Shown here piece after piece: positions 1 through 64,000 of a stretch of 64,000 nucleotides of DNA. A model generated the notes under the pieces. That model saw only the letters and a program-made list of their open reading frames with translations, did not search any database and was not told the DNA's origin. Both the position numbers and the translations under genes were made by a program. The stretch covers positions 1 through 64,000 of the forward strand of contig DASZZD010000032.1 of the NCBI GenBank assembly GCA_035545015.1, given 5' to 3'. Numbering within the stretch: position 1 is the stretch's first letter; each line of letters opens with the position of its first letter. The DNA comes from Phycisphaerae bacterium. GTDB lineage: Bacteria > Planctomycetota > Phycisphaerae > WQYP01.

Positions 1-40
1 GATGTTCAGTGCGGGGAGGGATTCCGGATAGACTGGGGGG

Positions 41-829
41 ATGCAGGATGTTGTGCGATTAACGCGGGAGTTGCGGGCGGGGGTGGAGACGGGGAAGGAG
101 GGGGTGCGCGGGAATGGGTTTGCGGGGAATCCGGGGTTGGAGGGGTTGGGGGTGTTTGTGTTGTTGCGGGCGACGGTGCGCGGGCGGGTGGATGGGCGGA
201 CGGGGATGCTGGTGAATATCAAGGAAGTGGATCGGGTATTGCGCGGGGCGGGGGTGGAGCGGTTGCGGGAGGGGCTCGAGCGGGGGGAGGGGGCGGCGCG
301 GGTGGCGGAGGGGATTTTTGGGGTGGTGCGGGAGGGGCTTTTGCCGCACGAGGTGGAGCGGCTGGAGTTGTGGGTGAGTCCTTATTTGGGTTTCGCGGTT
401 GATGCAAAGGAGGCGGGCGTGGTGCGGGTGAGTTTACGGTTTGAATTTTCGGCAGCGCATCGGTTGCACTCGGCGGCGCTGAGCGCGGAGGAGAATCGGC
501 AGGTGTTCGGGCGGTGCAACAATCCGAACGGGCATGGGCATAATTATGAGCTGGAGGTGACGGTGGCGGGGAAGCCGGACGAGCGCGGGCAGGTGGTGTC
601 GATCGAGGCGTTGCAACGGGCGGTGAACGAGCGGGTGATCGACGTGTTCGATCACAAGCATTTGAATATGGATTGCGAGGAGTTTCGGGAGGCGGGAGGG
701 GTGAATCCGACGGTGGAGAACATTGCGCGGGTGATCTGGGGGCGGCTGGCGGGGCAGCTGCCGGGGAAACTGGCGCGGGTGAGGTTGTGGGAGACGCCCA
801 AGACGGTGTGCGAGTATGAGGGAGAGTGA
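41..829 (+). CDS. queD: 6-carboxy-5,6,7,8-tetrahydropterin synthase (QueD/PTPS family) with about 126 aa N-terminal extension
   Basis: C-terminal 136 aa carry the PTPS/QueD motifs FEFSAAHRL, CNNPNGHGHNYELEV and DHKHLNMD. G-ending codon periodicity continues in frame from 41, which argues the upstream part is coding. A strong internal start candidate is GTG at 419 preceded by AAGGAGG (407-413). Confidence 0.8.
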   Translation: MQDVVRLTRELRAGVETGKEGVRGNGFAGNPGLEGLGVFVLLRATVRGRVDGRTGMLVNIKEVDRVLRGAGVERLREGLERGEGAARVAEGIFGVVREGLLPHEVERLELWVSPYLGFAVDAKEAGVVRVSLRFEFSAAHRLHSAALSAEENRQVFGRCNNPNGHGHNYELEVTVAGKPDERGQVVSIEALQRAVNERVIDVFDHKHLNMDCEEFREAGGVNPTVENIARVIWGRLAGQLPGKLARVRLWETPKTVCEYEGE

Positions 830-845
830 GGGGTTCAGTTGGGGG

Positions 846-869
846 ATTGGTTCAATTGGTTAAATTGGG
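846..869. repeat. short tandem heptamer/octamer repeat (GATTGGT TCAATTGG TTAAATTGG) flanked by G-runs
   Basis: Direct inspection. Belongs to the AATTGG/GGTAATT heptamer repeat family seen at other loci. Confidence 0.5.
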
Positions 870-949
870 GGGGGCACGGGCGGTGAAAGGGAGCGGGGGC
901 GGCGGCGTCTTGAGGGTGGGCGATAGGGCTTCTTGGCGGATGTGGTGCG

Positions 950-3355
950 ATGGCGACGGATATTGAGCAGATTCAGTTGTATGCCCGGACGCGGGATGCG
1001 GGGGCGTTTGCGGCGCTGATGGCGGCGTACACGGACATGGTGTTCGCCACGTGCCTGCGGATCCTGGCGAATCGCTCGGAGGCGGAGGACGCGACGCAGG
1101 AATGTTTCTGGCGGCTGGCGCGGGAATCGGCGGGGATACGGACGTCGGTGGGGGCGTGGCTGCATCGGTGTGCGACGAATGAATGCATCACGCGGAAGCG
1201 GCGGAAGACGGCCAAGGCGCAGCGTGAATTGGCGTATGAGCGCACGCGGCAGGCGGAGCGGGAGGAGGCGTCGGAATGGCGGGAGGTATCGCCGGCGGTG
1301 GATGAGGCGCTGGAGGAGTTGCCGGAGGAATTGCGGACGCTGTTGATCGGACATTTTTTGCAGCGGCGGACGCAGGCGGAACTGGCGGCGGAGATAGGGG
1401 TATCTCCGGCGACGATGTCGCGGCGGCTGGCGGAGGGCGTGGAGCTGATTCGCAAGCGGCTCAAGGCGCGCGGGGTGATCGCGACGGCGGCGGTGTTGAC
1501 GGTGTTCCTGGCGGAGCGGACGGCGAGCGCGGCGACGCCGGCGGTGGTGGCGGGGTTGGGGAAGATGGCGCTGGCGGGCCCGCCGGCGCATGCGCTGCGA
1601 TGGACGCTGCGGGCGAAGGTGGCGCTGGCGGGAGCGACGGTGGCGGTGGCGGCGGGATTGGTGTGGGGCGGGGAGGCGTATCGGCATCGGCATGGGCGCG
1701 GGGAAGCGGCGGCGGGAGCGGCGGTGGCGCGGGCAAGCGATGGGAAGGTGGAGGCGGGGACGTCGATGACGGAGCCGGACATGCGTGCGCCGGCGGAGGC
1801 GTACACGTTGCTGGCGCGGATTCGCAATGGATTGCCGGAGGTGGCGGGGGATGATCCGCTGGGGGCGGCGCGGGAACTGGCGGCGCTGGGGCCGACGGCG
1901 ACACCGGCGGTGGCGGCGGAACTGGATCGGTCGACGCGCGAGGATGAGCAGCGGGTGTTGATCTGGGTGATGCGGGTGATGGGGGATCGGGCGGCGGTGC
2001 CGGCGCTGTTGCGGGCGATGCCGCGGTTATCGGGAGATGCGGTGGCGTATGAGGTGGCGGTGAAGGATGCGGGGTTGCGTGCGTATGTGCGGTCGCACGA
2101 GCCGGCGGGGGTGATCGGATTTGCGGCGCCGGCGGTGGGGTTGCAGCCGGCGCGGGTGGAATGCGTGGCGGCGCTGGAGGCGTTGACGGGGCAGCGGGCG
2201 GTGTACACGGTGGAGCGCGGGGTGCGGCGGCCGGTGGCGGACGTGTGGGTGGCGTGGTATGCGGCGCATGGGGACGGCGGATCGGCGCAAGACGCGCTGT
2301 CGGCGCCGGCGGCGAAGGATGATCCGGTGGGGGTGGCGGGCGAGCAGGCGCTGGGAGCGCTGTTTCCGGCGGGGCCGCAGGTGCGGTTGACGGAGGTGCG
2401 CGAGGTGGTGCTCGATGCGCGCGCGGGTTGGAATGCGCAGGCGTATGTGGATCTGGATACGGGGGCGCGGCTGGAGCGGAACCAGGGGTGGGTGGATCAC
2501 GGCCAGCATTCCAACGCGGATTGGCCGCGAGAGGCGGGAGTGGATTTGGCAGTGGAGAGCGCTGGCGGAGCGGTGCGGGTGCGAAGTCTTGGGATGCGGG
2601 TGTGGCCGATTGAAAATGAGCGGTTCGAGACGTTTCCCGCGGAAGTGCATTTGAATGGGTCGGTGGACATGGGGGATGCGGGGCCGGTGGCATTGCGGGA
2701 GACGCTGGGGGCGGAGGCGCGGACGTATTTGTTCACGACGCGCGAAGGCGGACGCGGGGTGATGCAGGCGGCGCTGGTGAGCGAGGCGGCAGGTCCGGCG
2801 GTGCGGGTGCGGTATCGGTTGTTCGAGGGCGGAAGCGTGGCGCGGGCGCCGCTGGCGGGAAAGTTTGGCGCCCCCCTACCGGCGGCGGCGACGCGGATGG
2901 CGGGGCAGTTTGCGCCGGAGCGGGAAGTGGAATTGGGCAGCGGGCGTGTGGAACAATCGATGGCGTTGGATGTGGATACCGGGGCGCTGCGTGCGGATGC
3001 GCCGGATGCGGATGCGGGGGAGCTGACGGAGGCGAAGGTGCGGTGGCTGCGGGAATGGGGCGGCGACCTGGTGGTGTTGCCGGCGCCGGCGGAACATGAA
3101 TCGGCGGTGGCGGCGGATCGGCTGGTGGCGCTGCCGGTGACGGCGGACGCGTGGGAGAAGATGCAGCCGGGTGAGGCGGCGACGCTTTTGCTGCGGCGGG
3201 ATTCGTCGGTGGATGCGACCCAGGCGATGCTGCACGTGGGGGCGGGGCAGGTGGAGACGTGGGTGTTCCAGACGCGCGAGGGATGTGCGGGGCTGATGCA
3301 GGTGGAAGGCGAGGGAGCGGGGGGGGTTCGGGTGAGGTATAAGGTGCTGCGGTGA
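950..3355 (+). CDS. ECF sigma-70 factor fused to a transmembrane segment and a large extracytoplasmic domain with an internal tandem duplicated module
   Basis: N-terminus has sigma-70 region 2 (DMVFATCLRILANRSEAEDATQECFWRLA) and region 4 HTH (LPEELRTLLIGHFLQRRTQAELAAEIGVSPATMSRRL). Hydrophobic helices lie at about aa 190-210 and 243-262. The C-terminal region holds two copies of a module (..TYLFTTREGGRGVMQ..VRVRYRL and ..ETWVFQTREGCAGLMQ..VRVRYKVL). Codons are G-ending. Confidence 0.8.
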   Translation: MATDIEQIQLYARTRDAGAFAALMAAYTDMVFATCLRILANRSEAEDATQECFWRLARESAGIRTSVGAWLHRCATNECITRKRRKTAKAQRELAYERTRQAEREEASEWREVSPAVDEALEELPEELRTLLIGHFLQRRTQAELAAEIGVSPATMSRRLAEGVELIRKRLKARGVIATAAVLTVFLAERTASAATPAVVAGLGKMALAGPPAHALRWTLRAKVALAGATVAVAAGLVWGGEAYRHRHGRGEAAAGAAVARASDGKVEAGTSMTEPDMRAPAEAYTLLARIRNGLPEVAGDDPLGAARELAALGPTATPAVAAELDRSTREDEQRVLIWVMRVMGDRAAVPALLRAMPRLSGDAVAYEVAVKDAGLRAYVRSHEPAGVIGFAAPAVGLQPARVECVAALEALTGQRAVYTVERGVRRPVADVWVAWYAAHGDGGSAQDALSAPAAKDDPVGVAGEQALGALFPAGPQVRLTEVREVVLDARAGWNAQAYVDLDTGARLERNQGWVDHGQHSNADWPREAGVDLAVESAGGAVRVRSLGMRVWPIENERFETFPAEVHLNGSVDMGDAGPVALRETLGAEARTYLFTTREGGRGVMQAALVSEAAGPAVRVRYRLFEGGSVARAPLAGKFGAPLPAAATRMAGQFAPEREVELGSGRVEQSMALDVDTGALRADAPDADAGELTEAKVRWLREWGGDLVVLPAPAEHESAVAADRLVALPVTADAWEKMQPGEAATLLLRRDSSVDATQAMLHVGAGQVETWVFQTREGCAGLMQVEGEGAGGVRVRYKVLR

Positions 3356-3783
3356 AGGTTATGAAGGCCAAGCAAAGGGCGGGGCGTATTGGGGGCGAAT
3401 ACCTGCGGCTGGTGAAGCGGCTTCCGCTGCGCGTGATCCGGAACGAGCGGGAGTTGGATGCGGCGAGCGAGGTAGCGCTGGAATTGGCGGGGAAAGGCGA
3501 GGATCACCTGTCGGAAGGGGAATTGGAGTATCTGGAGGTACTGGACCGGTTGATTGAGGAGTATGAGGAGCGAGTGCACGCGATGCCGGTGAGTGCCGCG
3601 AATCCGCTGGAACGGCTGCGGTGGCAGGTGCGGGAAGCGGGGATGAATGCGTCGGATTTGGGACGGCTTCTTGGGAATCGAAGTTTGGGATCGCTGCTGC
3701 TGTCGGGGCGGCGGGAGATGTCGAAAGCGCACATTCGGGCGCTCGCGGGGCATTTTCGGGTGGAGGCGGGGTATTTTCTCTGA
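3352..3783 (+). CDS. HigA-like HTH (XRE family) antitoxin/transcriptional regulator
   Basis: C-terminal HTH (MNASDLGRLLGNRSLGSLLLSGRREMSKAHIRALAGHF) matches the HigA architecture. The GTG start overlaps the stop of the upstream sigma-fusion gene in GTGA (translational coupling). Alternative ATG at 3361 with a GAAGG SD. Confidence 0.65.
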   Translation: MKVMKAKQRAGRIGGEYLRLVKRLPLRVIRNERELDAASEVALELAGKGEDHLSEGELEYLEVLDRLIEEYEERVHAMPVSAANPLERLRWQVREAGMNASDLGRLLGNRSLGSLLLSGRREMSKAHIRALAGHFRVEAGYFL

Positions 3784-3793
3784 CGATCGGCGA

Positions 3794-4054
3794 TTAACTC
3801 TGGACCAGGCGGTCGTATTCGGCGTGGGTGCCGATCCAGAACCAGGTGATGAGGTCGCCGCTCCGCCGCGCCAGCGCGCGGTAGTTGCTGTTGACGCGCG
3901 CGGACCAAAGTCCCGGACGAAGTTCTTTGAAATGAAGGGAAGGGTGGAAGGGTTCGGCGTGCCAGATGACGAACTTCTCACGGGCTAATTCTTGAATGGG
4001 CGCGGGGAGCCTTGCGAAATGTTCCCAGAAGGAGCGGCGGGTTTTCGAAATCAC
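3794..4054 (-). CDS. type II toxin-antitoxin system RelE/ParE family toxin
   Basis: 86 aa with a C-terminal signature (ITWFWIGTHAEYDRL) typical of ParE/RelE-fold toxins. Overlaps its upstream antitoxin gene by 4 nt. Confidence 0.75.
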   Translation of the reverse strand: MISKTRRSFWEHFARLPAPIQELAREKFVIWHAEPFHPSLHFKELRPGLWSARVNSNYRALARRSGDLITWFWIGTHAEYDRLVQS

Positions 4055-4254
4055 GGGCCGTCCTCAAGCCGGCCTTCGCGAATATCGTCGTCGACTTGCT
4101 TGAGGAGCGCGTCGAGTTTTCCGGAGTCGACGTCCTGCTTGATCTGCTCGTCCCACTCGTCATCGGTCCATCCATGGAAATAACGGGCGATTTCGGCGCG
4201 CTCCTCAAAGGAGAGTCTGTCGATGGCTGCTTTAATTTCGTCGACGGTGGTCAT
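4051..4254 (-). CDS. addiction-module antitoxin, small acidic protein, partner of the ParE/RelE toxin
   Basis: Internal ATG at 4254 (MTTVDEIKAAIDRLSFEERAEIARYFHGW...). 67 aa and acidic. 4-nt overlap with the toxin. The longer ORF to 4485 is probably a spurious extension. Confidence 0.6.
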   Translation of the reverse strand: MTTVDEIKAAIDRLSFEERAEIARYFHGWTDDEWDEQIKQDVDSGKLDALLKQVDDDIREGRLEDGP

Positions 4255-4260
4255 AGAGGA

Positions 4261-4291
4261 ATTATAACACGCTGCTGGTGGAGCGATGCAA
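4261..4291 (-). promoter_or_regulatory. candidate sigma70-type promoter (TTGCAT-N19-TGtTATAAT) for the toxin-antitoxin operon, possibly giving a leaderless transcript
   Basis: Minus strand reads TTGCATcgctccaccagcagcgtgtTATAATtcctctATG. The -10 ends 6 nt before the antitoxin ATG. Confidence 0.4.
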
Positions 4292-4489
4292 TGTATTGAG
4301 GGATACATGACGCATGCTTCGGACCCCGAATTTAAGCCGGCACCGTGGCCTCCGGGATCAGATCTTATACGGAACTCAATTGATTCTTGTGCTGGAATAA
4401 GTTTAGCCCCGGCCCTTGGGCAGGGTTCCACTGGCACGAATTTCACATGGAACCGTATTACTCCCTCCTCATTCACTTCCGACAAATAT

Positions 4490-4523
4490 AAAGAGCCCGA
4501 ACCGTTGCCGGTTCGGGCTCTTT
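4490..4523. terminator. bidirectional rho-independent terminator downstream of groEL
   Basis: Perfect 12-bp stem GAGCCCGAACCG / CGGTTCGGGCTC with loop ttgc, flanked by A/T runs (aaagagcccgaaccgttgccggttcgggctcttt). Confidence 0.8.
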
Positions 4524-4557
4524 CAACTGACAGATACTTCGGACCGGGTACGACCGA

Positions 4558-6183
4558 TTAATAGTCGTCATGCCCGTGATCGTCGCCGCCGCCCTTCTTG
4601 GCTTCTTTCTTCGGCAGCTCGCTGATGACCGCGTCGGTGGTCAGCAGGAGGCTGGCGATGCTGGCGGCGTTGCTGAGGGCGGTGCGTTCGACCTTTGTCG
4701 GGACGATGACGCCCATTTTGATCAGGTCGCCATATTCGTGGGTGAGGGCGTTGTAGCCGAAGTTGGGTTCCTTGGATTCGACGACGCGTTGGGCGACGAT
4801 GGAGCCGTCGACGCCGGCGTTTTCGGAAATCTGCTTGATCGGTGCGTGCAAAGCGCGCTTCACAATGTCGGCGCCGATCCGCTGGTCGCCGTCGAGCTTG
4901 AGCTTGTCGATGGCGGGAATGGCGCGGAGGACGCTGACCCCACCCCCGGGGAGGATGCCTTCTTCGACGGCCGCGCGGCAGGCGTGAAGGGCGTCTTCAA
5001 CGCGCGCCTTCTTTTCCTTCATCGCGGCTTCGGTGGGAGCGCCGACCTTGATCACCGCGACGCCGCCGGAGAGCTTGGCCAGGCGTTCCTGGAGTTTTTC
5101 CTTGTCGTAGTCGCTGGTGGTGCGATCGATCTCGGTCTTGATCTGCTCGATGCGGCCCTTGATCTTGTCGGTCTTGCCGGCGCCTTCGATGATGGTGGTG
5201 GTTTCCTTTTCGATGTGGATTTTCTTGGCCCGGCCGAGGTCTTTGAGCTCCAGCGTTTCGAGGTTGATGCCGAGTTCTTTGAAGATGGGCTGGCCGCCGG
5301 TGACGATGGCGATGTCTTCGAGCATGGCCTTGCGGCGGTCGCCGAAGCCGGGCGCCTTCACGGCGACGACCTTCAGGGTGCCGCGGAGCTTGTTGACGAC
5401 GAGCGTGGCGAGGGCTTCGCCTTCGATATCCTCGGCGATGATCAGGAGGCTCTTGCCGGCTTCGGCGACTTTGCCCAGGACGGGGAGAATGTCCTTGATC
5501 GAGGAAATTTTTTCCTCGTGAATGAGGATGTAGGCGTCTTCATAAGTAACATCCATCGTCTGCGGATCGGCGAAGTGCGGGCTGATGTAGCCCTTGTCGA
5601 ACTGAAGGCCTTCGACGAGATCGACCACGGTGTCGAGCCCTTTGCCCTCCTCGATGGTGATGACGCCGTCCTTGCCGACCTTGTCCATGGCGTCGGCGAT
5701 CATCTGGCCGATCTGCTGGTCCTGATTGGCCGAGGACGCTCCGACCTGCGCGATCTGCTTGGTATCTTTGACGGGGGTGGAGATGTTGCCGAGGTGGGCG
5801 AGGACGGCTTCGACGGCCCTGTCGATGCCGCGCTTGAGGAGGGCGGGATTGGCGCCGGCGGTGACGTTGCGGAGGCCTTCATCGAAGATGGCTTCGGCAT
5901 AGACGGTCGCGGTGGTGGTGCCGTCGCCGGCGACGGTGGAGGTCTTGCTGGCGACTTCCTTGACGAGCTGCGCGCCGAGATTTTCGTTGGCGTCTTCGAG
6001 CTCGATTTCCTTGGCGACCGTGACGCCGTCCTTGGTGACCGTCGGGCTGCCGAAGGATTTCTCGATCACCACGTTGCGGCCGGAGGGGCCGAGGGTGACC
6101 TTGACGGCCTGGGCGAGCGTCTTGACGCCGCGGCGCATCGCTTCACGGGCATCGGTATCGAACATGATGGATTTGGCGGCCAT
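4558..6183 (-). CDS. groL: chaperonin GroEL (60 kDa)
   Basis: 541 aa, [42 protein letters not shown]...GDGTTTATV. Canonical GroEL throughout. C-ending codon usage. Confidence 0.97.
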
Positions 6184-6256
6184 GGGAGGGGCTCCGTTTT
6201 ATGCGGGTTTATGCTTTCAGAACAGTTTCGGCGGTTGCGGTTGGGGCTGCGAGTTC

Positions 6257-6365
6257 GGAGTAATTGGTAATTGCTAATCCGCTGTCGCGGGGGTCGGACG
6301 TGCCATTTGGAAAAAGCGTGCAGCGTCCCAATTACTCAATTAACGCAATTAACTTAATTACTCCC
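6257..6365. repeat. paired inverted clusters of TAATTGG-type heptamer repeats in an unusually long (183 nt) groES-groEL intergenic region
   Basis: GGAGTAATTGGTAATTGCTAATCC (6257-6280) and the inverted CCCAATTACTCAATTAACGCAATTAACTTAATTACTCC (6327-6365). Confidence 0.55.
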
Positions 6366-6366
6366 G

Positions 6367-6663
6367 TCACGCTTCGATGACGGCGAGGACTTCGTCTTCG
6401 CTGAGAACGAGGAGTTCCTCGTTATCGACTTTGATTTCGGTGCCGGCGTAGGAGGCGAAGATGACTTCATCGCCTTTTTTGACCTGGAACTTGGCGCGTT
6501 CGCCGGAGTCGAGGAGCTTGCCGTCGCCGACGGCGATGACGGTGCCGCGTTTGGGCTTTTCCTTGGCGGTTTCCGGCAGCACGATGCCGGACTTGGTCTT
6601 GGATTCGGCCTCGACGCGTTTGATGAGGATTTTGTCGCCGAGGGGACGGACCTTCGCTGCCAT
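6367..6663 (-). CDS. groS: co-chaperonin GroES (10 kDa)
   Basis: MAAKVRPLGDKILIKRVEAESKTKSGIVLPETAKEKPKRGTVIAVGDG... ATG at 6663 is preceded by AAGGAG with an 8-nt spacer. The ORF-track start (GTG 6672) lies inside the SD. Confidence 0.95.
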   Translation of the reverse strand: MAAKVRPLGDKILIKRVEAESKTKSGIVLPETAKEKPKRGTVIAVGDGKLLDSGERAKFQVKKGDEVIFASYAGTEIKVDNEELLVLSEDEVLAVIEA

Positions 6664-6683
6664 GTTCTTCACTCCTTGTGGTG

Positions 6684-6761
6684 AGTAGTCAGTAGACAGA
6701 AGGCAGTAGTCAGCAGTGTGGAAAGCGGCTCCCGTGTTCTGATTACTGACTTCTGACTCCT
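6684..6761. repeat. paired inverted heptamer-repeat clusters (AGTAGTC family; 5 units, 22-nt spacer, 3 inverted units) immediately upstream of groES
   Basis: AGTAGTC AGTAGAC AGAAGGC AGTAGTC AGCAGTG (6684-6718) and the inverted GATTACT GACTTCT GACTCCT (6741-6761). Confidence 0.6.
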
Positions 6762-6772
6762 GGCTTCCCGGT

Positions 6773-7330
6773 TCATACGGGCCATTGGTTCTGGTGAAAG
6801 CGCCGCAACGCGCGGGCCATCACTTCGAGCATCATGTTGACGTCCACCGGCTCCGAGAGCACGGAGAACGCGTTGAATCGCAGGGCCTCATGCAGGAGCT
6901 GTTTGTCCTGGCGGGCGGCGATGAGGATGACGGCGGGGTCGGGTTTGACCTGCGCCGGGCTGGCATCGAAGCGGACTTCGATGCGGCGGTGCTGGCCCGC
7001 GGGATCGGGCTCATGGATGTTCACCTGGAGATCAAAGCCGCCGGGCGCGGGCGACGCCGGGGGCCGTGCCTGACCGCGGAGCTTCTGAATCAACTGCAGC
7101 ACGTTGATGCCGCTGATGGATTGAAGTCGCGAGTCGACAACCGCCAGGTGAATCGGGTGACGCTCGATGAGATCGACGGCCTGCGCCCCGGTGGTGGCCT
7201 CGAACGTTTTGACGCCCATGGGGGCGAGCAGGTGGTTCAAGGTTTGATACCAGGGCTGCCCTGCGAAGGGCTTTTGCTCTTCGTGGGTAAGCAGGAGATT
7301 GAGTCGAGCGTCGCCTCCCATAAGGATCAC
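6773..7330 (-). CDS. divergent (pseudo-)receiver domain protein
   Basis: Weak CheY-like receiver pattern (HLAVVDSRL, ..AVILIAARQD..LRFNAFSVLSEPVD) with an about 35 aa insert. The acidic pocket is not conserved. Confidence 0.35.
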   Translation of the reverse strand: MILMGGDARLNLLLTHEEQKPFAGQPWYQTLNHLLAPMGVKTFEATTGAQAVDLIERHPIHLAVVDSRLQSISGINVLQLIQKLRGQARPPASPAPGGFDLQVNIHEPDPAGQHRRIEVRFDASPAQVKPDPAVILIAARQDKQLLHEALRFNAFSVLSEPVDVNMMLEVMARALRRFHQNQWPV

Positions 7331-7503
7331 CGGCGCGGGTTATGCAAAGGTCGTGCCCGGTGGGTACCGCCGCTTTTTGATGCTCGCAAGTCATTTATTT
7401 TCAGGTGTTTGAGATTTTCGCTACCGGCGCAATGGGGCGCGGGGTTTGACTGCCAAAGGGGGAATCGCGGAGGGAGAAAACTGCCGCGGTGGCAGGCGGA
7501 GGG

Positions 7504-7579
7504 ATTGCCCATTTCCAATTGCCCATTGCCGATTGGAGGGTTCACAATCGGCAATGGGCATTGGGCAGTTGGCAATGGG
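7504..7579. repeat. long imperfect palindrome built from two inverted clusters of heptamers (ATTGCCC / GGGCAAT family) between ppiB 3' end and the upstream gene
   Basis: ATTGCCC ATTTCCA ATTGCCC ATTGCCG ATTGG, spacer agggttcaca, then CAATCGG CAATGGG CATTGGG CAGTTGG CAATGGG. Confidence 0.6.
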
Positions 7580-7581
7580 GC

Positions 7582-8076
7582 TCATTCGTTCACGGTGATT
7601 TTCACGATTTTGGGCGGGTTCTTGGGGCGGTCGTTGGCGCCGGTCGGGGTATTGGCGATCTTGTCGACGGTTTCGATGCCCTGGGTGACTTTGCCGAAGG
7701 CCGAGTATTGGCCGTCGAGGTGGGGGGAATCCTGGTGCATGATGAAGAACTGGCAGGAGGCGGAGTTGGGGTCGGAGGAGCGGGCCATGGAGAGCACGCC
7801 GCGGGTGTGGCGGCGATCGGGGCGTTTGTTGAATTCAGCCTTGAGGCGTTTGTTGCCGTTGGATCCGGTGCCCGTGCCCTGGGGACATCCGCCCTGGATC
7901 ATGAAGCCGGGGATGACGCGGTGAAAGATGAGGCCTTTGTAAAAGCCCTGCTTGGAGAGGTCGATGAAATTCTGGACGTGCTCGGGCGCGACATCAGGCC
8001 AGAATTCGACGGTCATGTTGCCTTCGGTGGTTTCAATGGTGGCGGTGGGGGTTTTGGTTTGCGGGGTTTCGGACAT
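7582..8076 (-). CDS. ppiB: peptidyl-prolyl cis-trans isomerase, cyclophilin type
   Basis: GFYKGLIFHRVIPGFMIQGGCPQGTGTG...SMARSSDPNSASCQFFIM...GKV cyclophilin motifs. Confidence 0.92.
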   Translation of the reverse strand: MSETPQTKTPTATIETTEGNMTVEFWPDVAPEHVQNFIDLSKQGFYKGLIFHRVIPGFMIQGGCPQGTGTGSNGNKRLKAEFNKRPDRRHTRGVLSMARSSDPNSASCQFFIMHQDSPHLDGQYSAFGKVTQGIETVDKIANTPTGANDRPKNPPKIVKITVNE

Positions 8077-8217
8077 GGTTCATCTCCTGAAACTTCGGCG
8101 ACAAAGGAGCAGAAGTATACGAGCGCTGTAGAGGCGAGGAAAGAAGAAGCCGGGAAATCTTCCGGCCTCGATTTAATCCGCACATCCCGCCACTCCTCGG
8201 CACTGCACAAGCTACCA

Positions 8218-8676
8218 CTACTTAAACATCAACATCGCCACGCAGGATGTGACGGCTATCGCCAGTAAGAGGCAAATCATTGCTGTCCATTTCGCCCATC
8301 CCTTCGAACCTCGCGCAAAAAACGCCGCCATACCCGCCACCAGCACTCCCACAATCGGCACCCAAAATACCAAGCATGCTGCAATCGCCAGGATCTTTGC
8401 CCGCTTGGGTGCGCCTGACACCACAAGCGCCCCTCGTGCCGCCGGTTGCAACTCTGCCAATCGATCAATCGGCAACGCCAGAGTAAACCGTACTCCGCAC
8501 GAAGGACATGCGACGAACGCATTCTTGAATTTCAATATCGGAATAAATCCCCAAAGACGTGTCCGCTCAATTGACTCTGTCGACTCGCCCTCAACGCCTT
8601 GGCCACACTTCGGACAAATAAACGGTATCACGGGACCTGACCGCGTTTCTGTCCGGGTTACGAACACAAGGCTCAT
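8218..8676 (-). CDS. zinc-ribbon membrane protein, hypothetical
   Basis: CPKCG...CPSCG zinc ribbon followed by two hydrophobic helices. Confidence 0.45.
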   Translation of the reverse strand: MSLVFVTRTETRSGPVIPFICPKCGQGVEGESTESIERTRLWGFIPILKFKNAFVACPSCGVRFTLALPIDRLAELQPAARGALVVSGAPKRAKILAIAACLVFWVPIVGVLVAGMAAFFARGSKGWAKWTAMICLLLAIAVTSCVAMLMFK

Positions 8677-8757
8677 GCAAGAATCCTCCCAAGTTATTGA
8701 GTCGGGGTAGGATAGCGAATGCTTTGGAAAAGGGAAAATATAAGAGTTTATAGATTC

Positions 8758-11172
8758 TTAGCGGTGAGGGGAGAGGTGGGCGAGGACGAGGCGGATCTGG
8801 TCGAAGGGGACGGTTTCGTTGAGGGCGAGAAAGAGGGGCTTGAGGTGGTCGGTGCCGTGCTCTTTAGCGGCAATGGCGACCTGCTGGTAAACGGTGTCGG
8901 AGACCCACGGGGCGATCGTTTTGGGGTGGGTGTCGGTAATGAACTCGCAGAGATATTCGATGACGGTGGAGCGGGCGCGGGTAATGTGCTGGGAGACTTC
9001 GTCGATGGATGCGCCCTGGCGGAACATAGTGAAGGACTGCTCTTTGAAAGGGTTCGGGCGCGGCAGGTTGGCGCGTGCGGGGGGCGTTGCGGGTTTGGGC
9101 GGGCGGGTGAGGATGTCGGTTTCGAGGTTGCGGGCTTTGGCGTGGTCGGTGATGAAGGGGACGAATTTGGGGCCGAGGTCGTTGAGTTTGTTTTCGCCAA
9201 TGCCATAAATGAGGCGGAAATTCTGCATGGTGGTGGGGCGGACGCGGGCGAGTTCGCGGAGGGTGGCATCGGAGAAGATGACGTAGGGCGGGACGCTGCG
9301 TTCGTGGGCGATGTCTTTTCTCAGCGCGCGCAGGGCATCGAAAAGTTCGTGATCGACGCCTTCCCAGGAGATTTCTTCGCCGCGGGTTTTGCGGGCCTGC
9401 TCGGCAGATTTGCGGACGATCTGGACGAGCTTGACCTGGCGCTGGCCTTTGAGGACCTCGATGGAATTGCGATTGAGTTTGAGGATGGGCGCGGAATGGC
9501 CAGAGGAGAGGATGAGGGATTCCTGGTTGAGTGCGCCCTGGCCGATGAGCTGGTAGATGTAGTCGCGGAGCTCGGGCTTGGGGAGTTCGCGGAGGAGGCC
9601 GAAGGTGGGGAGCTGGTCGTGATGGAGCTGGCGGATGCGTTCGATATTTTCGCCGCGGAGGATGGAGATGATGTGGCCGATGCCGAAGCGTTGGTCGGTG
9701 CGTGCGACGGCGGAGAGGATTTTCTGGGCGAGAGTGGTGGCGTCGGGGACAGGGGTGGTGTCGCCGAGGCAGATGTCGCAGGCGTGGCAGCCAGTGGTCA
9801 GTGCTGAGTGGTCAGTGGTCAGTGGAGCCCCACCCCCCCCACCGGCGGGGTCTTCTGACAACTGACTACTGACCACGGGCGACTCATACTTTTGGCCGAA
9901 GTATTCGACGAGGGACTGGTGGCGGCAGGTGGCGCCGCGGGCGAAGCGGTCCATGTCGTCGATGTGTTTGAGGGCGGAGGGGACAAAGGCGGGATCGATG
10001 GCGGTGCCGGCGCGGGCGGCTTCGGCGGCGGATTTTTCGATGAGGGATTTCCAGGAGATGGCATCCTGCGCGGAATAGAGCAGGACGCATTCAGCTTCGA
10101 GGCCGTCGCGGCCGGCGCGGCCGGTCTCCTGCTGGTAGGCTTCGATGGATTTGGGCATGGCGGTGTGGAGTACGAAGCGGATGTTGGAGCGGTCGATGCC
10201 CATGCCGAAGGCGATGGTGGCGACGATGAGGTCGCAGTCTTCCTCGATGAAGGCTTCCTGCGTCTTGCGGCGGAGGTCTGGGGTCATGCCGGCGTGATAG
10301 CCCATGACTTTGCGGCCGAGCGATGCGGTTTTGGCGAGGGTTTGGGAGATTTCGTCGACGTCGCGGCGGCGCATGCAGTAGATGATGCCGGCCTCATTTT
10401 TGTGGCGTTCGAGGACGTCGTGGATTTGGGCGAAGATGTCGCGTCGGGGGAGGATGCGGTAAGTGAGGTTGGGGCGGTCGAAGTTGCCGACGAGAATTTC
10501 GGGGTCCTGGAGGCTGAGCTGGCGGGCGATGTCGGAGCGGACCTGGGTGGTGGCGGTGGCGGTGAAGGCGTGAACGGAGGCGCCGGGGAAGATTTCCTTG
10601 AGGTGGGAAAGCTGGCGGTATTCGGGGCGGAAATCGTGGCCCCAGTGGCTGATGCAGTGGGCTTCATCGATGGCGAAAGTTTTGACGCCGGCGTCGCGGA
10701 GAAGATCGTGGAAATAATTCGATTCCACCCCCCCACCGTTTGCGCCGGTGGCGACGCCGGCCATGAGGCGTTCGGGGGACATGAAGAGCATGTGGAGGCG
10801 GCCGTTGCGGAGGTCGGCGGCGACCTGGCGGCGTTCGTCGGTGGAGAGGGAGGAATCGAGCTGCGCGGCGGCGATGCCGAGGGAGCGGAGGGAATCGACC
10901 TGGTCTTTCATGAGGGCGATGAGGGGGGAGATGACGACGGTGGGGCCGAGGCCGTGGGTGGAGCGGAAGAGCGCGGGCGCCTGGTAGCAGAGGGATTTTC
11001 CGCCGCCGGTGGGGAGCACGACGAGGGAATCGCGACCGGCAAGCATGGCCTGCATGGCGGGCTGCTGAAGCGGGCGGAGGGTGCGGTATCCCCAGGTTTT
11101 TTCGATGAGTGCAAGGAGCTGAGGAAGAGGCCCGTCGACGGGGATATTTTGCGGTTCCACCGCGGTGGTCAT
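8758..11172 (-). CDS. recQ: ATP-dependent DNA helicase RecQ (with C-terminal HRDC plus extra winged-helix-like extension)
   Basis: Helicase motifs LVVLPTGGGKSLCYQ, FAIDEAHCISHWGHDFRPEY, zinc-binding CHACDICLG. Core start ATG at 11172 (MTTAVEPQNIP). The frame stays open upstream to an SD+ATG at 11685, giving a possible 170 aa Pro-rich N-terminal extension. Confidence 0.9.
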   Translation of the reverse strand: MTTAVEPQNIPVDGPLPQLLALIEKTWGYRTLRPLQQPAMQAMLAGRDSLVVLPTGGGKSLCYQAPALFRSTHGLGPTVVISPLIALMKDQVDSLRSLGIAAAQLDSSLSTDERRQVAADLRNGRLHMLFMSPERLMAGVATGANGGGVESNYFHDLLRDAGVKTFAIDEAHCISHWGHDFRPEYRQLSHLKEIFPGASVHAFTATATTQVRSDIARQLSLQDPEILVGNFDRPNLTYRILPRRDIFAQIHDVLERHKNEAGIIYCMRRRDVDEISQTLAKTASLGRKVMGYHAGMTPDLRRKTQEAFIEEDCDLIVATIAFGMGIDRSNIRFVLHTAMPKSIEAYQQETGRAGRDGLEAECVLLYSAQDAISWKSLIEKSAAEAARAGTAIDPAFVPSALKHIDDMDRFARGATCRHQSLVEYFGQKYESPVVSSQLSEDPAGGGGGAPLTTDHSALTTGCHACDICLGDTTPVPDATTLAQKILSAVARTDQRFGIGHIISILRGENIERIRQLHHDQLPTFGLLRELPKPELRDYIYQLIGQGALNQESLILSSGHSAPILKLNRNSIEVLKGQRQVKLVQIVRKSAEQARKTRGEEISWEGVDHELFDALRALRKDIAHERSVPPYVIFSDATLRELARVRPTTMQNFRLIYGIGENKLNDLGPKFVPFITDHAKARNLETDILTRPPKPATPPARANLPRPNPFKEQSFTMFRQGASIDEVSQHITRARSTVIEYLCEFITDTHPKTIAPWVSDTVYQQVAIAAKEHGTDHLKPLFLALNETVPFDQIRLVLAHLSPHR
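9792..9876. repeat. 84-85 bp heptamer-repeat palindromic element inserted in-frame within recQ (zinc-binding subdomain loop)
   Basis: CAGTGGT CAGTGCT GAGTGGT CAGTGGT CAGTGGA, a 29-nt G/C spacer, then the inverted TGACAAC TGACTAC TGACCAC. Encodes about 28 extra aa (SPVVSSQLSEDPAGGGGGAPLTTDHSALTTG) between EYFGQKYE and CHACDIC. Confidence 0.7.
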
Positions 11173-11432
11173 GGGGGAATCTCCGGAATGGAGAGTTATT
11201 TTAGCTGAGTGGGCGAGGCGGAGCGAGTTGAAAGTGAGGAAGGCGAGGAGGGATAAAGCGAGAAGGGCAAATGGCAAATGATGGCGGCGGGGGGAGGGGG
11301 CGCGCGGAGCGGGCGAGGGGGCGGGTGCGAGCGGGGGCACAGTGGATCCAGGGGGCGGAGCCCCTGGGCTTGAGTGGGAAGGAGGGAGGAGGTTGGCGAA
11401 GGCGGGGAGTTGGGTGGTGGGGAGCCAGCGCG

Positions 11433-11497
11433 GCGGGATGGCGGTGTGGGTTTGGAGGGGGACGTATGGCCAGAGCGCCAAGAGCGCCTGGGTTTTT
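11433..11497 (-). repeat. copy A of a conserved about 65 bp core repeat (extended similarity about 11270-11690) in the recQ 5' region, containing palindrome GGCGCtcttgGCGCC
   Basis: Reverse complement aligns at about 85-90% with 21521-21585 upstream of putA (aaaaacNNNggcgctcttggcgcYctggccatacNtNcccYtccaaNNccacaccgccaNcccgc). In frame it encodes ALLALWPYVPLQTHTA versus ALLAPWPYLPFQLHTA. Confidence 0.7.
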
Positions 11498-11636
11498 GGG
11501 GTTGGGTGGGCGCGGGCGGGTTTTGGGGAGTGGGATGGTGTTGGCGTGGCGATGAGGAGGGGGCGGAGGGAGGGGGGGCGTTTTGTGGCGGGAGGGGCGG
11601 TGGGATCGGTGGGTTCGGGCACGGGCGAGGCGTGGG

Positions 11637-11666
11637 GTAATTGGTAACTGGTAACTGGTAATTGGG
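11637..11666. repeat. tandem heptamers GGTAATT GGTAACT GGTAACT GGTAATT in the recQ leader / N-terminal extension
   Basis: Direct inspection. 30 nt, in frame (QLPVTSYQLP on the minus strand). Confidence 0.6.
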
Positions 11667-11946
11667 CGGCGGCGGCGGTGGTCATAGGCTTCTCCCTTTT
11701 GTCGGTTCCTCTGAAAGAGAGAACGTAAGGGGGGGCGGAAAGGTTCCCGAAAGGTTTGGATTTTTTTAGGGTCTGCGGGCGTTGGATGTAAGTGTTTTCA
11801 GGTGATGGGGTTGTGGGTGTAGCGTTTGGCGGATTCCACCGTCTTTCGATGGTCATCAGCGTTCGCCCCTTCCGCGTTTCACAGTGTTGGATGAACGAGC
11901 GTTGCAAGAGCTACGAGAATTCTTCGTTGAGTGAGGTCGTGCGCTG

Positions 11947-12522
11947 ATGCCAGTTCTGGTGCCGGGGGCGCATGTAATTGTGGCATCAAATCCGCTGTTG
12001 TCGCATCGCGTTGCATGGGCACTCGGAGAGGCCGGGTTTGAGAGGCGCGGGGAACTGGCGCGGTTGGTGATGACGATGCGAGGGGGTGACAGGCCGAAGA
12101 ATGCTCACGAGGAATTCAATGGTGTAAGCGTGATGGCTCGTTCGATGTGGGAGCCGTGGCTAATTTTCAGGAAGCCACTTGAGGGACGGGTGCAGGACAA
12201 TTTGAGGAAATGGCGTACGGGGGGGTTGCGTCGTCCCTCGATTGAAAGACCATTTGGGGACGTGATCAAATCGCATCCGACGCGTAAGGAGGAGCGAACA
12301 CTGGCGCCACATCCGAGTTTGAAGCCGCAGGCATTCTTGCGTCAAGTGGTGCGGGGGGTACTGCCGTTGGGTGAAGGGGCGGTGCTGGATCCATTCGCGG
12401 GGTCCGGATCGACGTTGGCGGCTGCGGAGGCAATGGGCTACCGGAGCGTCGGAGTTGAGAAGGACGGCACGTATATTGAGATGGCGCGGCGATCTATTCC
12501 ACGACTGGCGGCGTTTCGATAA
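11947..12522 (+). pseudogene. N-terminally truncated beta-class DNA (N6-adenine/N4-cytosine) methyltransferase fragment
   Basis: Has the beta-class motifs E.WLIFRKP, HP..KP and motif I LDPFAGSGSTLAAAEAMGYRSVGVE, but no DPPY catalytic motif. A stop lies immediately upstream of the ATG. G-ending codon style unlike neighbours. Confidence 0.6.
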
Positions 12523-12558
12523 AACGATATTATTATATTTTCGTGGCCGCCTACCTTT

Positions 12559-13111
12559 CTAATCACCAATACGTTTTATCGGAACTAAAGCCTCAAGAGG
12601 AGCGAGCCCTTTTACAACATTGTCAAACAAACTGGCATCTTCAAGGGAGGAGCTTAACACTATAAGCGAATCTCCTTCATGCTGGCTTTTCGCAAGACGA
12701 TCCTTAATCTCTATCCTCAAGCTGCAAAATCGAATCCCAGCTAGAACATCAGCTTGACGGTAAACAAATCTTGAAACTGCCCATCTCGCATAGACTGCGC
12801 TGCCGTTCGCCGCCGCAAATGTCAAGTAATTATCATCCCACCCAATGCGCAGGCCTTTTGGGTAATTCGCCTCAGAAACGCTCACTGGGTCGCCTTGACA
12901 GTAGCCCATGTAATCTCGCGGAAGCCAGAGCCTCAAACTTGCCGGAAATTCCATGCAAAGCTCGCCTCTTGAATTCATCACGGCAACGCCTTTCCATTAG
13001 CATAGTACGTGGTTTTCGCTTTAAGAGCGGGGTTGCTTTCAATTGTATATATCTCCCAGTTAGTAGTGTTTCCTCCGACTGGTTTACCATAATAAAGCGG
13101 ATTTTGGTCAA
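12559..13111 (-). pseudogene. frameshifted hypothetical gene in an AT-richer segment (candidate restriction-endonuclease remnant)
   Basis: Two overlapping minus-strand ORFs (13111-12872 and 12981-12559) in different frames within 12523-13130, a stretch clearly lower in GC than the rest of the window. No recognisable motif. Confidence 0.3.
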
Positions 13112-13133
13112 TTCGGCTCTGTAGAAAACCCCG

Positions 13134-13526
13134 TCAGGGGGCGTAAGAAATCATGAGGTTGTGGGTGAGGACCATGAGGCGGAGTTCCTGGTCCTGGGTG
13201 CGGCGGATGCAGGCCGCGACGGACTCGCCCTGGCGGCGTTTGATCATCGAGAAGCCGGTTTCCACCTGCACGCGACGCGTGTAGCCGCAGCGGCGCCGAG
13301 CGAGACTTGCGGTAAGGGTGTCCGAGAGCAGCCCGGACATGATTGCGGGACGTGTCATGTCGTCGAGGCGTTCGAGTCCTTTGCGAAGCAGCAGGGTGTT
13401 TACGTCGTAGAAGAAGTCGTAGACATCCTGCATCGCCATCAAGAAATCCTGGATTCGCAGGTTAAAAGGAAGTTTCAGGGATTTATTGAACCTGGTGGGA
13501 TCAGGCTCATTTCTGGCGATTGGCAT
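13134..13526 (-). mobile_element. IS4/IS5-superfamily transposase C-terminal fragment (IS remnant)
   Basis: C-terminal DDE-transposase signature ...YTRRVQVETGFSMIKRRQGESVAA..RLMVLTHNLMI (E followed by K/R 7 aa later). Only about 130 aa, no N-terminal domain. Confidence 0.55.
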
Positions 13527-13685
13527 AGCGGGGATTCTAGGGGGAGATTTGTTTCTTCACCAGTGGAGGGTTGTTCCGGCGTTGAAGGATGATGGAGCGG
13601 AAGAGGCGGATTGGCAGGGAGGATCGGCCGAGGGGACGGAGAGCCGGGGGAGCGTTTTCGCCTCTGTGCGGGGATCGGGGGGCGT

Positions 13686-14639
13686 TCAGTGTTGGGGGGA
13701 AGGGGTTTGGGGCACGGGCATGGGGGCGATGGTGCCGGGCATGGGGGAGGGGCGGGCGTTGGGGTCGATGCCGAGGCGTTGGTACATGGCGGGTGCGGCG
13801 GCTTTGGCGGCGGCGACCGCGGCTTTGTAGTCGAACTGGGGTTTGACGGGTCCGGTCACCGTGGCCTGGATGGGGCCTTTGTGGTGGAACATGGCTTCGA
13901 CGAGATAGCCCATATCGGCGTCGGGTTGCTTGCCGGCGCGGATCGATGCGGCGAGGGTTTTGTCATCGGCCATGAGGGTGTCGAAGGCGTCGAGGATCTG
14001 GCGTCCGTCGAAGGTGAGTTCGACGGCGTTCTGGCCGCTCTGGGTGAGGATGGTGGTGGAGGTGACTTCTCCGGGCAGGAGGAGGGTGGCGTCGACCTTG
14101 AGGAATTGAAGGTTGGTCTGGAGCCAGGGTTTGCGCTGGGCATACTCGGCCTTGCCCTGGGCGATGACCTGAGCGACCTGGGCATCGGAAAGTTTTTCGC
14201 CGCCGACGGGCGTCATGGCGGCGGTGTTGTTGGCGGGAGGCTTGAGGGTGAGGGTGTAGGCGCCCTTGTCGTCGCGGGCCCAGGCGTAGGTGAAGCGATT
14301 GTCGAGGCCGAGCTTGTTGATGTCGGGGAAGTAGGCGGTGCCGACGACGTGGGCGCGACCATCGGCGGTTTTTTCGACGACGAGGTTGCTCCAGACATCG
14401 ACGCCGGTGCTGTCCTGAACCATATTGGTGGCGATGCTTTTGGCGATGTCGAGGGCGTCGGGCTGGGAGGGGGAACCGGGCTCCTGCGGCGGCGGGGTGA
14501 CGTAGGTGTCGAGGGTCATTTTTCCGGAGCCATCGGGATTGAGCTGTCCGGTCTGGCGGCGTTCGAGACAGGCGGGGAGGGAGAGGGCGAGGGTGACGAG
14601 GAGGAGGGGGCGGGCGAGCGAGCGGAGATGGCGGGGCAT
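13686..14639 (-). CDS. secreted/lipoprotein, hypothetical (signal peptide, Pro-rich C-terminus)
   Basis: N-terminal MPRHLRSLARPLLLVTLALSLPACLE with a lipobox-like LPAC. Confidence 0.5.
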   Translation of the reverse strand: MPRHLRSLARPLLLVTLALSLPACLERRQTGQLNPDGSGKMTLDTYVTPPPQEPGSPSQPDALDIAKSIATNMVQDSTGVDVWSNLVVEKTADGRAHVVGTAYFPDINKLGLDNRFTYAWARDDKGAYTLTLKPPANNTAAMTPVGGEKLSDAQVAQVIAQGKAEYAQRKPWLQTNLQFLKVDATLLLPGEVTSTTILTQSGQNAVELTFDGRQILDAFDTLMADDKTLAASIRAGKQPDADMGYLVEAMFHHKGPIQATVTGPVKPQFDYKAAVAAAKAAAPAMYQRLGIDPNARPSPMPGTIAPMPVPQTPSPQH

Positions 14640-14667
14640 GAGTGCTCCTTTGCGGAGGCGGAGGGGT

Positions 14668-14779
14668 GGTAATTGGTAATTAGTAATTGGTAATTTGCTG
14701 GCGCATCAATGGGGGCCCCGTTCTCCGGCGACAGCCAATTACCAGTTACCAATTACCAGTTCCCATTACCAATTACCAC
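14668..14779. repeat. paired inverted clusters of GGTAATT heptamers (4 units, 39-nt spacer, 6 inverted units) between pilB2 3' end and the lipoprotein gene start
   Basis: GGTAATT GGTAATT AGTAATT GGTAATT and the inverted CAATTAC CAGTTAC CAATTAC CAGTTCC CATTACC AATTACC. Confidence 0.65.
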
Positions 14780-14780
14780 G

Positions 14781-16589
14781 TCAGTCTTCGACGATGGTTT
14801 GTTTAACGACTTCCTCGATGGTGGTGACGCCTTCGTAGATGCCCATGAGGCCGGAGGTGCGGAGGGTGCGCATGCCGCGTTTTTTGGAGGCTTCACGGAG
14901 GATGTTGGTGGAGGCGTGCTGCATGATCATGTCGCGGATTTCATCGTCGAAGAGCATGATTTCGTAGATGCCCAGGCGGCCGCGATAGCCGGTGTTGTTG
15001 CAGTTGTCGCAGCCGCGGCCGCGATGGAAAGTGCGTCCGCGGACGTCCTCGGGGAGGAGTTCGAGTTCCATGAGCTGCTCTTCGGTGGGCTGATATTCTT
15101 CCTTGCAGTGGGTGCAGATGCGGCGGACGAGGCGCTGGGCGATGACGCCCTCGACGGTGGCGGTGATGAGGAAGGGCTCGATGCCCAGATCGAGCATACG
15201 GGCGACGCTGGAGGGGGCGTCGTTGGTGTGGAGCGTGCTGAACACGAGGTGGCCGGTGAGAGAGGCCTGGACGGCGATGATGGCGGTTTCCTTGTCGCGG
15301 ATTTCGCCGACGAGGACGATATCGGGGTCCTGACGCAGGATGGAGCGGAGGCAGGAGGCGAAGGTGAGATCGATTTCGGGTTTGATCTGCACCTGGACGA
15401 TGCCGTCGATGTCGTATTCGACGGGGTCTTCGGTGGTGATGAGTTTGTCTTCGATGGAGTTGAGTTCGTTGAGAGCGGCGTAGAGGGTGGTGGTTTTACC
15501 GGAGCCGGTGGGCCCGGTGACGAGGACGATGCCGTTGGGTTTGTTGATGAGCTGGCGGAAGATCTTGAGGTCGTCATCGCGCATGCCGACCTTGTCGAGG
15601 TCGAGGGCGACGTTGCCGCGGTCGAGGATACGCATGACGACGGATTCGCCGAAGATGGTGGGGAGAACGGCGACGCGGAGGTCGATGGATTTTCCCTGGA
15701 CGATGAGGGGGATGCGGCCATCCTGGGGCATGCGGCGTTCGGCGATGTCGAGGTTGGCCATGACCTTGATACGGGAGACGATGGCCATGGCGATGGATTT
15801 GGGAGGCGGGACCATTTCGTAGAGGACGCCGTCGATGCGGTAACGCATTTTGAATTCATCTTCGAAGGGTTCGAAGTGGATGTCGGAGGCTTTTTCCTTG
15901 ATGGCCTGGAGGAGGACGGTGTTGAGGAGGCGTTTGACGGGGGTGGAGTCGGCGGCTTCCTTGAGGGTTTCGAGGTCGATGGATTCGCCGCGGCCTTCGA
16001 GGGCCTTGAGGGTTTCGTCGGTGCCGAGTTCGCCGAGGAGGGAGCTGATGGATTCCTTTTTGACGTCGTAATATTTTTGGAGCATGCGGTTGATGGCGTC
16101 GGGATCGGCGATGACGGGGACGATCTTGGCGCCGACGAGGGTGCGGAGGTCGTCGACGGCGCGGAAGTTGTCGGGCGAGGCGAGGGCGACTTTCAGCGAC
16201 TTGGTCTTGTCGTCAAATTCGACGGGGATGACCTTGTAGGAGGTGGCCATCTGTGCGGGGACTTTGGCGATGACGTTGGCGGGGATGTCCTTGCTGTCGA
16301 GCTCGTACATTTCGAAGCCCATCTGGGCGGCGAGGGCGATGTTGCGGTCGCGGTCGGTGATCATGCCGAGATCGACGAGGATCTGGCCGATGGGGGTGCG
16401 TTTGCCTTTTTTCTGCTGGTCGGCCTGGACGGTGAGGCCCTGGTGGACCTGCTCGCGGGTGAGCTTGCCCATCTTGATGAGGACGCGGCCGAGGGGACGG
16501 TCTTTGAGTTCGGAGATGGGGGGCATTTTGGGCACTCCGGTCGCGGGGGAGGGTGCGGCGGGACGGCTGGTGGGTTTGGCTTCGCTCAT
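14781..16589 (-). CDS. pilB: type IV pilus assembly / type II secretion ATPase (GspE/PilB family) with N-terminal MshEN-type domain
   Basis: Walker A LVTGPTGSGKTTTLYAALNELN and the tetracysteine CTHC..CDNC. The N-terminus carries two 24-residue MshEN-like motifs (PLGRVLIKMGKLTREQVHQGLTVQ and PIGQILVDLGMITDRDRNIALAAQ). Alternative start M22 at 16526 with a GGAG SD. Confidence 0.9.
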   Translation of the reverse strand: MSEAKPTSRPAAPSPATGVPKMPPISELKDRPLGRVLIKMGKLTREQVHQGLTVQADQQKKGKRTPIGQILVDLGMITDRDRNIALAAQMGFEMYELDSKDIPANVIAKVPAQMATSYKVIPVEFDDKTKSLKVALASPDNFRAVDDLRTLVGAKIVPVIADPDAINRMLQKYYDVKKESISSLLGELGTDETLKALEGRGESIDLETLKEAADSTPVKRLLNTVLLQAIKEKASDIHFEPFEDEFKMRYRIDGVLYEMVPPPKSIAMAIVSRIKVMANLDIAERRMPQDGRIPLIVQGKSIDLRVAVLPTIFGESVVMRILDRGNVALDLDKVGMRDDDLKIFRQLINKPNGIVLVTGPTGSGKTTTLYAALNELNSIEDKLITTEDPVEYDIDGIVQVQIKPEIDLTFASCLRSILRQDPDIVLVGEIRDKETAIIAVQASLTGHLVFSTLHTNDAPSSVARMLDLGIEPFLITATVEGVIAQRLVRRICTHCKEEYQPTEEQLMELELLPEDVRGRTFHRGRGCDNCNNTGYRGRLGIYEIMLFDDEIRDMIMQHASTNILREASKKRGMRTLRTSGLMGIYEGVTTIEEVVKQTIVED

Positions 16590-16603
16590 GGGTCACCGGA
16601 GGA

Positions 16604-16636
16604 AAAAGACGAAAGACGAAAGAAAGACGAAAGATG
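16604..16636. repeat. tandem heptamers AAAGACG x3-4 in the 56-nt pilT-pilB2 intergenic spacer
   Basis: ggaaaAAGACGAAAGACGAAAGAAAGACGAAAGATgggg, flanked by G-runs. Confidence 0.55.
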
Positions 16637-16645
16637 GGGAAGGGG

Positions 16646-17794
16646 TTACTTGGCGGCGCCGGGGCCGGGCTTTTCGGGGCCTTCTTTTTCGAGGTCGGGG
16701 CGATTGAGCTTGCGTGCGACGCCCATGCGTTCGGCGAGGTCTGCGGGGCGTCGGGCTTTGTCGACGGCTTCTTCGGCGGAGATTTTGCCGGCGTTGTAGA
16801 GTTCGAGGAGGTGGTCGTCGAGGAGCTGCATGCCGAACTTTTTGCCGGTCTGGATGGAGGAGTCGATACGGAAGGTTTTATTTTCGCGGATGAGGTTGGC
16901 GATGCCGGGGTTGTTCACCATGAACTCATAGGCGGCAATCATGCCGTCGGTATCGACGCGGGGACAGAGGGCCTGGGAGAGCACGGCGAGGAGTGTGCCG
17001 GAGAGCTGGACGCGGACCTGTTCCTGCTGGTCGGTGGGGAAGGCGTCGATGATGCGGTTGATGGTGCCCGAGGCGCCGGTGGTGTGGAGGGTGCCGAAGA
17101 CCAAGTGGCCGGTTTCAGCGGCCTGAATGGCGGCGGCGATGGTTTCGAGGTCGCGCATTTCGCCGACGAGAATCACGTCGGGGTCCTGGCGCAGGGCGCG
17201 GCGGAGGGCTTCGGAGAAGGTGGGGACGTCGCCGCCGATTTCGCGCTGGGTGATGATGGATTTTTTATGTTCGTGGTAGTACTCGAGGGGGTCTTCGGCG
17301 GTAATGATGTGGCGTTCGAAGTTGATGTTGATGTAGTTGATCATGGAGGCGAGGGTGGTGGTTTTGCCCGAGCCGGTGGGACCGGTGACGAGGAAGAGTC
17401 CGCGTGGCCGGCGGCAGAGTTCTTCGACGGCGTTGGGCAGGCCGATCTGCTCGAAGGTGAGCAGCTTGTAGGGGATTTTCCGCATGACGATGCCGATGTT
17501 GCCCTTCTGGCGGAAGACCGAGACGCGGAAGCGGGCGCGTGTGGAACCGTCGGCGGTGGAGAAGGCGAATCCGAAGTCGCAGGAGCCCATTTCCTGGAGT
17601 TCCTGCTGGGCGCGGTCGGGGGTGATGGCCTTCATGAGCGCGACGGTGTCGTCGGGCTCGAGGACCTTGGTGGCCAGATCGCGCAGGCCGCCATTGAGCC
17701 GGAGGACGGGTGGCCGCCCGACGGAGATATGGAGGTCGGAAGCGCCCTTCTTGATGGTAGTTTCGAGGAGACGATCAATTTGCAATGCAGACAT
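16646..17794 (-). CDS. pilT: twitching motility ATPase PilT
   Basis: 382 aa, LVTGPTGSGKTTTLASMINYIN, GIANLIRENK, typical PilT length and motifs. Confidence 0.92.
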   Translation of the reverse strand: MSALQIDRLLETTIKKGASDLHISVGRPPVLRLNGGLRDLATKVLEPDDTVALMKAITPDRAQQELQEMGSCDFGFAFSTADGSTRARFRVSVFRQKGNIGIVMRKIPYKLLTFEQIGLPNAVEELCRRPRGLFLVTGPTGSGKTTTLASMINYININFERHIITAEDPLEYYHEHKKSIITQREIGGDVPTFSEALRRALRQDPDVILVGEMRDLETIAAAIQAAETGHLVFGTLHTTGASGTINRIIDAFPTDQQEQVRVQLSGTLLAVLSQALCPRVDTDGMIAAYEFMVNNPGIANLIRENKTFRIDSSIQTGKKFGMQLLDDHLLELYNAGKISAEEAVDKARRPADLAERMGVARKLNRPDLEKEGPEKPGPGAAK

Positions 17795-17857
17795 ACCACG
17801 CCCTAAAAGACAGTTTTAACGGGAACGGAAGGCGCACGCCGCGCCGCACGGCCGGGG

Positions 17858-19579
17858 TCAATCCGCGACGACACCCTCTGCCTGGGTGACGCGAGCGATC
17901 TCGGCGGCGGTGGTGATTCCGTTGAGGATTTTGGTTTTGCCATCATCGAGCAGGGTTTTCATGCCGCTGGCGCGAGCGGCCTTGCGGATGACGTTGGAGG
18001 GCGCCCGTTTGAAGGCGAGCTCGCGGACTTCGTTGTTCATGGTCATCATTTCGAAGATGCCCTTGCGGCCGCGATAACCGGTGCCGTTGCAGTTGCCGCA
18101 GCCGACGGGTTTCATGAGGGTGCGGCCCTGGAGTTCGCGGTCGGAGATGCCGAGGATCGAGAGGAACTTGCGGTCGGGCTCGGGATCGGGGGCCTTGCAT
18201 TTTTCGCAGAGTGTGCGGACGAGCCGCTGGGCCATGACCGCCTGGATGGAAGAGGCGACGAGGAAGGGCTTGACGCCCATATCGATCAGACGGGTGATGG
18301 CGGAGGGGGCGTCGTTGGTGTGCAGGGTACTGAAGACCAGGTGGCCGGTGAGAGCGGCCTGGATGGCGACTTCGGCGACTTCGAGGTCGCGGATTTCACC
18401 GACGAGAATGATGTTGGGGGCCTGACGGAGCATGGAGCGGAGGATTTTGGCGAAGGAGAGGCCGATCTGTTCCTTCACCTGGCACTGGTTGATGCCGGCG
18501 AAGTTGTATTCGACGGGGTCTTCGGCGGTGATGATTTTGCGGTCGGGCTTGTTGAGTTCCTGGAGGGCGCCGTAGAGGGTGGTGGTTTTGCCGGAGCCGG
18601 TGGGTCCGGTGACCAGGAAGATGCCGTTGGGGCGGGCGATGATGCGTTTGAACTTGTTGTAATCTTCCTCTTCGAAGCCCATGGACTGGATGCCGATTTT
18701 CACGCTGTCGGGGCGGAGAATACGCAGTACGCACGATTCACCGTGATAGCCCGGGAGGGTGGAGACACGGAAATCGACGGGCTTGTCATCGACGGCCATC
18801 TTGATGCGGCCGTCCTGGGGCAGGCGTTTTTCGGCGATGTCCATGCCGGACATGATCTTGATGCGGGCGAGCACCGGGGCCTGCATGCGTTTGGGGATGT
18901 TGTCGCGCTCGACGCAGACGCCGTCGATGCGGTAGCGGACGCGCACGCGGTCCTTCATGGGTTCGATGTGAATATCCGAAGCGCGGGTCTTGACGGCTTC
19001 GGCGATGAGGGCGGTGACGAGCTTGATGATGGGAGCGTCGTCGCCGAGGGACTTCACGTCGATCGACGTGCCGCGGTCCATGGAAGCGCCGCGGTCGATG
19101 GAGCTGACGCGGCGGACGGCTTCGTCGATGGAGGCCTTTTCGGCGGAGAACATGCGTTCGATCTGGTGCTGGATTTTGCTCTTGACGCCGAGGCAGGTTT
19201 CGATCTTGGTATTGAGGCGGAACTTGAGGGCGTCGATGGTGTCGATATCGGTGGGGTCGCCGATGACGATGCGCAGGACGCCGTCGCGCTTGTCGAGGGG
19301 CAGGACCTGGTGCTTTTTGATGAGGTCGGGGGGGATGAGGTTGACGTTGGCGGTGGCCATGGCGCTCTTGTCGAGGTCGATGTACTCCATGTCGTACTGC
19401 ATGGCCAGAGCCTTGGTGACCTCTTCCTCGGAGGCGAGCTTGAGGTCGAGGACGACTTCGTGGAGGGGTTTTCGGGTTTTGGCGGCCTCATCCTGCGCTT
19501 TTTGGGCGTCGGCAGGCTTGAGAGAGCCCATTTCCCGGAGAATTTCGGTAATTTCGCTTCGTTTCCGCGCCATGACCAC
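17858..19579 (-). CDS. second GspE/PilB-family assembly ATPase (paralog, degenerate N-terminal MshEN motifs)
   Basis: LVTGPTGSGKTTTLYGALQELN, CEKC..CGNC. The N-terminal domain lacks the LG..G residues of the MshEN motif. Confidence 0.88.
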   Translation of the reverse strand: MVMARKRSEITEILREMGSLKPADAQKAQDEAAKTRKPLHEVVLDLKLASEEEVTKALAMQYDMEYIDLDKSAMATANVNLIPPDLIKKHQVLPLDKRDGVLRIVIGDPTDIDTIDALKFRLNTKIETCLGVKSKIQHQIERMFSAEKASIDEAVRRVSSIDRGASMDRGTSIDVKSLGDDAPIIKLVTALIAEAVKTRASDIHIEPMKDRVRVRYRIDGVCVERDNIPKRMQAPVLARIKIMSGMDIAEKRLPQDGRIKMAVDDKPVDFRVSTLPGYHGESCVLRILRPDSVKIGIQSMGFEEEDYNKFKRIIARPNGIFLVTGPTGSGKTTTLYGALQELNKPDRKIITAEDPVEYNFAGINQCQVKEQIGLSFAKILRSMLRQAPNIILVGEIRDLEVAEVAIQAALTGHLVFSTLHTNDAPSAITRLIDMGVKPFLVASSIQAVMAQRLVRTLCEKCKAPDPEPDRKFLSILGISDRELQGRTLMKPVGCGNCNGTGYRGRKGIFEMMTMNNEVRELAFKRAPSNVIRKAARASGMKTLLDDGKTKILNGITTAAEIARVTQAEGVVAD

Positions 19580-19858
19580 CTCGTTGTGCCGCCCGGCGCC
19601 GCGCTCTGCGGATGGAAATCCGCGAAGGCGAGCATGGGCCCGGACCGCCGGCTGGATGTCAATTACTCTGTACTGGAATGGTGACGCGCAGAGATTCTGT
19701 GGAACGCCATCATCTGACTTATCTTACGGAACAGTCTTACGCGGGGTCAAGGTGGAATATTGGGCTTGGTGAGGGGTTTTGGAGCCGGTTTGTGACCCCT
19801 GGAAGCGGTTTGACCGTCGGCCGGGGGAACCCATACACTCGGCGGGGATTGCTCAAGG

Positions 19859-20467
19859 ATGACCATGAAGCCGCTCCATTCCCGCACGTTCAGCCAGCTC
19901 ACCGATTTTCGTGCGGTCAGCCGCGGGAGCATGCAGGAACACCTGCGGCTGTATGAGGGGTACGTGGAGCGCTACAACCAGTTGGCGGGGTCTCTGGAGC
20001 GGCTGCGGCGTGCGGGCGCGGTGGAAGCGGGGGCGGATATCGAGAGCGTGAAGGTGGATTTGACCTTTGCGCTGGGGGCGGTGAAGAACCACGAGTTGTT
20101 TTTCGATGTGCTGGGGGCGGGGACGGAGGGCGCGGAGCCGGGCGGGGAACTGGGGGAGGGCATCCGGGCGGCGTTTGGGGCGTTCGGGCAATACGTGGCG
20201 GACCTGAAGCAGACGGCGATGATGGGGGCGGGATGGGCGTGGACGGCATATGACCTGGACCACGGGCACCTGTTCAACTATTGCGGGGCGCGCAACGGGA
20301 TGCCGGTGTGGAACGCGGTGCCGATCCTGGCGATCGATCTTTACGGGCACGCGTACTTTTATGATTTCGGGTCGAACAAGGGGTTGTACCTGGACGCGAT
20401 CGTGCAGAGCCTGGACTGGGGGCGGATCCAGCAGCGGTTCGCCGCGGCGCGGAGCCGGGCGTTCTGA
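19859..20467 (+). CDS. divergent Fe/Mn superoxide dismutase-like protein (paralog/xenolog)
   Basis: Retains the four metal ligand positions (H in MQEHLRLY, NHELFF, D and H in DLYGHAYFYDF) and Tyr34 (EGYV), but the N-terminal HH.KHH is degenerate. G-ending codons, unlike the adjacent canonical sodA. Confidence 0.6.
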   Translation: MTMKPLHSRTFSQLTDFRAVSRGSMQEHLRLYEGYVERYNQLAGSLERLRRAGAVEAGADIESVKVDLTFALGAVKNHELFFDVLGAGTEGAEPGGELGEGIRAAFGAFGQYVADLKQTAMMGAGWAWTAYDLDHGHLFNYCGARNGMPVWNAVPILAIDLYGHAYFYDFGSNKGLYLDAIVQSLDWGRIQQRFAAARSRAF

Positions 20468-20509
20468 CCTGCCGGATTCAGCCCCCCTGCCGATCGCAAC
20501 GTGGATCGC

Positions 20510-21160
20510 TTATTTGGCGGCGCTGAAGAGTTCGGCGGCGCGTTTCCAGTTGACCACTTCCCAGATGGCGGCGAGGTAATCGGGACGTTTGTTCTGGTAC
20601 TTGAGGTAATAGGCGTGTTCCCACACGTCGACGCCAAGGACGGGGGTCCCGTGCGCTGCGCCGGTGGGGGCGAGGACGTTTTCGGGCATGATGGGGTTGT
20701 CCTGGTTGGCGGTGGAGGTGATGGCGAGACCGCCGCCATTTTTGACGATCAGCCATGCCCAGCCGCTGCCGAAGCGTTTGCCGCCGGCTTCCTGGAACTT
20801 GGTTTTGAAGTCGGCGAAGGAACCGAAGGCGGATTTGATGGCCTCGGCGAGGGGGCCTGAGGGTTCACCGCCGCCACCATTGTTTTTGGGGGCCAGAAGC
20901 GTCCAGAAGAGCGAGTGGTTGACATGCCCGCCGCCGTTGTTGCGGACAGCGCCGCGGACGTCTTCGGGAACTGTGCCGAGATTCCGGATCAGTTCTTCGG
21001 CCGATTTGTTGGCCAGGTCGGGCTTGGAGGCGACGGCGTTGTTGAAATTGTTGACATAGGCCTGATGGTGCTTGCCATGGTGAATCTGCATGGTGGTGGC
21101 ATCGATGACCGGTTCGAGAGCGGAGGGTTCGTACGGCAGCGGCGGGAGGGTGGCAGGCAT
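20510..21160 (-). CDS. sodA: Fe/Mn superoxide dismutase
   Basis: [33 protein letters not shown]...[11 protein letters not shown]...[23 protein letters not shown] at 21160 ([10 protein letters not shown]). Confidence 0.93.
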
Positions 21161-21370
21161 GATCAATCCCCACGAAAAGACGGGTAAACCGCGCCCCAAA
21201 GGCAGGCCGTCGCGCGACGGCCCCGGGGTTTGGGGCGGAAGGTTGGTTATAGGAGCAGCGCGGCGGTGCGGTCAAGCGATGCGGGTGCAGGTGGGCACGG
21301 GGATTCTGTGGCAGATGACGGCAGTTGCCGCCGCAAAACGCGGCCGCCCCCCTACAACCCAATTTTTCCG

Positions 21371-21399
21371 TTGCATGTAAGCATTATGTTAGGTATAAT
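21371..21399 (+). promoter_or_regulatory. sigma70-type promoter TTGCAT-N17-TATAAT upstream of putA
   Basis: ttgcatGTAAGCATTATGTTAGGtataat in an AT-rich patch. An SD GGGAGAAGG and ATG 21426 follow within about 25 nt. Confidence 0.6.
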
Positions 21400-21425
21400 A
21401 CCTACCGCTCGCTGGGAGAAGGAAC

Positions 21426-24400
21426 ATGCCGACCACCCCCCCGTATCCCCCCCGTCCAACCTCCAGCCCTCCCACCCGCACCGCTCCCCCCGCGCCCAAC
21501 GCCTCTCCCACCCCCCCTGGCAAAAACGTGGCGCTCTTGGCGCCCTGGCCATACCTGCCCTTCCAACTCCACACCGCCAGCCCGCTGGCCACCACCGCCT
21601 CCCCACCGCGCCCCCCAAAGCCCGCTGCCTCCTACAATGACCCCAGACGCCCCCACAGAGGCCCCCCCATGCAACGCCACACCGCCACATCAGCCCCCCC
21701 CACCCCCCCCACCCCCCCCGCCGCCCACGCCCCCGCCCTCGAAGCCCGCACCCAATCCCTCGGCCGCGAACTCCTCGCCGCCTCCCGCGCCTCCCCAGCC
21801 TCCTCCCTCTCCAAAAAATTCTGGTCCGACAAACTCCTCGCCTTTGCCCTCCAAAATGAGCGCTTCAAAAACGAACTCTTCCGCTTCATCGATGTTTTCC
21901 CCGCCCTGCGCACGCCCGCGGCCATCAATCAGCATCTCCACGAGTATCTTCTCCGGCCGGATCTGTCGCTTCCCGCCGGCCTCTCGCTGGCGCTCAAGGC
22001 CGGCAACCTGCTCAAAGGCGCGCAAGCCTCCGCCCTCACCGCCCAGGTTCAATCCATGGCCCGTACGTTCATCGCCGGCCAAACGCTTGATGACGCATTG
22101 CCCGCCCTTGCCGCGCGCTGGGCGGAAGGAATTGCCTTCTCCGTGGACCTCCTGGGGGAAGCGGTCGTCTCGCACGCCGAGGCCCACGCATACCGCGCCC
22201 GCTACGATCAACTTCTAGACGCGCTTCCCAGCGCCGTCGCCGCCTGGCCGGCCAACCCGCTGCTCGACTCCGATCACCTTGGCCCCATCCCGCGCGCCAA
22301 CGTCTCGATCAAAATCTCCGCCCTCGACGGCCGCGTCACCCCAATCGATGCGGACGTTCCCGGCGGCACGCTGGACCGTCTCACCGAAGCGCTGGCCCCG
22401 CTGCTGGAAAAAGCCGCTCGCCACAACGTCCTCATCAACTTCGATATGGAAAGACACGCCCTGCACGAGCTCACGCTGCGCCTGTTCAAGCGCTGCTGCG
22501 AGCGTTTCGACTTTCCCGCAGGCCTTGCGCTCCAGTCCTATCTGAGGTCCGTTCACGAGGACGCCTCCGATCTCATCGCCTGGTCCAAGCGGCTCAATCG
22601 CCGCGTCACCGTGCGCCTGATCAAAGGCGCTTATTGGGATTACGAAACCATCCACGCACAAATGATGAACTGGCCCGCGCCGGTCTGGCCCCGCAAGCAT
22701 CTCACCGACGCCGCTTTTGAAAACACCGCGGCGCTTTTCCTGCGGAATACGCCGAACCGCGCCGGCGAGGGCGGCATCACCTTGGCTGTCGGCACGCACA
22801 ACGTGCGCTCCGTCGCCCGCACGCTCGCCCTCGCGGAACACTTCGATCTCCCGCCCAATGCCGTGGAATTTCAGGCGCTGCGCGGCATGGCCGACGATCT
22901 CAAACACGCGCTCGCGGCGCGTAAGCTGCGTGTCCGTGAATACGTTCCACTCGGCGACCTGATCCCCGGCATGGCCTACCTGGTGCGCCGGCTCTTGGAA
23001 AACACGTCCAACACCGGCTGGCTGCACGCGGACACAACTAGCGCCCCCGCCGAACAACTCCTCGCCTCGCCGCACATCGAGCAACCTGCCGCGATGCTCG
23101 AGGATTCACCCGCAAAACGAAGCAGTTTCCGCAATGAGCCGCTTCGCAATTTTTCACTGGCGCAGGTCCGCGGCGCATTTATGGAGGCGATTGCCGGCGC
23201 CGCTCTCCCGCGCGTCGAAAACAACACCACGCTGGAGACCGCCCAGCACATGGTGCGTTCCGCCACCGAAGCCTTCCCCGCCTGGCGCGACACCCCGGTC
23301 GACCAGCGCGCCGCCATCATCGAAGCGGCGGCGGATCGCCTGTCGAATGTCCGTGACACGCTGGCCGCAATGATCGTCAAGGAATCCCACAAAACCTGGC
23401 CCGAAGCCGACGCCGACGTCTGCGAAGCCATCGACTTCTGCCGCTACTACGCCCTCCACGCCCGCCTCCTGCAAAACCCCCACCGCACCGGCCCCGCCCT
23501 CACCGGCGAACGCAACGAGCTCCGCCACATTCCCCGCGGCCCCACCGCCGTCATCGCACCCTGGAACTTCCCCCTCTCCATCGCCACCGGCATGACCGTC
23601 GCCGCCCTCGTCACCGGCAACCCCGTCATCCTCAAACCCGCCGAGCAAACCCCCGCCATCGCCGCCGCCCTCGCCCACCACCTCCACGCCGCCGGCATCC
23701 CCAAAAACGTCCTCCACTTCTGCCCCGCCCCGGGCGAAACCGTCGGCGCCGCCCTCGTCCGCCACCCCCTCATCACCACCATCGCCTTCACCGGCTCCAA
23801 AACCGTCGGCCTCGATATCCTCCGCGCCGCCGCCGACACGCCCCCCGATGCGCCCTTCATCAAGCGCGTCGTCTGCGAAATGGGCGGTAAAAACGCCATG
23901 ATCGTCGACGACACCGCCGACCTCGACGACGCCGTCCTCGCCGTCCGCCACTCCGCCTTCTCCTACGCCGGCCAGAAATGCTCCGCCGGCTCGCGCCTGA
24001 TCCTCCTCGATTCCATCCACGACGCCTTCCTCGCCCGCCTCATCGAATCCACCCGCGCCCTTATCCTCGGCGACCCCCAAAACCCCTCCACCGACCTCGG
24101 CCCCGTCATCGACGCCGAAGCCGCCAATAAAATCCGCCGCTACATCGACATCGGCAAACAAGAAGCCACCCTCGCCTACCCGGACGATGACGCTGCCGAA
24201 ATCGAAAATCGAAAATTGAAAATTGAAAATGCGATTCCCCCTCACATCTTCACTAACGTCCCCGCCGACAGCCGACTCGCCACCGACGAAATCTTCGGCC
24301 CCGTCCTCGCCGTCCTCCGCGCCAAAGACTTCCCCCACGCCCTCCACCTCGCCAACCTCTCCGCCTACAAACTCACCGGCGGCCTCTTCTCCCGCACCCC

Positions 24401-24629
24401 CTCCCACATCGCCGCCGCCCGCAATCACTTCCTCGTCGGCAACCTCTACATCAACCGCTCCATCACCGGTGCCCTCGTCGAACGCCAGCCCTTCGGCGGC
24501 TTCGGCCTCTCCGGCGCAGGCTCCAAAGCCGGCGGACCCCACTACCTCCTCCACTTCACAGACCCCCAGGCCACCTCCGAATCCACCCTCCGCCACGGCT
24601 TCGCACCGGAGGTCACTTCAGATGACTGA
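21426..24629 (+). CDS. putA: bifunctional proline dehydrogenase / delta-1-pyrroline-5-carboxylate dehydrogenase PutA (with 81 aa Pro-rich N-terminal extension)
   Basis: PRODH arm/barrel region and aldehyde dehydrogenase motifs (VIAPWNFPLSIATGM, FTGSKTVG, CEMGGKNAMIV, GQKCSAGSRLIL). ATG 21426 has a strong SD and the promoter just upstream. Conventional core start ATG 21669 (MQRHT...). Confidence 0.9.
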   Translation: MPTTPPYPPRPTSSPPTRTAPPAPNASPTPPGKNVALLAPWPYLPFQLHTASPLATTASPPRPPKPAASYNDPRRPHRGPPMQRHTATSAPPTPPTPPAAHAPALEARTQSLGRELLAASRASPASSLSKKFWSDKLLAFALQNERFKNELFRFIDVFPALRTPAAINQHLHEYLLRPDLSLPAGLSLALKAGNLLKGAQASALTAQVQSMARTFIAGQTLDDALPALAARWAEGIAFSVDLLGEAVVSHAEAHAYRARYDQLLDALPSAVAAWPANPLLDSDHLGPIPRANVSIKISALDGRVTPIDADVPGGTLDRLTEALAPLLEKAARHNVLINFDMERHALHELTLRLFKRCCERFDFPAGLALQSYLRSVHEDASDLIAWSKRLNRRVTVRLIKGAYWDYETIHAQMMNWPAPVWPRKHLTDAAFENTAALFLRNTPNRAGEGGITLAVGTHNVRSVARTLALAEHFDLPPNAVEFQALRGMADDLKHALAARKLRVREYVPLGDLIPGMAYLVRRLLENTSNTGWLHADTTSAPAEQLLASPHIEQPAAMLEDSPAKRSSFRNEPLRNFSLAQVRGAFMEAIAGAALPRVENNTTLETAQHMVRSATEAFPAWRDTPVDQRAAIIEAAADRLSNVRDTLAAMIVKESHKTWPEADADVCEAIDFCRYYALHARLLQNPHRTGPALTGERNELRHIPRGPTAVIAPWNFPLSIATGMTVAALVTGNPVILKPAEQTPAIAAALAHHLHAAGIPKNVLHFCPAPGETVGAALVRHPLITTIAFTGSKTVGLDILRAAADTPPDAPFIKRVVCEMGGKNAMIVDDTADLDDAVLAVRHSAFSYAGQKCSAGSRLILLDSIHDAFLARLIESTRALILGDPQNPSTDLGPVIDAEAANKIRRYIDIGKQEATLAYPDDDAAEIENRKLKIENAIPPHIFTNVPADSRLATDEIFGPVLAVLRAKDFPHALHLANLSAYKLTGGLFSRTPSHIAAARNHFLVGNLYINRSITGALVERQPFGGFGLSGAGSKAGGPHYLLHFTDPQATSESTLRHGFAPEVTSDD
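21521..21585 (+). repeat. copy B of the conserved core repeat shared with the recQ 5' region (inverted orientation relative to copy A)
   Basis: See copy A (11433-11497). C-rich on the sense strand. Encodes ALLAPWPYLPFQLHTA within the PutA N-terminal extension. Confidence 0.7.
24198..24231. repeat. tandem heptamers GAAATC GAAAATC GAAAATT GAAAATT GAAAATG inserted in-frame in putA
   Basis: Encodes EIENRKLKIEN within the P5CDH domain. Low-GC patch inside an otherwise C3-rich gene. Confidence 0.6.
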
Positions 24630-24651
24630 ATTGGCTTGCCCCCAACATCCG

Positions 24652-26346
24652 TCACGGCACCACCGGCGTCGTCCGCACCGCCGTCTCCGGCGCGGCTATC
24701 TCCTCATCCACCGCCTTCCCCATGTACCCCGGCAACTCCACACCGCCGATGTCTTTCATCACCTGCATCATCGGCGGCATCATCCGGGCCATGTTCTGGA
24801 TGAAGCCGGCCGCTCCCGACCCGTGTCCATTGCCATTCCCGTTCGTGTGCGCCGCGCCGCCTTCCCACACCACCACCTTGTCGAACTTGATGTTCGCGAT
24901 CGCCGCCGCCGACGTCTCGGCCAGCTTGTCGATGTGCTCCAGCATCAGCAGTTGATACGCCTGATCCGCCCCGCCGCACGCCGCGATGATCTGCTTCAAA
25001 CCCTCGCCCTTCTTGGCCAGGATTTCATATTGACCGCGCGCTTCCGCTTCCAACCGCGCGAAAATCGCCGCCGCCTCGCCCTCGGCCTCGACGCGCCGCT
25101 TTTCCGCCGCCGCCTGGGCATCCACGATGATCTTCGCCTTCTCCGCCTTCGCCGGCGCTTCGAGCGCCGCACGCCGTTCCGCCTCCACCCGCTCCGCCTC
25201 CGCCAGGGCCGCCTTGGCCAGCGCCCGGTTCTGCGCTTCCTGCACCGCCGCATCCGCCTCGCGCTTGCGCGTCTCGCCAAGCTGGAACGCCTCCGCCTGC
25301 TTCACCTGCAGTTGCGCCTGGGCCGCCACCACCATCGCCTGGGCCTTCGATTCGCCATCGATCGCCTTGGCGTTGGCGTCCGCGATCGCCACGCGCATCG
25401 CCTGTTCCGCATCCTTCACCTTGGCGTCGCGCTCGAACGCCGCCGCCTGCTCCGCGATCTTCTGATCTTTGCTCAAGTCCGCCAGCTTCACCGCCTGGTC
25501 ACGCAGCGCGGTCTGCTCGCCGATCTTCTGGTCGCGGTCCAATTCCGCCACCTTCACCGCCTGCTCGCGCTGCGCATCCCGCAAACCGATCGCCTTGAGC
25601 TGCTGCGCCTGCGCCACCTGGATCGCCTTTTCACGCTCCGCATCCGCAACGCCGATCGCCCCCATCCGCTCCTGCCCCGCCACATCCACGAGCGCCTGCT
25701 GCACCGCCTGTGCCGCCGCCTTCTTGCCTACCGCCACGATATACCCGGACTCATCATCGATGTCCGTGATGTTCACGTTCAGCAGCACCAGCCCGAGCTT
25801 CCGCAGTTCCGGTTCCAGCGACGCTTGGATGTTCTTCAAAAATTGCTCGCGGTGCCGCGCGATGTCCTCGATGCGCATCGACGCCACCACCTCGCGCAAC
25901 TGCCCGAAGATGATGTGTTCCACGCGCCCCTGCAGCTTGTTCTGGTCCAATCCCAGCAAGCGGATCGCCGCGTTCTGCATCAGCTCCGGCTCCGTGCCGA
26001 TCGCGATCGTGAACACGCTGGGCACGTTCACCCGGATGTTCTCGATCGACAACGCCCCCTTCAACGGAATCTCAATCTGCAGCGGCTCCAGCGACAGATA
26101 GGCATAGTCCTGCACCAGCGGCATGATGAAGGCCGCGCCGCCATGGATGCACCGCGCCGGCGCCCCCTTGCCCGCCTTGCCGTATATCACGAGCACCTTG
26201 TTGCTGGGGCACCGTTTGTAGCGCCCGACGAACATGCTCAACAAAAAGAAGAACATCAGCGCCACCACCGCCGCCAATGCGCCGATCCATTCCGCGGCGG
26301 TCACATCCGCCACCAACGCCAGTCCATGAATTGCCTGCACGTTCAT
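24652..26346 (-). CDS. flotillin / SPFH (band 7) domain protein
   Basis: N-terminal TM helix, SPFH domain and a long Ala/Glu/Gln-rich coiled-coil typical of FloT/YqiK flotillins. Confidence 0.85.
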   Translation of the reverse strand: MNVQAIHGLALVADVTAAEWIGALAAVVALMFFFLLSMFVGRYKRCPSNKVLVIYGKAGKGAPARCIHGGAAFIMPLVQDYAYLSLEPLQIEIPLKGALSIENIRVNVPSVFTIAIGTEPELMQNAAIRLLGLDQNKLQGRVEHIIFGQLREVVASMRIEDIARHREQFLKNIQASLEPELRKLGLVLLNVNITDIDDESGYIVAVGKKAAAQAVQQALVDVAGQERMGAIGVADAEREKAIQVAQAQQLKAIGLRDAQREQAVKVAELDRDQKIGEQTALRDQAVKLADLSKDQKIAEQAAAFERDAKVKDAEQAMRVAIADANAKAIDGESKAQAMVVAAQAQLQVKQAEAFQLGETRKREADAAVQEAQNRALAKAALAEAERVEAERRAALEAPAKAEKAKIIVDAQAAAEKRRVEAEGEAAAIFARLEAEARGQYEILAKKGEGLKQIIAACGGADQAYQLLMLEHIDKLAETSAAAIANIKFDKVVVWEGGAAHTNGNGNGHGSGAAGFIQNMARMMPPMMQVMKDIGGVELPGYMGKAVDEEIAAPETAVRTTPVVP

Positions 26347-26391
26347 CGCTGCTCCTTCCTAAAACCCGCCCGCCCCGAGGTTCCAGTCTCT

Positions 26392-27204
26392 TCATGCCGC
26401 GGTCGCCGGCGCCAGGTCCGGCAGATATTTTTCCCCCGAGACCACTTCCACCACGCCGTTGTCCTGCACGCCCACCACCATCACCGGCTCGCCCCGCGCC
26501 AGCGGCCGCTCCTCATAGCTTACCGCCGCCAGCTCCATCGTCCGCCCGTGCACCTTCACGAGCACCTTGCCCAGCCCGCCCTGATCCGCAGGAATGCTGA
26601 GATACACTTTTCCCAGCGCTCCCACAGCCTGTTCCATCTGAACCGTGCCGTCCTCATCCATATTGATCATGGCGGTAAAAATCGCCGCCACGATCATCAT
26701 CATTGCAAGTCCGGCTCCCAACGCAATGCCCAGCACGGCCGCGGTGGAAAAACCGCCCGCCGTGGCCGCCAGCCCCGCGAGGCCCAGCACCGTCGCACCC
26801 GCCACCAGTCCCTGGAAATTCAACAGGCTGTGGAGCCAGATCCACGCCGCCGAATCGCCGCCCGCCGGGAAAGCGTTCGCCGCATGCTGATGCGTCCGGT
26901 GCGCATGCGCTGCCGCCACCGCCGCGATCGCCTTGGCCTGCGGCGACAAGTGCGCCGGCGCTCCCTTCACCGCGGTCCCCGCCTTTGCGCCGTGCCCTCC
27001 CGCCCGATGCAGCGACGTGCGCAATCGTCCGCCGCCCTTTGCGCCCGCTCCGCCGCGCGCGCCATGATGACCCCACCCGCGACTCCCTCCGTGCCGCACG
27101 TGCGGACCATGATGCACCCCGATCGCCAGCGCGCTCAGCAGCGCCTGGACAACCACCAGCGCCCCGCCCCCGGCAGCACAGATCACGAGAAACATCCGTA
27201 ACAT
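26392..27204 (-). CDS. NfeD-family membrane protein (flotillin-associated), C-terminal OB-fold
   Basis: Multiple TM helices then GKVLVKVHGRTMELAAVSYEERPLARGEPVMVVGVQDNGVVEVV. Directly upstream of flotillin on the same strand (NfeD-flotillin operon arrangement). Confidence 0.7.
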   Translation of the reverse strand: MLRMFLVICAAGGGALVVVQALLSALAIGVHHGPHVRHGGSRGWGHHGARGGAGAKGGGRLRTSLHRAGGHGAKAGTAVKGAPAHLSPQAKAIAAVAAAHAHRTHQHAANAFPAGGDSAAWIWLHSLLNFQGLVAGATVLGLAGLAATAGGFSTAAVLGIALGAGLAMMMIVAAIFTAMINMDEDGTVQMEQAVGALGKVYLSIPADQGGLGKVLVKVHGRTMELAAVSYEERPLARGEPVMVVGVQDNGVVEVVSGEKYLPDLAPATAA

Positions 27205-27385
27205 CCCGACGTCCCTTTCTGGGAGCGCACCCCGTCAACGCCTCCATTATTGAGTACGCTTCCCCCCCACTCAACCCTTTTCTTTCATCTATCCATTACG
27301 CGATATTCCCGCCCCTTTCCCGCACCGCCGCAAACGCCCCCAAGCCATTTACCAATCCCGCCATACCCCCTACCATGGCTCTTCC

Positions 27386-28105
27386 ATGCCCGCTTCCTGC
27401 GTCATCTTCGATTTCGACGGCGTCATCGCCGATACCGAATCCCTCCACCTTGCCGCCTATAACCGCACCCTCGCGCGGCATGCGGCCGACATCGGCGGTC
27501 CCCTCGAAATTCCGCGCCCCGCTTACTTCGGAAAATACATCGTCTTCGGCGACACCGAAGCGTTTTTCCATATGCTCCGCGACCATGGCCGCCCGACCGA
27601 TCCCGCCCTCATCGACCGCCTCGCCGCCGCCAAGCACGCCCTCTTCGAAAACAGCCTCACCTCCGGCCACCCCTTCGAGCCCCTCCCCGGGGTGCGCGAC
27701 ACCCTCGCCTTTCTTGAATCCCACAACGTCCCCCGCGCCATCTGCTCAGGCGCCCGCCGCGGCGAAATTATCGACCTCCTCGACGCCTTCCAGCTTCGCC
27801 ACCATTTCGACGTCCTCGTCTCCATAGAAGACGTCCGCCGCGGCAAACCGGACCCCGAAGGCTACAACCTCGCCTTCGACAAGCTCAATCTGGAATATGA
27901 TGCCGAGCTCGAAAAAGAAAAATCCCTCGTGATCGAAGACTCCGCCGGCGGTTGCGCCGCCGCCCAGGCCGCCGGCCTGCGCGTCCTCGCCGTCGCCACT
28001 TCCTTGCCGCTGGAAGAAGTCCGTCGCTGCGCCACCTTCGCCCTGCCCGACCTCTCCCATCTCACCCCCGCGCAACTCGCCGAGTGGCTTCACGTGCACG
28101 CGTAG
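27386..28105 (+). CDS. HAD-superfamily hydrolase (beta-phosphoglucomutase-like)
   Basis: Motif I VIFDFDGVIADTE. Motifs II-IV (ICSG, K..PDPEGY, IEDSAGGCAAAQAAG). Confidence 0.85.
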   Translation: MPASCVIFDFDGVIADTESLHLAAYNRTLARHAADIGGPLEIPRPAYFGKYIVFGDTEAFFHMLRDHGRPTDPALIDRLAAAKHALFENSLTSGHPFEPLPGVRDTLAFLESHNVPRAICSGARRGEIIDLLDAFQLRHHFDVLVSIEDVRRGKPDPEGYNLAFDKLNLEYDAELEKEKSLVIEDSAGGCAAAQAAGLRVLAVATSLPLEEVRRCATFALPDLSHLTPAQLAEWLHVHA

Positions 28106-28173
28106 CGAAGCCTCCGATGCGGGCGGAAACCCCGTGACCCACCTCACGTTCAGTACCGGCCAACCCATCAAGC

Positions 28174-28601
28174 TCATGCTCGTCCCCGCCACCTCACCCT
28201 GAAGCGCGTAACGGCAGCGATCGCCAATGCCAACGCCGCCACCAAGCCCTCGACAACCCGCGTCTCACACAATGCCCACACCTCCTTTGACGCCACATCA
28301 TGCGGGGGGCGGCTCATCAAGACGTCCAGCAGGACGTTTGTGTCCACCAGCACCAGAAGCCATATTTCTCCTCCAGCCCTTCTTCCAAGGACCTCCCGGT
28401 CGCTCTTGCGGGTTGTCACACGCACAAGACCAGATGCCTTTCGCGTGATGGGAGACACATCTTTGTTTTTCGAGCGCTTCGCCGATGCCGCCCGCACGAA
28501 TGTCGCGAACAGTTCCGACACGCTTGTTCCCCGCCGCGCCGCCAGTTCCTTCGCCGCCTTTACCACCTCCGGATCGGCGCTCAGGTCAATTTCGTCGCCA
28601 T
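28174..28601 (-). pseudogene. decayed vapBC-like toxin-antitoxin remnant (RHH antitoxin-like region fused in frame to an N-terminal fragment of a PIN domain)
   Basis: RHH-like IDLSADPEVVKAAKELAARRGTSVSELFATFVRAAS, then the PIN N-terminal signature LVLVDTNVLLDVL, ending after about 60 aa. SD+ATG at 28601 is in the +1 frame relative to the RHH frame (apparent 1-nt indel). G-ending codon style. Confidence 0.45.
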
Positions 28602-28660
28602 ACGCACTCTCCTTATACGTATGTAACTTACCATACGCCGGGGAGTGCCCGACTATCTCC

Positions 28661-31600
28661 TCACGGCGTGTGCACCTTGTCCGCGGGCTTCGCTCCCTGG
28701 CCATTGCCGTGGCCGTGGGTCGTTTCCGTGTGTCCCGCATGTTCGCCGGGCGTGACGGTGACTTCGTCGGTATCGGCCGCCGCGAAGGCCGCCTGCAGTT
28801 CCTTGTGGGTGCGGGCGCTGCGGAAGAAGGGAATCCGGTCCAGCACGTTTTCCTGGATCCATTCGAGGTACAGATAAATCACGGGCGTCACGAAGAGCGT
28901 GATGAGCTGCGCGAACAGCAGGCCGCCCACGATCACCAGGCCCAGGGGCCGGCGCGAATCGGGGTCCGCGCCCGTGCCGATGACCAGGGGAACGGCGCCC
29001 ATCACGGCCGCGCCGGTGGTCATGATGATCGGCCGGAAGCGGTCCATCGACGCATCGTGAATGGCCTGCTTGGCGGGCTGTCCCTCGCCGACGCGCTGGA
29101 TGGCGAAGTCCACGATCATGATGCCGTTCTTCTTCACGATCCCCATCAGCATGAACATGCCCACGAACGCGTAGAGCGTCGCCTCGGCGGGCACGAAGCC
29201 CGCGATGTGATGGTTGGCCAGAAGCCACGCCCCGCCCAGGTTCCAGAGCGCCAGCGTGCCCAGCCCGCCGAACAGCGCCACCGGCAGCGTCGAGAGCACC
29301 GTGATCGGGTGCAGGTACGATTCATACAGAATCCCCAGCACCACGTACATGATGAACACCGCCAGGAACATCAGCCCGATCAGGGCAGGGACCGTCTGGC
29401 GGAACGTCTCCGCCTCGCCCTGGAGGAATCCATGGACGGTCGGGGGGAGCACTTCCTTGGCCGAATCCTGAATGTATTTCGTCGCATCGCCGATGTTCGC
29501 CCCGGGCGCCAGGGCATAGCTGATCGTGACGGAGGCGAACTGGTTGATGTGATTCACCGCCTGCAGGCCCAAATCCTGCTTCCAGGTCGCCACCGCCTTC
29601 AGGGGCACCAGCCGCTGGCCGTCATCGGAGCGCACGTAAAGCAGGTCCAGGTCCGAAGGCTGCGACCGATCGGCGTCGGGCGCTTCGAGGATGACCTGGT
29701 ACTGATTGTGCGGGTCCTTGATGAGATAGATGTAATTTTCCGAATAGGCCGCCCGCAGGAGCGCCACGATGCGCTGGGCCGACACGCCGTAATAGGACGC
29801 CTGATCGCGCAGGACATTGATTTCAAGCTGCGGCGTGGAATGCTGGTAGTCGGAGCTGAAATACATGAACATCGATCCCTGCTTGGCGGCGAACTTCCCC
29901 ATCATCCGCTGGGCCGCCGCGTACACTTCGTCAGGATCGGTGCCGGACATGGCGAACGAGTATTTACCCGCGAGCTGCGAGGCTCCGCCCACGGAAATCT
30001 GCAGCACCGGCTGCGGGCCGAACAGCGGCACGACCCCGGGAATCTGCGACGCCGCGCCGATCAACTGCCCGTCCACCGCATCGATCGGCGCACGCTTGGA
30101 CCGATCCGTGAGAAAGGCGATCACCAATCCGTCCGACGATGCGAGAAACTGGCTGTTGCCGGTCATCGTGAAGGTGGTCTGCACCGCCGGATTCGCCTGG
30201 ATGACCTTCTCCACCTGCGACTGATACGCCCGCATCTGCTCCGGCGAGGAGCCTTCCTGGGCGCGCATCAATCCCAGGATGAACCCGGAATCGCCCACCG
30301 GCAGGAACGCTTTCGGAACGATCTGGAACAGGTACACCGTTCCCGCGAGGCACACCACGAACACCGCGATCGAGATCACGTGGAACCGCAGGAAGAACCA
30401 CAGCACCCGCCCGTACACCGCCAGCACGCGCTTCTCCACCGACCCGATCAGGCGCTCGGCGATGGTCTTCTTCGATCCCGGCCCGCGCCCGCGCAAAAGC
30501 CGCGAGCACATCAGCGGCGTGATCGTCAAGGACACCAGCCCGGAGGCGAGGATGGCGATGATGATCGTGACCGCAAACTCATTGAAGATGCGGCCGATCA
30601 GCCCGGGCATGAACACCATGGGGATGAACACCGTCGACAGCGACAGGGTCATGGACACGATCGTGAAGGAAATCTCGCGCGCCGAATGCAGGGTCGCCGT
30701 CAGCGCGGGCTCGCCGTGCTCCATGCGCCGCACCGTGTTTTCCAGGAACACGATCGCGTCATCGACCAGGAACCCGATCGCCAGCGTCAGCGCCAGCAGC
30801 GACAGGTTGTCGATCGAGTAGCCCAGCAGGCGCATGGCGATGAAGGTCAGAAACAGCGAAAGCGGCAGCGCCACGACCGGGATCAGCGTATCCGACACGC
30901 GCCCCAGGAACGCGAAAATCACCAGCACCACCAGCACGAACGCCAGGTACAGCGTGCCCGTCGCGTCATCGACCGAATGCACGATGGTTTGCGAACGGTC
31001 ATACACCGGGATGATGTGGATCGACCCCGGCAGGTCCGACAGAATCGCCGGCACGAGTTCCTTCACCGATTTGGCCACAGCCACCGCGTTGGCTCCCGCC
31101 TGGCGCGACACGGCCAGGATCAGCGTGGCGCTGGGCACATCGGTTCCGCGCTGCCAGAAGCGCATCGAGACGCGCTCGTCCTGCACGGAATCGGTCGCGG
31201 TGGCCACATCCTTGAGATAGATGGGCGTGCCCCCCTTGAGGCCCACGATCAGCTTGTTGTAATCGGCGGCGTCGGTGATCTGGGTGTTGGGATTGAGCAG
31301 AAACGAACGTGTCGGCCCGTCGATCTGCCCCGCCCCGGAGTAAGGCGTCGCGCTCTGCACGGCCGCCGACAAATCCGTCAGCGTCATGTCCCGCGCCGCC
31401 AGCTCGGAGGGATCGGCCTTGATGCGCACCGCGGATTGCGTCCCGTAAATGTCGCAGCGCGACACTCCCGGCAGGGTCGCAATGCGCTGCTGCACGTCCA
31501 GCGACGCATAGTCATACAGCCGCGCCGCCGTCACCGAGCTGCTGGTCATGGCGATGTACATGATCGGCTGGTCGTTGGGATTCGTCTTTGAGAACGTCGG

Positions 31601-31984
31601 GGGCGAAGGCAGGTCGACCGGCAGCGAGCCCCCCGCCGCGGAGATCGCCGTCTGCACGTCCGTCGCCGCCGCGTCGATGGACTTGGTGAGGTTGAATTGC
31701 AGCGTGATCGAGCAGTTGCCCTGCGTGGATTTCGAGGTCACCAGGTCCAGGCCGGGGATCTGCATGAACTGCTTTTCCAGGGGCGTGGCGATATTCGCGG
31801 CCACCGTTTCCGGCGATGCCCCGGGATAGGACGCCCGCACCTGGATCACGGGATAATCGACGGCCGGCAGGTCGTTCACCGGCATCGCCAGGTAGGACAT
31901 GATCCCGAAGAGAATCGCCGCCAGCGTCAGCAGCACCGTGAGCACCGGCCGGCGCACGAAGGGCTCGGAAATGCTCCTCATCAC
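28661..31984 (-). CDS. RND efflux transporter permease (AcrB/HAE1 family)
   Basis: 1107 aa, 12-TM architecture, N-terminal MMRSISEPFVRRPVLTVLLTLAAILFGIMSYLAMPVNDLP typical of AcrB-like pumps. Confidence 0.93.
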   Translation of the reverse strand: MMRSISEPFVRRPVLTVLLTLAAILFGIMSYLAMPVNDLPAVDYPVIQVRASYPGASPETVAANIATPLEKQFMQIPGLDLVTSKSTQGNCSITLQFNLTKSIDAAATDVQTAISAAGGSLPVDLPSPPTFSKTNPNDQPIMYIAMTSSSVTAARLYDYASLDVQQRIATLPGVSRCDIYGTQSAVRIKADPSELAARDMTLTDLSAAVQSATPYSGAGQIDGPTRSFLLNPNTQITDAADYNKLIVGLKGGTPIYLKDVATATDSVQDERVSMRFWQRGTDVPSATLILAVSRQAGANAVAVAKSVKELVPAILSDLPGSIHIIPVYDRSQTIVHSVDDATGTLYLAFVLVVLVIFAFLGRVSDTLIPVVALPLSLFLTFIAMRLLGYSIDNLSLLALTLAIGFLVDDAIVFLENTVRRMEHGEPALTATLHSAREISFTIVSMTLSLSTVFIPMVFMPGLIGRIFNEFAVTIIIAILASGLVSLTITPLMCSRLLRGRGPGSKKTIAERLIGSVEKRVLAVYGRVLWFFLRFHVISIAVFVVCLAGTVYLFQIVPKAFLPVGDSGFILGLMRAQEGSSPEQMRAYQSQVEKVIQANPAVQTTFTMTGNSQFLASSDGLVIAFLTDRSKRAPIDAVDGQLIGAASQIPGVVPLFGPQPVLQISVGGASQLAGKYSFAMSGTDPDEVYAAAQRMMGKFAAKQGSMFMYFSSDYQHSTPQLEINVLRDQASYYGVSAQRIVALLRAAYSENYIYLIKDPHNQYQVILEAPDADRSQPSDLDLLYVRSDDGQRLVPLKAVATWKQDLGLQAVNHINQFASVTISYALAPGANIGDATKYIQDSAKEVLPPTVHGFLQGEAETFRQTVPALIGLMFLAVFIMYVVLGILYESYLHPITVLSTLPVALFGGLGTLALWNLGGAWLLANHHIAGFVPAEATLYAFVGMFMLMGIVKKNGIMIVDFAIQRVGEGQPAKQAIHDASMDRFRPIIMTTGAAVMGAVPLVIGTGADPDSRRPLGLVIVGGLLFAQLITLFVTPVIYLYLEWIQENVLDRIPFFRSARTHKELQAAFAAADTDEVTVTPGEHAGHTETTHGHGNGQGAKPADKVHTP

Positions 31985-33189
31985 TCATTCCTCCCCGTCG
32001 CGGGAGCGGTCGCGGCCGGTGGCGTCGCCGCCCCCGCCGTCCCGCTTTCCTGCGTCGATGGGCCGCCCACTGACACGTCCGGCACCCCCTCCACCGGCGG
32101 CACCACATGCACCAGGCCCCCCGACGTCACCGACAACTGCCCCGTCTGCACCACCCGGTCCCCGGCCTTGACCCCCTTCTCAATCACCACCATCGCCCCC
32201 TGCCGCTGGCCCATCTCGATCGGCCGCTGCTCCGCCTTCGAATCCGCGCTCAGCACGTACACATACGGTCCCTGCTGGCCCATCTGGGTGCACTGATAGG
32301 GTATGAGCACCGCGTCCTTGAGCGTCCGCAACACGAGGCGCACGTTCACGAACTGCCCCGGCCACAGATACTTGTCCTCGTTCTTCAGCGTCGCCTGCAC
32401 GCGCAGCCGCCCCGCCCCCTGCTGCACCGACGTATCCAGAAACGTGAGCGGACCGCTGCGCACTTCCGCCGGATTCTGCGGCACGGTGACCTGCACCTCC
32501 AGCGTGCCCTCATCCGACAACTTCCGCACTTCCGGAAAATCCCGCTCGGTTACCGTGAAATCGACATACAACGGCTGCAACCGCTGGATGGTCAAAATCG
32601 AGGTCTGGTTGGCGTTGACCACGTTGCCCACATCCACCAGCCGCTGGCCGGCCCGGCCGTCGATCGGGGAATCGATGTAGCAGAAGGAGAGGTTCAGCTT
32701 GGCGGTGTCGAGGTCGGCCTGATTGACGGCCACATCCGCGACCGCGGTATCGACGGCGGCCTTCTTGGTGTCGAGGTCCTCCTGCGAGGCCGCATGCACG
32801 GCGAAGGCCTGCTGCAAGCGCCGGTAATCCGCATCCGCCAGCTCCTTCTCGGCGAGGGCGTGCTGCACGTTGGCTTCGGCCTGCTTGACCTTGGCTTCAT
32901 AGGGCCGCGGATCGATCGTGAACAGGTGCTGGCCCTTTGTGACCATCGCCCCGTCCTGGAACAGCCGCTCGGTGATCTGCCCCCCCACCTGCGGCGTGAT
33001 GTTCACCAGCTCGCTGGCCACGGTATGGCCGATTTCATCGATATACTGCGGCACATCCTGCTGCACCGCGGTCGCCACCGTCACCGGCGGCGGCGGACGG
33101 GTGGCCTGCTGTTGCGGCGCGCCCTTCCCGCATCCGGCCAGCGCCGCACCGATCGACAAGACGACAATCCACTTCGCACGCACGTCCAC
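31981..33189 (-). CDS. RND efflux periplasmic adaptor (membrane fusion protein, AcrA/MexA-like)
   Basis: Lipoprotein signal (LAGC), coiled-coil hairpin and beta-barrel MFP regions. 4-nt overlap with the RND gene. Confidence 0.88.
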   Translation of the reverse strand: MDVRAKWIVVLSIGAALAGCGKGAPQQQATRPPPPVTVATAVQQDVPQYIDEIGHTVASELVNITPQVGGQITERLFQDGAMVTKGQHLFTIDPRPYEAKVKQAEANVQHALAEKELADADYRRLQQAFAVHAASQEDLDTKKAAVDTAVADVAVNQADLDTAKLNLSFCYIDSPIDGRAGQRLVDVGNVVNANQTSILTIQRLQPLYVDFTVTERDFPEVRKLSDEGTLEVQVTVPQNPAEVRSGPLTFLDTSVQQGAGRLRVQATLKNEDKYLWPGQFVNVRLVLRTLKDAVLIPYQCTQMGQQGPYVYVLSADSKAEQRPIEMGQRQGAMVVIEKGVKAGDRVVQTGQLSVTSGGLVHVVPPVEGVPDVSVGGPSTQESGTAGAATPPAATAPATGRNE

Positions 33190-33271
33190 AAACGCTCCTT
33201 CAGGGACCCTGTTCTCGGCAGATTCCCTTTACAATAGCCGCGCCCCACCTCGCCCGGCAAGGCGCTAACAA

Positions 33272-33284
33272 TTGCATCATGCAA
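33272..33284. promoter_or_regulatory. perfect palindrome TTGCAT-C-ATGCAA in the divergent promoter region upstream of the RND efflux operon (candidate operator)
   Basis: Direct inspection. Located about 85 nt upstream of the MFP start codon (33189). Confidence 0.35.
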
Positions 33285-33300
33285 ATGTCGTCCCTGCCCC

Positions 33301-33543
33301 TTGTTTACCGCCCCCGCCCCCCCCCTGACCCACCGCCGCCTCAAGATATTCGCCACCCGCTTCGTCAACGATCCGCTCGGATTCGATGAAGCCTATAAAC
33401 GCGTCCATGATGCATGCTTCCCCGACGGTCTGACCCCGCCTTTTTGTGCCTATCAGGACTTGGTAACATTAAAAACGGTCGCCGGCCGGCCGCAGGACTT
33501 GGCCGACCTCCAAGAGCTGCGCACTGCTCGAGGTGAAACGTGA
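33301..33543 (+). CDS. small hypothetical protein with C-terminal GRPQDLADL motif
   Basis: 80 aa. The C-terminal ..LVTLKTVAGRPQDLADLQEL resembles C-termini of small nucleotidyltransferase-fold proteins. Stop overlaps the GTG start of the next ORF (GTGA). Confidence 0.3.
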   Translation: MFTAPAPPLTHRRLKIFATRFVNDPLGFDEAYKRVHDACFPDGLTPPFCAYQDLVTLKTVAGRPQDLADLQELRTARGET

Positions 33544-33764
33544 CCCCGCAGGCCTCCACCCGATCTTCTCAGGAACCATCCTCGTCGTGGGACGCCGGAA
33601 CCTTCGAAAGCTTGCGCCGCCGGCAACTCCAATGCTGGGCCGGCACCCCGTTCATCGAGAAAGTGCGCTGGCTCGAAGAGGCCCAGCGCGTGGCCAATCA
33701 CTTGCGTCCCCTGCAATCCGTCCCGCAAGCTCCCGACGCTTGGGCATCAGGCGCCCATGGCTAA
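33540..33764 (+). CDS. small hypothetical protein, translationally coupled to the preceding ORF
   Basis: 74 aa, GTG start, no recognisable domain. Coupling is the only support. Confidence 0.25.
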   Translation: MTPQASTRSSQEPSSSWDAGTFESLRRRQLQCWAGTPFIEKVRWLEEAQRVANHLRPLQSVPQAPDAWASGAHG

Positions 33765-34072
33765 CAACAGACTGCCCCTGGACCAGCAACCCCCGCCGCC
33801 CCACGAGTGACCGTAATCCCGCAATGCGCAAAGCAGCGGAACGCTGATGCGTGTCATCCCCGTCCGGAGTGAAGGGGGTGACGAGACCGGTAGACTTTCC
33901 AGCGCGAGCGATCCATCCTGCCTTCCCTCATGGTGGCCAAAGCCGATCGCTCTCGTCCCGCCCTATGGCCGGGATGGGGACGACAGACTTTTGCGTGGCG
34001 TGCGTTTTGCGAATGGTCGGGCGGGGGATAGGATCGGGGTGGAGTTTGCGTGTCCCTTTGTCGAGGGTGCCG

Positions 34073-36550
34073 ATGGGTAGTGGGTCAGCGATGCATCCGG
34101 GGGCGGGAGACGGAGGGAGCGGAGGCGAGGCGGAGGGGGGCGGGAGGCGGGCGGCCAACAGGCTTATCGAATCGACCAGTCCGTATCTGTTGCAGCACGC
34201 GCACAATCCGGTGGACTGGTATCCCTGGGGGGAGGAGGCGTTCGCCAAAGCGCGGGCGGAGGGGAAGCCGATCTTTTTGTCGATCGGGTATTCGGCGTGC
34301 CACTGGTGTCACGTGATGGAGCGGGAGGTGTTCGAGAAGCCGGCGATTGCGGAGGTGATGAACGCGCATTTCGTGAACATCAAGGTGGACCGTGAAGAGC
34401 GGCCGGACGTGGATGACGTGTACATGCTGGCGACGCAACTGATGACCGGGAGCGGGGGTTGGCCGATGAGCGTGTGGCTGACGCCGGAGTTGAAGCCGTT
34501 TTACGCGGGGACCTATTTTCCGCCGGAGGATGGGGCGCATGGGAGGCCGGGGTTTGTGCGGCTGGAAAAGGCGCTGGCGGAGGCGTGGGCGAATCGGCGG
34601 GGGGAATTGCTGGAGCAGGCCCGGCGCGTGGCGGAGGCGGTGCATATCCACGCGGATGAAGGCGGGGGAGCGGGGGCGGGGCCTGTGGACATGGCGGCGT
34701 GGGCGGTGAAGGGATTGGAGGAATTCGCGGATCGGTTTGATGAGGCGCACGGCGGGCTGGGCGGCGCGCCCAAGTTTCCGCCGCACCAGGCGCTGGCGCT
34801 CTGGCTCACGATGCTGCGCCATCCCAACGCGGCGCAGTTGTCGCAGGAAGAGGTGGCGGCGGTCGAGATGATGGTCGCCGGCACGCTCGACGGCATGATG
34901 AACGGCGGGATTTACGATCAGGTCGGCGGGGGCTTCGCACGCTATTCCACCGACGAGAAATGGCTGGTGCCGCACTTTGAAAAGATGCTCTACGACAACG
35001 CGCAGCTCGCCGCCGTGTATGGGCTGGCGGCGGCACACTTCGGGCGCGGCGATTATGCCCGCGTGGCGCGGCAGACGCTCGATTTCTGGCTGCGCGAGAT
35101 GACCGGCGAACGCGGGGGCGGCGGCGGGTTTTATTCGACGCTGGATGCGGATTCCGAAGGGGCGGAGGGGAAGTTTTATGTGTGGACCGTTGCGGACGTG
35201 CGGGCGGCGCTGGGCGACGGGGCGGGCGGGGATGATGCGGCGCTGATGATGGAGCATTTCGGCGTGACGGAGGCGGGGAATTGGCACGAGTCGCCGGTGC
35301 CGAGCGGGAACGTCTTGAGCGTGGTCAGGGATGTGGAGACGCTGGCGCGGGAACGGGGAGTGAGCGTGGAGGCCATGCGCGGGCGGATCGACGGCCTGCT
35401 GGTGAAGATGCGAGAATGGCGGGCCAGACGCGTGCCGCCCGGGCTGGATGACAAGGTGCTGACAAGCTGGAACGGCCTGATGATCTCGGCGCTGGCGATC
35501 TGCGGGCGCGTGCTGCGCGAGCCGCGCTACCTGGAGGCGGCCCACCGGGGGATGGGGTTTCTGTTGACGGAGCATATGGAAGGGGGACGGCGGTTGCTGC
35601 GGGTGTCGCGGGGGAAAAACACGAAACACGAGACACGAAACACGAAACTGGGGCCGGTCGCCTCGGGCAGTGCGCATACGGACGGGTTTCTGGAGGATCA
35701 CGCCTTCCTGCTCAACGGCATGATGGATCTCATCGAATCCACTACCGCGACCAGCCTCCCGGGTACCATGGCCCGCAAGCGCGCGCTCGAACTGGCCGAC
35801 GTGATGGTGAAGCATTTTGAGGACCCCGAGAAGGGGGCGTTTTTCTTCACCTCCCGGAAGCACGAGGTGCTCTTCGCGCGCATCAAGAACGCGGCCGACA
35901 ACGCGACGCCCTCCGCCAACGGGATGGCCATCCGGGCGCTGCTGCGTCTGGCGGCGGAATCGGGCCGGGAGGAATACCGCGAGAAGGCGCTGCGGGCGGT
36001 CGGGGCGTTCGCGGCCACGATCGGCCGGCGTCCCGATTTCTTTCCGACGATCCTGCAGGCGCTGGTCGAGGACATGGAAGCGCGCACCCGCGGCGTCGGC
36101 GGCGCGCGGGAAACCCTGCCGATCCGCCCGGCCCTCGTCGATGTGGGCCACGGCGCCGGCGGCGGAAGCAAGGTGCTCTCCGTCAACGCCCACGCCGGGA
36201 AGGTGGCCGACGGAAAATTTGAAGTGTTGGTCGAACTCACCCTGGCCGAGGGCTATCACGTCCAGCCGCACCATCCCCAGGACCGCGAAGCCTTCGCCAC
36301 CGTGGCCCGCGTGCGCGGCGACCTGCCCCTGGCCAAACAGGAATGGACTTACCCCGCCGGCGGTGAGGAAGATCACGCCTACGAAGGCAACGTCCGCATG
36401 ATCGGCGCCTGCACCCTCGGCGGCGGAGCGGCGGGGGTGAAGCCCGGAAAATATCCCATGCGCGCCACCGTGCTCGCCCAGCCATGCTCCGGAGCAAGCT
36501 GCCTGGCGCCGGAGAAAGTCAGCGCCGAGTTCGTGGTGGAAGTTCCTTGA
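34073..36550 (+). CDS. thioredoxin-domain protein of the YyaL/DUF255 (SSP411-like, N-acylglucosamine 2-epimerase-like) family
   Basis: [41 protein letters not shown] motifs. The ORF is open from 33851 and the start is uncertain (ATG 34073 or 34091). N-terminal two-thirds G3 codons, C-terminal third C3 codons. Confidence 0.85.
35616..35650. repeat. tandem heptamers AAACACG x4 (+AAACTGG) inserted in frame in the thioredoxin-domain gene
   Basis: gggggAAAAACACGAAACACGAGACACGAAACACGAAACTGGGG encodes [14 protein letters not shown]. Coincides with the switch in codon style. Confidence 0.6.
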
Positions 36551-36792
36551 GGAAGCCATTTCAAAAAGCGTGGCATTGGCGTCCGGCCCCATGCTCTGAT
36601 CGAGAAAAACAGGGTTACTCGAACATGGGCAGGATGCCCATGCCACTTTATGAAATGGCGGGGCGGGGACGGGGGGGGGGGACGTGTCGATAAAACTTTG
36701 TGTTAGATGAGGCGGACACGAACCGTCTTACTTGACATGCGCGGGGACGGGGAGTATTTCCACGGGTCTTTGCTTGATAGCGTGGAGGCAGG

Positions 36793-37815
36793 ATGGCGAC
36801 GGTTGAGTCGAAGCCGCGAGGGGGCGGAGTTGGGGCGACGGGAAGCGGGACCGGCGGGGGTCCGGACATCGTGGTGGAAAATCTCACGAAAGCCTACGGT
36901 AATTTTGTCGCGGTCAAGGGCATTTCCTTCCAGGTGCCTCGCGGCGAGATCGTCGGCTTCCTCGGACCCAACGGCGCCGGGAAAACCACGACCATCCGCA
37001 TGCTGACCTGCTACATGCCCCCCACCAGCGGCCAAGCGAGCGTCGCGGGACACGACGTGTTTCGCGAATCGCTGGAAGTGCGGAAACACATCGGGTACTT
37101 GCCCGAATCCACGCCGTTGTATACGGAAATGCGTGTCGGCGAATACCTGGATTTCAAGGCCCGCCTGCACGGGATGGACCGCGAGGCCCGCCGCAGACGC
37201 GTGGCCGAGGTCGCCGCCCGCTGCTGGCTGACCGATCGGCTGCGCAGCCTCGTGGGCACGCTGTCCAAAGGCTATCGCCAGCGCGTGGGGATCGCGGATG
37301 CGATGCTGCACAATCCCAGTGTTCTGGTGCTCGATGAGCCCACGGTCGGCCTGGACCCCTCGCAGATTCGCGAAGCGCGAAAGCTCATTTCCGAACTCGG
37401 GGGCGATCACACGGTGATGCTCTGCACGCACATTCTGCAGGAAGTGGAAATGGTGTGTCAGCGCGTGATCATCGTGGCGCAGGGGCGGATCGTGGCGCAG
37501 GGCACGCCGGAGGAATTGAAGAATCGCGCCGGGGCGGGGATTCGCGCGGAGGTGCGCGGGCCGACGGATCAGGTGCAGGCGGCGCTCAGAGCGTTGCCGG
37601 GGGTGGAGAAGGTGGATGTGCTGCAAGGCGCGGGCGTGGGGGGAGGCGTGGGGCGGTTCAACGTGCGGGGCCGGACGTCGGCGGAGCTGCGGGAACAGAT
37701 CGCCGCGACCGTGGGCCAGCGGGGGTGGAGCTTGCGGGAACTGCGGACCGAGGGTGCGAGCCTAGAAGAATTCTTCGTGCAGATCACGGACCCGGGCGGG
37801 GCCGTGGCGGCGTGA
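36793..37815 (+). CDS. ABC transporter ATP-binding protein (GldA-like, ABC-2 type)
   Basis: Walker A GPNGAGKTT, signature LSKGYRQRV, Walker B LVLDEPTVGLD. Confidence 0.88.
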   Translation: MATVESKPRGGGVGATGSGTGGGPDIVVENLTKAYGNFVAVKGISFQVPRGEIVGFLGPNGAGKTTTIRMLTCYMPPTSGQASVAGHDVFRESLEVRKHIGYLPESTPLYTEMRVGEYLDFKARLHGMDREARRRRVAEVAARCWLTDRLRSLVGTLSKGYRQRVGIADAMLHNPSVLVLDEPTVGLDPSQIREARKLISELGGDHTVMLCTHILQEVEMVCQRVIIVAQGRIVAQGTPEELKNRAGAGIRAEVRGPTDQVQAALRALPGVEKVDVLQGAGVGGGVGRFNVRGRTSAELREQIAATVGQRGWSLRELRTEGASLEEFFVQITDPGGAVAA

Positions 37816-37817
37816 GG

Positions 37818-37852
37818 AGAAGGCAGTCGTCGGAAGAAAGAAGTCAGAACGG
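37818..37852. repeat. degenerate heptamer cluster (AGAAGGC AGTCGTC GGAAGAA AGAAGTC AGAACGG) in the ABC ATPase-permease spacer
   Basis: Shares AGAAGGCAGT(A/C)GTC with the groES-upstream cluster. Confidence 0.4.
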
Positions 37853-37861
37853 GATGGTGAG

Positions 37862-38596
37862 GTGACGATGGGACGGGTGTATGTGATAGCGCGGCGCGAG
37901 GTGGGGGCGTTGTTTTATTCGCCGATCGCGTATTTCGTGCTGTTCTTGTTTCTGCTGGTGACCGGGTTCCTCTTCGGCAGCCTGGTGTTCGTGCCGGGGC
38001 AGTTGTCGGAAGTGCGGCAACTGGTCGAGTACCTGCGTTTCGGCCTGTTCTTCATCGTGCCGGGCATCACGATGTCGCTGCTGGCGGATGAATACCGCTC
38101 CGGCCGGATCGAGATGCTGCGCACCAGCCCGATCACGGAGCTGGACCTGGTGCTGGGCAAATACCTCGGCGCCATGCTGTTTTACATCATCCTCCTGGCG
38201 TCCTCGTTCATTTACGTGGCGCTGCTGGTGATCTGGGGCCGGCCGGACTGGGGTCAGACCTTCTCCGCATACCTGGGACTGCTGCTGCTGGGCATGATGT
38301 TCGTGTCGATCGGCCTGTTCTTTTCGACCTGCACGAAGGACCAGATTGTCGCGTATCTGGCGACCATGCTGGTGCTCGGATTCATGACCTTCGCCAGCGG
38401 GCTCTCGACGCTGGTGCCCAAGCAGCAGTGGTTCATCCCGCTTCGGGCGCCGATCAATTACCTGGGCGTGTGGGCGCACATTTCCGATTTTTCGCGCGGC
38501 GTGGTGGATACCGAGCACCTGGTCTACTTCCTCGGGTTCACGCTGCTGTTTCTGTTTTTGACGTACCTGATCGTGGAAAGCCGGAAGTGGCAGTAA
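37862..38596 (+). CDS. ABC-2 family transporter permease (GldF-like)
   Basis: Six hydrophobic segments. Position after the GldA-like ATPase. Confidence 0.75.
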   Translation: MTMGRVYVIARREVGALFYSPIAYFVLFLFLLVTGFLFGSLVFVPGQLSEVRQLVEYLRFGLFFIVPGITMSLLADEYRSGRIEMLRTSPITELDLVLGKYLGAMLFYIILLASSFIYVALLVIWGRPDWGQTFSAYLGLLLLGMMFVSIGLFFSTCTKDQIVAYLATMLVLGFMTFASGLSTLVPKQQWFIPLRAPINYLGVWAHISDFSRGVVDTEHLVYFLGFTLLFLFLTYLIVESRKWQ

Positions 38597-38688
38597 GCGC
38601 CGGCGGACGACACGCGATGTTCGCAAACGCGCACGAATGGATACCACTGTCGCGGGGCGGGACATGACTGATTTGCGGGTGGAATGAG

Positions 38689-40824
38689 ATGACGCAACAC
38701 GTGGAAGAGACGCCGGACGCAACCAGCCGGCATTGGCTGTACGGGGCGAACCTGGCGGTGCTGGTGGCCGTGGGCGTGACGATCGTTGCGCTGGCGCTGT
38801 TTGTCTCGGCGAAATACACCAAGCACTGGGACATCACCAGCGGCGGCATTTATTCGCTCAGCGATTCGACCAAAAAACTCCTGGCGGAAATTGATCAGGG
38901 GAAGAACCAGTACGAACTCGTGAACCTTTTCCAGTCGACCGGCGATCCGCAATCGGCGGAGCACGAGCGGCGCGTGGATGACCTGGTCAACGATTACGCC
39001 CGGCGCTCCAAAAACATCACCGTCGACGATGACGCCGCCCTGTCGCGCGACGCCCTCTCGCAGAAAATCATGGCCCGCTATACGTCCGAGTTGAAGCCTT
39101 ATCAGGATGCGATCGATGACTACGCCAAGGTGTCAAAGGACATCGGCAACCTGGCGAAGGATGAAGCGCCCAACATGAGCGCCCTGGCCCAGCAGCCGGG
39201 GTTGAATCAGCAGGCCGTGCAGGTGGCGACGGAGTTGTACAGCGCCATGAGCGCCGAGATTCCCGATGCGCTCACGAAGATGGACAAGCTGGTGAAACGC
39301 GAGACGGATTCGACCACGCCCGACTGGGGCCAGCTCGTCACGACGCTGAAGGACCCGCTGGGACAGATTCAATCCACGCTGAATGTGCTGGCCACGCCGG
39401 CCCAGACCAAGCAGGCCTTCCCCCCGGCGATCGCCGATTATTTCGCCAAGGCGGCGGGAAAGTACAAGGCGGTGGCGGATGAACTGTCGGCATACATCGA
39501 CCGGCTGAACAAGCTCAAGCCGCTGACCGTGGAGGACATCCTCTCGAGCATCCGCCCCAACACGCTGGTGGTGCTGGGGCCGACCTCAGCGAAGGTGATT
39601 TCGGAATATGACATTTTCAAGCAGGCGCCGGCGGACCCGCAGAATCCCCAGGCTTCAACCGCCGAGGATTTCGAGGGCGAGCAGGCGGTCAGCTCCGCCC
39701 TGGTCAGCATGGTGCGTCCGGAGAAGGTGAAGGTGGTGCTCGTCACCTCGACGCCGCGAAACGTGACGACCAGTGGCGATCCGGATAGCTGGACGGAACT
39801 CAGCAACCGGCTGAAGGATTTGAACTTTGACGTGATGGAATGGTCGCCCCCGGGCCCGCCGACCTCGCCGGATCAGCCGCCGCCGTCGCCGACGCCGCCC
39901 GCACAAGGCAAAGGCGTGGTGTGGATCGTCTTTCCGCCCAGCCCGCCCAGCGCGCAGCAGATGATGAGCGGCGCGATGCCGGACCCCAAGCCGCTGGTCG
40001 ATGCGGTGCACGCGCACATCGCCGCGGGCGGCAACGCCCTGCTGCTGGCGGATGCCACCGGCGGCAACCCGCTCATGGGCATGTCGCCCGGCGGGGACAG
40101 CTATCCCTTCGATGACATCGCGAAATCCTTCGGCATCCTGGTGCAGCCCAAGTACATGGCGGTGTGGAATTACTCGGCCGAGGGACAATCCGAAGTGATT
40201 CCGGTCGTTCCGATCACGCAGTATGAAAAGCACGAGATCACCAAGCCGCTGGCGGGGCTGCAGACGGTGTTCGAGGCGCTGCAATCCCAGACGGGCGGGA
40301 TGGAGGGAGCGCCCACCTCGGTCACCGTGGATTCCACCGTGCCCAAGGGCGTCGATGTTCACGAACTCATCGAGACCCCCAACGACGCCGACCATTGGGG
40401 CGAGACCAGCTATGCGGCCACCGCCACCTTCGACAAGGGGACGGACATGGTGCCCCCGATCGGGCTGGCGGCGGCATCCGTCAAGAACGCCGGCGACAAG
40501 GACAAAGAACAGCGGCTGGTGGTGATCGGCAGCAGCACCATCGGATCGGACCGGCTGGTGAACCGTACGAGCCTGGCGCAGGTGGGCAACGAAGTGGTGC
40601 CTTACTATTTGTATCCCGGCAACGCGGAGCTGGTGGACAACTCGGTGCTGTGGCTGGCCGGTTATGAGAACATGATCGCCGTGAGCGCGAAATCCGGCGT
40701 GGCGATGCGCATCGGGCAGATCAGCCCGGGGCTGATGACCTTCATGCACTGGGTGATTTACCTGTGGATACCGGTGTTGGCGCTCATCGCCGGCGGCGTG
40801 GTGTGGGCGGTGCGGCGGCGGTGA
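38689..40824 (+). CDS. GldG-like ABC-transporter auxiliary protein
   Basis: N- and C-terminal TM anchors and a large periplasmic domain. Context after the GldA/GldF-like genes. Confidence 0.65.
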   Translation: MTQHVEETPDATSRHWLYGANLAVLVAVGVTIVALALFVSAKYTKHWDITSGGIYSLSDSTKKLLAEIDQGKNQYELVNLFQSTGDPQSAEHERRVDDLVNDYARRSKNITVDDDAALSRDALSQKIMARYTSELKPYQDAIDDYAKVSKDIGNLAKDEAPNMSALAQQPGLNQQAVQVATELYSAMSAEIPDALTKMDKLVKRETDSTTPDWGQLVTTLKDPLGQIQSTLNVLATPAQTKQAFPPAIADYFAKAAGKYKAVADELSAYIDRLNKLKPLTVEDILSSIRPNTLVVLGPTSAKVISEYDIFKQAPADPQNPQASTAEDFEGEQAVSSALVSMVRPEKVKVVLVTSTPRNVTTSGDPDSWTELSNRLKDLNFDVMEWSPPGPPTSPDQPPPSPTPPAQGKGVVWIVFPPSPPSAQQMMSGAMPDPKPLVDAVHAHIAAGGNALLLADATGGNPLMGMSPGGDSYPFDDIAKSFGILVQPKYMAVWNYSAEGQSEVIPVVPITQYEKHEITKPLAGLQTVFEALQSQTGGMEGAPTSVTVDSTVPKGVDVHELIETPNDADHWGETSYAATATFDKGTDMVPPIGLAAASVKNAGDKDKEQRLVVIGSSTIGSDRLVNRTSLAQVGNEVVPYYLYPGNAELVDNSVLWLAGYENMIAVSAKSGVAMRIGQISPGLMTFMHWVIYLWIPVLALIAGGVVWAVRRR

Positions 40825-40900
40825 GCGGCGACGCACTGAGGAGCAAACCCGCGAATCCAGAAACGGCCGCGGGATTCACAAGCGAGATGTTGGGGCTGCT

Positions 40901-42907
40901 ATGAATTTTCGGTTGACGATTACGTTGGTGATCATCCTGGTGCTGCTGGCGGCGGGATTTTTCGGGTACGAGTCGTGGCGGGACAAGCATCCGGAGAACA
41001 CGACGTCGACCCAGAAGCTGGTGATCTCGCCGGCGCCCACGGATATCAAGAGCCTGGAGTATGACAACGATGGGCAGGTGCAGGTCGCGTTTGCCAAAGG
41101 CGCGGACAATATCTGGCGGATGACCCAGCCGGTGGATGCCCCGGTGGATGAATACTCGATCTCCCCGGCGACCGATGCGCTCAAAGACCTCACCTATACG
41201 GACAAGTTCGATCCGGAGTCGTCGGGACCGAAATCCGCCGAAGCGACGGGCACCGGCAAGCCCCATCAGGCGATCAAGTTCACCGACGAGAAGGGCGACC
41301 AGCACACGCTGTTTGTCGGCAAACGCGCGGTCGGCGGCGTGTACGCCACGCTGGATTCGAGCAAGACGATTTACCTGCTCGACAAGAACCCGGCCGAGAC
41401 GCTCGACAAGGATCCGCAGGAGTTTCGCTCGAAACTCGTCAAAACGGTGGTGACCGACAACATTCAGCAACTGGTCGTCAAACATCGCGACCAGACGGTG
41501 ACGCTGCAAAAGTCCGATGGGAAATGGGTGATCACCGGGCCGATCACCGCGCGGGCGAATGAATCGACGGTGGACGGGATCGTCAACGAGCTCAAGGCCA
41601 TTCGGGCGGCGGGTTTTACGCAGTTGAAAAAGACCAACCTCGCGACGGGATTGAATCCGCCGGTGGTGAGCGTGACGGCGGAGGTGACCGAAAAACCCGC
41701 CACCACGGCGCCCGCGACCGGACCCGCCGCCTCCACCGCAAGCCGCCCCGCGACGACGGCGGTCACCCTCGAACTGGGCTATTACACCGACCCGACCAGC
41801 AAGAAATCGGTCTATGCGACGCTCGCCGGAACGAACGACGTCTTCACGCTCTCGTCGGACACCTTCAGCAAAATCAACCAGCAACTGTCGGACCTGCGCG
41901 ATCCGGTGGTGATCCCCGGAGCGGTCAGCGACGCGACCGACATTTCGATCAGCAAAGGCGATACGCCGGCCCTGGTGCTGCACCGCGCGAACGATGACTG
42001 GACCATGAACGGCGGCGCGGCGGGCGTGAAAGACCTAGCCGGCGATTCCGCGACGATCGGAACGCTGGTCTCGGACCTCAAGAACCTGCGAGCCAGCAAG
42101 TTTTCCGATGCGGCCGGCGATCTGAAGTCCATCGGGCTGGACCCCCCGCAGGCGAAGATCGAGGTGACGCTGCCCGCGCAGACGCGGCACGAGGTGCTGT
42201 TGATCGGCAAAGAGGAGCCGGAGAAACTGACGTCCGTGATGCTGCAGGGCGAGCCGACGGTGTACATGGTCAAGAGCGACGCGCTCGCCGGGATGACGCC
42301 CGACGCGCTGGCGCTGCGCGATCATGCGGTGGAGCGTCTGACGGCCGACGACATCCGGGAGATCGCGATCAGCGGCGGAGCGGTCGAGGGCGGCAAACCG
42401 CTGACGCTGCGGCGGGAAGGAACGAGCTGGAAGGTGGTCGATGGCGGTAAGACCGAAACAGCCGACGATACCAAAATCACCTCGCTGCTGGCGGACTTTA
42501 CCCCCCTGAATGCGGCCAAGTATGTGGCGGCGAATGCGACGGTGCAGGGTACGCCGGATGTGGTCGTGGAGGTCACGTCGGTGGAAACACCCTCGTCGCC
42601 CGCCACCCGCCCGGCAACGCAACCGGCCACGCAGGCTGCCGGCACGCAGGCGGCGAGCGCCCCGGCGACGATGTCGGCGGAACTGAAAGCGGCGTTGAAC
42701 AAATCCGCGGAAGGCCCGCGGTTGGGCAAGACGGTGAAGCGGACGCTGCGGATGTGGAAAGGCACCGGCACGGCCGGCTGGCGGGCGGTGTGGGACGGCC
42801 AGCAACCCGCATGGACGTTCGAGCCGACGCGCCAGTTGGTGGAGCACCTGACGACCACCAGCTACGCCGCCGCGGCAACACAACCCGCGACGGAGCCGGC
42901 GAAATAA
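40901..42907 (+). CDS. DUF4340-like periplasmic protein (commonly follows GldG)
   Basis: N-terminal TM anchor, repetitive beta-rich domains. Annotated by context. Confidence 0.5.
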   Translation: MNFRLTITLVIILVLLAAGFFGYESWRDKHPENTTSTQKLVISPAPTDIKSLEYDNDGQVQVAFAKGADNIWRMTQPVDAPVDEYSISPATDALKDLTYTDKFDPESSGPKSAEATGTGKPHQAIKFTDEKGDQHTLFVGKRAVGGVYATLDSSKTIYLLDKNPAETLDKDPQEFRSKLVKTVVTDNIQQLVVKHRDQTVTLQKSDGKWVITGPITARANESTVDGIVNELKAIRAAGFTQLKKTNLATGLNPPVVSVTAEVTEKPATTAPATGPAASTASRPATTAVTLELGYYTDPTSKKSVYATLAGTNDVFTLSSDTFSKINQQLSDLRDPVVIPGAVSDATDISISKGDTPALVLHRANDDWTMNGGAAGVKDLAGDSATIGTLVSDLKNLRASKFSDAAGDLKSIGLDPPQAKIEVTLPAQTRHEVLLIGKEEPEKLTSVMLQGEPTVYMVKSDALAGMTPDALALRDHAVERLTADDIREIAISGGAVEGGKPLTLRREGTSWKVVDGGKTETADDTKITSLLADFTPLNAAKYVAANATVQGTPDVVVEVTSVETPSSPATRPATQPATQAAGTQAASAPATMSAELKAALNKSAEGPRLGKTVKRTLRMWKGTGTAGWRAVWDGQQPAWTFEPTRQLVEHLTTTSYAAAATQPATEPAK

Positions 42908-42916
42908 GTCGCGCCG

Positions 42917-44059
42917 TCAGGTGCGGATGAAGTCGAGCATCACGGCGGCCACGGGGGTGAAGATCAGGACGGGCAGCCACGCGGAGAGCAGCGGGTCGAG
43001 CGTCGTGCCGCCCATCTGGAAGATCACGAACGTCGCCGCGAAGACGACCGCCGAGACGCCGACGCAGTAGAACATGTTGATGATCAGGCGATTGGGCTCG
43101 CGCGTCAGGAGGAAGGGAATGCCGATGAGCAGCATGATGATGTTCATCAACGGCTGGGTGAGCCGGAGATACATGATTTTGTAGAGCGGTGGCTGGTTGA
43201 TGGGCGGGCTGCTTTCGGCCAGGTCCCAGACCTGGCGCGAGGACAGGTAATCGACCGCTTTGCGCGAGGCGACCAGATCGAGCTGGCGCGGGGTCAGCGG
43301 GGTGTGGTAGACGAGGAGGGGTTCCTTGGCGGCGACCTGCCGGGCGGGGTCTTCACCGGGGCGGTCTTCGATCTGCAGGGCGTTGCGCATCACCCAGGCT
43401 TCGGTGGTTCCGCCGGGGGGAACCTCCCAGGTGGCGGTATCGGCCATGATGCGGCCGTGCGGCGCGCCGTCTTTTTCGCGTTGAATCACGCGCACGTCGG
43501 TGAGCTGCTTTTTCACCGGGTCGTAAGCGGAGGCGGTGATGAGGGAATTGTCTTCATCGCGGACGAAGTAGACGGGCTCCTCGTGGTTGCCGACCTGATT
43601 GACCTCATCGTGTTTGCGGAGGAGCTTTTGCACGACGTAAGGCTGGGAAATGAGGAATTCCTGATTAGCGGCCGAAAGCAGGCCGAAAGCGACCGACACC
43701 AGGATGATGGGCGCCGCGACGCGATAAAGCGAAACACCGGAGGCGAGCATCGCGGTAAGCTCGTGATGCCGCGTCATGCGAACCATGGTGAAGCCGGCGG
43801 CGAGAAGCGGGATGGCGCCGGAAACGAGCTGGAAGATGACCAGAGACTGGAAGGCGTAGTAATCGACGATGTCCCAGAGGACGTCGAAGGTGGCGCTGCC
43901 GCCGGAGGCGGCTTGTGTGGCGGCGACCTGTGCGCCCTTGGTGAAGTTGTCGAAGTTCACGATCAGGTCCAGCAGGATGTACATGCCGACCATCACTCCC
44001 AGCGCGAGCAGGTAGTTGACGATGAAGCTTCGGATGATGTAACGGTCGAGGAGCCGCAT
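42917..44059 (-). CDS. LptF/LptG-family (YjgP/YjgQ) permease
   Basis: MRLLDRYIIRSFIVNYLLALGVMVGMYILLDLI... N-terminus characteristic of LptF/G. 6 TM. Confidence 0.8.
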   Translation of the reverse strand: MRLLDRYIIRSFIVNYLLALGVMVGMYILLDLIVNFDNFTKGAQVAATQAASGGSATFDVLWDIVDYYAFQSLVIFQLVSGAIPLLAAGFTMVRMTRHHELTAMLASGVSLYRVAAPIILVSVAFGLLSAANQEFLISQPYVVQKLLRKHDEVNQVGNHEEPVYFVRDEDNSLITASAYDPVKKQLTDVRVIQREKDGAPHGRIMADTATWEVPPGGTTEAWVMRNALQIEDRPGEDPARQVAAKEPLLVYHTPLTPRQLDLVASRKAVDYLSSRQVWDLAESSPPINQPPLYKIMYLRLTQPLMNIIMLLIGIPFLLTREPNRLIINMFYCVGVSAVVFAATFVIFQMGGTTLDPLLSAWLPVLIFTPVAAVMLDFIRT

Positions 44060-44087
44060 AGATCTCCAGGGGGTGTTCGGGAAGGTG

Positions 44088-45764
44088 TCAGTGTCGCAGC
44101 AGGACGGCGTAGACGGCGGAAACCAGGGCCAGCAGCAGGATGTTGCCGGCCCAGATCAGGGTGGTTCCCGCGGCGACGTGGTTGTTGCTGCTCTCGGCGA
44201 GCTGCTGTCCGGCGGTGATCAGGAGCACGAGGATGATCGCGGGCACGAAGCCGACGACGAAGACGGCGAGCGGGTTGCGGCCGCGAAGCTGAATGCCCAG
44301 CGCGGCGCCAAGGAGGACCAGCGTGAGGCAGGAAAGGGAGAAGGACCCGCGGCTGTTGAATTCCGAGCTGATGGTGCGTGTGAGCGCCGCGATGGCGTCC
44401 TGTGCGCGGGTCTGGAGCCCGGTGAGCACGGGCGACCCGCTGGAAGCGGCGCTGTCGAGGAGCTGGCGGGGCGGCGGAAGCGAGACATCGCGGATGGCTG
44501 GGGGCAGTTGGATATTGGAGATGACCACCGTGCCGGTGGCGTTGGGGCCGATCTTCAGCACATTGTCGCGGCGCATCACGTTTCCGCGGAGCTGGAGTTT
44601 CGCGGAAGTGCCGGTGTCGATGAAGGGATCCTGCGTGAGCATGAGATCGGCCGCATCGCTGGTATAGGTGCTCTGGAGGACGTTTTTTTCATACTGCTCC
44701 AGGCGGACGGGCGCCTTGGCCGTGGCCGCGAAAGTGAGGACGCGATCCGGCGAAAGGGCGGCGGCGGGCGCATAGAGGCGGTAGTGCGTGATGGCGTCCG
44801 AGGCGATGGAGGCGGCGTTGAATTCCAGCGGCCGGGCGCCGTTGGAGGCGTTGTCGCGCCAGGCATTGTAGAGCCGCTCCGCGACCACTTCGTCCGTGAA
44901 GCGGTCACCAATGTCCGACAGGTATTTGGCGACATCGGGAAAAGGATAGGGGTCGCGCAGCAGATCGAGCAGCGCGCGGCGGTTGTAGTATTTGGGCTTG
45001 GCCCGGAGGAGGGAGGGAATGGTGACGGGGCGACCGTCGAGGGGAAAAACATCGACCGAGCCGGTGAGCTTCTGAAAGGTATTGGGCTCGAAGGCGGCGG
45101 CGTTGGAGAGCTCGCAGAGCACGTCGGTGGATCCGGCGTCGGGCTTGTCGCGCAGGGTGGCGACGGCCTGCTGGGCGATCACGAGGTAGGCGGGCTTGCC
45201 GTTTTTAAGCTGGGCGGCCGCCATTCCCTGGAGAACGACGCGGCTGGTGTCGGGCTGGTCGGTGGGTTGCTGGTAGGCTTTGTCGGCATAAATGACGAAG
45301 TTGTTGTACTCGAATTTTTCCTGCCGCGAGATCTGCGAGACCAGCAGGGCGCCCGAATCGCGGCGGATGGCGCGTTCCGTGGCCTCGAGGAAGTGCGGGA
45401 CGACGTAGTTGACGAAGCCCCAGTCGGTCGCCGCAACGATCCCGCCCAAAACGAACGCCGGGATGACGATGGCGATGAACGAGATGCCGCCGGCGCGACA
45501 GGCGGTGATTTCATTGTCCGTGGCGATCCGCCAGTACACCAGGACGGCCGCAAAGAGGGCGGCGATGGGAATGGCGTAAGCAAGCATCGCGGGCATCAGG
45601 TTCATCATGATGACCAGGAGCTGGCTGACATCGACGCCCTGCTTGGTGAAGGGCTTGAACATCCCGCCGAAGGCCAGCAGCGTGGTCAGCGCACTGGCGG
45701 TGAGAAAAAATATCCGCAGCAGCTCCCGGAAGATGTACCAGTGCAGGGTCTTGTAGTAGAACAT
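44088..45764 (-). CDS. LptF/LptG-family permease (second copy, long periplasmic domain)
   Basis: MFYYKTLHWYIFRELLRIFFLTASALTTLLAFGG... same family. Confidence 0.78.
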   Translation of the reverse strand: MFYYKTLHWYIFRELLRIFFLTASALTTLLAFGGMFKPFTKQGVDVSQLLVIMMNLMPAMLAYAIPIAALFAAVLVYWRIATDNEITACRAGGISFIAIVIPAFVLGGIVAATDWGFVNYVVPHFLEATERAIRRDSGALLVSQISRQEKFEYNNFVIYADKAYQQPTDQPDTSRVVLQGMAAAQLKNGKPAYLVIAQQAVATLRDKPDAGSTDVLCELSNAAAFEPNTFQKLTGSVDVFPLDGRPVTIPSLLRAKPKYYNRRALLDLLRDPYPFPDVAKYLSDIGDRFTDEVVAERLYNAWRDNASNGARPLEFNAASIASDAITHYRLYAPAAALSPDRVLTFAATAKAPVRLEQYEKNVLQSTYTSDAADLMLTQDPFIDTGTSAKLQLRGNVMRRDNVLKIGPNATGTVVISNIQLPPAIRDVSLPPPRQLLDSAASSGSPVLTGLQTRAQDAIAALTRTISSEFNSRGSFSLSCLTLVLLGAALGIQLRGRNPLAVFVVGFVPAIILVLLITAGQQLAESSNNHVAAGTTLIWAGNILLLALVSAVYAVLLRH

Positions 45765-46088
45765 CGAGTCCCTTCGATCGGGATGGGGCGAAGCAAATGA
45801 TTTGACACAAAAGGACAGGGAAGGTCAACGAAAAGCGGCAGTTTGCGGCAAGGGGGCGGGGCCGTGTTTTGTGGCATCGGCGTCCCGCCGATGTTCTGCC
45901 CAAGGCGGATGCGCCCGGGGCGCGGGATGTTTATTCCGGACAGAGCGGCCTGCGGGCCGCCATTGGCGGAGACGCCAATGCCACGATTGACTGCCACAAA
46001 AGATGGCCGCGCCCGGCAAGGGGGCGCGACTCGCAGCGCTCCGGCGATCGGACGCATGAGCGTTTTGTGCCCCCGAAGGCCGCACGTC

Positions 46089-46117
46089 TTGGACGGACCG
46101 GCAGGATGACCTATAAT
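46089..46117 (+). promoter_or_regulatory. sigma70-type promoter TTGGAC-N17-TATAAT for the TolC-like gene
   Basis: ttggacGGACCGGCAGGATGACCtataat. GAGGAA SD 6 nt before ATG 46203. Confidence 0.5.
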
Positions 46118-46147
46118 CCGCCGCTTCAACTTTGATCCGTGGGTCCT

Positions 46148-46171
46148 GAGAGGTTCGCAAAGAACCTTCTC
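46148..46171. promoter_or_regulatory. near-perfect palindrome GAGAGGTTC-gcaaa-GAACCTTCTC between promoter and start codon of the TolC-like gene (candidate operator)
   Basis: Direct inspection. Lies in the predicted 5' UTR. Confidence 0.4.
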
Positions 46172-46202
46172 AAGAACGGCGTATTACATACGAGGAACTT
46201 GC

Positions 46203-48308
46203 ATGACGTATCGCATCTCCTGTGCCGGGCGTGGTCGCATGGTGCTGTCGCTGATGCTTTCCGGAGCGGTGACGGCGGCGTGCGCGGGACTCTGGGGGTG
46301 CACGTCGGCGCTGTCGGACAACGATACCGTGGGCTCGGCCCAGGCCACCGACGTGATCATCGCCCGGGCGATCGCCCAGGGGAACTACCGCGGCGAGGGC
46401 GGAACCTTTCCGACCATCCCCGGAGCGCTCGAACAATTGCCGCCGGAACCCATGGCGCGGGTCGATAGCCCCGGCCCCGGCCCGGTCGTCACGCTCGACA
46501 ACGGCCAGGACGCGCTGGCGGCCGATGCGGCCCAGGAGCGCCGGCTGCTGGCGCAGGAAACTGGCGGCGGCACGGCGGCGGTCGTGCCGGTGGACGCGAA
46601 CGCGGCCACACAGCCCGCCCCGGGCACGGCCGGCGCGCCGGTCCTCCCCACCGCCCCGGCGGGCAGTTCCACACCCCAGCAGCCCAACGGCGCGAGCCTC
46701 GCCACTTCCGGCGCCGTGACGACCGAGCCCCTGGGAGCCGCGGATGCGCAAATCGACTCCGTCGGCCTGGCCGCCGCCGAGCTTAACGAGGCCGAGCCCC
46801 AGTTTAATCTGTCCCTTCAGGATGCGATCGCTCGCGCCATGCGCAACAGCCTCGACGTGCGTGTGGACAGCTATAACCCCGGCATCAAGGAATCCCAGAT
46901 CGTCCAGGCCGAGGCCGCATTCGATCCGGTCGTCTTCGGGCAATCGCAGTGGTCCAATATCGACGAACCCCTCATCGAATCGGGGTTCGTCCTCAACGGA
47001 CAGAACTTTGACAACCAGATCGGCATCAAACGCCTGCTGCCCACGGGCGCCACGGTGCAGGCGGCCTTTGACAGCACCTACCGCGACATTTACAACGGCT
47101 TCGGCAGCATCGCCCCCGACCTGAAGACCTCCTACACCACCAGCGTGAACCTCCAGGTGACCCAGCCGCTCTTCCGTGGATTCGGCGCGGATGTGAACCT
47201 CGCCAACATTTACCTGGCGCAGCGCGATCGCCGCATCGCCCTCGAAACCTTCCGCAGAACCGTCATCACCGAAGTGGCCAATGTCGAGGAGGCATACCAC
47301 AACCTGGTGCTGGCAAAAGCGTCGGTGGAAATCCAGCAGCGCCTGCTGGCCGCCTCCGAGTCAACCTATGCCCGCGTCGAAGCCCGCAGGAACATCGATG
47401 CCGATGCCATCGCCCTCAGCCAGTCCCGGGCCGCGGTGGAAGAACGCCGGGCGGAACTGATCGCCGCCTTCGCCCAGTTGCGCAGCCAGTCGGACCGCTT
47501 GAAGAATCTGCTCAACGACCCCGAGCTGAACCTCGAGGGAAATACCCTGATCAATCCAACCGACCGGCCGACCGCGGAGCCCATCGTGTTTTCGGCCGCC
47601 GATGCGATCGCCACCGCCCTGCAGCACCGCACCGAGGTCCAGGAAGCCCGTCTTCAGATCGAGAAGGCCGACATTGTCGTGCGCGTGGCGAAGAACGACC
47701 TGCTGCCCAAGGTGGATTTCACCGGCTCGGTGCAGACCACCGGCCTGGGCAAGGGGTTCGACAACGCGTTTACCTCCGAGTTCAACCCCTTCGGGCAGTT
47801 CCTCGACTTCCGCGCCGGCGTGCAGATGCAATTTGCCCTGGGCGACCGGCAGGGTGAAGGGGAACTGGTCCAGCGGAAACTGGAACGCCAGCAGGCGATC
47901 ACGCAACTTGTGCGCGTGGCGCAGACCGTGGTGCTGGATGTGAAATTGCAGCTTCGCGACATGCTCTCGAGCTACCAGCAGATTCTGATGCGTGAACGGG
48001 CGCGCGTGGCGGCGGCGCGGGAGCTTCAGGCCATCACGCAGAAGGAACTCATCGTGGCCCTCACGCCGGAGTTCCTGCAGCTCAAGCTCGACGCCCAGTC
48101 CCAGCTTGCCCAGGCGGAACAGAACCTCGTGCAGGCGATGGTGAATTACAACCTCGCGATCATGCGGCTCGAACAGGCCAAGGGAACCCTCCTGGAGTTC
48201 GACCGGATTTCCCTCGATCGGGCCCCGATCACGCGGCAGGGCGAGGATGTCGGCAAAATTCGCTTTATGGGCGAGACCTACACGCTTGGCGGCGACAACA
48301 AGAAGTGA
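46203..48308 (+). CDS. TolC-like outer membrane efflux protein (OMF family)
   Basis: Signal/lipoprotein-like N-terminus, an about 150 aa low-complexity linker, then two OEP repeats. Confidence 0.8.
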   Translation: MTYRISCAGRGRMVLSLMLSGAVTAACAGLWGCTSALSDNDTVGSAQATDVIIARAIAQGNYRGEGGTFPTIPGALEQLPPEPMARVDSPGPGPVVTLDNGQDALAADAAQERRLLAQETGGGTAAVVPVDANAATQPAPGTAGAPVLPTAPAGSSTPQQPNGASLATSGAVTTEPLGAADAQIDSVGLAAAELNEAEPQFNLSLQDAIARAMRNSLDVRVDSYNPGIKESQIVQAEAAFDPVVFGQSQWSNIDEPLIESGFVLNGQNFDNQIGIKRLLPTGATVQAAFDSTYRDIYNGFGSIAPDLKTSYTTSVNLQVTQPLFRGFGADVNLANIYLAQRDRRIALETFRRTVITEVANVEEAYHNLVLAKASVEIQQRLLAASESTYARVEARRNIDADAIALSQSRAAVEERRAELIAAFAQLRSQSDRLKNLLNDPELNLEGNTLINPTDRPTAEPIVFSAADAIATALQHRTEVQEARLQIEKADIVVRVAKNDLLPKVDFTGSVQTTGLGKGFDNAFTSEFNPFGQFLDFRAGVQMQFALGDRQGEGELVQRKLERQQAITQLVRVAQTVVLDVKLQLRDMLSSYQQILMRERARVAAARELQAITQKELIVALTPEFLQLKLDAQSQLAQAEQNLVQAMVNYNLAIMRLEQAKGTLLEFDRISLDRAPITRQGEDVGKIRFMGETYTLGGDNKK

Positions 48309-48371
48309 GGCCATTTGCAATGCCGAGCCGATTTTCATACAATGTGCGGCTCGATTTGAAGGGAGTGCGTC

Positions 48372-48644
48372 ATGCCTCATGAATGTGTCTATACCGGCCG
48401 GCGGACGAAGATCGGGCGTCAGTGCACGTACCGCGGCAAGGCGAAATATCTGGGCGGCGTCGGCATCAAGATCACCGGCCGCTCGGCGCGGAAGTTCAAG
48501 CCCAACCTTCAGAAGGTTCGGGTGATCATTGACGGCAAACCCCAGCGCGTGTGGGCGTCGGCCAAGGCGCTGCGTTCGGGGCTGGTGGTCAAACGGTTGA
48601 AGCGCTCGCAGGTGTACAAGGCGCCGGCGAAGGCGGAAGCTTGA
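48372..48644 (+). CDS. rpmB: 50S ribosomal protein L28
   Basis: CxYTGRRT..G..TYRGKAKYLGGVGIKITGRSARKFKPNLQKVRV pattern of bL28. GGGAG SD 7 nt upstream. Small hairpin upstream. Confidence 0.85.
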   Translation: MPHECVYTGRRTKIGRQCTYRGKAKYLGGVGIKITGRSARKFKPNLQKVRVIIDGKPQRVWASAKALRSGLVVKRLKRSQVYKAPAKAEA

Positions 48645-48733
48645 GTCGCGCCCGCGCGGCGCCGGACCGCCGGGCCGCTCGATTGGGCCGCGGCCGCACA
48701 CCACCGCCGTTGACCAACGATGCAAGGTAACGT

Positions 48734-48762
48734 AAAAACGAGGCGCACGGCCTCGTTTTTTC
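48734..48762 (+). terminator. rho-independent terminator downstream of rpmB
   Basis: aaaaaCGAGGCgcacgGCCTCGtttttt. Confidence 0.7.
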
Positions 48763-48830
48763 TTGCGCGGGCCCGGGCCCCCCACCGCCGTGCGGCGGCT
48801 CGCAAGGCGGGCAAGTTTGCAGAGGACGCG

Positions 48831-49151
48831 ATGGCTGACGGAACCGAAAAACTGGACGAGGCCCAGGTGCGGCACGTGGCGAAACTCGCGCGGCTGAAGC
48901 TGACCGATGCGGATGTGGGGCGCTACGCCACGCAGTTGACGGCCATCCTCGACTATGTAGCGCAGCTCAAGGCCGTGGATGTCACGGGCGCCGAGCCGAT
49001 GGCCCATCCTTTGCCGCTGAAAAATGTCCTGCGCGAGGATGTGGTGCGGCCGGGACTCTCGACGGACGAGGTGCTGGCGAACGCCCCGGCGCGCGAGGGA
49101 CCCTATTTCGCCGTGCCCAAGGTCCTCGATACAGGCATGGGCGGCGGATGA
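48831..49151 (+). CDS. gatC: Asp-tRNA(Asn)/Glu-tRNA(Gln) amidotransferase subunit C
   Basis: MADGTEKLDEAQVRHVAKLARLKLTDADVGRYATQLTAILDYVAQLKAVDVTG. Internal ATG of the longer ORF. Confidence 0.85.
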   Translation: MADGTEKLDEAQVRHVAKLARLKLTDADVGRYATQLTAILDYVAQLKAVDVTGAEPMAHPLPLKNVLREDVVRPGLSTDEVLANAPAREGPYFAVPKVLDTGMGGG

Positions 49152-49186
49152 ACATGACCGGGAACGACCGGAAGAGAGAGCGCGGT

Positions 49187-49828
49187 ATGGCCAGTTTACT
49201 GAGAATGACGATGGCGGCGGTGGCGGCGGCACTGGGCGCGGGGGCGTGCCTCACAGGGTGCCGGTCGGGCAGTCCGCTGGATCACAGCTATGCGCCCGCG
49301 CGTGCCAATCTGCCGGACCAGGCATTGCCAAACGTGGCGCCCGCCCCGCCGGTGAACGTGGTGAATCCCGAGCCGACCTCCACGGCGCCCGCGCCGCAGG
49401 TGCAGCCGCAGATCACCGGGACGTGGACCTTCACCGTCCCGCCCACCGTGACGCGCGTCATGAAAAAGACGGCGAACCTGATGCAGTATTCGCTCTATGC
49501 CGGGCGTCCGGCGGCCAATGACACGCCGATCGTGGTGATCACCGTGGGCTCGCCCGAGGATGCGACCGCGACCAGCATCGCCGAGGCCGATCCGGCGACC
49601 TACAAAATCACCGGCCAGCGCGGCTATGTGCTCAACGGCAACATCGCGCACGAATGGACCGGCACGACCAGCACCGGCTCGGCGTTCTCGGAATTGGTGC
49701 TCACCCGGCCCGGCGCCGCCGAGACCAGCGACGTCTGCCATGCGATGGCCACGGCGCGCAATGCCGCCGAGCGCGCCGAGGCGCTGGCCATTCTCAAGAG
49801 CATCACCTGGACGCCCGCGACGCCGTGA
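49187..49828 (+). CDS. hypothetical lipoprotein inserted between gatC and gatA
   Basis: MASLLRMTMAAVAAALGAGACLTGC lipobox. No other motif. Confidence 0.45.
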   Translation: MASLLRMTMAAVAAALGAGACLTGCRSGSPLDHSYAPARANLPDQALPNVAPAPPVNVVNPEPTSTAPAPQVQPQITGTWTFTVPPTVTRVMKKTANLMQYSLYAGRPAANDTPIVVITVGSPEDATATSIAEADPATYKITGQRGYVLNGNIAHEWTGTTSTGSAFSELVLTRPGAAETSDVCHAMATARNAAERAEALAILKSITWTPATP

Positions 49829-49892
49829 CCGCGGGCCTGTGCGGGGGCGATGTGCGGGGACGCCGAACCTCCTTGGAGTATGGGAAGCACGC

Positions 49893-51365
49893 ATGAGCAC
49901 GCTGTCGTCATTCACGGCCCGGGAACTTCGGGACGCCATCGCGGGCGGGACAGTATCGAGCACCGAGGCCACGCGCTGGGCGCTCGCGGCCATCGAGCGG
50001 CTGAATCCGCAATTGCACGCCTACAACTCCGTGCATGCCGACCGCGCGCTCCAGCGGGCGGCGGCCGCGGACAAGGCGCGGGCCGACGGCAAAAGAGACG
50101 GGCTGCTCGCAGGCGTGCCCATCTCGATCAAAGACAACATGTGCACGCCCTATGGCACGACGACCTGCTCGTCGAAAATGCTGGAGAACTTCCGGGCGCC
50201 TTATGCGGCGACCGTCGTGGAGAAACTCGAAGCCGCGGGGGCGGTGATCCTCGGCAAGACCAACCTCGATGAATTCGCCATGGGTAGCTCGACGGAAAAC
50301 TCCGCGTTCGGCCCGTCGAAAAATCCGTGGGACCCGGCATGCGTGCCGGGGGGATCCAGCGGCGGCGCGGCGGCGGCGTGCGCGGCGAGGCTGGGGTTCG
50401 GGGGATTGGGATCGGACACCGGGGGCTCCATCCGCCAGCCCGCGGCGCTCTGCGGCATCGTGGGGCTGAAGCCGACCTACGGCCTCGTGAGCCGCTATGG
50501 CCTGGTGGCATTCGCCAGTTCGCTCGATCAGATCGGCCCGATGACGCTCTCGGTGGAAGACGCGGCGCTGTTCCTGCAAGTGATCGCCGGGCACGACGAG
50601 AAGGATTCCACGAGCTGGCCTGAGGCAGTGCCCGATTATCTCGGCGAGCTCGACGTGCCGGTGAAGGGGCTGCGGATCGGCCTGCCGAAGGAATACTTTG
50701 ATGTCCAAGGCATGGAGCCGGAGGTCAAGGCGGCCGTCGAAAAGGCCGTCGGCTGGTACAAAGAGCAGGGCGCGACGCTGGTGGATATTTCGCTGCCCTA
50801 TACGCAGTACGGCATCGCGGCCTATTACATCATCGCGCCGGCGGAGGCCAGCTCCAACCTGGCACGCTACGACGGCGTCCACTACGGCCACCGCACCGCA
50901 CGGCCCGAGGACCTGATCGATTTGTATGCGGCTTCACGCGGCGAAGGGTTCGGCCCCGAGGTCAAACGCCGCATCATGCTGGGAACCTACGCGCTCTCGG
51001 CCGGATACGCGGACAAGTTCTATCTCCAGGCGCTCAAGGTGCGGGCGCTCATTAAAAAGGATTTCGATCAGGCGTTCGAGAAGTGCGAGGTCATCGCAGG
51101 ACCGACGAGCCCGACGGCGGCGTTCCGCTTTGGTTCCAAGACCGACGATCCGCTGGCGATGTACCTGTGCGATGTGTTCACGGTGACCTGCAACATCGCG
51201 GGAATCGCGGGGCTGTCGCTGCCGTGCGGGTTCTCCAGCGCGGGGCTGCCCATCGGTTTGCAATTGCTGGGGCCCACCTTCAGCGAAAAAACGCTGCTGC
51301 GCGTGGGCCGGCACTACGAAAAGTCGCACGAGTGGACCAAGCGCCGGCCGGCGCTGTGCGCGTGA
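49893..51365 (+). CDS. gatA: Glu-tRNA(Gln) amidotransferase subunit A
   Basis: Amidase signature GGSSGGAAAACAARLG..GSDTGGSIRQPAALCG. Internal ATG 49893 (MSTLSSFTARELRD). Confidence 0.92.
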   Translation: MSTLSSFTARELRDAIAGGTVSSTEATRWALAAIERLNPQLHAYNSVHADRALQRAAAADKARADGKRDGLLAGVPISIKDNMCTPYGTTTCSSKMLENFRAPYAATVVEKLEAAGAVILGKTNLDEFAMGSSTENSAFGPSKNPWDPACVPGGSSGGAAAACAARLGFGGLGSDTGGSIRQPAALCGIVGLKPTYGLVSRYGLVAFASSLDQIGPMTLSVEDAALFLQVIAGHDEKDSTSWPEAVPDYLGELDVPVKGLRIGLPKEYFDVQGMEPEVKAAVEKAVGWYKEQGATLVDISLPYTQYGIAAYYIIAPAEASSNLARYDGVHYGHRTARPEDLIDLYAASRGEGFGPEVKRRIMLGTYALSAGYADKFYLQALKVRALIKKDFDQAFEKCEVIAGPTSPTAAFRFGSKTDDPLAMYLCDVFTVTCNIAGIAGLSLPCGFSSAGLPIGLQLLGPTFSEKTLLRVGRHYEKSHEWTKRRPALCA

Positions 51366-51377
51366 GGCGGCCTTCGT

Positions 51378-52211
51378 TCAACGCCGTCCCCACCGCCGGC
51401 GAAGCGCGTGCGGCAGCAGGCGGCAAATGGCGAAGGGAATGTCCTCCAGCAGGTACCGCCGCGCCAGCCGGGACGGTTCCTGTATCAGGCGGTGCAGCCA
51501 CTCCAACCCGATCGCCTGCACCCAGCGCGGCGCCCGCTTCACATGCCCCGCGATGAACGAAAGCGAAATCCCCACTCCCAGAAACGCCGCCCGCGGCAAG
51601 AGCGGCCGCAACCGCTGTATCAGAAATTCCTGCTTCGGAAAACCCAGCGCCACGTACACAATGTCCGGCTTGGCGGCGACCAGCTTTGCCTCCACCGCGG
51701 CCATCTGCCCGGAATCCTTCTCAAATCCCAGCGGCGGACAATCCGTCCCCGCGATCTGCAACGCCGGAAAGCGCCGCCTCAATTTCGCACCCGCCGCATC
51801 CGCCGCCCCGGGACTCCCTCCCAGCAGATACAACCGCCACCCCCGCTGCGCCGCTTCTCGCGCCAGCGAATACACCAGCCCCGATCCCGGCACGCGCTCC
51901 GGCAGGCCCTTGCGCCCACGACCGATCCGCGCCATCCGGCTCGCCCAGATCACCGGCATCCCGTCCGCTAGAAACACATCCGCCGCATCCGGACCCTCGA
52001 ACAGCGAACGAATCGCCGGCTTCGCATGATATTGCCGCAAAATGTCGAGGTTTGGCGTAATGACCCACGCCCCCTGCCCGCGCGACAGCCGCCGCGTCAA
52101 CAGTTCCAGCGCCTGCCGCTCCGTCACCGCGTCGATGGGCATGCCCAACAGCTCGACGCGCTCCGGTGCATCGGACACCAGTTCGGGAATCGGTGAGACG
52201 ACGGCAGTCAT
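51378..52211 (-). CDS. WecB/TagA/CpsF-family glycosyltransferase
   Basis: 277 aa, MPIDAVTERQALELL..GAWVITPNLDIL..DADVFLADGMPVIWASR.. family pattern. Confidence 0.75.
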   Translation of the reverse strand: MTAVVSPIPELVSDAPERVELLGMPIDAVTERQALELLTRRLSRGQGAWVITPNLDILRQYHAKPAIRSLFEGPDAADVFLADGMPVIWASRMARIGRGRKGLPERVPGSGLVYSLAREAAQRGWRLYLLGGSPGAADAAGAKLRRRFPALQIAGTDCPPLGFEKDSGQMAAVEAKLVAAKPDIVYVALGFPKQEFLIQRLRPLLPRAAFLGVGISLSFIAGHVKRAPRWVQAIGLEWLHRLIQEPSRLARRYLLEDIPFAICRLLPHALRRRWGRR

Positions 52212-53458
52212 GGTTCCCCTTGGCGGGCAATGCTGCGCGGCGTGCGGTCCCATGTCTTGGCCCCGCGGCCGGTCAGCATCCGCCCATAAAGCGCCAGCTT
52301 CCACAGAACAAACCGCGGCATGCCGACAACAAGAGTTACGGCCGCGAACGGTCCTGCGATTTGTGACGCCCCAAGGATCACATAGGTTACGAACAGACCA
52401 AGAGTTGCAAGCAGCGGCACAAACGCCCACCCGGGCATCAGCCCCGCGATCGTCAGCACTCCCGCACCAACCGCCAGCACGAGCCAGCCGCACACCGCCA
52501 TCGCCACCGGGGGCGACGACCAGTCCACCAGCGCCAGCGTGGCGCGAACACGTCCACGCGACAGCAGTCGCACCAGCATCCCCGGCAACCGGCCCCACGT
52601 CTGCACCTGCCCCGTCTCCCACCGCAGTTTCTGCGTCGACATCGCCCCGCGATCCCCTGGCAGCGGCGAGCGCACGATCGCCTCCGCCACAAACACAGGG
52701 TTGATCCCCGCCAGCAGCAGATCGTGCGAGATCTTCAGGTCCTCCGTGAGATGATCCGCGAAAGAAATGCGCTCCAGCACATCGCCACGAAAGCACATGC
52801 CCGTCCCAAAAAGCTGCGTCGGCACGCCCAGCCGCGCCATGCCCTTGGGGCGAATCATATTCTTCAATGCGAACGCAATCATCGCCGGAGTGTGCAAACG
52901 CTCGGCGTCCCTCTCCTGCCCGGGATCGAGAATGTACGCCGCCTGCGCCACCGTGTGGCCCGCGTCCAGCGCGTCGCCCAGCGCCTCGAGAAGATTCGCC
53001 GACACCGTGCAATCGGCGTCGAGAATCAGCACCGCACGATCGGCGGAGCGCGCACCGAGCAGCGCCAGCCCATCGCGCAGCGCTGCGGGCTTCCCGCGCG
53101 GACCGCTCCCCCGTTCGAGCACTTCCGCGCCGCCGAGCCGCGCCAGCGCGGCGGTCTGATCGCTGCAATGATCGGCCACCACCAGCATCCGCCCGCGCCG
53201 CCGCGCTCCCGCCGCCGTCTGCCCGGCCAGCGATTCAAGCAACCGCGGCAGCAGCAGTTCCTCATCATGCGCCGGTATCAGAATGTCGATCATCCCGCGC
53301 CACCCCTCCGCTTCCCGCCCTCCGCCGCGCGCCGCGCGCCGCCGCCCTCCCGGCACAAGCGCCAGCACCGCAAAAATCGCCCACAATCCCCAGCACACCG
53401 CCAGCGGCGCCAGCAAGACGCACAACCCGCTCACCAGCACCATCCGCGCCAGCATCAT
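52208..53458 (-). CDS. family 2 glycosyltransferase (membrane-anchored)
   Basis: IDILIPAHDEE..., DxD (ILDADC). N-terminal TM from ATG 53458. 4-nt overlaps on both sides. Confidence 0.75.
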   Translation of the reverse strand: MMLARMVLVSGLCVLLAPLAVCWGLWAIFAVLALVPGGRRRAARGGGREAEGWRGMIDILIPAHDEELLLPRLLESLAGQTAAGARRRGRMLVVADHCSDQTAALARLGGAEVLERGSGPRGKPAALRDGLALLGARSADRAVLILDADCTVSANLLEALGDALDAGHTVAQAAYILDPGQERDAERLHTPAMIAFALKNMIRPKGMARLGVPTQLFGTGMCFRGDVLERISFADHLTEDLKISHDLLLAGINPVFVAEAIVRSPLPGDRGAMSTQKLRWETGQVQTWGRLPGMLVRLLSRGRVRATLALVDWSSPPVAMAVCGWLVLAVGAGVLTIAGLMPGWAFVPLLATLGLFVTYVILGASQIAGPFAAVTLVVGMPRFVLWKLALYGRMLTGRGAKTWDRTPRSIARQGEP

Positions 53459-54771
53459 GAGGATCGCCCCTCCCCCCCCCCCACCACGGCCGGCGCCGCT
53501 GCCCGGGGCATCGGCGGCGCTGGTGACGCCAGCGCCGGACGCTGCGTCGCCGGCTCCAGCAGCGAGCGAAAAATATCCGAAAGCTGCGGCGCCACACGAA
53601 AAATGTTGAACTCCAGCCGTATCTTCTCGCGCGCTCCCTCCACCATCCGTTCCGCCGCCGCCCGATTCGTCAACAAGCCCGCAATGCCGTCCGCCAGCAG
53701 GTCCGGCCGCCCCGGCGTGACCATCATCCCCGTCACCCCGCGCTCGATCAGCTCCGGAATCCCCGCGATGCGCGTCGCCACCACAGGACATCCCGAGGCC
53801 ATCGCCTCCATCAGCACCACCGGCACGCCCTCGGCAAAACTCGGCAGCACGAAAACATCCGCCATCGCGTAAAGCTGATGAATCTCATCCTGCCCCACGT
53901 TTCCCAGAAACCTCACCCGGTCCCCCATATGCAGTTCTTCCGCCATGTGCTCGAGATCGCCGCGGACAGGCCCATCGCCCGCCAGCGTCAGCCGCGCATC
54001 CATCCCGCGCTGCACAAGGTCATGAAGCGCGTGCAGAAGTATCGCGTGCCCCTTCACCGGCGCAAGCCGCGCCACGCACAGCAGCTCGATCGGCGCTCCC
54101 GCCACGCGCGCCGGCCGCGGCGCCGCGAATTGCGCGGGATCCACCCCGCAATGCACCACATGCAGCTTGTTCCATTCCGCCGGCGGCAGCAGGGCCATCA
54201 CCTGCGAACGCGCAAAATCGGAGATGCAGATCACCGCCGTCGCCGCCAGCGCCTTCTCCGCTAGCCGGTGCCCGGGAATGTCGAAGAACTCCGTCGGCCC
54301 GTGCATCGTGAACGAGAACGTCCCCGCGTTGAGCACCGACGCGATCATCGACACGTCCGAGGCCACGTTTGCAAAATGCGCGTGCAGATGACGCAGGTGC
54401 TGCCGCACGCACAGCCGATGCAGGATCAGCGCTTCCAGAAAGTAGAAAAATGCCCACAGCGTCCCCTTCATCCCGGGCCGGCGGAGACGCCACGCCGTTT
54501 TCCACGCACGAAAAAAACGCGCCGGCGATCCCACCAGCGTCGCAACGCCCGCCGTCACCACCCGGAACATCGCCAGCGGCCCGCGCGGCACCAGCACCCG
54601 CGTGCCCGTGGCCTCCGCGCGATCCGCTTCCGTCAACAGATCGCGCGCCGCCGCCGCACGCACCGACACCGTCATCACCTCCCACCCCAGCCGGCGCAGC
54701 CCCAGCACCTCCCGCAAAATGAACGTGTGCGAGACCGCGGGATAGCGGGAAACTACATAGCCAATGCGCAT
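53455..54771 (-). CDS. family 4 (GT-B) glycosyltransferase
   Basis: C-terminal EGVPVVLMEAMASGCPVVATRIAGIPELI motif of GT4/GT1. Confidence 0.85.
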   Translation of the reverse strand: MRIGYVVSRYPAVSHTFILREVLGLRRLGWEVMTVSVRAAAARDLLTEADRAEATGTRVLVPRGPLAMFRVVTAGVATLVGSPARFFRAWKTAWRLRRPGMKGTLWAFFYFLEALILHRLCVRQHLRHLHAHFANVASDVSMIASVLNAGTFSFTMHGPTEFFDIPGHRLAEKALAATAVICISDFARSQVMALLPPAEWNKLHVVHCGVDPAQFAAPRPARVAGAPIELLCVARLAPVKGHAILLHALHDLVQRGMDARLTLAGDGPVRGDLEHMAEELHMGDRVRFLGNVGQDEIHQLYAMADVFVLPSFAEGVPVVLMEAMASGCPVVATRIAGIPELIERGVTGMMVTPGRPDLLADGIAGLLTNRAAAERMVEGAREKIRLEFNIFRVAPQLSDIFRSLLEPATQRPALASPAPPMPRAAAPAVVGGGEGRSS

Positions 54772-54803
54772 GCTTTACACCGGGTCGGTCAAAGCGGAGC
54801 AAT

Positions 54804-55928
54804 TCATGAGGTATTACCCACGGGGGCCGTCGTCGGATGTCCGCCCGAGGACGCCGCCGGCTCGTCCCCGCCGGCGCGATTACCGGCCGCAGCGCCCTTG
54901 TACTCCATCAGCGCCGTCTGCCGCCCGCGCCACCGGTTCCGATAAAAAGTCATCATCCCCCAGAATTGCGGGAATTTCCCCAGCGTCGTGAACCCCCCGT
55001 AAGCGATCGCCGCCGCCCACCCGTCGTGCCGAATCCGGTGCCGCGTGATCTTTGCCCACAATGCCAGATACGCCACCGGCAGCAGCAACAACAACCACCG
55101 GCTTACGAAAATCGCGAGCAGCACGGCCACCGCCGGCGGACCCAGCGTCCACACCAGCGTCGACCGCCACTGCTTCCGATACAATCGCAAGGGCGATTTC
55201 CCATGCGTGTGATGAAGCTGCGCCAGCGCATGCCCGGAGCGCACCGTCCGACGCCACCATTGCCCCAGCTTTTTCATCCCCAGATCGTGCAGCGTCATCT
55301 CGTGATTCAGACGCATGATCCTGCACCCCGCCAGCCGCATGCGCGCGGCAAATTCAGGCTCCTCGCCCGCGATGAAGTCCGCCGCATAGCCCCCCAGCTT
55401 GCGAAATACCGCCGCCCGAATCATCGCATCGCCGCCGAATTCCGTCGCGTGCCCCACAGGCGTGTCCCATTCCATGTCCGCCAGCAGGTTATACACCGTG
55501 GCATCCGGAAAACGCTCCCGCCGCCGACCACACACCACCGCGATGTTCGCATGATGGTCCAGGTAGCTCGCCGCGTGCTGCAGCCAAGTCGGAATCAGCT
55601 CCGTGTCGCCGTCGACAAACTGGATGTAGGCGATGTCGGGAAAGCGCGCCAGAAGCGTCTCCGCGCCCGCATTCCGCGCGCGGGCGGCCGTGAAGGGCTG
55701 CGCCGGATCCAGTTCCACCACCTCCGCCCCGCCGCTCTTCGCCAGCGCCATCGAATCGTCCGTGCTGTTCGAATCCACATACACCACCGGTATCGACCCC
55801 GCCATTTTCCCCGCCGCCTCCTCCCCCGGCGCCGCCTCGAAGCCCTGGCTCTTGCGCACCGACGCAAGGCAAGTCGCCAGCCGCCCGCCCTCGTTCCGCC
55901 CGATGATCACCACTCCCACCGAGCTCAT
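54804..55928 (-). CDS. family 2 glycosyltransferase
   Basis: VVIIGRNEGGRLATCLASV...VDSNSTDDS...DGDTEL. Confidence 0.8.
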   Translation of the reverse strand: MSSVGVVIIGRNEGGRLATCLASVRKSQGFEAAPGEEAAGKMAGSIPVVYVDSNSTDDSMALAKSGGAEVVELDPAQPFTAARARNAGAETLLARFPDIAYIQFVDGDTELIPTWLQHAASYLDHHANIAVVCGRRRERFPDATVYNLLADMEWDTPVGHATEFGGDAMIRAAVFRKLGGYAADFIAGEEPEFAARMRLAGCRIMRLNHEMTLHDLGMKKLGQWWRRTVRSGHALAQLHHTHGKSPLRLYRKQWRSTLVWTLGPPAVAVLLAIFVSRWLLLLLPVAYLALWAKITRHRIRHDGWAAAIAYGGFTTLGKFPQFWGMMTFYRNRWRGRQTALMEYKGAAAGNRAGGDEPAASSGGHPTTAPVGNTS

Positions 55929-56539
55929 GCCGCACCTTGAGACGCCGAAGGAACCTTGATCTGCGCGGGAATCCCCACCGCCACCGCCCCCGCCGGTACA
56001 TCCGTCAGCACCACCGCGTTCGCGCCCACCGCCGCCCCATCGCCGATCTGCACCTTCCCCAGAATCTTCGCACCCGCCCCCACATTCACGCCCCGCCCCA
56101 GGATCGGCGCATCAAACGGCCTTTCCAGCGTGCGGTTCCCCAGCGTGCATCCCTGCCGAATGATGCAGTCGTCCCCGATCACGCAGTTGCCGTGGATCAC
56201 GATGCATGATTGATGCTCGATCACCACCCGCCGGCCCACACGCGCGGAATACGGAAGCTCGATCCCATACCGGTTGCGCACCCGCCGATACATCGCGCGG
56301 TAAAGAATCGAGAACGGCGCCCGCAGCAGCTTGGGCCCAATGCCCATCCGCCACACACCAAAGCGATACACCGCTACCGCTCGGAACCCCGGCCGCGTCC
56401 AATCCCGCCCATGCGCGATGTAATCCTCGCGAATCAGCGCCCCAAGCGACGGCCGTTTTTCGGCAAGCGCGGCATCCGCAACGCCCGCAGCCGCGGCAGG
56501 CTCAGGCGCATTGGAAGGATTGGCCGGCGTCACCGTCAT
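55925..56539 (-). CDS. hexapeptide-repeat acetyltransferase (serine O-acetyltransferase/WcaB-like)
   Basis: Left-handed beta-helix repeats VVIEHQSCIVIHGNCVIGDDCIIRQGCTLG...GVNVGAGAKILGKVQIGDGAAVGANAVV. Confidence 0.8.
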   Translation of the reverse strand: MTVTPANPSNAPEPAAAAGVADAALAEKRPSLGALIREDYIAHGRDWTRPGFRAVAVYRFGVWRMGIGPKLLRAPFSILYRAMYRRVRNRYGIELPYSARVGRRVVIEHQSCIVIHGNCVIGDDCIIRQGCTLGNRTLERPFDAPILGRGVNVGAGAKILGKVQIGDGAAVGANAVVLTDVPAGAVAVGIPAQIKVPSASQGAA

Positions 56540-57621
56540 CGCGCGCCCTCCCCCACGGCCAGTCCCACCGGCGCTGCCGGCGCCGGCTTCCTCCCGCGCG
56601 CTCCCGGCCGGCGCTTCCACAACCCGCGCCAACTGTGGCCCAGAAAATCACGCAGTTCCTGCTGCGCCACCACCGAAGGGGACGACCCCGTCAGCAGCCG
56701 CCGCAGGCGCATCAGGCTGTAACCGACAACCCACGCCGCATCCGCCGCCACCATGCCCGCCCACCCGAAGTGCTTGCGAAAATACAGTTGCCGCGACTCG
56801 AACCAGTAACGCGGCAACCGCCGCGCCGCCTTCTTCCACTCGACCCCCGACGCCTGCCCCACCAGATGCACCACGTGCGCGCTGGGAACATACCACGCGC
56901 AAAATCCCCGCCGCCGTGCACGCCGGAAAAAATCCACCTCTTCGTAATACATGAAAAACTCGTCATCCAGCAGCCCCACCTCCTCGATCACCCGCCGCCG
57001 CATCAGCACGCACGCCCCCGCCAGCCAGTCCGTCCGATGCGCTTCATCCTTTACCTCCCCATACACTTCCCACCGCCGCAGCAGCCGCGTGATTGGACCG
57101 ATGTTCGCCCCGCGCACCAGCTCCGAAATCGGCGTCGGATCCCCAAACGCCGAAAGCTGCGCCTTGCCATCCGGAAACTCCAGCCGCGGGCCCACGATGT
57201 CCACCTCCCCATGTTCCTCCAGAAACCGCCGCAGCTCGCCGAACGCCCCCGCACGCACGATCGTGTCCGGGTTCAGCAGCATCAACAGGTCCGGACCGCC
57301 CGACCCCTCCCGCGCGCCCTCTTCCAGAACCGTCCGCAGCGCCAGATTGTTCGCCCCCGCGAATCCCAGGTTCTTCTCCGACGCGATCAGCCGCACCCCC
57401 GGCCGGGCCGTCATCGCACGCAGCGCCGCCACATTCTCCGCCCCGGAGCCGTTGTCCACCACGATCACCTCGTCCCGCCCCGCATCCATCTCCCCCGCGA
57501 GCGAGTCCAGACACGCGCACAGCATCTCTGGCGTCTTGTAATGCACGATGATCACCGACAGACGCCCCTCCCGGGCGCTTCTCCCCCTCTCCGCGTATCC
57601 CTCCAGCGGCGCTGCCCTCAT
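56536..57621 (-). CDS. family 2 glycosyltransferase
   Basis: LSVIIVHYKTPEMLCACLDSL...VDNGSG..., a rhamnosyltransferase-like GT2. Confidence 0.8.
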   Translation of the reverse strand: MRAAPLEGYAERGRSAREGRLSVIIVHYKTPEMLCACLDSLAGEMDAGRDEVIVVDNGSGAENVAALRAMTARPGVRLIASEKNLGFAGANNLALRTVLEEGAREGSGGPDLLMLLNPDTIVRAGAFGELRRFLEEHGEVDIVGPRLEFPDGKAQLSAFGDPTPISELVRGANIGPITRLLRRWEVYGEVKDEAHRTDWLAGACVLMRRRVIEEVGLLDDEFFMYYEEVDFFRRARRRGFCAWYVPSAHVVHLVGQASGVEWKKAARRLPRYWFESRQLYFRKHFGWAGMVAADAAWVVGYSLMRLRRLLTGSSPSVVAQQELRDFLGHSWRGLWKRRPGARGRKPAPAAPVGLAVGEGAR

Positions 57622-59075
57622 GATGTGGCTCCATCAGGCGCGACCATCGGACCCGCCAATTCCTCACCCGAATTTATCGGCGGAAACGCCTCCGCCGGCA
57701 CAGCCCGTACGTTCGCCCGATGCGCCCGCGCCCGCGTCGGCAGATAATGCCGCATCGCCGATACCATCCCCACATCCAACAGCAGCAAGAACATCGACGG
57801 AAAGCTGTTGAACAGAAAATCGATGAATTGAATCCCCAGCACCACCGCCACCCCCGTCGCCAGCGCCTGCAAATCCGGCGTGAGCACCCGCCAATGCCGG
57901 AACGCCTTCCAGATCGCCGCGCACCAGATCAGGTACCACCCCGCCAGGCTCACGATCCCGTAGTAACAGAGCTGGATCATCCACCATTCATCCACTGCCA
58001 TGTAATCCCCCTCCCCCGTCAGCCCCTTGCGCGCCCCCTCTCCAAAAAGAATGTGGCTCCGCACCGCGTCCAGGTGGTCGCGCTCCGAACGCAGACGATA
58101 TTCCAGCGATTCGCTGCGCGCCGCATCGAAGCTGCTCGTCACCCGCAGCAGCCCCCCCGCATCCAGCACATTGAAGTACCGGCCGCCCATCCACACCAGC
58201 GCCGCCGCCGGCAGCACCCACAGCACCCAGCGGGACCGCGTGAAATACATCAACGCAAACACGCCCAGCGCCAGCCCGAACTCGCCGATCCCGGAAAACG
58301 TCATCGTCGTCATCAACCCCACCACGATCGCCCCGATCGCCGCCCAGCTCGGAACCAGCCCCCACAATGGCCGCTTGAACAGCCCCTTGAAGTGCAGCCA
58401 GCACGCCAGCGCCCCCGCCGTCGCCATGAACCCCGACACCTCGATCGCATGCTCCAGGAATACCAGCGGCCGGAAAAAGCCATACCGCGCAAACTGGCTG
58501 AACGAGTGCGGAAAATATCCGTAAATCAGCCGGTGAAGCTGCGGCGAAAAACGCCATTCCCACAGGCACGGAACCGAATAAACCACGCCCGCTCCCACAA
58601 TCACCCGCATCGCTTCATACACGTCCCCCGCCGACGTGATGAACAACCTCGCGAACACCAGCAGCGGCAAAAACCGCCGCACGCTTTCCATCGCCACGGA
58701 AAGCCCATCTTTCGGCCCCAGACCGTTCGTCATCGACGTCGCGAACAACCCCGCCGCGATCGCCAGAAACACCCCGTCAATCCAATAGAACCGCAGCCGC
58801 CGATACACATGCGGCGCGAAGATGATGCTTCCTATCAACACCCCCAGGTGGCACGCCGTGATTTTGTCGATCCGCAGCGACTGCGTGAACACGATCGATC
58901 CCGTGAAGCCGTCGGAATTCGCCACTTCCACCGGAAGCACGAGCAGGCCAATGACATAGCACAACAGAAACGCACGCGTCGGCCGCAGAAATGCGAACAT
59001 CGCAACGCAGGCGATGATCCAAAGAATCAACGCTATCTGTGGCATTCCCACAACAACGTCTCCGAAAATCACCAC
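57618..59075 (-). CDS. O-antigen ligase / Wzy-like polysaccharide polymerase (multi-TM)
   Basis: About 10-12 hydrophobic helices with a large periplasmic loop. Alternative ATG 59045. Confidence 0.65.
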   Translation of the reverse strand: MVIFGDVVVGMPQIALILWIIACVAMFAFLRPTRAFLLCYVIGLLVLPVEVANSDGFTGSIVFTQSLRIDKITACHLGVLIGSIIFAPHVYRRLRFYWIDGVFLAIAAGLFATSMTNGLGPKDGLSVAMESVRRFLPLLVFARLFITSAGDVYEAMRVIVGAGVVYSVPCLWEWRFSPQLHRLIYGYFPHSFSQFARYGFFRPLVFLEHAIEVSGFMATAGALACWLHFKGLFKRPLWGLVPSWAAIGAIVVGLMTTMTFSGIGEFGLALGVFALMYFTRSRWVLWVLPAAALVWMGGRYFNVLDAGGLLRVTSSFDAARSESLEYRLRSERDHLDAVRSHILFGEGARKGLTGEGDYMAVDEWWMIQLCYYGIVSLAGWYLIWCAAIWKAFRHWRVLTPDLQALATGVAVVLGIQFIDFLFNSFPSMFLLLLDVGMVSAMRHYLPTRARAHRANVRAVPAEAFPPINSGEELAGPMVAPDGATS

Positions 59076-59405
59076 ACGGCGGCGGGGACGGCGGACAAGC
59101 TGTCACCCCATCTGCGTCTGTTCTCCGCCAATGCGTCCGATGAGACCCCCCAACCGTCCATCGGCGAACAGCTCGCGCAGGGATTACGCGGGCCGGCAGC
59201 GATTGGCTTGCCGAATCACCCTGAGAAGCCATCTACCCCGCCGCTGCTTATCTATCTTTACCACCTTACCACCACCCGCGCGGAACCGCTCGCTCCGGTA
59301 TGCCGGTTGCACATCACCCCCCTACGCGCCGGATCGGCGAGGCCTGTGGGTGTTTGTGCGAGCCTCGTTTTTCCCCCAGTTCCCGACGCGCCGTGGGAGT
59401 TCTTC

Positions 59406-60419
59406 ATGAAAGCGGTTGTCCTTGCTGGCGGAGTTCGGTCCGGGATGGAAATCCCCGGCTCCGGATTGCCGCGGGCGCTTTGGCCCTTTCCCAAAGAGCC
59501 GCTGATCACCGCCGTTCTCTCCTTTCTGAAAGACCAGGGCGTCTCCGAGATCGCCATCTGCGCCAACGGCAAAACCAAACTCATCGCCTCTGAGCTCTCC
59601 AACGGCCCCACACCTTGGCTCGATATTCACTATTCTGAAGATCCCCTCCCACGCGGTCCCGCAGGCTGCCTCCGCGACCTCCAGGAATGGCTCGGCGACG
59701 CAACCTTCATCGCCATCCAGGCCACCGCCCATTACGATTTCGACCTGCTCGCCATGCAGCAGGATCACCGGGCATCCGGCGCGGCCATCACGGTAGGCGC
59801 CCGCGCGTGCGCCGACGATCCCCAACAGCTTGAACCCGCCGGCGTTTACCTGATTAACCCGGAAACCCTCCCTCTCATCCAGCCGGTGGGTTACCAGGAC
59901 CTCAAAGAGCAATTCCTCGCAAAAGTGATTGCCTCCGGAATGCCCGTGCAATGCCACGAGCTTCACGGAGCGGCCACGTTGATCCACTCGCCCGGCCATT
60001 ACCTCACCGCCGTCGGCCATGCTATCGAACGCTCCCTTACCGGCCTGCCCCAGGGCTATCGCGAAATCCAACCCGGCGTGGTGGCCCATGAATCGGCGCA
60101 CGTGTCCGCCAAGGCACGCCTCACCGGTCCCGTCTGGATCGATGCCGGCGCGCGAATCGACGAAGAGGCCATCCTCAGCGGTCCGGTGCTGGTCGGTCCC
60201 GGGGCGCTGATCGGTTCCGGCGCCCTGGTGCATCGCACCGTCGCCATGCGCGACAGTACGATCGAGCCGCGGGCCGAGGTTTTCTCGACCATTCTCGCCC
60301 CCAACGCCGTGCGGCGCTCCGGCCACACGATCATGGTGCGTGCTCAAGGTCTGCCCGCCGCGCGCCGAGGATTCCTCGGACGGATGCTCTCCCGCCTCTC
60401 CCCCGCGGCGGCGTACTGA
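59406..60419 (+). CDS. sugar-1-phosphate nucleotidyltransferase with C-terminal left-handed beta-helix domain
   Basis: MKAVVLAGGVRSGM... NTP-transferase G-loop. C-terminal hexapeptide-like repeats. Internal ATG of a longer spurious ORF. Confidence 0.75.
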   Translation: MKAVVLAGGVRSGMEIPGSGLPRALWPFPKEPLITAVLSFLKDQGVSEIAICANGKTKLIASELSNGPTPWLDIHYSEDPLPRGPAGCLRDLQEWLGDATFIAIQATAHYDFDLLAMQQDHRASGAAITVGARACADDPQQLEPAGVYLINPETLPLIQPVGYQDLKEQFLAKVIASGMPVQCHELHGAATLIHSPGHYLTAVGHAIERSLTGLPQGYREIQPGVVAHESAHVSAKARLTGPVWIDAGARIDEEAILSGPVLVGPGALIGSGALVHRTVAMRDSTIEPRAEVFSTILAPNAVRRSGHTIMVRAQGLPAARRGFLGRMLSRLSPAAAY

Positions 60420-60443
60420 TCCCGACCGACATCCATCCCGCAA

Positions 60444-60482
60444 AAAAAGGCCGGGACGCTTTCACGCGTCCGGTTTTTTTTT
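60444..60482. terminator. bidirectional rho-independent terminator
   Basis: aaaaaaaGGCCGGGACGCtttcacGCGTCCGGttttttttt. Confidence 0.7.
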
Positions 60483-60665
60483 ATGGGGCGCTCCCGCCAT
60501 CCACCATACCGCCGTCGCCGCGCCGGTCCCCTCATGCACTGCGGGCCGACCTGCCGATGCCAGTAAAGCCCCCCTGTTTCCAGCCATCTATCCATGGCCG
60601 ACAGCCGTACTTGGGATGACCGGACAGGTTGCCGGTGCCCCGAGTTTCCGCGCAACGAGGCGTTC

Positions 60666-62954
60666 ATGAATACGCAATCCATCGTTTCCCGCATCGAAAC
60701 GCAGAACCTTCCCCAGTGGAATGCCGGTTCCCCCGGCTTCATCGGCATGGAAGGGGCCAATCATCCCAGCGACGCGCCGCGCGGATCCCACCATTTCGGC
60801 ATGGCCATCAAGCGCTACTGGTGGCTCGTCCTGCTGCTCTGGGCCCTGGTCGCAATCCCCTCCACCATCCTCATTTTCCAGCACGTGAAACCCAAGTATG
60901 TCGCCACCGGCTCGATCAACGTCCTGCCCACGCGCCAGGACCCCGTCAGGGGCGAAACCGGGGTGAGCCCCTTCTACACCGAATATCTCCGCACGCAGGC
61001 CGAGCTGATGAAAAACCCCTACATCCTGCAGCGGGCGACGGAAGACGTCCGGCTCAAAAAGTTTGAATGGTTCCGCGACCTGCCCGACCAGGTGCGCTAC
61101 CTCCAGGATCACCTGGTGATCACCGCCGCGCCGGGAGGAACCGAAGACATCACCGTCCAGATGACGCACGAAAACGCCGAAGCCGCCACCGCCATCGTTG
61201 ATTCGGTCATCGACGCCTATTTCTTCCTGCGCAAGGACGCCGAAGACAAAAACGTCGACCAGAACCTCCAGATCGTGCGCGGCCTTGAGGCGCAGACGCA
61301 GAAGGACATCCAGGACACCCAGCGCAACCTGAACGCGCTCCTGGAAGATGCCGGCGGCGCGTGGTCCGATGAAGACCGCAAAGTGCTTGGCGAAGTGATC
61401 TCGAACGCCAAGCAGACCGTCGACAAGCTGCAAAGTGATCGCCTGAACCTGCAATCGCAGGTCGATGCCCTCAAAGACCGCAAGGACGTTTCCGAGCAGC
61501 AATACAAGGCCAGCATCAACACCGACACCGATCCGCAGATTCAGGACTGGATGAAGCAACGGATGCAACTGGTCGTGAAGGACAACGAATTGGCCACCAC
61601 GAACCATGCGACGCCCCAGCAGCGCGACCGCAAGGCCATCGCCCAGCAGATCAAGGACCTGGACGCCAAAGTGGCGGCGCGGCGCTCGGACATTCTCAAC
61701 ACGGCATGGATCACCTACGAAGCGTCGCAAGCGGTCGATCGCGACAAAAAGATGAAGGATTACCAGGCCGAACTCTCGGCGGTGGACGCCCAGATCGCGG
61801 CGCTCAACAAGCACATCTCCGAGCAGGAAGACATCGCCCGGACGATGGGCAACAAGGCGCAGCCCATCGCCGCGCTGCGCGAACACATCACCGACCTCAA
61901 GGACGCCGACAAGCGCTACGCCGACCGCATCGAGGAAATCCAGAACCAATTGCTGGCCCCCGGCCGCGTTACCCGTGAAGCCCAGACCGTGCAGCCCAAG
62001 ACGCCGAGCGTCGACGGCCGCATCAAATATACGGCCGCTGCCAACGGCGCGGGGCTGCTCCTGGGCGTCGGCGTCATGCTCATCCTCATGAAGCTGCGAA
62101 ATCGCCTCGAACATCCGGACGATCTGCCCGAAGCCTTCCAGCCGCTCGTCGTCGGCACCGTTTCAGACGCCGGCCAGTCCGTCCGCGGTCTCAATGGCCG
62201 CATGAATCGCAAGATCCTCGGCGAGGAAATGCGCCTCCTCCACGCCAACCTCCTCCCGCCCGGCCGCACCAAACGCAAAATCATGATGGTCACCTCCCCC
62301 ACGCCCGCCAACGGCAAAACCTCCATCTCCTCGCAACTTGCCGTCTCGCTCGCCAAGTCTGGCCTGGAAGTGCTCCTGATCGACGCCGACCTGCGCAAAC
62401 GCGACCTTACCAGCATGTATGATGTCGGCTTCCGCCCCGGCCTCGCGGAACTCCTGCAGGGCCAGCCGCCGGAACTCGTTCACCCCATGGAGCTCCTTCC
62501 CAACCTCCGCATCATGGGCGCCGGATCGAAACTCGACCGGAACCCCGTCGAGCTCCTCCAGCGACGCGAATTCCACGAATCCCTCAACCTCCTTCAGGAC
62601 AACTTCGACGTCATTATCGTCGATACGCCGCCCGCGCTGGTCGTCGCCGACGCCCGCCTCATCGCCCGCTCCTGCGACGAGGTCCTCTGCGTCGTGCGCA
62701 TGCAGGTTTCCAGCCCCAAGGAAGTCAACCAAACCCTCGACGCGATCTCGCGCATCACCGGCAAAACGCCCAAGATCATCATCAACGGCGTCGCTCATCG
62801 CCAAAGCTACTACAAATACAAGTTCTCCTACGCCAGCGACGGCGCGGACGACACCATCGAGCCCGATGATACCCACACCCCCACCACCGTCGAAGCCACC
62901 GCCGCGGAGGTGACCGCCGACGCCGGAGTGATCGACGCCTCGCGCAAGGGTTGA
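60666..62954 (+). CDS. polysaccharide biosynthesis tyrosine autokinase / chain-length determinant (Wzc/GumC-like)
   Basis: N-terminal Wzz domain with TM, a long coiled-coil, then the C-terminal kinase IMMVTSPTPANGKTSISSQLAVSLAKSG..LLIDADLRK..VIIVDTPPALVVADA. Confidence 0.88.
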   Translation: MNTQSIVSRIETQNLPQWNAGSPGFIGMEGANHPSDAPRGSHHFGMAIKRYWWLVLLLWALVAIPSTILIFQHVKPKYVATGSINVLPTRQDPVRGETGVSPFYTEYLRTQAELMKNPYILQRATEDVRLKKFEWFRDLPDQVRYLQDHLVITAAPGGTEDITVQMTHENAEAATAIVDSVIDAYFFLRKDAEDKNVDQNLQIVRGLEAQTQKDIQDTQRNLNALLEDAGGAWSDEDRKVLGEVISNAKQTVDKLQSDRLNLQSQVDALKDRKDVSEQQYKASINTDTDPQIQDWMKQRMQLVVKDNELATTNHATPQQRDRKAIAQQIKDLDAKVAARRSDILNTAWITYEASQAVDRDKKMKDYQAELSAVDAQIAALNKHISEQEDIARTMGNKAQPIAALREHITDLKDADKRYADRIEEIQNQLLAPGRVTREAQTVQPKTPSVDGRIKYTAAANGAGLLLGVGVMLILMKLRNRLEHPDDLPEAFQPLVVGTVSDAGQSVRGLNGRMNRKILGEEMRLLHANLLPPGRTKRKIMMVTSPTPANGKTSISSQLAVSLAKSGLEVLLIDADLRKRDLTSMYDVGFRPGLAELLQGQPPELVHPMELLPNLRIMGAGSKLDRNPVELLQRREFHESLNLLQDNFDVIIVDTPPALVVADARLIARSCDEVLCVVRMQVSSPKEVNQTLDAISRITGKTPKIIINGVAHRQSYYKYKFSYASDGADDTIEPDDTHTPTTVEATAAEVTADAGVIDASRKG

Positions 62955-63073
62955 ACCGTCATGCGCACCTTCCGCGCACACCGCTGAAACCATCCGGGCC
63001 GCCCACTCCAGCCATTTCCCGATCGCCGCGAGGCTCTGCAGCATCGGCGCTCACCTTGAGGAACTCTCACACG

Positions 63074-64000
63074 ATGACCGCCGTCACTCGCCATGTTCCT
63101 CCCGCCGACTCCCTCCGGGGCGATGCTTCCAGCGGTGCCGCCGAACTCGCGGCGGCATTGGAACGAGCCGGATTCCCCTGCGTCGTCCGCATCGCAGACG
63201 CCGAGCCCGCGGGACCCCAAACCGCCGCCCGCTTCGCCCTCCATCTCCCCCGCCCCTTGCCGCTCGATACCCTCCTCTACGCTCTCTCCGCGCTGCGCTC
63301 CGCCCGCGCAGGAGCGCTCCTCCTGACAGCAGACCGCCACGCCGCCGGCTATCGGGAGCATCTCCAATTGGATGCATCCGGCGGCCGGCGCGTCGTGGGC
63401 ATCGCGCGGCAGTTCCCTCAAAAACCTCCCGCTCAGCGCCGCGCCAAATTCCTGGCCGCTGTCTGGAAAATCGAAGGCCCGTTCCGCAACCTCCAATCGC
63501 CCGCCGCCGGACACCCCTGGCAATCCGCGCGGACGCTGGTGCGCGCCGGCCGCAAGGCCGTCTTGCGATTCCCCGCCGACCCGGCTTCCGCCGCCTATTT
63601 CGTCGGCCCGCCCGCGCGTCCGCGCCCGGTCTACCACTTCGCCAAGCGCGTCTTTGATTTTTGCTTCGCGATCTTTGCCCTGCTCGTCACGCTGCCGATC
63701 TGCGTCGTCGTCGCCGTGATCATCAAAGCATACGATCGCGGCCCGATCTTCTTCTCCCACCAGCGCGAAGGCCTCCACGGCCGGCCCTTCGGCTGCATGA
63801 AGTTCCGCACCATGGTGCGAAACGCCCACGAACTCCAGGCACACATGCGCCGGCAGAACAACGTCGACGGACCGCAATTCAAAATCGCTTATGACCCGCG
63901 CATCACGCCCATCGGCCATTTCCTGCGGAAAACCAACATCGACGAACTTCCGCAGTTCCTCAATGTCCTCGCCGGCCACATGTCCGTGGTCGGGCCCCGG
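63074..64000 (+). CDS. polyprenyl glycosylphosphotransferase (bacterial sugar transferase family), 3'-partial
   Basis: [81 protein letters not shown]. Open to the window end. N-terminal boundary uncertain. Confidence 0.75.

Follow-up and report, generated by a model that had tools for sequence, protein, structure and literature searches.

Why does a planctomycete genome rich in GC carry runs of seven-base repeats, many of them mirrored, at the edges of its genes and even inside some of them? The DNA comes from a Phycisphaerae MAG, a soil or water planctomycete with 64% GC; the window is the whole 64-kb stretch analysed. A sequence-only reading had listed eleven loci as STRR-like heptanucleotide arrays (Table 1). 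Nine of these are clear heptamer arrays, while 846-869, with its 9-nt period, and the weak array at 37818-37852 are marginal members. Our preferred answer, which we hold at roughly even confidence, is that the arrays belong to a known class, STRR-like simple-sequence repeats with a 7-nt unit, born by slippage, sometimes copied or replaced, and kept at tolerated sites only.

Table 1. Repeat loci of the window, with position, strand and evidence.
Feature	Position	Strand	Evidence
Weak 9-nt-period array, ATTGGTTAA x2.6, between G-runs	846..869	+	TRF; no fold, z -0.88
Hairpin filling groES-groEL spacer, GTAATTG/CAATTAC-type units	6257..6365	-	fold -33.7 kcal/mol, z -2.7
groES 5' leader hairpin	6684..6761	-	fold -32.4 kcal/mol, z -3.1
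ATTGCCC/GGGCAAT hairpin, cyclophilin gene 3' untranslated region	7504..7579	-	fold -44.1 kcal/mol, z -6.8
In-frame hairpin in recQ	9792..9876	-	fold -52.4 kcal/mol
Single array GGTAATT/GGTAACT x4.3 (+ strand letters)	11636..11666	-	TRF, lag scan, fold 0 kcal/mol
GGTAATT/AATTACC hairpin, 4 + 6 units	14667..14779	-	fold -50.3 kcal/mol, z -4.5
Single array (CGTCTTT)n in sense strand	16604..16636	-	TRF, lag scan
In-frame single array GAAAATC/GAAAATT x4.6 in putA	24198..24231	+	ORF, homologue comparison
In-frame single array AAACACG x4.6, DUF255/thioredoxin-like gene	35616..35650	+	ORF, homologue comparison
Weak purine-rich GAAGTCA-type array	37818..37852	+	lag-7 score 12 of 21; below TRF threshold

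Tandem Repeats Finder (TRF) returned period-7 arrays at 6260-6278, 6737-6767, 7504-7535, 7545-7579, 9792-9825, 9855-9873, 11636-11665, 14667-14695, 14735-14778, 16605-16634, 24199-24230 and 35617-35648. A lag scan of the window (run score at least 12; null of 100 block-wise dinucleotide shuffles) gave seven period-7 runs against 0.08 expected, with a maximum of two in the shuffles, an excess of about 90-fold. Periods 4, 5, 8 and 10 gave no runs and period 11 gave one; periods 6, 9 and 12 rose at low thresholds only, like coding sequence. The arrays had also been described as lower in GC than their surroundings and flanked by G-runs. The first part holds at 10 of the 11 loci (0.24-0.53 vs 0.60-0.66 in the flanks), the second as an enrichment, with a G or C run of at least 4 within 10 nt of an array end at 6 of 11 loci vs 2.2 expected (p ~0.013). 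The arrays are not assembly artefacts, because an independent assembly, GCA_964631025, repeats five of them base for base.

Five of the eleven loci are inverted pairs of arrays and six are single arrays without structure. RNA structure prediction confirmed the pairing into long imperfect hairpins: the five pairs all fold strongly (-32.4 to -52.4 kcal/mol, z -2.6 to -6.8 vs shuffles), and none of the six single arrays folds (z >= -0.9). As no U-tract lies 3' of any of the five, they are not terminators, and we rejected that identity. Folding 24 hairpins in both senses revealed no consistent RNA-strand preference, the sense strand being favoured by more than 2 kcal/mol in 4 of 24 and the antisense in 11. 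An RNA-level signal was seen in two relatives: the L005 hairpin, with 15 G-U pairs, folds better in sense than in antisense by 33 kcal/mol, and the L034 hairpin by 19 kcal/mol. No compensatory changes in orthologous hairpins were scorable.

Eight of the eleven loci are intergenic, in short gaps that separate or adjoin genes of the same orientation. Overall, the arrays mostly start 1-11 nt past stop codons and end 9-27 nt ahead of starts. The groES-groEL hairpin begins 1 nt past the groES stop codon and has arm units of 7-10 nt (8-10 nt in the arm at 6329-6360); relatives have different repeat hairpins in this spacer, or none. The groES-leader hairpin, with sense arms of GGAGTCA/GAAGTCA/GTAATCA and CTGCTGA/CTACTGC/CTTCTGT/CTACTGA/CTACTCA, ends 20 nt ahead of the groES ATG, adjoining the AAGGAG ribosome-binding site on its upstream side. 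The cyclophilin hairpin sits 2 nt past the stop, directly upstream of that gene's intrinsic terminator (7495-7481), and the 4 + 6 hairpin fills the spacer from a type II/IV secretion ATPase gene to the next gene, 1 nt past the stop codon and 27 nt ahead of the next ATG. The (CGTCTTT)n array lies in the 56-nt spacer of two secretion/pilus ATPase genes, 14 nt ahead of the ATG. The single GGTAATT/GGTAACT array is 463 nt upstream of the recQ start, as taken from the 804-residue annotated protein; an inverted partner for it was looked for and not found. Of the marginal members, one lies 16 nt past the PTPS stop codon and the other in a 46-nt spacer from an ABC transporter ATPase gene to a permease gene.

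The remaining three loci are, as had been read, in frame within ORFs: RecQ, PutA and a DUF255 thioredoxin-like protein. The recQ hairpin (arms GTGGTCA/GTAGTCA/GTTGTCA and CACTGAC x4 plus CACTCAG) codes for some 30 residues that follow YFGQKYES and precede CHACDIC of the zinc-binding motif. Within Phycisphaerae this loop is 22-56 residues long and holds many differing inserts with 7-residue periodicity; elsewhere its length is 20 residues. AlphaFold2 predicts the insert as a low-confidence loop in an otherwise confident model (mean pLDDT 87.5; an internal segment below 50, residues 435-457, falls inside the insert). The putA array encodes EIENRKLKIEN, directly ahead of the IPPHIF motif in the aldehyde dehydrogenase domain, with a GC3 of 0.25 vs 0.82 in the gene. 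It is the same in the L003 and L004 genomes; other arrays take its place in the L001 genome and strain P0001, and P0009 and P0023 have none. In one relative an ATTGCCC hairpin stands in place of the ancestral (GAAAATC)n, and in a strain otherwise ~97% identical an ACTCAGN-type array does. The DUF255 array encodes 11 residues, an insertion common to 86% and 72% identical homologues and missing in more distant ones. Array-bearing loops are short or missing in distant homologues, and the coding copies are loop insertions peculiar to the lineage rather than conserved segments of the protein.

Between relatives, arrays are present or absent, differ in unit number or are swapped at one site for another heptamer type. 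The scan is highly significant, the orthologous loci are polymorphic and the coding copies are lineage-specific, so the sequence-only reading holds on all three points. Its word 'family' does not, if it means a single element with a common consensus, as loops and most heptamers differ. The heptamers (GGTAATT, ATTGCCC, CGTCTTT, GAAAATC, AAACACG) have no common motif; as had been noticed, most types are locus-specific and some recur, namely GGTAATT, which three loci of the window and the L005 groES-groEL spacer share, and AGTAGTC/GACTACT.

Such recurrence invites the suggestion that these are small non-autonomous mobile palindromic elements (MITE/REPIN/RPE-like), copied in trans by an enzyme whose gene is at another genomic site, with insertions kept in spacers and, when in frame, protein loops. 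The sites of the ~85-nt ATTGCCN hairpin are not orthologous: in the window and L004 it lies in the cyclophilin 3' region, in the L001 genome inside putA. Presence and absence are clean between the cyclophilin stop codon and terminator (present in L004, a remnant in L001, missing in L002, L003 and L005), two same-type arrays are new in putA of the ~97% identical strain, and one and the same loop of RecQ holds at least five or six different arrays across species. However, the copies share neither loop sequence nor termini and differ in arm unit number, no target-site duplication was seen, and the 64 kb hold no transposase, RAYT or reverse transcriptase gene. The likeness between copies is that of any two arrays of one heptamer, and the many types would need many enzymes or one that is sequence-independent. 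We therefore think mobility rather unlikely.

The slippage origin is supported by the groES-leader hairpin, because its unit number varies among the window and the orthologous copies in L001, L003 and L004. Enrichment in the lineage also speaks for the preferred reading, arrays being 4-5x denser in the close clade (93 per Mb) than in the other loci fetched (19-23 per Mb). On the other side, array divergence equals that of flanking third codon positions, giving no sign of purifying selection. It had been remarked that gain or loss of one unit would shift the frame of a host ORF. As arithmetic this is true, 7 not being a multiple of 3, and 5' untranslated heptamer repeats do toggle Haemophilus influenzae adhesin genes, as described in PMC12721329 and PMC8262952. 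Contingency loci switching genes by 7-nt slippage are nevertheless highly improbable here. The near-identical independent assembly (99.6-99.99%) shows no indels or length change in 22.6 kb covering five arrays, a third sample has the same spacer lengths, unit number is constant across PutA orthologues 64% identical overall, and the hosts are housekeeping genes (groESL, recQ, putA). Membership in the phase-variation family was rejected for want of unit-number change in the near-identical assemblies.

Single arrays have no structure and come 9-27 nt ahead of start codons. This fits multivalent sites for a single-strand nucleic-acid-binding protein (cold-shock-domain, ribosomal protein S1 or similar) that would adjust translation or the fate of mRNA, a role proposed for the TAACTGA repeats, which sit just upstream of starts in Beggiatoaceae (MacGregor 2015, PMC4679880). 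Those repeats, of marine Beggiatoaceae, cyanobacteria and Bacteroidetes, likewise come as 2-6 copies near start codons, give 7-residue periodic peptides where ORF arrays are read in three frames, and are scattered phylogenetically (PMC4679880). Related units (GGTAACT, CAACTGA, CTACTGA) occur in the window and in Acidobacteriaceae, which have similar hairpins beside groES/groEL. Arrays of (CTACTGA)n/(CAACTGA)n type run right up to a ribosome-binding site, that of groES in the window and that of groEL in Acidobacteriaceae. CTGAC, ACTGA and AACTG are each in 9 of 54 array consensus sequences vs ~1 expected, and ACTGA/CTGAC heptamers, 1-2 bases from TAACTGA (PMC4679880), are over-represented across phyla. 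But the window heptamers lack a common motif, hairpins make half of the loci double-stranded, and three loci lie inside ORFs distant from start codons, so we regard this role as distinctly improbable. In Beggiatoaceae one unit dominates, with one indirect repeat only, whereas the window has many units and half of its loci are inverted pairs.

Repeats of 7-base tandem units have been known since 1990; the STRR units of Calothrix and Anabaena are CCCCAAT, TTGGTCA and CAACAGT. Our arrays resemble cyanobacterial STRRs, of which Calothrix PCC 7601 has three heptanucleotides as cited in PMC4692102, in their tandem 7-nt units at many dispersed, mostly intergenic loci, in having several unit types per genome, and in units one base off (CAATGGG vs the complement ATTGGGG; GTGGTCA vs TTGGTCA). 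They differ in host (Planctomycetota, class Phycisphaerae, 64% GC), unit sequences, short arrays (3-6 units), inverted pairs at about half of the loci and in-frame copies in conserved enzymes. The earlier remark that such repeats are not expected in a high-GC genome is wrong. Xanthomonas is high in GC. It carries GGGAATC arrays, some as inverted pairs (PMC4692102). Heptamers are reported to be the most abundant long SSR in most bacterial genomes, for which polymerase slippage has been hypothesised, according to PMC4679880 citing Mrazek 2007. Shared with these are a specific excess of period 7, intergenic bias, same-spacer variation in length and sequence between related species, and occasional inversion. 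Xanthomonas has essentially one G-rich unit with quadruplex potential, whereas the window has many AT-rich units, hairpin pairs as its dominant layout, and coding insertions.

Like REP/BIME/REPIN elements (PMC3733652), the hairpins lie in short operon spacers and just past stop codons, and the mRNA-stabilising role proposed for REPs is the best functional analogy. REPs are linked to RAYT transposases and have, within a species, a consensus of 20-40 nt tagged with GTAG or CGTC; the window hairpins have tandem 7-mers, no consensus and no RAYT gene seen, so membership was rejected. The suggested likeness to Rickettsia palindromic elements (PMC10969869) stands for the in-frame copies, palindromic DNA that, in genes of metabolism or housekeeping unrelated to one another, extends an intact protein by a surface peptide. 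Membership does not: RPEs are ~150 bp, in families with conserved consensus and peptide and without tandem heptamers, whereas the window inserts are heptamer arrays of 33-90 nt whose peptide is a by-product of a 7-mer read in three frames.

We return, then, to slippage-born simple-sequence repeats. Slipped-strand mispairing of 7-nt units, as proposed for bacteria at large, would create arrays and change their length; in many cases a complementary array would then arise nearby, making a hairpin, and now and then an array of another type may overwrite the first. Their distribution shows that arrays persist only at harmless sites, since they hug stops and starts and the protein inserts sit in variable loops. 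Tolerated sites are the few bases from a stop codon to the next signal in operons, untranslated regions on the 5' and 3' sides, and, if total length keeps the frame, protein surface loops that are disordered. Slippage does not explain the side-by-side rise of complementary arrays, the recurrence of a few heptamer types at unrelated loci and in other phyla, or the putA replacement of (GAAAATC)n by other arrays; stepwise change in an ORF would also pass through frameshifted intermediates, and the near-identical assemblies agree in unit number.

Since the intergenic copies have genes of the same orientation around or beside them, each is probably transcribed; in the five paired copies this would give the mRNA an imperfect stem of 30-45 bp. 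By analogy with REP/BIME elements, the likeliest consequence would be a stem that blocks 3' exonucleases or serves as a processing site, decoupling the stability of neighbouring cistrons such as groES and groEL. Single G-poor or purine-rich arrays would remain single-stranded just upstream of start codons. It is possible that the arrays are largely neutral or selfish. What is new here, for a known repeat type, is the lineage, Phycisphaerae, and the layout, with mirrored pairs and in-frame copies.

Tandem Repeats Finder gave a period of 7 to nine of the eleven loci at which the sequence-only reading had placed heptamer arrays, while 846-869 repeats every 9 nt and 37818-37852 shows only weak periodicity. 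These loci are dispersed over 38 kb, eight in intergenic DNA and three in ORFs. As that reading had expected, period 7 is in excess: a lag scan of the window found seven runs scoring at least 12, against a mean of 0.08 (maximum 2) in 100 shuffles that preserved local dinucleotide content. The same scan gave no run of this score at periods 4, 5, 8 and 10, and 0-1 runs at the periods, other than 7, that are not multiples of 3. The arrays are poorer in GC (0.24-0.53) than their flanks (0.60-0.66), in a window of 64% GC, but the recQ element is an exception. The claimed G-run flanks amount to a modest enrichment, with G or C runs beside six of the eleven loci against 2.2 expected. An Rfam search of the whole window at gathering thresholds returned no family matches. 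An exact GAAAATC dimer near position 3993 of L004, a related locus, is a two-unit chance match within a gene, and (GGTAATT)3 gave 12 matches in viral contigs, mostly single arrays in low-GC contigs.

Five arrays are reproduced exactly in an independent second assembly (GCA_964631025; contigs L081, L165 and L166), at 99.6-99.99% identity and with no gaps, and are therefore not assembly artefacts. As there are no gaps over the 5,858, 3,892 and 12,832 nt covering these five arrays, no strain-level length change was seen. Phase variation, with the arrays acting as contingency SSRs (simple sequence repeats), is thus unlikely, since near-identical assemblies do not differ in unit number. The second assembly’s contigs break, relative to the window, at ~1532, 7389/7402, 11293, 24658 and 37489; those recovered do not include PutA, and another sample has a variant PutA with other arrays. 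Differences between strains at the array sites may be breaking up assemblies.

The inverted pairs had been read as long imperfect hairpins, and RNA folding in the sense of the flanking genes bore this out at five loci, with energies of -32 to -52 kcal/mol and z-scores of -2.6 to -6.8. The six single arrays folded without structure. The five hairpins are built from four different heptamers and their loops are unrelated. They are not intrinsic terminators, as none of the heptamer hairpins has a T-run or U-tract behind it; the cyclophilin gene retains a terminator of its own (7495-7481) directly after its heptamer hairpin. A strong bias towards folding in the sense orientation was seen only in two related loci, L005 and L034; the window and Acidobacteriaceae showed no such bias or the opposite one. 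The groES-leader hairpin has no compensatory pairs among four orthologues; its arms can pair in several registers, so the covariation test has no power here.

Each of the eight intergenic arrays sits between, or next to, genes that run in the same direction. The distance from the upstream stop codon to the array is 1-16 nt, and for five of the seven arrays with an upstream gene it is 1-9 nt. At the downstream end, 9-20 nt separate three arrays from the following start codon, and 27 nt a fourth. Where relatives have no array the same spacer is very short (3 nt between the cyclophilin stop codon and terminator in L002), and it follows that spacers with an array consist mostly of the array.

Genes around the arrays and folded spans of the heptamer hairpins, in window coordinates
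Feature	Position	Strand	Basis
PTPS gene	41-829	+	Pfam
Sigma-70-like gene	950-3355	+	Pfam
groEL	4558-6183	-	Pfam
Hairpin	6250-6366		RNA fold, gene sense
groES	6367-6663	-	Pfam
Hairpin	6676-6772		RNA fold, gene sense
Response regulator	6773-7321	-	Pfam
Hairpin	7495-7585		RNA fold, gene sense
Cyclophilin	7582-8076	-	Pfam
recQ	8758 to ~11172	-	Pfam
Hairpin	9785-9885		RNA fold, gene sense
Hairpin	14655-14785		RNA fold, gene sense
Type II/IV secretion ATPase genes (three)	14781-19579	-	Pfam
putA	21669-24629	+	Pfam
DUF255/thioredoxin-like gene	33851-36550	+	Pfam
ABC transporter ATPase and permease	36793-38596	+	Pfam

Most of the Phycisphaerae loci fetched keep the order response regulator-groES-groEL (window 6773-4558, L001-L044). 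Directly downstream of groEL, at 3794-4254 (-), lies a ParE-like toxin gene preceded by a 67-residue partner, a pair also found in the second assembly. A truncated N6/N4 DNA methylase ORF, followed by a low-GC (0.46) stretch without recognised genes, occupies 11947-13133 and may be the leftover of a mobile or restriction-modification island. GC skew over the window (1-64000) is very strong, block-wise and does not track the orientation of the genes: the block at 1-20 kb has +0.2 to +0.44 and that at 22-28 kb has -0.25 to -0.32, while 34-46 kb is positive and 52-64 kb negative. Consistent with this skew, 70% of groEL four-fold sites differ between the window and L001, a Phycisphaerae MAG, despite ~97-98% identity of the GroEL proteins. 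The skew blocks and the four-fold divergence suggest a strong strand-specific mutation bias plus rearrangements.

Within ORFs, such arrays add low-complexity loops to proteins that are conserved elsewhere. The recQ hairpin encodes ~30 residues, with YFGQKYES and CHACDIC (zinc-binding motif) on either side. Among 70 homologues this loop has 20 residues outside the class and 22-56 in Phycisphaerae, where it frequently shows a seven-residue periodicity that comes from different heptamers (TQHSAPSTQHS; VQGFKGSRVQG...LEPLNPEPLNP; PVASGQW...DQRPLTAG; QDPKLKTQDSSLKT; SSLITHPSSLIT; PETENSKPETANS). The AlphaFold2 model of the window RecQ has a mean pLDDT of 87.5 and just two internal segments below 50, of which 435-457 falls inside the insert. 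The putA array (GAAAATC/T x4.6) encodes EIENRKLKIEN, preceding IPPHIF, and the DUF255-gene array (AAACACG x4.6) an 11-residue insert after RLLRVSR; both inserts are missing from distant homologues. An NCBI Phycisphaerae MAG has annotated proteins that match the window’s RecQ and DUF255 protein at 100% identity.

Upstream of recQ, the G-rich stretch 11173-11946 contains a degenerate direct duplication of ~300 nt. At 11684 (-) the start context ATGACCACCGC occurs a second time, with a ribosome-binding site and in frame with recQ; if translation began there, the 11636-11666 array would be read as QLPVTSYQLP, within an N-terminal extension rich in proline. Directly downstream of the putA start used here (21669) is a 45-nt C-rich tract (CCCCCCCCA-like) at 21694-21738.

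The suggestion that arrays might differ in presence and unit number at orthologous loci was borne out between relatives at the groES leader, the groES-groEL spacer, cyclophilin and putA. Besides L001, the relatives include five further Phycisphaerae/Planctomycetota MAGs (L002-L006), with GroEL 89-94% identical to that of the window. The window, L001, L003 and L004 have orthologous groES-leader hairpins, built of a common GAAGTCA-type unit in differing numbers; L006 has another heptamer there, L002 a single ACTCGAA array and L005 nothing. The groES-groEL spacer carries hairpins of GTAATTG in the window, GGTAATT in L005, ATTTTCA in L006 and 8-9-nt CACAGAG units in L001, L025 and L034, and is short and without paired arrays in L002-L004. 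The window and L004 have the ATTGCCC hairpin 3' of cyclophilin, L001 has it in decayed form, and L002, L003 and L005 lack it. Hairpins of tandem 8-10-nt units (CACAGAG/CTCTGTG type, ATCTGCGTT type) were seen in the groES-groEL spacer of L001 (9799-9994), L025, L034 (9857-10000), L033 and L042; repeat-built hairpins in the class are therefore not limited to period 7.

At putA, L003 and L004 have identical-type (GAAAATC)n at the DNA level, with equal unit number, in a protein only 64% identical overall. GC3 falls from 0.80-0.82 in the gene to 0.25 in the array, and the array shows no extra nucleotide conservation (78-89% identity against 82-85% in the flanks). The L001 genome, whose three contigs are identical to each other, has at this site an 81-nt ATTGCCC/GGGCAAT hairpin of the same type as the cyclophilin 3' element. 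The PutA of JGI sample 3300056388 (P0001), ~97% identical to that of the window outside the arrays, has TQSSALSTQSS at the array site and, 120 residues upstream, a second new patch, QHSALSPQH, where every other relative has DTPPxAP. The two peptides are what ACTCAGN-type heptamers, as in L002 recQ, would encode. No source array for the (CAGCACT)n patches of P0001 was found in the window at up to 3 mismatches, and the groES contig of this sample has the same spacer lengths as the window. A metagenome scan with PutA returned homologues of at most 55% identity and no new close relatives. Parsimony makes (GAAAATC)n ancestral in putA and overwritten twice.

Period-7 arrays scoring at least 10 reach a density of 93 per Mb in the window and its closest relatives. 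The density is 19-23 per Mb in the three other sets (other Phycisphaerae, an Acidobacteriaceae-dominated set, and diverse putA loci totalling 1 Mb), and within all sets it is above that of periods 5, 10 and 11. Six Acidobacteriaceae loci (L050, L054, L057, L065, L066 and L079) have heptamer-pair hairpins in the groES-groEL spacer. Their units (AGTAGTC/AGTAGCC ... CTACTGA/CAACTGA) are of the same type as those of the window’s groES leader and, as there, the 3' arm (CTACTGA/CAACTGA)n ends at a ribosome-binding site, here that of groEL. Among 54 array consensus units, CTGAC, ACTGA and AACTG occur 9 times each against ~1 expected, and CGAAA and TGAAA 7 times against 1.1-1.4; these counts, in which hairpin arms and orthologous arrays are not independent, were reached in none of 500 shuffles. 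The chaperonin-adjacent unit flavour in Acidobacteriaceae and the non-random vocabulary point to a cause common to several phyla, one open to testing.

Catalogues of heptanucleotide repeats go back to 1990 for cyanobacteria and were later extended to Xanthomonas, Burkholderia and Beggiatoaceae; to our knowledge the repeats have to date no accepted origin or function. The elements described here belong to this class, as generic long SSRs resembling STRRs (short tandemly repeated repetitive heptamers). In the strict sense STRRs are the CCCCAAT, TTGGTCA and CAACAGT repeats of heterocystous cyanobacteria, which excludes the present units (GGTAATT, AGTAGTC, ATTGCCC, CAGTGGT, AAAGACG, GAAAATC and AAACACG) and their Phycisphaerae host. 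Nor are they TAACTGA repeats: the window has no TAACTGA array, its nearest units being GGTAACT and CTACTGA, and that system consists of exact direct repeats, mostly a few nt upstream of start codons (MacGregor 2015, PMC4679880). The same paper describes heptamers as the commonest long SSR class in most bacterial genomes, with polymerase slippage as a proposed cause. TAACTGA arrays are common to Beggiatoaceae, cyanobacteria and Bacteroidetes, near start codons and inside ORFs, with S1, Csp and CsrA as proposed binders (PMC4679880). Xanthomonas has ~185 GGGAATC arrays, some inverted, whose length and sequence vary between species, and Nostoc has GGGGAYT arrays (PMC4692102). Our literature search found no paper tying such repeats to Planctomycetota.

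The hairpins are not REP/REPIN elements, whose copies share a species-specific palindromic consensus of 20-40 nt, as the window hairpins do not. Pfam found no RAYT (REP-associated, IS200/IS605-like) transposase gene among the ORFs of the 64 kb. MITEs combine terminal inverted repeats and a target-site duplication with likeness to the ends of a full-length transposon. The hairpin arms are inverted repeats by construction; no target-site duplication is visible at the cyclophilin stop-codon/terminator insertion of the window or L004 when compared with the empty L002 site. Rickettsia palindromic elements (RPEs) are inserted in frame in Rickettsia genes (PMC10969869), and the proposed likeness to them holds for the in-frame hairpins within unrelated genes, window recQ and L001-genome putA. 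It does not extend to an RPE family consensus or peptide: RPE families are ~150 bp long with a conserved consensus and encoded peptide, whereas the window inserts are 33-90 nt and their peptides vary with heptamer type and share no consensus. Differing in size, peptide and consensus, they are not members of an RPE family.

The arrays are in excess, take two architectures, follow a positional pattern, are enriched in this lineage and are gained, lost, resized and replaced between relatives. They would originate by slippage, be transcribed and fold in operon mRNAs and, by analogy with REP elements, the folded arrays would affect mRNA fate. Slippage alone does not explain complementary arrays arising side by side, a non-random unit vocabulary across phyla or array-for-array replacement, and a mobile or templated mechanism thus stays the main rival. 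It is conceivable, though we think it improbable, that the arrays are written and not merely slipped, by an unrecognised sequence-templated process that installs or overwrites small-vocabulary arrays where a site is prone to form hairpins or already carries an array. Such a process would work in Planctomycetota and Acidobacteriota and might also do so in cyanobacteria and Beggiatoaceae. The shared vocabulary would be NNACTGA/CTGAC-type and GAAAAY-type units. If true, such writing would explain the replacement of one putA array by another within ~3% divergence, the many different arrays in one RecQ loop, and one unit type ending at the ribosome-binding sites of chaperonin genes in two phyla.

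The arrays make this lineage a cleaner comparative system: they are short, many are paired into hairpins, and they lie at defined sites in the conserved response regulator-groES-groEL operon and in loops of fixed position in PutA and the RecQ zinc finger. Comparing related genomes at these sites can show directly how arrays are gained, lost, resized and replaced.

Follow-up and report, generated by a model that had tools for sequence, protein, structure and literature searches.

A predicted membrane-tethered ECF sigma factor whose sensor region is shared with BlaR1/M56-type proteins, and the orphan HigA gene behind it

IutY of Pseudomonas putida (ECF243) is a hybrid of sigma and anti-sigma factor that becomes active through regulated intramembrane proteolysis; in the actinobacterial groups ECF48/52/53 (e.g. 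SCO4117), the sigma factor is followed by a ZAS domain, by TM helices and by an extension outside the cytoplasm (PMC8999054). Planctomycetal ECF sigma factors carry diverse large C-terminal extensions, which in ECF57 are WD40-like repeats (Pinto and da Fonseca 2020, PMC7671368). The 64-kb stretch of Phycisphaerae DNA analysed here (the window) contains, at pos. 950–3355 on the + strand, a gene for an 801-aa protein of this already known design, a self-contained sigma factor with a transmembrane C-terminal extension. It is a real open reading frame, with orthologs of 98% identity (P0001) and of 76% identity over the full length and 68% over the exo-domain (P0002). Our overall reading, to which we assign a probability of about 0.7, is that the protein is a stand-alone tethered ECF sigma factor with a periplasmic sensor shared with M56 proteins and is activated by proteolytic release, and that the higA gene following it is an orphan with no conserved partner.

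Like IutY, the window protein is a single polypeptide with an N-terminal ECF sigma factor, followed here by a predicted single membrane pass and a predicted periplasmic C-terminal domain; no separate anti-sigma gene is present, and the sigma factor presumably needs release from the membrane. However, IutY has a FecR-type anti-sigma domain and works in TonB-dependent cell-surface signalling, whereas the window protein has no detectable anti-sigma domain, a linker of just ~45 aa and a predicted periplasmic part formed by a HEAT + HmuY-fold cassette. With ECF48/52/53 it shares an ECF sigma factor followed by a long C-terminal extension with predicted TM and outside parts, but searches for zinc-finger and other anti-sigma families gave no match, and the outside domain and the phylum differ. 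The extended planctomycetal ECF sigma factors belong to the same phylum and likewise arose by duplication and insertion, which attached large unrelated extensions to a sigma core; the extension in the window is not WD40, however, and its cassette was not found in the literature searched.

Pfam searches placed sigma region 2 at aa 23–87 (pos. 1016–1210, + strand; PF04542, Sigma70_r2, E 1.3e-10; AF2 pLDDT ~90) and sigma region 4 at aa 116–169 (pos. 1295–1456, + strand; PF08281, E 9.3e-9, and PF04545), the Sigma70_r4_2 match spanning aa 116–163. TIGR02937 matched with 74.4 bits (cut-off 42.9), the sigma core aligned end to end with solved ECF sigma factors including SigW and SigE, and the Pfam/NCBIfam search gave no match to sigma region 3. 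ECF (group 4) sigma-70 factors have regions 2 and 4, lack regions 1.1 and 3 and score above the family HMM cut-off; the 801-aa protein is a member of this group. A complete ECF sigma factor with regions 2 and 4 had already been recognised in the sequence-only reading of this DNA, and Pfam, TIGR02937 and the SigW/SigE alignment agree with it. All NCBIfam equivalog and subfamily models fell far under their cut-offs, and the Pfam/NCBIfam matches of the protein were confined to the sigma core. The sigma4 cysteine of planctomycetal paralogs is absent from the window protein.

Alignment of the sigma-fused paralogs delimited a cytoplasmic linker after the core (aa 173–221; pos. 1466–1612, + strand), with a motif after sigma4 common to the window protein and planctomycetal paralogs and with L187, T191 and L203 among the conserved residues; AF2 pLDDT in the linker was below 50. 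No anti-sigma domain was recognisable there with Pfam, NCBIfam or a PDB sequence search of aa 161–255, and neither a FecR N-terminal nor a ZAS domain lies between sigma4 and the membrane helix, where IutY/ECF52-type hybrids have one. Nor does an anti-sigma gene adjoin the sigma gene in the window, in the nearest ortholog locus (L001) or beside the paralog in CP042997.1.

The linker covers the first of two membrane-spanning segments that had been proposed from the sequence. This stretch (aa 176–188) is a run of 13 hydrophobic residues, with E189 and R190 directly behind it, and it aligns with linker containing Pro and polar residues in the sigma-fused paralogs; only aa ~222–241 (pos. 1613–1672, + strand) is conserved as a hydrophobic helix in all of them. 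The two-helix proposal, which placed the C-terminal domain outside the cell, also contradicted itself, because two helices would return the C-terminus to the cytoplasm. We predict a single N-in/C-out transmembrane helix at aa ~222–241. Three sigma-fused paralogs each exhibited exactly one strong hydrophobic segment, at the homologous position, and in most paralogs the positive charge was greater on the N-terminal flank of the helix. AF2 modelled a helix at aa 214–239, within a stretch (aa 178–278) of confidence below 50 throughout. One membrane pass is thus supported for the sigma fusion, with the C-terminal region predicted to be extracytoplasmic. The idea of a one-component design held up in this form, a self-contained ECF sigma factor with a TM and extracytoplasmic extension, supported by the conserved helix, the homology to M56 proteins and the lack of an adjoining anti-sigma gene.

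A different topology would leave the C-terminal region in the cytoplasm, with zero or two passes, as an intramolecular regulator contacting the sigma core as in ECF41/ECF42. The hydrophobic segments of the window protein are indeed weak and Ala/Gly-rich, the predicted TM helix being of marginal hydrophobicity both here (KD 1.63) and in P0002 (<1.6); HEAT repeats are common among cytoplasmic proteins, and regulation by direct contact is well established for C-terminal extensions (PMC7826278, PMC8999054). The single strong helix of the paralogs argues against a cytoplasmic C-terminus, as does the AF2 model, which exhibited no confident packing of the extension against the sigma core. Further evidence on this question comes from the extension itself.

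The extension comprises a HEAT_PBS-like alpha-solenoid (aa ~283–360; pos. 1796–2029), a middle alpha/beta region (aa ~361–477; pos. 2030–2380) that aligns with the C-terminal region of M56-type proteins, and two copies of a beta module with an HmuY-like fold, at aa 478–626 (pos. 2381–2827) and aa 652–801 (pos. 2903–3352), all on the + strand. The second copy was identified by Smith-Waterman alignment and with a copy-1-type profile: aa ~478–626 against aa ~652–801 scored 110, compared with 39.5 ± 8.1 (maximum 82) for shuffles, and a profile from module-1-type sequences only detected module 2 at E 2.5e-5, whereas BLAST of the C-terminal region against itself showed no repeat. The duplication first noticed in the sequence is therefore real, but its unit measures ~145 aa instead of the ~100 aa originally given.

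Neither the exo-domain nor nine diverse modules had a credible match to a curated family in Pfam or NCBIfam, as the sequence-only reading had supposed; yet the C-terminal region is no orphan domain, since it is common to BlaR1/M56-type proteins. Over ~350 aa the exo-domain is homologous to the part that follows TM4 in M56 proteins with the BlaR1 four-TM layout, which adjoin blaI. The cassette family comprised 879 clusters with a cut-off of E ≤ 1e-3, or 343 with E ≤ 1e-30; M56 was present in 73 and an ECF sigma factor in seven of the 151 best matches. Alongside the cassette, relatives had CarboxypepD_reg, Big_1 and thioredoxin-like domains, whose usual location is outside the cytoplasm. BlaR1/MecR1-type proteins are defined by a Peptidase_M56 domain whose HExxH lies between TM3 and TM4, and the homologous cassette occurs in hundreds of planctomycetal M56 proteins beside a BlaI-type repressor. 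In contrast, the window protein gave no match to M56, so that the shared part is the C-terminal sensor cassette only; it has no BlaI, its output is the fused sigma factor, and its sensor is not penicillin-binding. Because the same cassette forms the extracytoplasmic C-terminus of many planctomycetal BlaR1/M56 proteases, it appears to be a portable input domain grafted onto two different output chassis, M56 proteases and an ECF sigma factor. These relationships also bear on the cytoplasmic topology, which we consider unlikely: M56 proteins carry the cassette past TM4, the site of the extracellular sensor in BlaR1, with CarboxypepD_reg and Big_1 domains preceding it, and the proteins nearest to the module in structure belong to the HmuY family, their depositions describing lipoproteins and haem-binding proteins.

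Fold comparison assigned the module to the HmuY all-beta fold. This putative relationship is seen only by fold: Pfam HmuY (PF14064) matched none of the nine diverse modules at E ≤ 10, and a module profile search of PDB sequences found nothing. The HmuY family comprises haem-binding lipoproteins of Porphyromonas, Tannerella and Bacteroides, to which sequence similarity is undetectable, and the protein described here is a signalling protein, not a hemophore. Speculatively, the HEAT + HmuY-fold cassette could be an undescribed portable periplasmic ligand sensor that gates proteolytic signalling in both the M56 and the tethered-sigma chassis, its ligand, to judge from the fold, possibly tetrapyrrole/haem-like; the window protein, having tandem modules but no anti-sigma domain, would then make up a minimal one-protein path from a periplasmic ligand to RNA polymerase; we regard this as a tentative proposal that may well prove wrong. 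Our literature search found nothing relevant on planctomycetal M56 sensors or HmuY-like sensor domains. Planctomycetota possess very many ECF sigma factors and BlaR1-like proteins, and a single uncurated cassette (at least 343 clusters at E ≤ 1e-30) that feeds both kinds of transducer offers a handle for ligand searches and for a domain model.

In the mechanism that we propose for the tethered sigma factor, a cytoplasmic sigma2–sigma4 core would be connected through the ~45-aa conserved linker and one TM helix to a ~560-aa periplasmic sensor region composed of HEAT-like solenoid, middle region and HmuY-fold beta module, the last present twice here. As long as the membrane tether lasts, the sigma factor would be silent; once the cassette binds or senses a signal in the periplasm, regulated proteolysis would follow, and the sigma core set free would drive its own promoter and a further regulon. 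We infer such a proteolytic activation from the analogous case of IutY (Prc/RseP) and from what has been predicted for ECF48/52/53 (PMC8999054). A sigma factor fused to the cassette without a recognisable anti-sigma domain would be a compact test system for the release of tethered sigma factors.

Analysis of the region upstream of the sigma gene revealed one candidate ECF-type promoter, TGAAAG-N16-CGTC (pos. 884–909, + strand), compared with 0.11 occurrences expected by chance in the window. Its −35 and −10 elements are kept, with a variable spacer, among the window, L001 and L084; we grade it as a candidate only, because the −35 reads AAG in place of the usual AAC. Upstream of a distant paralog in L087 the motif was not found. 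The sigma gene is possibly autoregulated through this promoter. Direct repeats, GGTTCA(A/G)TTGGGG with 26-nt spacing (pos. 832–871, + strand), constitute a candidate regulator-binding site and recur in L001 with the same spacing; the intergenic region as a whole is 75% identical to that of L001, and the synonymous sites of the sigma gene differ with a pS of 0.59.

The sigma gene is followed by higA (pos. 3361–3783, + strand), which encodes a 140-aa protein with a C-terminal Xre-type HTH. An overlap of the sigma stop codon with the higA start (GTGA) had been described, and a GTG at pos. 3352 does provide it; however, higA most likely starts at the ATG at pos. 3361, 5 nt past the sigma stop, because most listed homologs have 138–140 aa and an N-terminus beginning MK, and because this ATG was also chosen when the genes of a 98%-identical strain were called independently. 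No Pfam model matched HigA at threshold, and aa 67–139 matched E. coli HigA (5ifg, 5ycl) with E 0.004. The protein keeps 17 of 17 family-invariant residues, dN/dS against an orphan copy in another genome (L003) was ~0.29, and the gene is maintained under purifying selection.

Near relatives of this HigA pair with a PF09907 HigB, the genes overlapping by 4 nt. In a set of 75 higA loci drawn from different species, ~57 have HigB or what remains of it directly upstream, while ~17 have no HigB; five or six HigB remnants are decayed, and the orphan copies stand behind unrelated genes. Six-frame searches of the whole window gave no HigB signal, confirming that HigA has no HigB partner within these 64 kb; a weak match at 42.3 kb was discounted as part of a large unrelated gene. 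Neither the 3′ end of the sigma gene nor the DNA close to it contained a recognisable higB remnant. The operator palindrome TACATAATGTA was present with at most one mismatch at 26 of 40 paired higB–higA loci, and in close HigA relatives it overlies the −10 element, whereas none of 14 orphans had it. The palindrome is absent from the whole window, as is any match to TACA-N3-TGTA, the best sites upstream of higA and of the sigma gene having five and six mismatches, respectively. Compared with the HigB(PF09907)–HigA modules (E. coli HigBA; PDB 5ifg, 5ycl, 6jq4), the window HigA agrees in length and in its C-terminal HTH but stands behind a sigma gene instead of with a toxin gene, promoter and operator. 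It appears to be the leftover antitoxin of such a module after loss of toxin and operator; a regulatory remnant of a toxin–antitoxin locus had been offered as an alternative before, and the prevalence of HigB or its remnants upstream in the family and its absence here favour that view.

The other proposal made from the sequence was a self-contained signal-to-transcription module, a dedicated pair in which the HTH protein would regulate the sigma gene or its regulon. In its favour, only 5 nt (or the GTGA overlap) separate the genes, with no terminator-like or sigma-70-like promoter site found between them, so that higA is probably co-transcribed with the sigma gene; the 98%-identical strain has exactly this gene order and spacing; and HigA is intact, with all family-invariant residues and purifying selection. 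The comparison of loci argues strongly in the other direction. A sigma gene precedes none of the 75 higA loci, most of which are preceded by higB; the nearest sigma ortholog locus (L001/L002; 68–76% identity) keeps the PTPS gene upstream and lacks higA downstream; and the orthologous orphan higA of L003, likewise located close to groESL, has no sigma gene beside it. Conserved co-occurrence of the sigma fusion with the HTH gene, the lack of which had been named beforehand as part of what would refute the proposal, was thus not found. Binding of HigA to the sigma promoter through the family operator was rejected as well, because the palindrome occurs neither upstream of the sigma gene nor elsewhere in the window. 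The co-occurrence data largely refute a dedicated pair, and we regard it as very improbable. Because no higA locus among the 75 follows a sigma gene, the closest ortholog has no higA and the operator is absent, the neighbourhood is best described as an apparent lineage-specific juxtaposition: toxin and operator would have been lost, and higA would have come to lie 5 nt behind the sigma gene in this lineage only. The higA gene is an orphan antitoxin gene stranded behind the sigma gene by toxin loss and rearrangement. Given the gap of only 5 nt and a HigA that is intact and under selection, HigA may still have a regulatory role specific to this lineage, and the locus cautions that close spacing, or even a start/stop overlap, is not by itself proof of a functional pair.

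Selection on a stranded antitoxin could be explained if HigA were kept as an anti-addiction or immunity factor against incoming HigB, or as a repressor that acts on its own at distant genes, with the sigma gene serving as a source of transcription only. The recurrence of orphans (~17 of 75 loci without HigB, with five or six decayed HigB remnants), the dN/dS of ~0.29 for the pair of orphan copies in syntenic positions and the several toxin–antitoxin modules upstream of groESL in relatives all fit this explanation, although no operator occurs in the 64 kb examined and a HigB may lie outside the window; we rate it a serious possibility, at somewhat under even odds.

The nearest toxin gene belongs to a separate pair. 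As described before, it encodes a ParE-like protein (pos. 3794–4054, − strand; PF24732, E 1.1e-7), is convergent with higA and has its own antitoxin, a 67-aa protein (pos. 4051–4254, − strand) whose gene precedes the toxin gene, overlaps it by 4 nt and is called likewise in the 98%-identical strain. The sigma–higA block had also been placed in a G3 codon island. Third-position G indeed amounts to 0.63–0.73 in PTPS, sigma and HigA genes, but this reflects a regional strand skew, because minus-strand genes within the same 21 kb are correspondingly C3-rich. A horizontally acquired island was rejected as its cause, since the skew tracks the strand in both orientations and the L001 ortholog uses C-ending codons.

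Analysis of the 801-aa product of the gene at 950..3355 (plus strand) revealed, as the sequence-only reading had claimed, a complete ECF sigma factor: Pfam placed Sigma70_r2 at aa 23–87 and Sigma70_r4_2 at aa 116–163, the TIGR02937 (sigma70-ECF) score of 74.4 bits exceeded the cut-off of 42.9, and aa 1–177 aligned over their whole length with ECF sigmas of known structure, e.g., SigW and SigE. That reading was largely right but had to be corrected on four points: how many TM helices there are, how long the module is, which codon starts higA, and what the G3 bias represents. Since the N-terminus is a cytoplasmic sigma, the two TM helices initially assigned would be incompatible with an outside domain. 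Hydrophobic segment 1 (aa 176–188; 13 hydrophobic residues, then E189 and R190) aligned with a linker containing Pro and polar insertions in six other sigma-fused relatives, whereas segment 2 (aa ~222–241) was the sole hydrophobic helix kept in all of those aligned, with positive charge usually greater on its N-terminal flank. Three sigma-fused paralogs (P0193, P0266, P0311) exhibited exactly one strong hydrophobic segment apiece, at the segment 2 position. The predicted membrane helix of the 801-aa protein is rich in Ala and Gly and has only marginal hydrophobicity; the AF2 full-length model contained short helices at 180–189 and 198–207 and a 26-residue helix at 214–239, in a stretch of low confidence (pLDDT <50 over aa 178–278). 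We conclude that the protein has one predicted membrane pass, with its C-terminus outside. In the short, conserved linker, L187, T191, and L203 are invariant across paralogs at 25–31% identity.

The reported duplication in the C-terminal region is real, but each copy comprises ~145 aa instead of ~100 aa: local alignment of aa ~478–626 with ~652–801 scored 110, against 39.5 ± 8.1 (maximum 82) for shuffles, and a profile of copy-1-type sequences only matched copy 2 at E 2.5e-5. Over its whole length, the C-terminal region has few close homologs (P0001, 98% identical, same species; P0002, 68%, from a Phycisphaerae MAG), but a third, weak hit opened the way to a large family. About 350 aa, consisting of a HEAT-like solenoid, a middle region, and the module, match the C-terminal end of planctomycetal proteins containing CarboxypepD_reg and Big_1 repeats; on a complete 5.4-Mb contig, this cassette ends the string blaI - Peptidase_M56 - CarboxypepD_reg - module. 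The cassette matched no Pfam or NCBIfam model. When 1.84 billion cluster representatives were searched with a profile, 879 matched at E<=1e-3, 343 of them with E<=1e-30. Among the 151 best matches, 73 contained an M56 domain, 7 an N-terminal ECF sigma, and 8 two or more modules. In one relative, the cassette is fused to a thioredoxin/AhpC-like domain. The cassette-bearing M56 proteins share the BlaR1 layout of three TM helices, protease domain, and TM4, after which the cassette occupies the site of BlaR1's extracellular sensor. The HEAT plus HmuY-fold sensor cassette is an uncurated one, common to BlaR1-type and ECF-type transducers in Planctomycetota. In locus L007 (3540–7537), gene calling splits a blaI - M56 - CarboxypepD_reg - module string into three overlapping consecutive genes (359, 556, and 178 aa), probably a single BlaR1-like protein interrupted by frameshifts of a long-read assembly.

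No anti-sigma gene adjoined the window sigma gene, its ortholog, or the paralog in CP042997.1. Because Pfam and linker searches found no anti-sigma domain in the 801-aa protein, we place it outside the IutY and ECF52 types, although it plausibly works similarly. The proposed one-component design is supported. By analogy with IutY, where proteolytic release was demonstrated (Prc/RseP), and with ECF48/52/53, where it was proposed (PMC8999054), the sigma would be held inactive at the membrane until the cassette senses a periplasmic signal, whereupon regulated proteolysis would release it. C-terminal extensions rank second in frequency among modes of ECF regulation (PMC7826278), and those of Planctomycetes are large, diverse, and gained via duplication plus insertion (PMC7671368); the sigma-fusion design is a variant of an already known kind. 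The paralog in the complete 10.4-Mb genome CP042997.1 (L087, 6001–8703) is a stand-alone gene encoding 900 aa, with a module ending (..TYLFTTREGGRGILQ..RLRYRMW) very similar to that of the window protein, and its organism may be more tractable for experiments.

Upstream of the sigma gene, the window has a single copy of a candidate ECF-type promoter (TGAAAG-N16-CGTC, 884–909); the -35 and -10 elements are kept in the ortholog locus, with a variable spacer. The PTPS–sigma intergenic region (830–949) is 75% identical to that of L001, the nearest ortholog's locus, even though synonymous sites of the neighboring sigma gene differ at pS 0.59. The region also contains direct repeats GGTTCA(A/G)TTGGGG (832–845 and 858–871, 26-nt spacing), one unit of which is missing in the 98%-identical strain (L084). 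The preceding PTPS/QueD-like gene (41–829), whose product has an N-terminal extension of ~130 aa outside the Pfam model match, shows synteny with the sigma gene in L001, L002, and L084.

PTPS, sigma, and HigA genes exhibited G3 of 0.63–0.73 and C3 of about 0.10, but genes on the minus strand of the same 21 kb were a mirror image (C3 0.57–0.71), contradicting a G3 codon island of the sigma block. The third-position G/C skew is very pronounced, reaching an absolute value of 0.77, and tracks the DNA strand in blocks, whichever way the genes point: the plus strand is G-rich at 0–21.3 kb, C-rich at 21.4–33 kb, mildly G-rich at 34–46 kb, and C-rich at 52–64 kb, the sign changing near 21.4 kb and again later. 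G3 richness is therefore a regional strand asymmetry, possibly caused by a rearranged replication-strand bias. Recent acquisition was rejected as its source, given the mirror-image minus-strand genes and the preference for C-ending codons in the L001 sigma ortholog.

The GTGA overlap between the sigma stop and higA is present, and the higA frame can start at GTG 3352; however, most HigA homologs among the matches listed are 138–140 aa and begin with MK, and the gene is called from the ATG in the 98%-identical metagenomic strain, so the start is likely ATG 3361, 5 nt past the sigma stop. The HTH half of HigA matched E. coli HigA (E 0.004), and the protein retains 17/17 invariant residues of its family. 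Genes for close relatives (66–72% identical) immediately follow a PF09907 HigB gene, overlapping it by 4 nt, but no HigB-encoding gene was found throughout the 64-kb window, in agreement with the orphan status first assigned. Of 75 higA loci from different species, about 57 had HigB or a decayed remnant of it immediately upstream and about 17 had neither; orphans followed unrelated genes (pentapeptide-repeat NTPase, GH95, ATP synthase gamma, glycosyltransferase, PheS), and none of the 75 followed a sigma gene. The higBA promoters of this family (L006 5550–5700, L085 3545–3700, and about 40 other loci) share TTGACA-17-TACATAATGTA, in which the palindrome over the -10 element is likely the HigA operator. 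It occurred at <=1 mismatch in 26/40 paired loci and 0/14 orphans, and was absent from the whole window (best matches upstream of higA and sigma, 5 and 6 mismatches).

At the closest sigma ortholog, PTPS is still upstream and other genes are downstream, and in another Phycisphaerae MAG a 72%-identical orphan higA holds the same position relative to groESL, separated from it by other TA modules and with no sigma gene nearby. A PTPS–sigma block and a higA–TA–groESL block are therefore joined in the window. The reading of HigA as a TA remnant is supported, whereas that of a conserved sigma–HigA module is not. Purifying selection acts on the orphan higA, since dN/dS was about 0.29 against the gene in that other orphan locus (L003). 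No terminator-like or promoter-like site was found between sigma and higA, and they are therefore probably co-transcribed; HigA could now serve as an anti-addiction factor or a free-standing repressor. The ParE-like toxin gene nearby (3794–4054, minus strand) has, as initially noted, its own antitoxin gene (67 aa; 4051–4254, minus strand). TA genes occupy the space upstream of groESL in related genomes: an orphan higA with the ParE-like pair in the window (3361–4254), and an orphan higA with HepT/MNT and Gp49/HTH pairs in L003 (6001–8428).

Follow-up and report, generated by a model that had tools for sequence, protein, structure and literature searches.

Conserved sequence element in the 5' leaders of recQ, putA and other genes of uncultured Phycisphaerae: a probable RNA hairpin

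Bacterial leaders can act through a nascent peptide, as in leader-peptide attenuators and ribosome-arrest peptides such as trpL/hisL, TnaC and SecM. Known arrest peptides contain W and P. Rho-dependent attenuation occurs at C-rich, G-poor, rut-like leaders, including those of enterobacterial mgtA, corA and rho. Other leaders contain orphan cis-regulatory RNA motifs (Rfam-type 5'-UTR hairpins, ligand unknown), and intergenic regions can carry small dispersed palindromic repeats, such as those of the REP/BIME type. The element described here, a common sequence of ~60-70 nt, lies ahead of recQ and putA in a contig of a Phycisphaerae bacterium (the window: 64,000 nt, the whole stretch analysed).

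The element resembles each of these systems in part. Like the orphan leader motifs, it is short, has complementary invariant blocks and a variable loop, and is found in the sense orientation in several 5' leaders of one lineage. Unlike them, it has no Rfam family match (E up to 10), shows no covariation, is present in five copies only, precedes unrelated genes and is known here from sequence alone. Like REP/BIME repeats, it is an imperfect palindrome of tens of bases, found between genes in several copies per genome and patchily among relatives. In contrast to those repeats, it is very low in copy number in the DNA examined, lies in 5' leaders rather than between convergent 3' ends, and has a single orientation to the gene, and no RAYT-type transposase or clustered arrays were seen. 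The leaders share with attenuators and arrest peptides a promoter-proximal Shine-Dalgarno sequence (SD) and ATG, an ORF, and a W/P motif at constant frame overlapping a potential RNA hairpin. However, they lack both a defined stop codon and a terminator/antiterminator pair, the ORF enters the main gene in or out of frame, and the element is conserved as nucleotides without synonymous variation, with one copy in a different frame. Similarly, the leaders look like Rho-attenuated ones (250-550 nt, ~55% C, ~12-14% G, few structured islands), but nearly all sense strands of this genome are C-rich, so this composition is not specific to leaders.

The two copies in the window are:
11422-11506, minus strand: copy A, recQ leader (covariance model 98.6 bits, E 1.9e-20; also repeat finder, five-copy alignment and consensus fold)
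21512-21596, plus strand: copy B, putA leader (covariance model 94.9 bits, E 1.3e-19)

The repeat finder reported an inverted pair at 11433-11496 (minus) and 21522-21585 (plus), 64 nt long, 10,025 nt apart and 84% identical (83% over the 65 nt delimited in an earlier note on this DNA). Their local alignment score of 92 exceeds that of dinucleotide shuffles (37.0 +/- 5.2, maximum 69), and a 25-nt word of the core has exactly two occurrences in the window and none in 100 shuffles. The repeat that the note had proposed is thus genuine, and these comparisons support the presence of a conserved element ahead of both recQ and putA. The palindrome ascribed to the core is also there: GGCGC-tcttg-GCGCC is perfect in the putA copy, and the recQ copy ends in GCGCT, which would give a G-U pair in RNA. 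The weaker similarity said to extend over 200-250 bp is a matter of composition only. Without the core, the alignment score is 24 for the left flank and 19 for the right, lower than the averages for shuffled sequence (31.5 and 23.8), and the collinear words common to both copies beyond the core are low-complexity sequence.

A search for further copies of the core, as the note had suggested, found three outside the window (B', C and D), so that five are known at four non-homologous positions in two genomes. Copies B' (contig L062, 641-725) and C (contig L001) are both in the metagenome-assembled genome (MAG) SMAG_U6078. B' is the orthologue of B, in the putA leader of this related MAG (PutA identity 82%), and C is in the leader of an unrelated gene. 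Copy D (contig L071) is in an assembly 99.82% identical to the window; its leader is a ~290-nt paralogue of the entire putA leader, ahead of a beta-lactamase-family gene. All five copies are upstream of a gene in the sense orientation, and the downstream genes (recQ, putA, the beta-lactamase-family gene and an uncharacterised membrane protein) have no evident common theme. The core is nearly invariant, the surrounding recQ leader is unalignable, and the putA leaders outside the core are ~23% diverged, with indels.

This distribution could reflect a selfish or neutral dispersed repeat, that is, a small imperfect palindrome, REP/MITE-like or segmentally duplicated, with no regulatory role. Among recQ leaders, only that of the window has the element, which is absent from four orthologous recQ loci; copies A and C are ~90% identical despite different genes and different genomes; D is a segmental paralogue of the putA leader; and the core is palindromic. 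We nevertheless consider this explanation doubtful. Copies are few (the five, and no others, in ~270 kb of lineage DNA), with one exact match among representative genomes of 185,579 species and no real one in a metagenome collection. They are always sense and in 5' leaders, and neither terminal inverted repeats nor target duplications were seen, nor a transposase close by. Moreover, invariance falls on the same positions in every copy, even in the orthologues with diverged leaders, which argues for constraint rather than recent spread.

The recQ side of the window contains:
8758-11172, minus strand: recQ coding sequence, 804 aa, ATG 11172-11170 with GGAG just before it, start as annotated by NCBI
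11173-11757, minus strand: recQ leader, C-rich, G-poor and stop-free in every frame
11757-11719, minus strand: ECF-like promoter motif GGGAAC-N17-CGTTCTC
11696-11689, minus strand: GGGAGAAG, followed by ATG at 11685-11683
11675-11636, minus strand: heptad array TTACCAG/TTACCAA
11497-11493, minus strand: A-tract of copy A
11488-11432, minus strand: interrupted hairpin of copy A (5' arm GGCG/UUGGCG/UGG; 3' arm CCA/CGCCAU/CGCC)
11469-11450, minus strand: variable 20-nt loop of copy A

The ECF-like motif is also found in contig L057 and, in the opposite orientation, in L058 and L059.

The earlier note read the two copies as coding modules, proline/threonine-rich N-terminal extensions of RecQ and PutA, whose inverted arrangement would permit inversion of the 10-kb segment between them. 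Two SD-ATG contexts do exist (GGGAGAAGcctATG at 11696-11683, minus; GGGAGAAGGaacATG at 21414-21428, plus), and in the window both ATGs are in frame with recQ and putA and have good SD sequences. However, they are 197 and 104 nt upstream of the core, outside the recQ-putA similarity, and do not belong to the repeat. Because the leaders are C-rich, stop codons are absent from all three sense frames of both, so in-frame continuity is little informative.

RecQ and PutA start at the downstream ATGs in NCBI and JGI gene calls and in all close homologues. The recQ product is 100% identical to P0001, the 804-aa RecQ of the NCBI annotation, and its start and SD are kept in L057, L058 and L070. The PutA orthologue P0122 starts at the homologous ATG (L062 position 797). 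Close RecQ homologues (at least 60% identity) have 668-814 aa; the PutA homologues listed have 901-1066 aa, the five most similar falling within 974-987 aa. Both N-termini, MTTA(V/A)E and M(Q/P)RH, are conserved, each with its own SD, and in the long ORFs the Pfam domains start at residue 204 (recQ) and PutA_N at residue 106 (putA).

The leaders also lack a codon signature. Substitutions between the putA leader and its orthologue are spread evenly over codon positions (21/17/18, vs 118/66/284 in putA itself), which counts against coding. Codon periodicity gives a chi2 of 17.1 for the recQ leader, vs a minimum of 75.1 in coding windows of equal length, and of 7.8 for the putA leader, again lower than in any coding window of its length. 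Leader indels are not multiples of three, and in L062 translation from the upstream ATG (251 nt) would continue for 409 codons in a frame other than that of putA. No protein of 5.8 billion has three 5-residue words in common with a 50-aa query centred on the ALLALWPY motif for which the note had proposed a search. Together with the four recQ loci that lack the element, these comparisons show that neither the RecQ nor the PutA protein includes it.

Inversion is unlikely because the two arms have no exact match longer than 14 nt; RecA-type recombination needs far more than 84% identity or a 14-nt exact run. Gene order and orientation are also unchanged in the related contigs available: SOD-pilB-pilT-pilB-hyp-recQ has the same relative orientation in L057, the SOD-putA orientation is unchanged in a 96%-identical strain, and contig L002 is collinear with the window. 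The model of coding modules and inversion is largely refuted, and we give it almost no weight.

The putA side of the window contains:
21371-21399, plus strand: putative sigma-70-like promoter, TTGCAT (21371-21376), 17 nt, TATAAT (21394-21399)
21414-21428, plus strand: leader-head motif GGGAGAAGG (SD-like) with ATG (21426-21428)
21498-21510, plus strand: conserved leader block 5 (CAACGCCTCTCCCA), candidate partner of the leader-head motif, from a three-way alignment
21522-21526 and 21530-21586, plus strand: A-tract and interrupted hairpin of copy B
21627-21661, plus strand: conserved leader block 8, including the putA SD GAGG (21658-21661) and an upstream GCCUC, from alignments
21669-24629, plus strand: putA coding sequence, 986 aa, ATG 21669

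A second possibility is that the leader encodes a free peptide. The conserved SD-ATG just past the promoter would start translation of the C-rich, proline-codon-rich leader, and the nascent motif ALLALW(P/R)(Y/H)xP(L/F)QxHTA would pause or arrest the ribosome, coupling translation to Rho access or downstream expression. As claimed, the SD-like sequence and ATG recur at the head of such leaders: GGGAGAAG-N5-7-ATG has only three occurrences in ~130 kb, every one heading a leader. The leader-head motif is seen again in the recQ leader and in the lepA leader of L058, and is kept with copies B, B' (L062) and D (L071). In four of the five copies the element is in the same frame relative to the conserved SD-ATG (offsets from ATG to element of 197, 104, 113 and 98 nt, all 2 mod 3; chance ~1/27), despite intervening indels whose lengths are not divisible by three. 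This constant frame would not be expected if the leaders were purely non-coding. The ORF in D is free-standing (99 codons), and the motif has W and P.

Still, a leader peptide seems unlikely to us. Third-position changes are not in excess inside the element; in GCGCTCTTGGCGC + CTGG, 17 of 18 consecutive bases are invariant, the sole variable base is a second codon position, and there are no synonymous changes in five copies. The only SD-ATG of copy C is in another frame, and this copy has a 1-nt deletion and a 1-nt insertion within the motif. Nor do the ORFs end in a consistent way: those of the window run in frame into recQ and putA, that of L062 runs out of frame into putA, and that of D is free-standing. 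The SD-like head may alternatively be a helix arm whose predicted partner is UCUCCCA (21504-21510); one pair of this helix shows a compensatory change (U-A in the window vs C-G in L062 and L071). Block 5 lies at offsets of 71 (B), 81 (B') and 67 (D) from the leader ATG, three different frames, so its conservation is at the nucleotide and not the peptide level.

We favour the reading that the repeat is a nucleotide-level cis-element of ~60-85 nt, always sense in long C-rich, G-poor 5' leaders, and that it acts as a hairpin operator in the leader RNA; we put the probability of this at about 0.5. From the promoter-like motifs and strand composition, we infer that the leaders are transcribed. The invariant blocks GGCGCUCUUGGCGCYCUGG and CCACACCGCCA..CCGCC could pair into a 13-bp interrupted hairpin that encloses a freely varying loop of 20 nt; an A-tract, identical in all five copies, comes before it in the RNA. 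Three helices with 13 pairs make up the consensus fold, and 98% of cells are paired vs 31-54% with the partners slid. Variable columns are concentrated outside the stems (2/26 paired vs 13/31 unpaired; Fisher p = 0.006), and the two that are paired give G-C/G-U and U-A/U-G. There is no covariation across the five copies because the stems never vary. Folding energies are no better than those of shuffles (z = -0.4 to -2.3), and a competing local hairpin, GGCGC-UCUUG-GCGCY, is possible. In a C-rich context, any G-rich block will find partners. On balance, the repeat is conserved as nucleic acid, and probably as an RNA hairpin.

The invariant blocks could also be read on the other strand or as DNA. 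In the first case, the reversed hairpin followed after 2-4 nt by four or five T would end antisense transcripts entering the promoter region. A scan flagged 21544-21530 (minus) as GGCGCCAAGAGCGCC + ACGTTTTTGC, the A-tract that would supply the T-run is invariant, and an ECF-like promoter motif in L071 faces the element from the antisense side. This is improbable, as the antisense strand has no gene or ORF ending at this point, terminator-like sites show no enrichment (14 vs 12.2 expected), CAAAAC words are common across these leaders, and in four of the five copies the antisense strand has an A-C mismatch where the local stem should close. Furthermore, the bona fide terminators that follow groEL in this lineage combine a perfect stem of >10 bp with a long U-rich tract (7 consecutive T in L058; TTCTTTTT in L057), whereas the element has an interrupted stem and 4-5 T. 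We see equally little prospect for a transcription factor or site-specific recombinase binding the DNA at the tandem 9-mers TGGCGCTCT TGGCGCTCT or the GGCGC/GCGCC palindrome. Both are invariant, and leader units are located at synteny breakpoints, but the breakpoints are at the edges of the whole leader unit and not within the element, and no recombinase gene is adjacent. At ~57 nt plus the A-tract, the conserved span is rather large for an operator; it is also sense in every copy, and the putative promoters are 100-200 nt upstream of it.

Several blocks of the putA-type leader are conserved besides the element. The promoter is kept in relatives (TTGAAT-17-TATAAT in L062, TTGCTT-17-TATAAT in L071), the GGGAGAAG-ATG head could pair with the UCUCCC block, and block 8 is predicted to form a GCCUC/GAGGC helix that could mask the putA SD. 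Together, the promoter, head pairing, element and SD-masking block suggest a structured regulatory leader.

We postulate that the hairpin is a shared post-transcriptional operator, serving as a structured landmark or as the site at which a protein or small RNA binds. The leader is otherwise unstructured and Rho-friendly, and in it the hairpin could influence read-through, the stability of the mRNA or how accessible the downstream ribosome-binding site is. In the sequence collections searched, the element is restricted to one narrow lineage, a small group of uncultured Phycisphaerae, in which such an operator may be shared by genes as different as recQ and putA.

Comparison of the two upstream regions confirmed that a conserved core precedes both recQ and putA. 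The inverted pair 11433-11496 / 21522-21585 (64 nt, 84% complementary, spacing 10,025 nt) was the sole pair of note returned by the repeat finder. The 25-nt core word GGCGCTCTTGGCGCYCTGGCCATAC occurs exactly twice in the window and not at all in 100 shuffles, and aligning the sequences upstream of the two genes locally gives a score of 92, compared to 37.0 +/- 5.2 for dinucleotide shuffles. The earlier note had also described weaker similarity over 200-250 bp. With the core removed, however, the flanks score 24 and 19, below the shuffled means of 31.5 and 23.8, respectively, and the only collinear shared words of at least 9 nt are three pieces of the core (14, 10 and 11 nt). Thus, the core is real and the wider similarity is due to composition.

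The same composition affects how reading frames in this region should be viewed. The G+C content of the window is 57-68%, and sense strands are strongly richer in C than in G. In parts of the window (e.g., 1-4000, 10001-12000 and 22001-28000), the GC-skew of gene and leader sense strands reaches a magnitude of ~0.3-0.4, so leaders and many alternative frames are free of stops and long spurious ORFs appear on both strands. The two Shine-Dalgarno (SD)-like contexts and in-frame ATGs are present as described earlier. Neither upstream region contains a stop codon in any of its three sense frames, and being "in frame" is therefore a one-in-three event. A home-made gene caller was dropped after it mis-assigned strands in G-rich antisense regions, as was a composition filter for C-rich stretches, which was too dependent on its threshold.

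A search for further copies of the element found three (B', C and D) besides the pair in the window.

Copies of the element (~60-85 nt)
11422..11506 (-): copy A, recQ leader of the window
21512..21596 (+): copy B, putA leader of the window
641-725 of locus L062: copy B', putA leader of MAG SMAG_U6078 (GCA_035548175.1)
Locus L001: copy C, also in MAG SMAG_U6078
Locus L071: copy D, assembly GCA_964631025.1

Copy C was the one site found by an exact-word scan of representative genomes of 185,579 species. It lies in a Phycisphaerae MAG whose RecQ and PutA are 79% and 82% identical to those of the window, and the gene downstream encodes an uncharacterised membrane protein (a "Wzz-like" label was withdrawn, as Pfam gave nothing). 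The putA gene of this MAG has an orthologous leader with copy B', and the same sequence is found in two other assemblies. A profile of the antisense-frame translation, run against 1.84 billion proteins, recovered two spurious small ORFs, one on the leader of putA in a strain whose PutA is 96% identical and one that led to L071. The recQ contig of the assembly containing L071 matches the window at 99.82% identity. Copy D is part of a ~290-nt paralogue of the whole putA-type leader, including the promoter, GGGAGAAAGAACATG, the conserved leader block 5 (21498..21510 in the window), the element and most of block 8 (21627..21661). It is 78.5% identical to B and 77.1% identical to B', and is followed by a gene of the beta-lactamase family.

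Other searches gave nothing more. The element is absent from four orthologous recQ loci (L057, L058/L059, L060 and L070; RecQ 69-80%), and outside the promoter motif and the start region no alignment is possible between the recQ leader of the window and that of L057. More distant putA genes (72-76%) have no leader; they start ~36-50 nt after the gene before them, which is ahpC in L065-L069. Neither nhmmer at maximum sensitivity nor a covariance model found additional copies, whether in the window itself or across ~205 kb from related loci; covariance-model matches of 17-19 bits in the recQ coding sequence (LALIEKTWGY; window 11067-11111, L057, L060, L061 and L070) were judged to be chance. A metagenome scan with a 20-base core word gave 54 matches, all unrelated and most in one conserved coding context (...VLQALLARWPNVPKVDL...), which we take to be pantothenate kinase. 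There was no match to the element in viral contigs or in plasmids. Within the window, the element word CCACACCGCCA (21569-21579) is found again at the very start of putA (21677-21687; ATGCAACGCCACACCGCCACA), probably by chance. Several assemblies end in or beside these leaders (L061, L062 and the start of L001); L061 begins 121 nt upstream of recQ, and the end of L062, ~530 nt upstream of the putA promoter, carries an apparent C-terminal part of a transposase gene.

The five known copies occupy four non-homologous positions in ~270 kb of lineage DNA, and all are in the sense orientation, upstream of genes and downstream of promoter-like motifs. It is unlikely that they represent a functionless dispersed repeat. 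As a REP- or MITE-like element, it would have only five copies in ~270 kb, all sense; the exact-word scans added a single site outside the window (copy C), and neither terminal inverted repeats nor target duplications were seen.

The earlier note had interpreted the shared sequence as a proline-rich N-terminal module of RecQ and PutA, and this was not borne out. In the long ORFs, the first RecQ domain of Pfam begins at residue 204 and PutA_N at residue 106. The source's own RecQ record (NCBI, Phycisphaerae MAG) is 804 aa and starts at the ATG at 11172, and close RecQ homologues (at least 60% identity) are 668-814 aa, none with the extension. Among the PutA homologues listed (901-1066 aa), the five closest are 974-987 aa and lack the extension, and an orthologue with 82% identity starts at the ATG homologous to 21669. 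At three related loci, recQ keeps its start together with the GGAG and an MTTA(V/A)E N-terminus, in upstream DNA that is otherwise unrelated. In addition to the four recQ loci without the element, the leader ATG of L062 is out of frame: it lies 251 nt (2 mod 3) from the putA ATG and opens 409 codons that are read out of frame across putA.

The pattern of substitution also differs between leader and gene. When the window is compared to L062, 118, 66 and 284 substitutions fall at codon positions 1, 2 and 3 of the putA coding sequence (83.8% amino-acid identity), whereas the leader (241 aligned positions) has 21, 17 and 18, along with indels of 4, 6, 1 and 1 nt. The codon-position composition of both "extensions" is nearly flat (chi2 17.1 and 7.8), below the minimum for coding windows of equal length (75.1 and 13.1). 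The conserved block CAACGCC is in a different frame in each of B, B' and D, and copy C has lost one nucleotide and gained one within the "peptide", with its sole SD-ATG in another frame. Variable columns of the element are spread over codon positions 1, 2 and 3 as 5, 6 and 3. In GCGCTCTTGGCGC + CTGG, 17 of 18 consecutive bases are unchanged in five copies, and the lone variable base, which separates the two, is at a second codon position. A search of 5.8 billion proteins with a 50-aa query around ALLALWPY found none sharing three 5-residue words. We conclude from these comparisons that conservation of the element is at the level of nucleic acid, and that it is no conserved domain of either protein. 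Where the sense strands of a genome are rich in C, long in-frame "extensions" ahead of genes lack stops because of composition, and annotators should not take them for protein domains.

Inversion of the segment between copies A and B, also proposed earlier, is not supported. Arms that are 84% identical with no exact run longer than 14 nt are poor substrates for homologous recombination, and none of ten ORFs scanned between and around the arms has a recombinase domain. The order and orientation of SOD-pilB-pilT-pilB-hyp-recQ are the same in L057, the SOD-putA arrangement is the same in the 96% strain, and contig L002 is collinear with the window, so that related contigs have a single orientation. 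Synteny breaks at the edges of the whole leader unit and not inside the element. The combined model of protein modules and an invertible segment has almost no remaining likelihood.

Several other features of this segment are worth recording. The pilT gene lies between two paralogous pilB-type ATPase genes (14781-16589 and 17858-19579, both -), which share 71-83% identity in several stretches and are the source of direct-repeat families D1-D6. The recQ promoter motif is separated from the hypothetical gene (13686-14639, -) by ~1.9 kb (~11760-13686) containing an N6/N4 DNA methylase fragment (11947-12522, +). This stretch is absent from the syntenic L057 and L070, where the gap is only 357 and 249 nt. 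The neighbours of putA form a recurring link of proline catabolism with oxidative-stress genes: putA adjoins divergent Fe/Mn superoxide dismutase genes in the window (21160-21669) and in the 96%-PutA strain, and lies 36 nt after ahpC in distant relatives (L065-L069). A gene of the Band_7 family, convergent with putA, contains a tandem 66-nt repeat (25441-25572; 77% identical).

The five copies have a common anatomy. Each has an A-tract and the block GGCGCUCUUGGCGCYCUGGC, which is a tandem 9-mer, as well as a stretch of 20 nt with both substitutions and indels, and invariant CCACACCGCCA + CCGC. The predicted consensus fold has 13 pairs (GGCG/CGCC + UUGGCG/CGCCAA + UGG/CCA), and 98% of cells are paired under it, compared to 31-54% when the partners are slid. 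Variable columns make up 2 of 26 paired and 13 of 31 unpaired positions (p = 0.006). Eleven of the pairs never vary and two vary on one side only; since the stems do not vary, the lack of covariation cannot speak either way. Folding energies are ordinary, with unremarkable z-scores on both strands, and thermodynamics thus neither supports nor excludes the hairpin. A local hairpin, GGCGC/GCGCY, competes with the consensus fold. Rfam had nothing at gathering thresholds in the 64 kb, and only chance-level matches in two regions at E up to 10. The putA-type leader has other recognizable parts:

Parts of the putA-type leader
TTGCAT-17-TATAAT: promoter-like motif
GGGAGAAG-ATG: leader head, predicted to pair with UCUCCC, with one compensatory change (U-A to C-G)
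Block with the putA SD: a nearby GCCUC is predicted to be able to mask the SD

We conclude that the element is real and restricted to this lineage, and that comparison of its copies places its conservation at the nucleotide level in 5' leaders. We suspect, with a probability of about one half, that it is an RNA hairpin serving as a shared post-transcriptional operator. It would then be a further example of the orphan leader motifs. Read on the antisense strand, the hairpin precedes a run of T4-5, and a scan flagged it as terminator-like. The stem and T4-5 would suit an intrinsic terminator of antisense transcription, but no transcription unit ends there and the interrupted stem is much weaker than the groEL terminators of relatives; we consider this role very improbable. 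A DNA-binding site is similarly improbable. LexA- and OxyR-box readings were dropped, as the motifs do not match, and so was an attC/integron reading (no integrase, wrong arrangement).

The position of the element relative to the leader ATG is a small unexplained signal. In A, B, B' and D, the two are 197, 104, 113 and 98 nt apart, respectively, in each case 2 mod 3, and this shared offset, with a chance of ~1 in 27, is kept although frames drift over the intervening sequence. Only three instances of GGGAGAAG-N5-7-ATG are present in ~130 kb (recQ and putA of the window and lepA of L058), each located where a long leader begins, directly behind a promoter-like motif. GGGAGAA(G/A)-N5-7-ATG stands at the start of several long C-rich leaders, ~12-45 nt after a promoter-like motif; the ORF that it opens in L058 overlaps lepA out of frame for 367 codons.

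Sites of GGGAGAA(G/A)-N5-7-ATG
Window: 11696-11683 (-); 21414-21428 (+)
Relatives: L058 ~9693-9676 (-); L062 534-548; L071 ~4016-4000 (-)

A translated leader with an arrest-like motif would account for the ribosome-binding site and ATG with a constant frame in A, B, B' and D (four of five copies). Its stop is undefined, the copies show no synonymous variation, and the frame of copy C differs; we regard this reading as rather unlikely. It is quite improbable, though we can speculate, that these leaders are a new kind of translated attenuator. The SD-ATG right after the promoter would send ribosomes into a stop-free, Rho-friendly C-rich leader full of proline codons. There, the element would act at once as an RNA hairpin and as a nascent-peptide motif (ALLALW..P.Q.HTA) whose frame is kept. 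The advance of the ribosomes, set by the supply of proline-tRNA or EF-P or by arrest at the motif, would then decide whether Rho or RNases reach the transcript. If so, the proline-catabolic gene putA would carry a proline-sensing switch, and the same module would be reused on recQ and other genes.

Two further motifs were observed around these leaders. Heptad arrays of AATTACC/AGTTACC gave 11 matches, compared to 0.03 expected. One array is within the recQ leader. Two others, (GGTAATT)n ... (AATTACC)n, face each other in the interval from the pilB stop codon to the next gene and would fold into a long hairpin. A promoter motif of ECF-sigma-like type, AACYTTT..GGGAACYTTTCC-N-CGTTCTC (GGAAC-N17-CGT), is also conserved; it precedes the recQ leader both in the window and in L057, but points towards lepA in SMAG_U6078.

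Other motifs
Heptad arrays: window 11636-11675 (-), 14668-14697 (-), 14735-14777 (+) and 6259-6274 (-); L057 8665-8676
ECF-sigma-like motif: window 11757-11719 (-); L057 9665-9712 (+); L058 ~9775-9730 (-); L059 245-256 (-)
Variants of the ECF-sigma-like motif: L071 ~3735-3775 (+); L062 ~145-175

A literature search for work on planctomycete promoters or leaders gave nothing relevant. If the element is functional, it would be an undescribed leader motif in Phycisphaerae, within Planctomycetota, a phylum with almost no characterised post-transcriptional regulation, and it would offer a way into the C-rich and unusually long 5' leaders found in this lineage.
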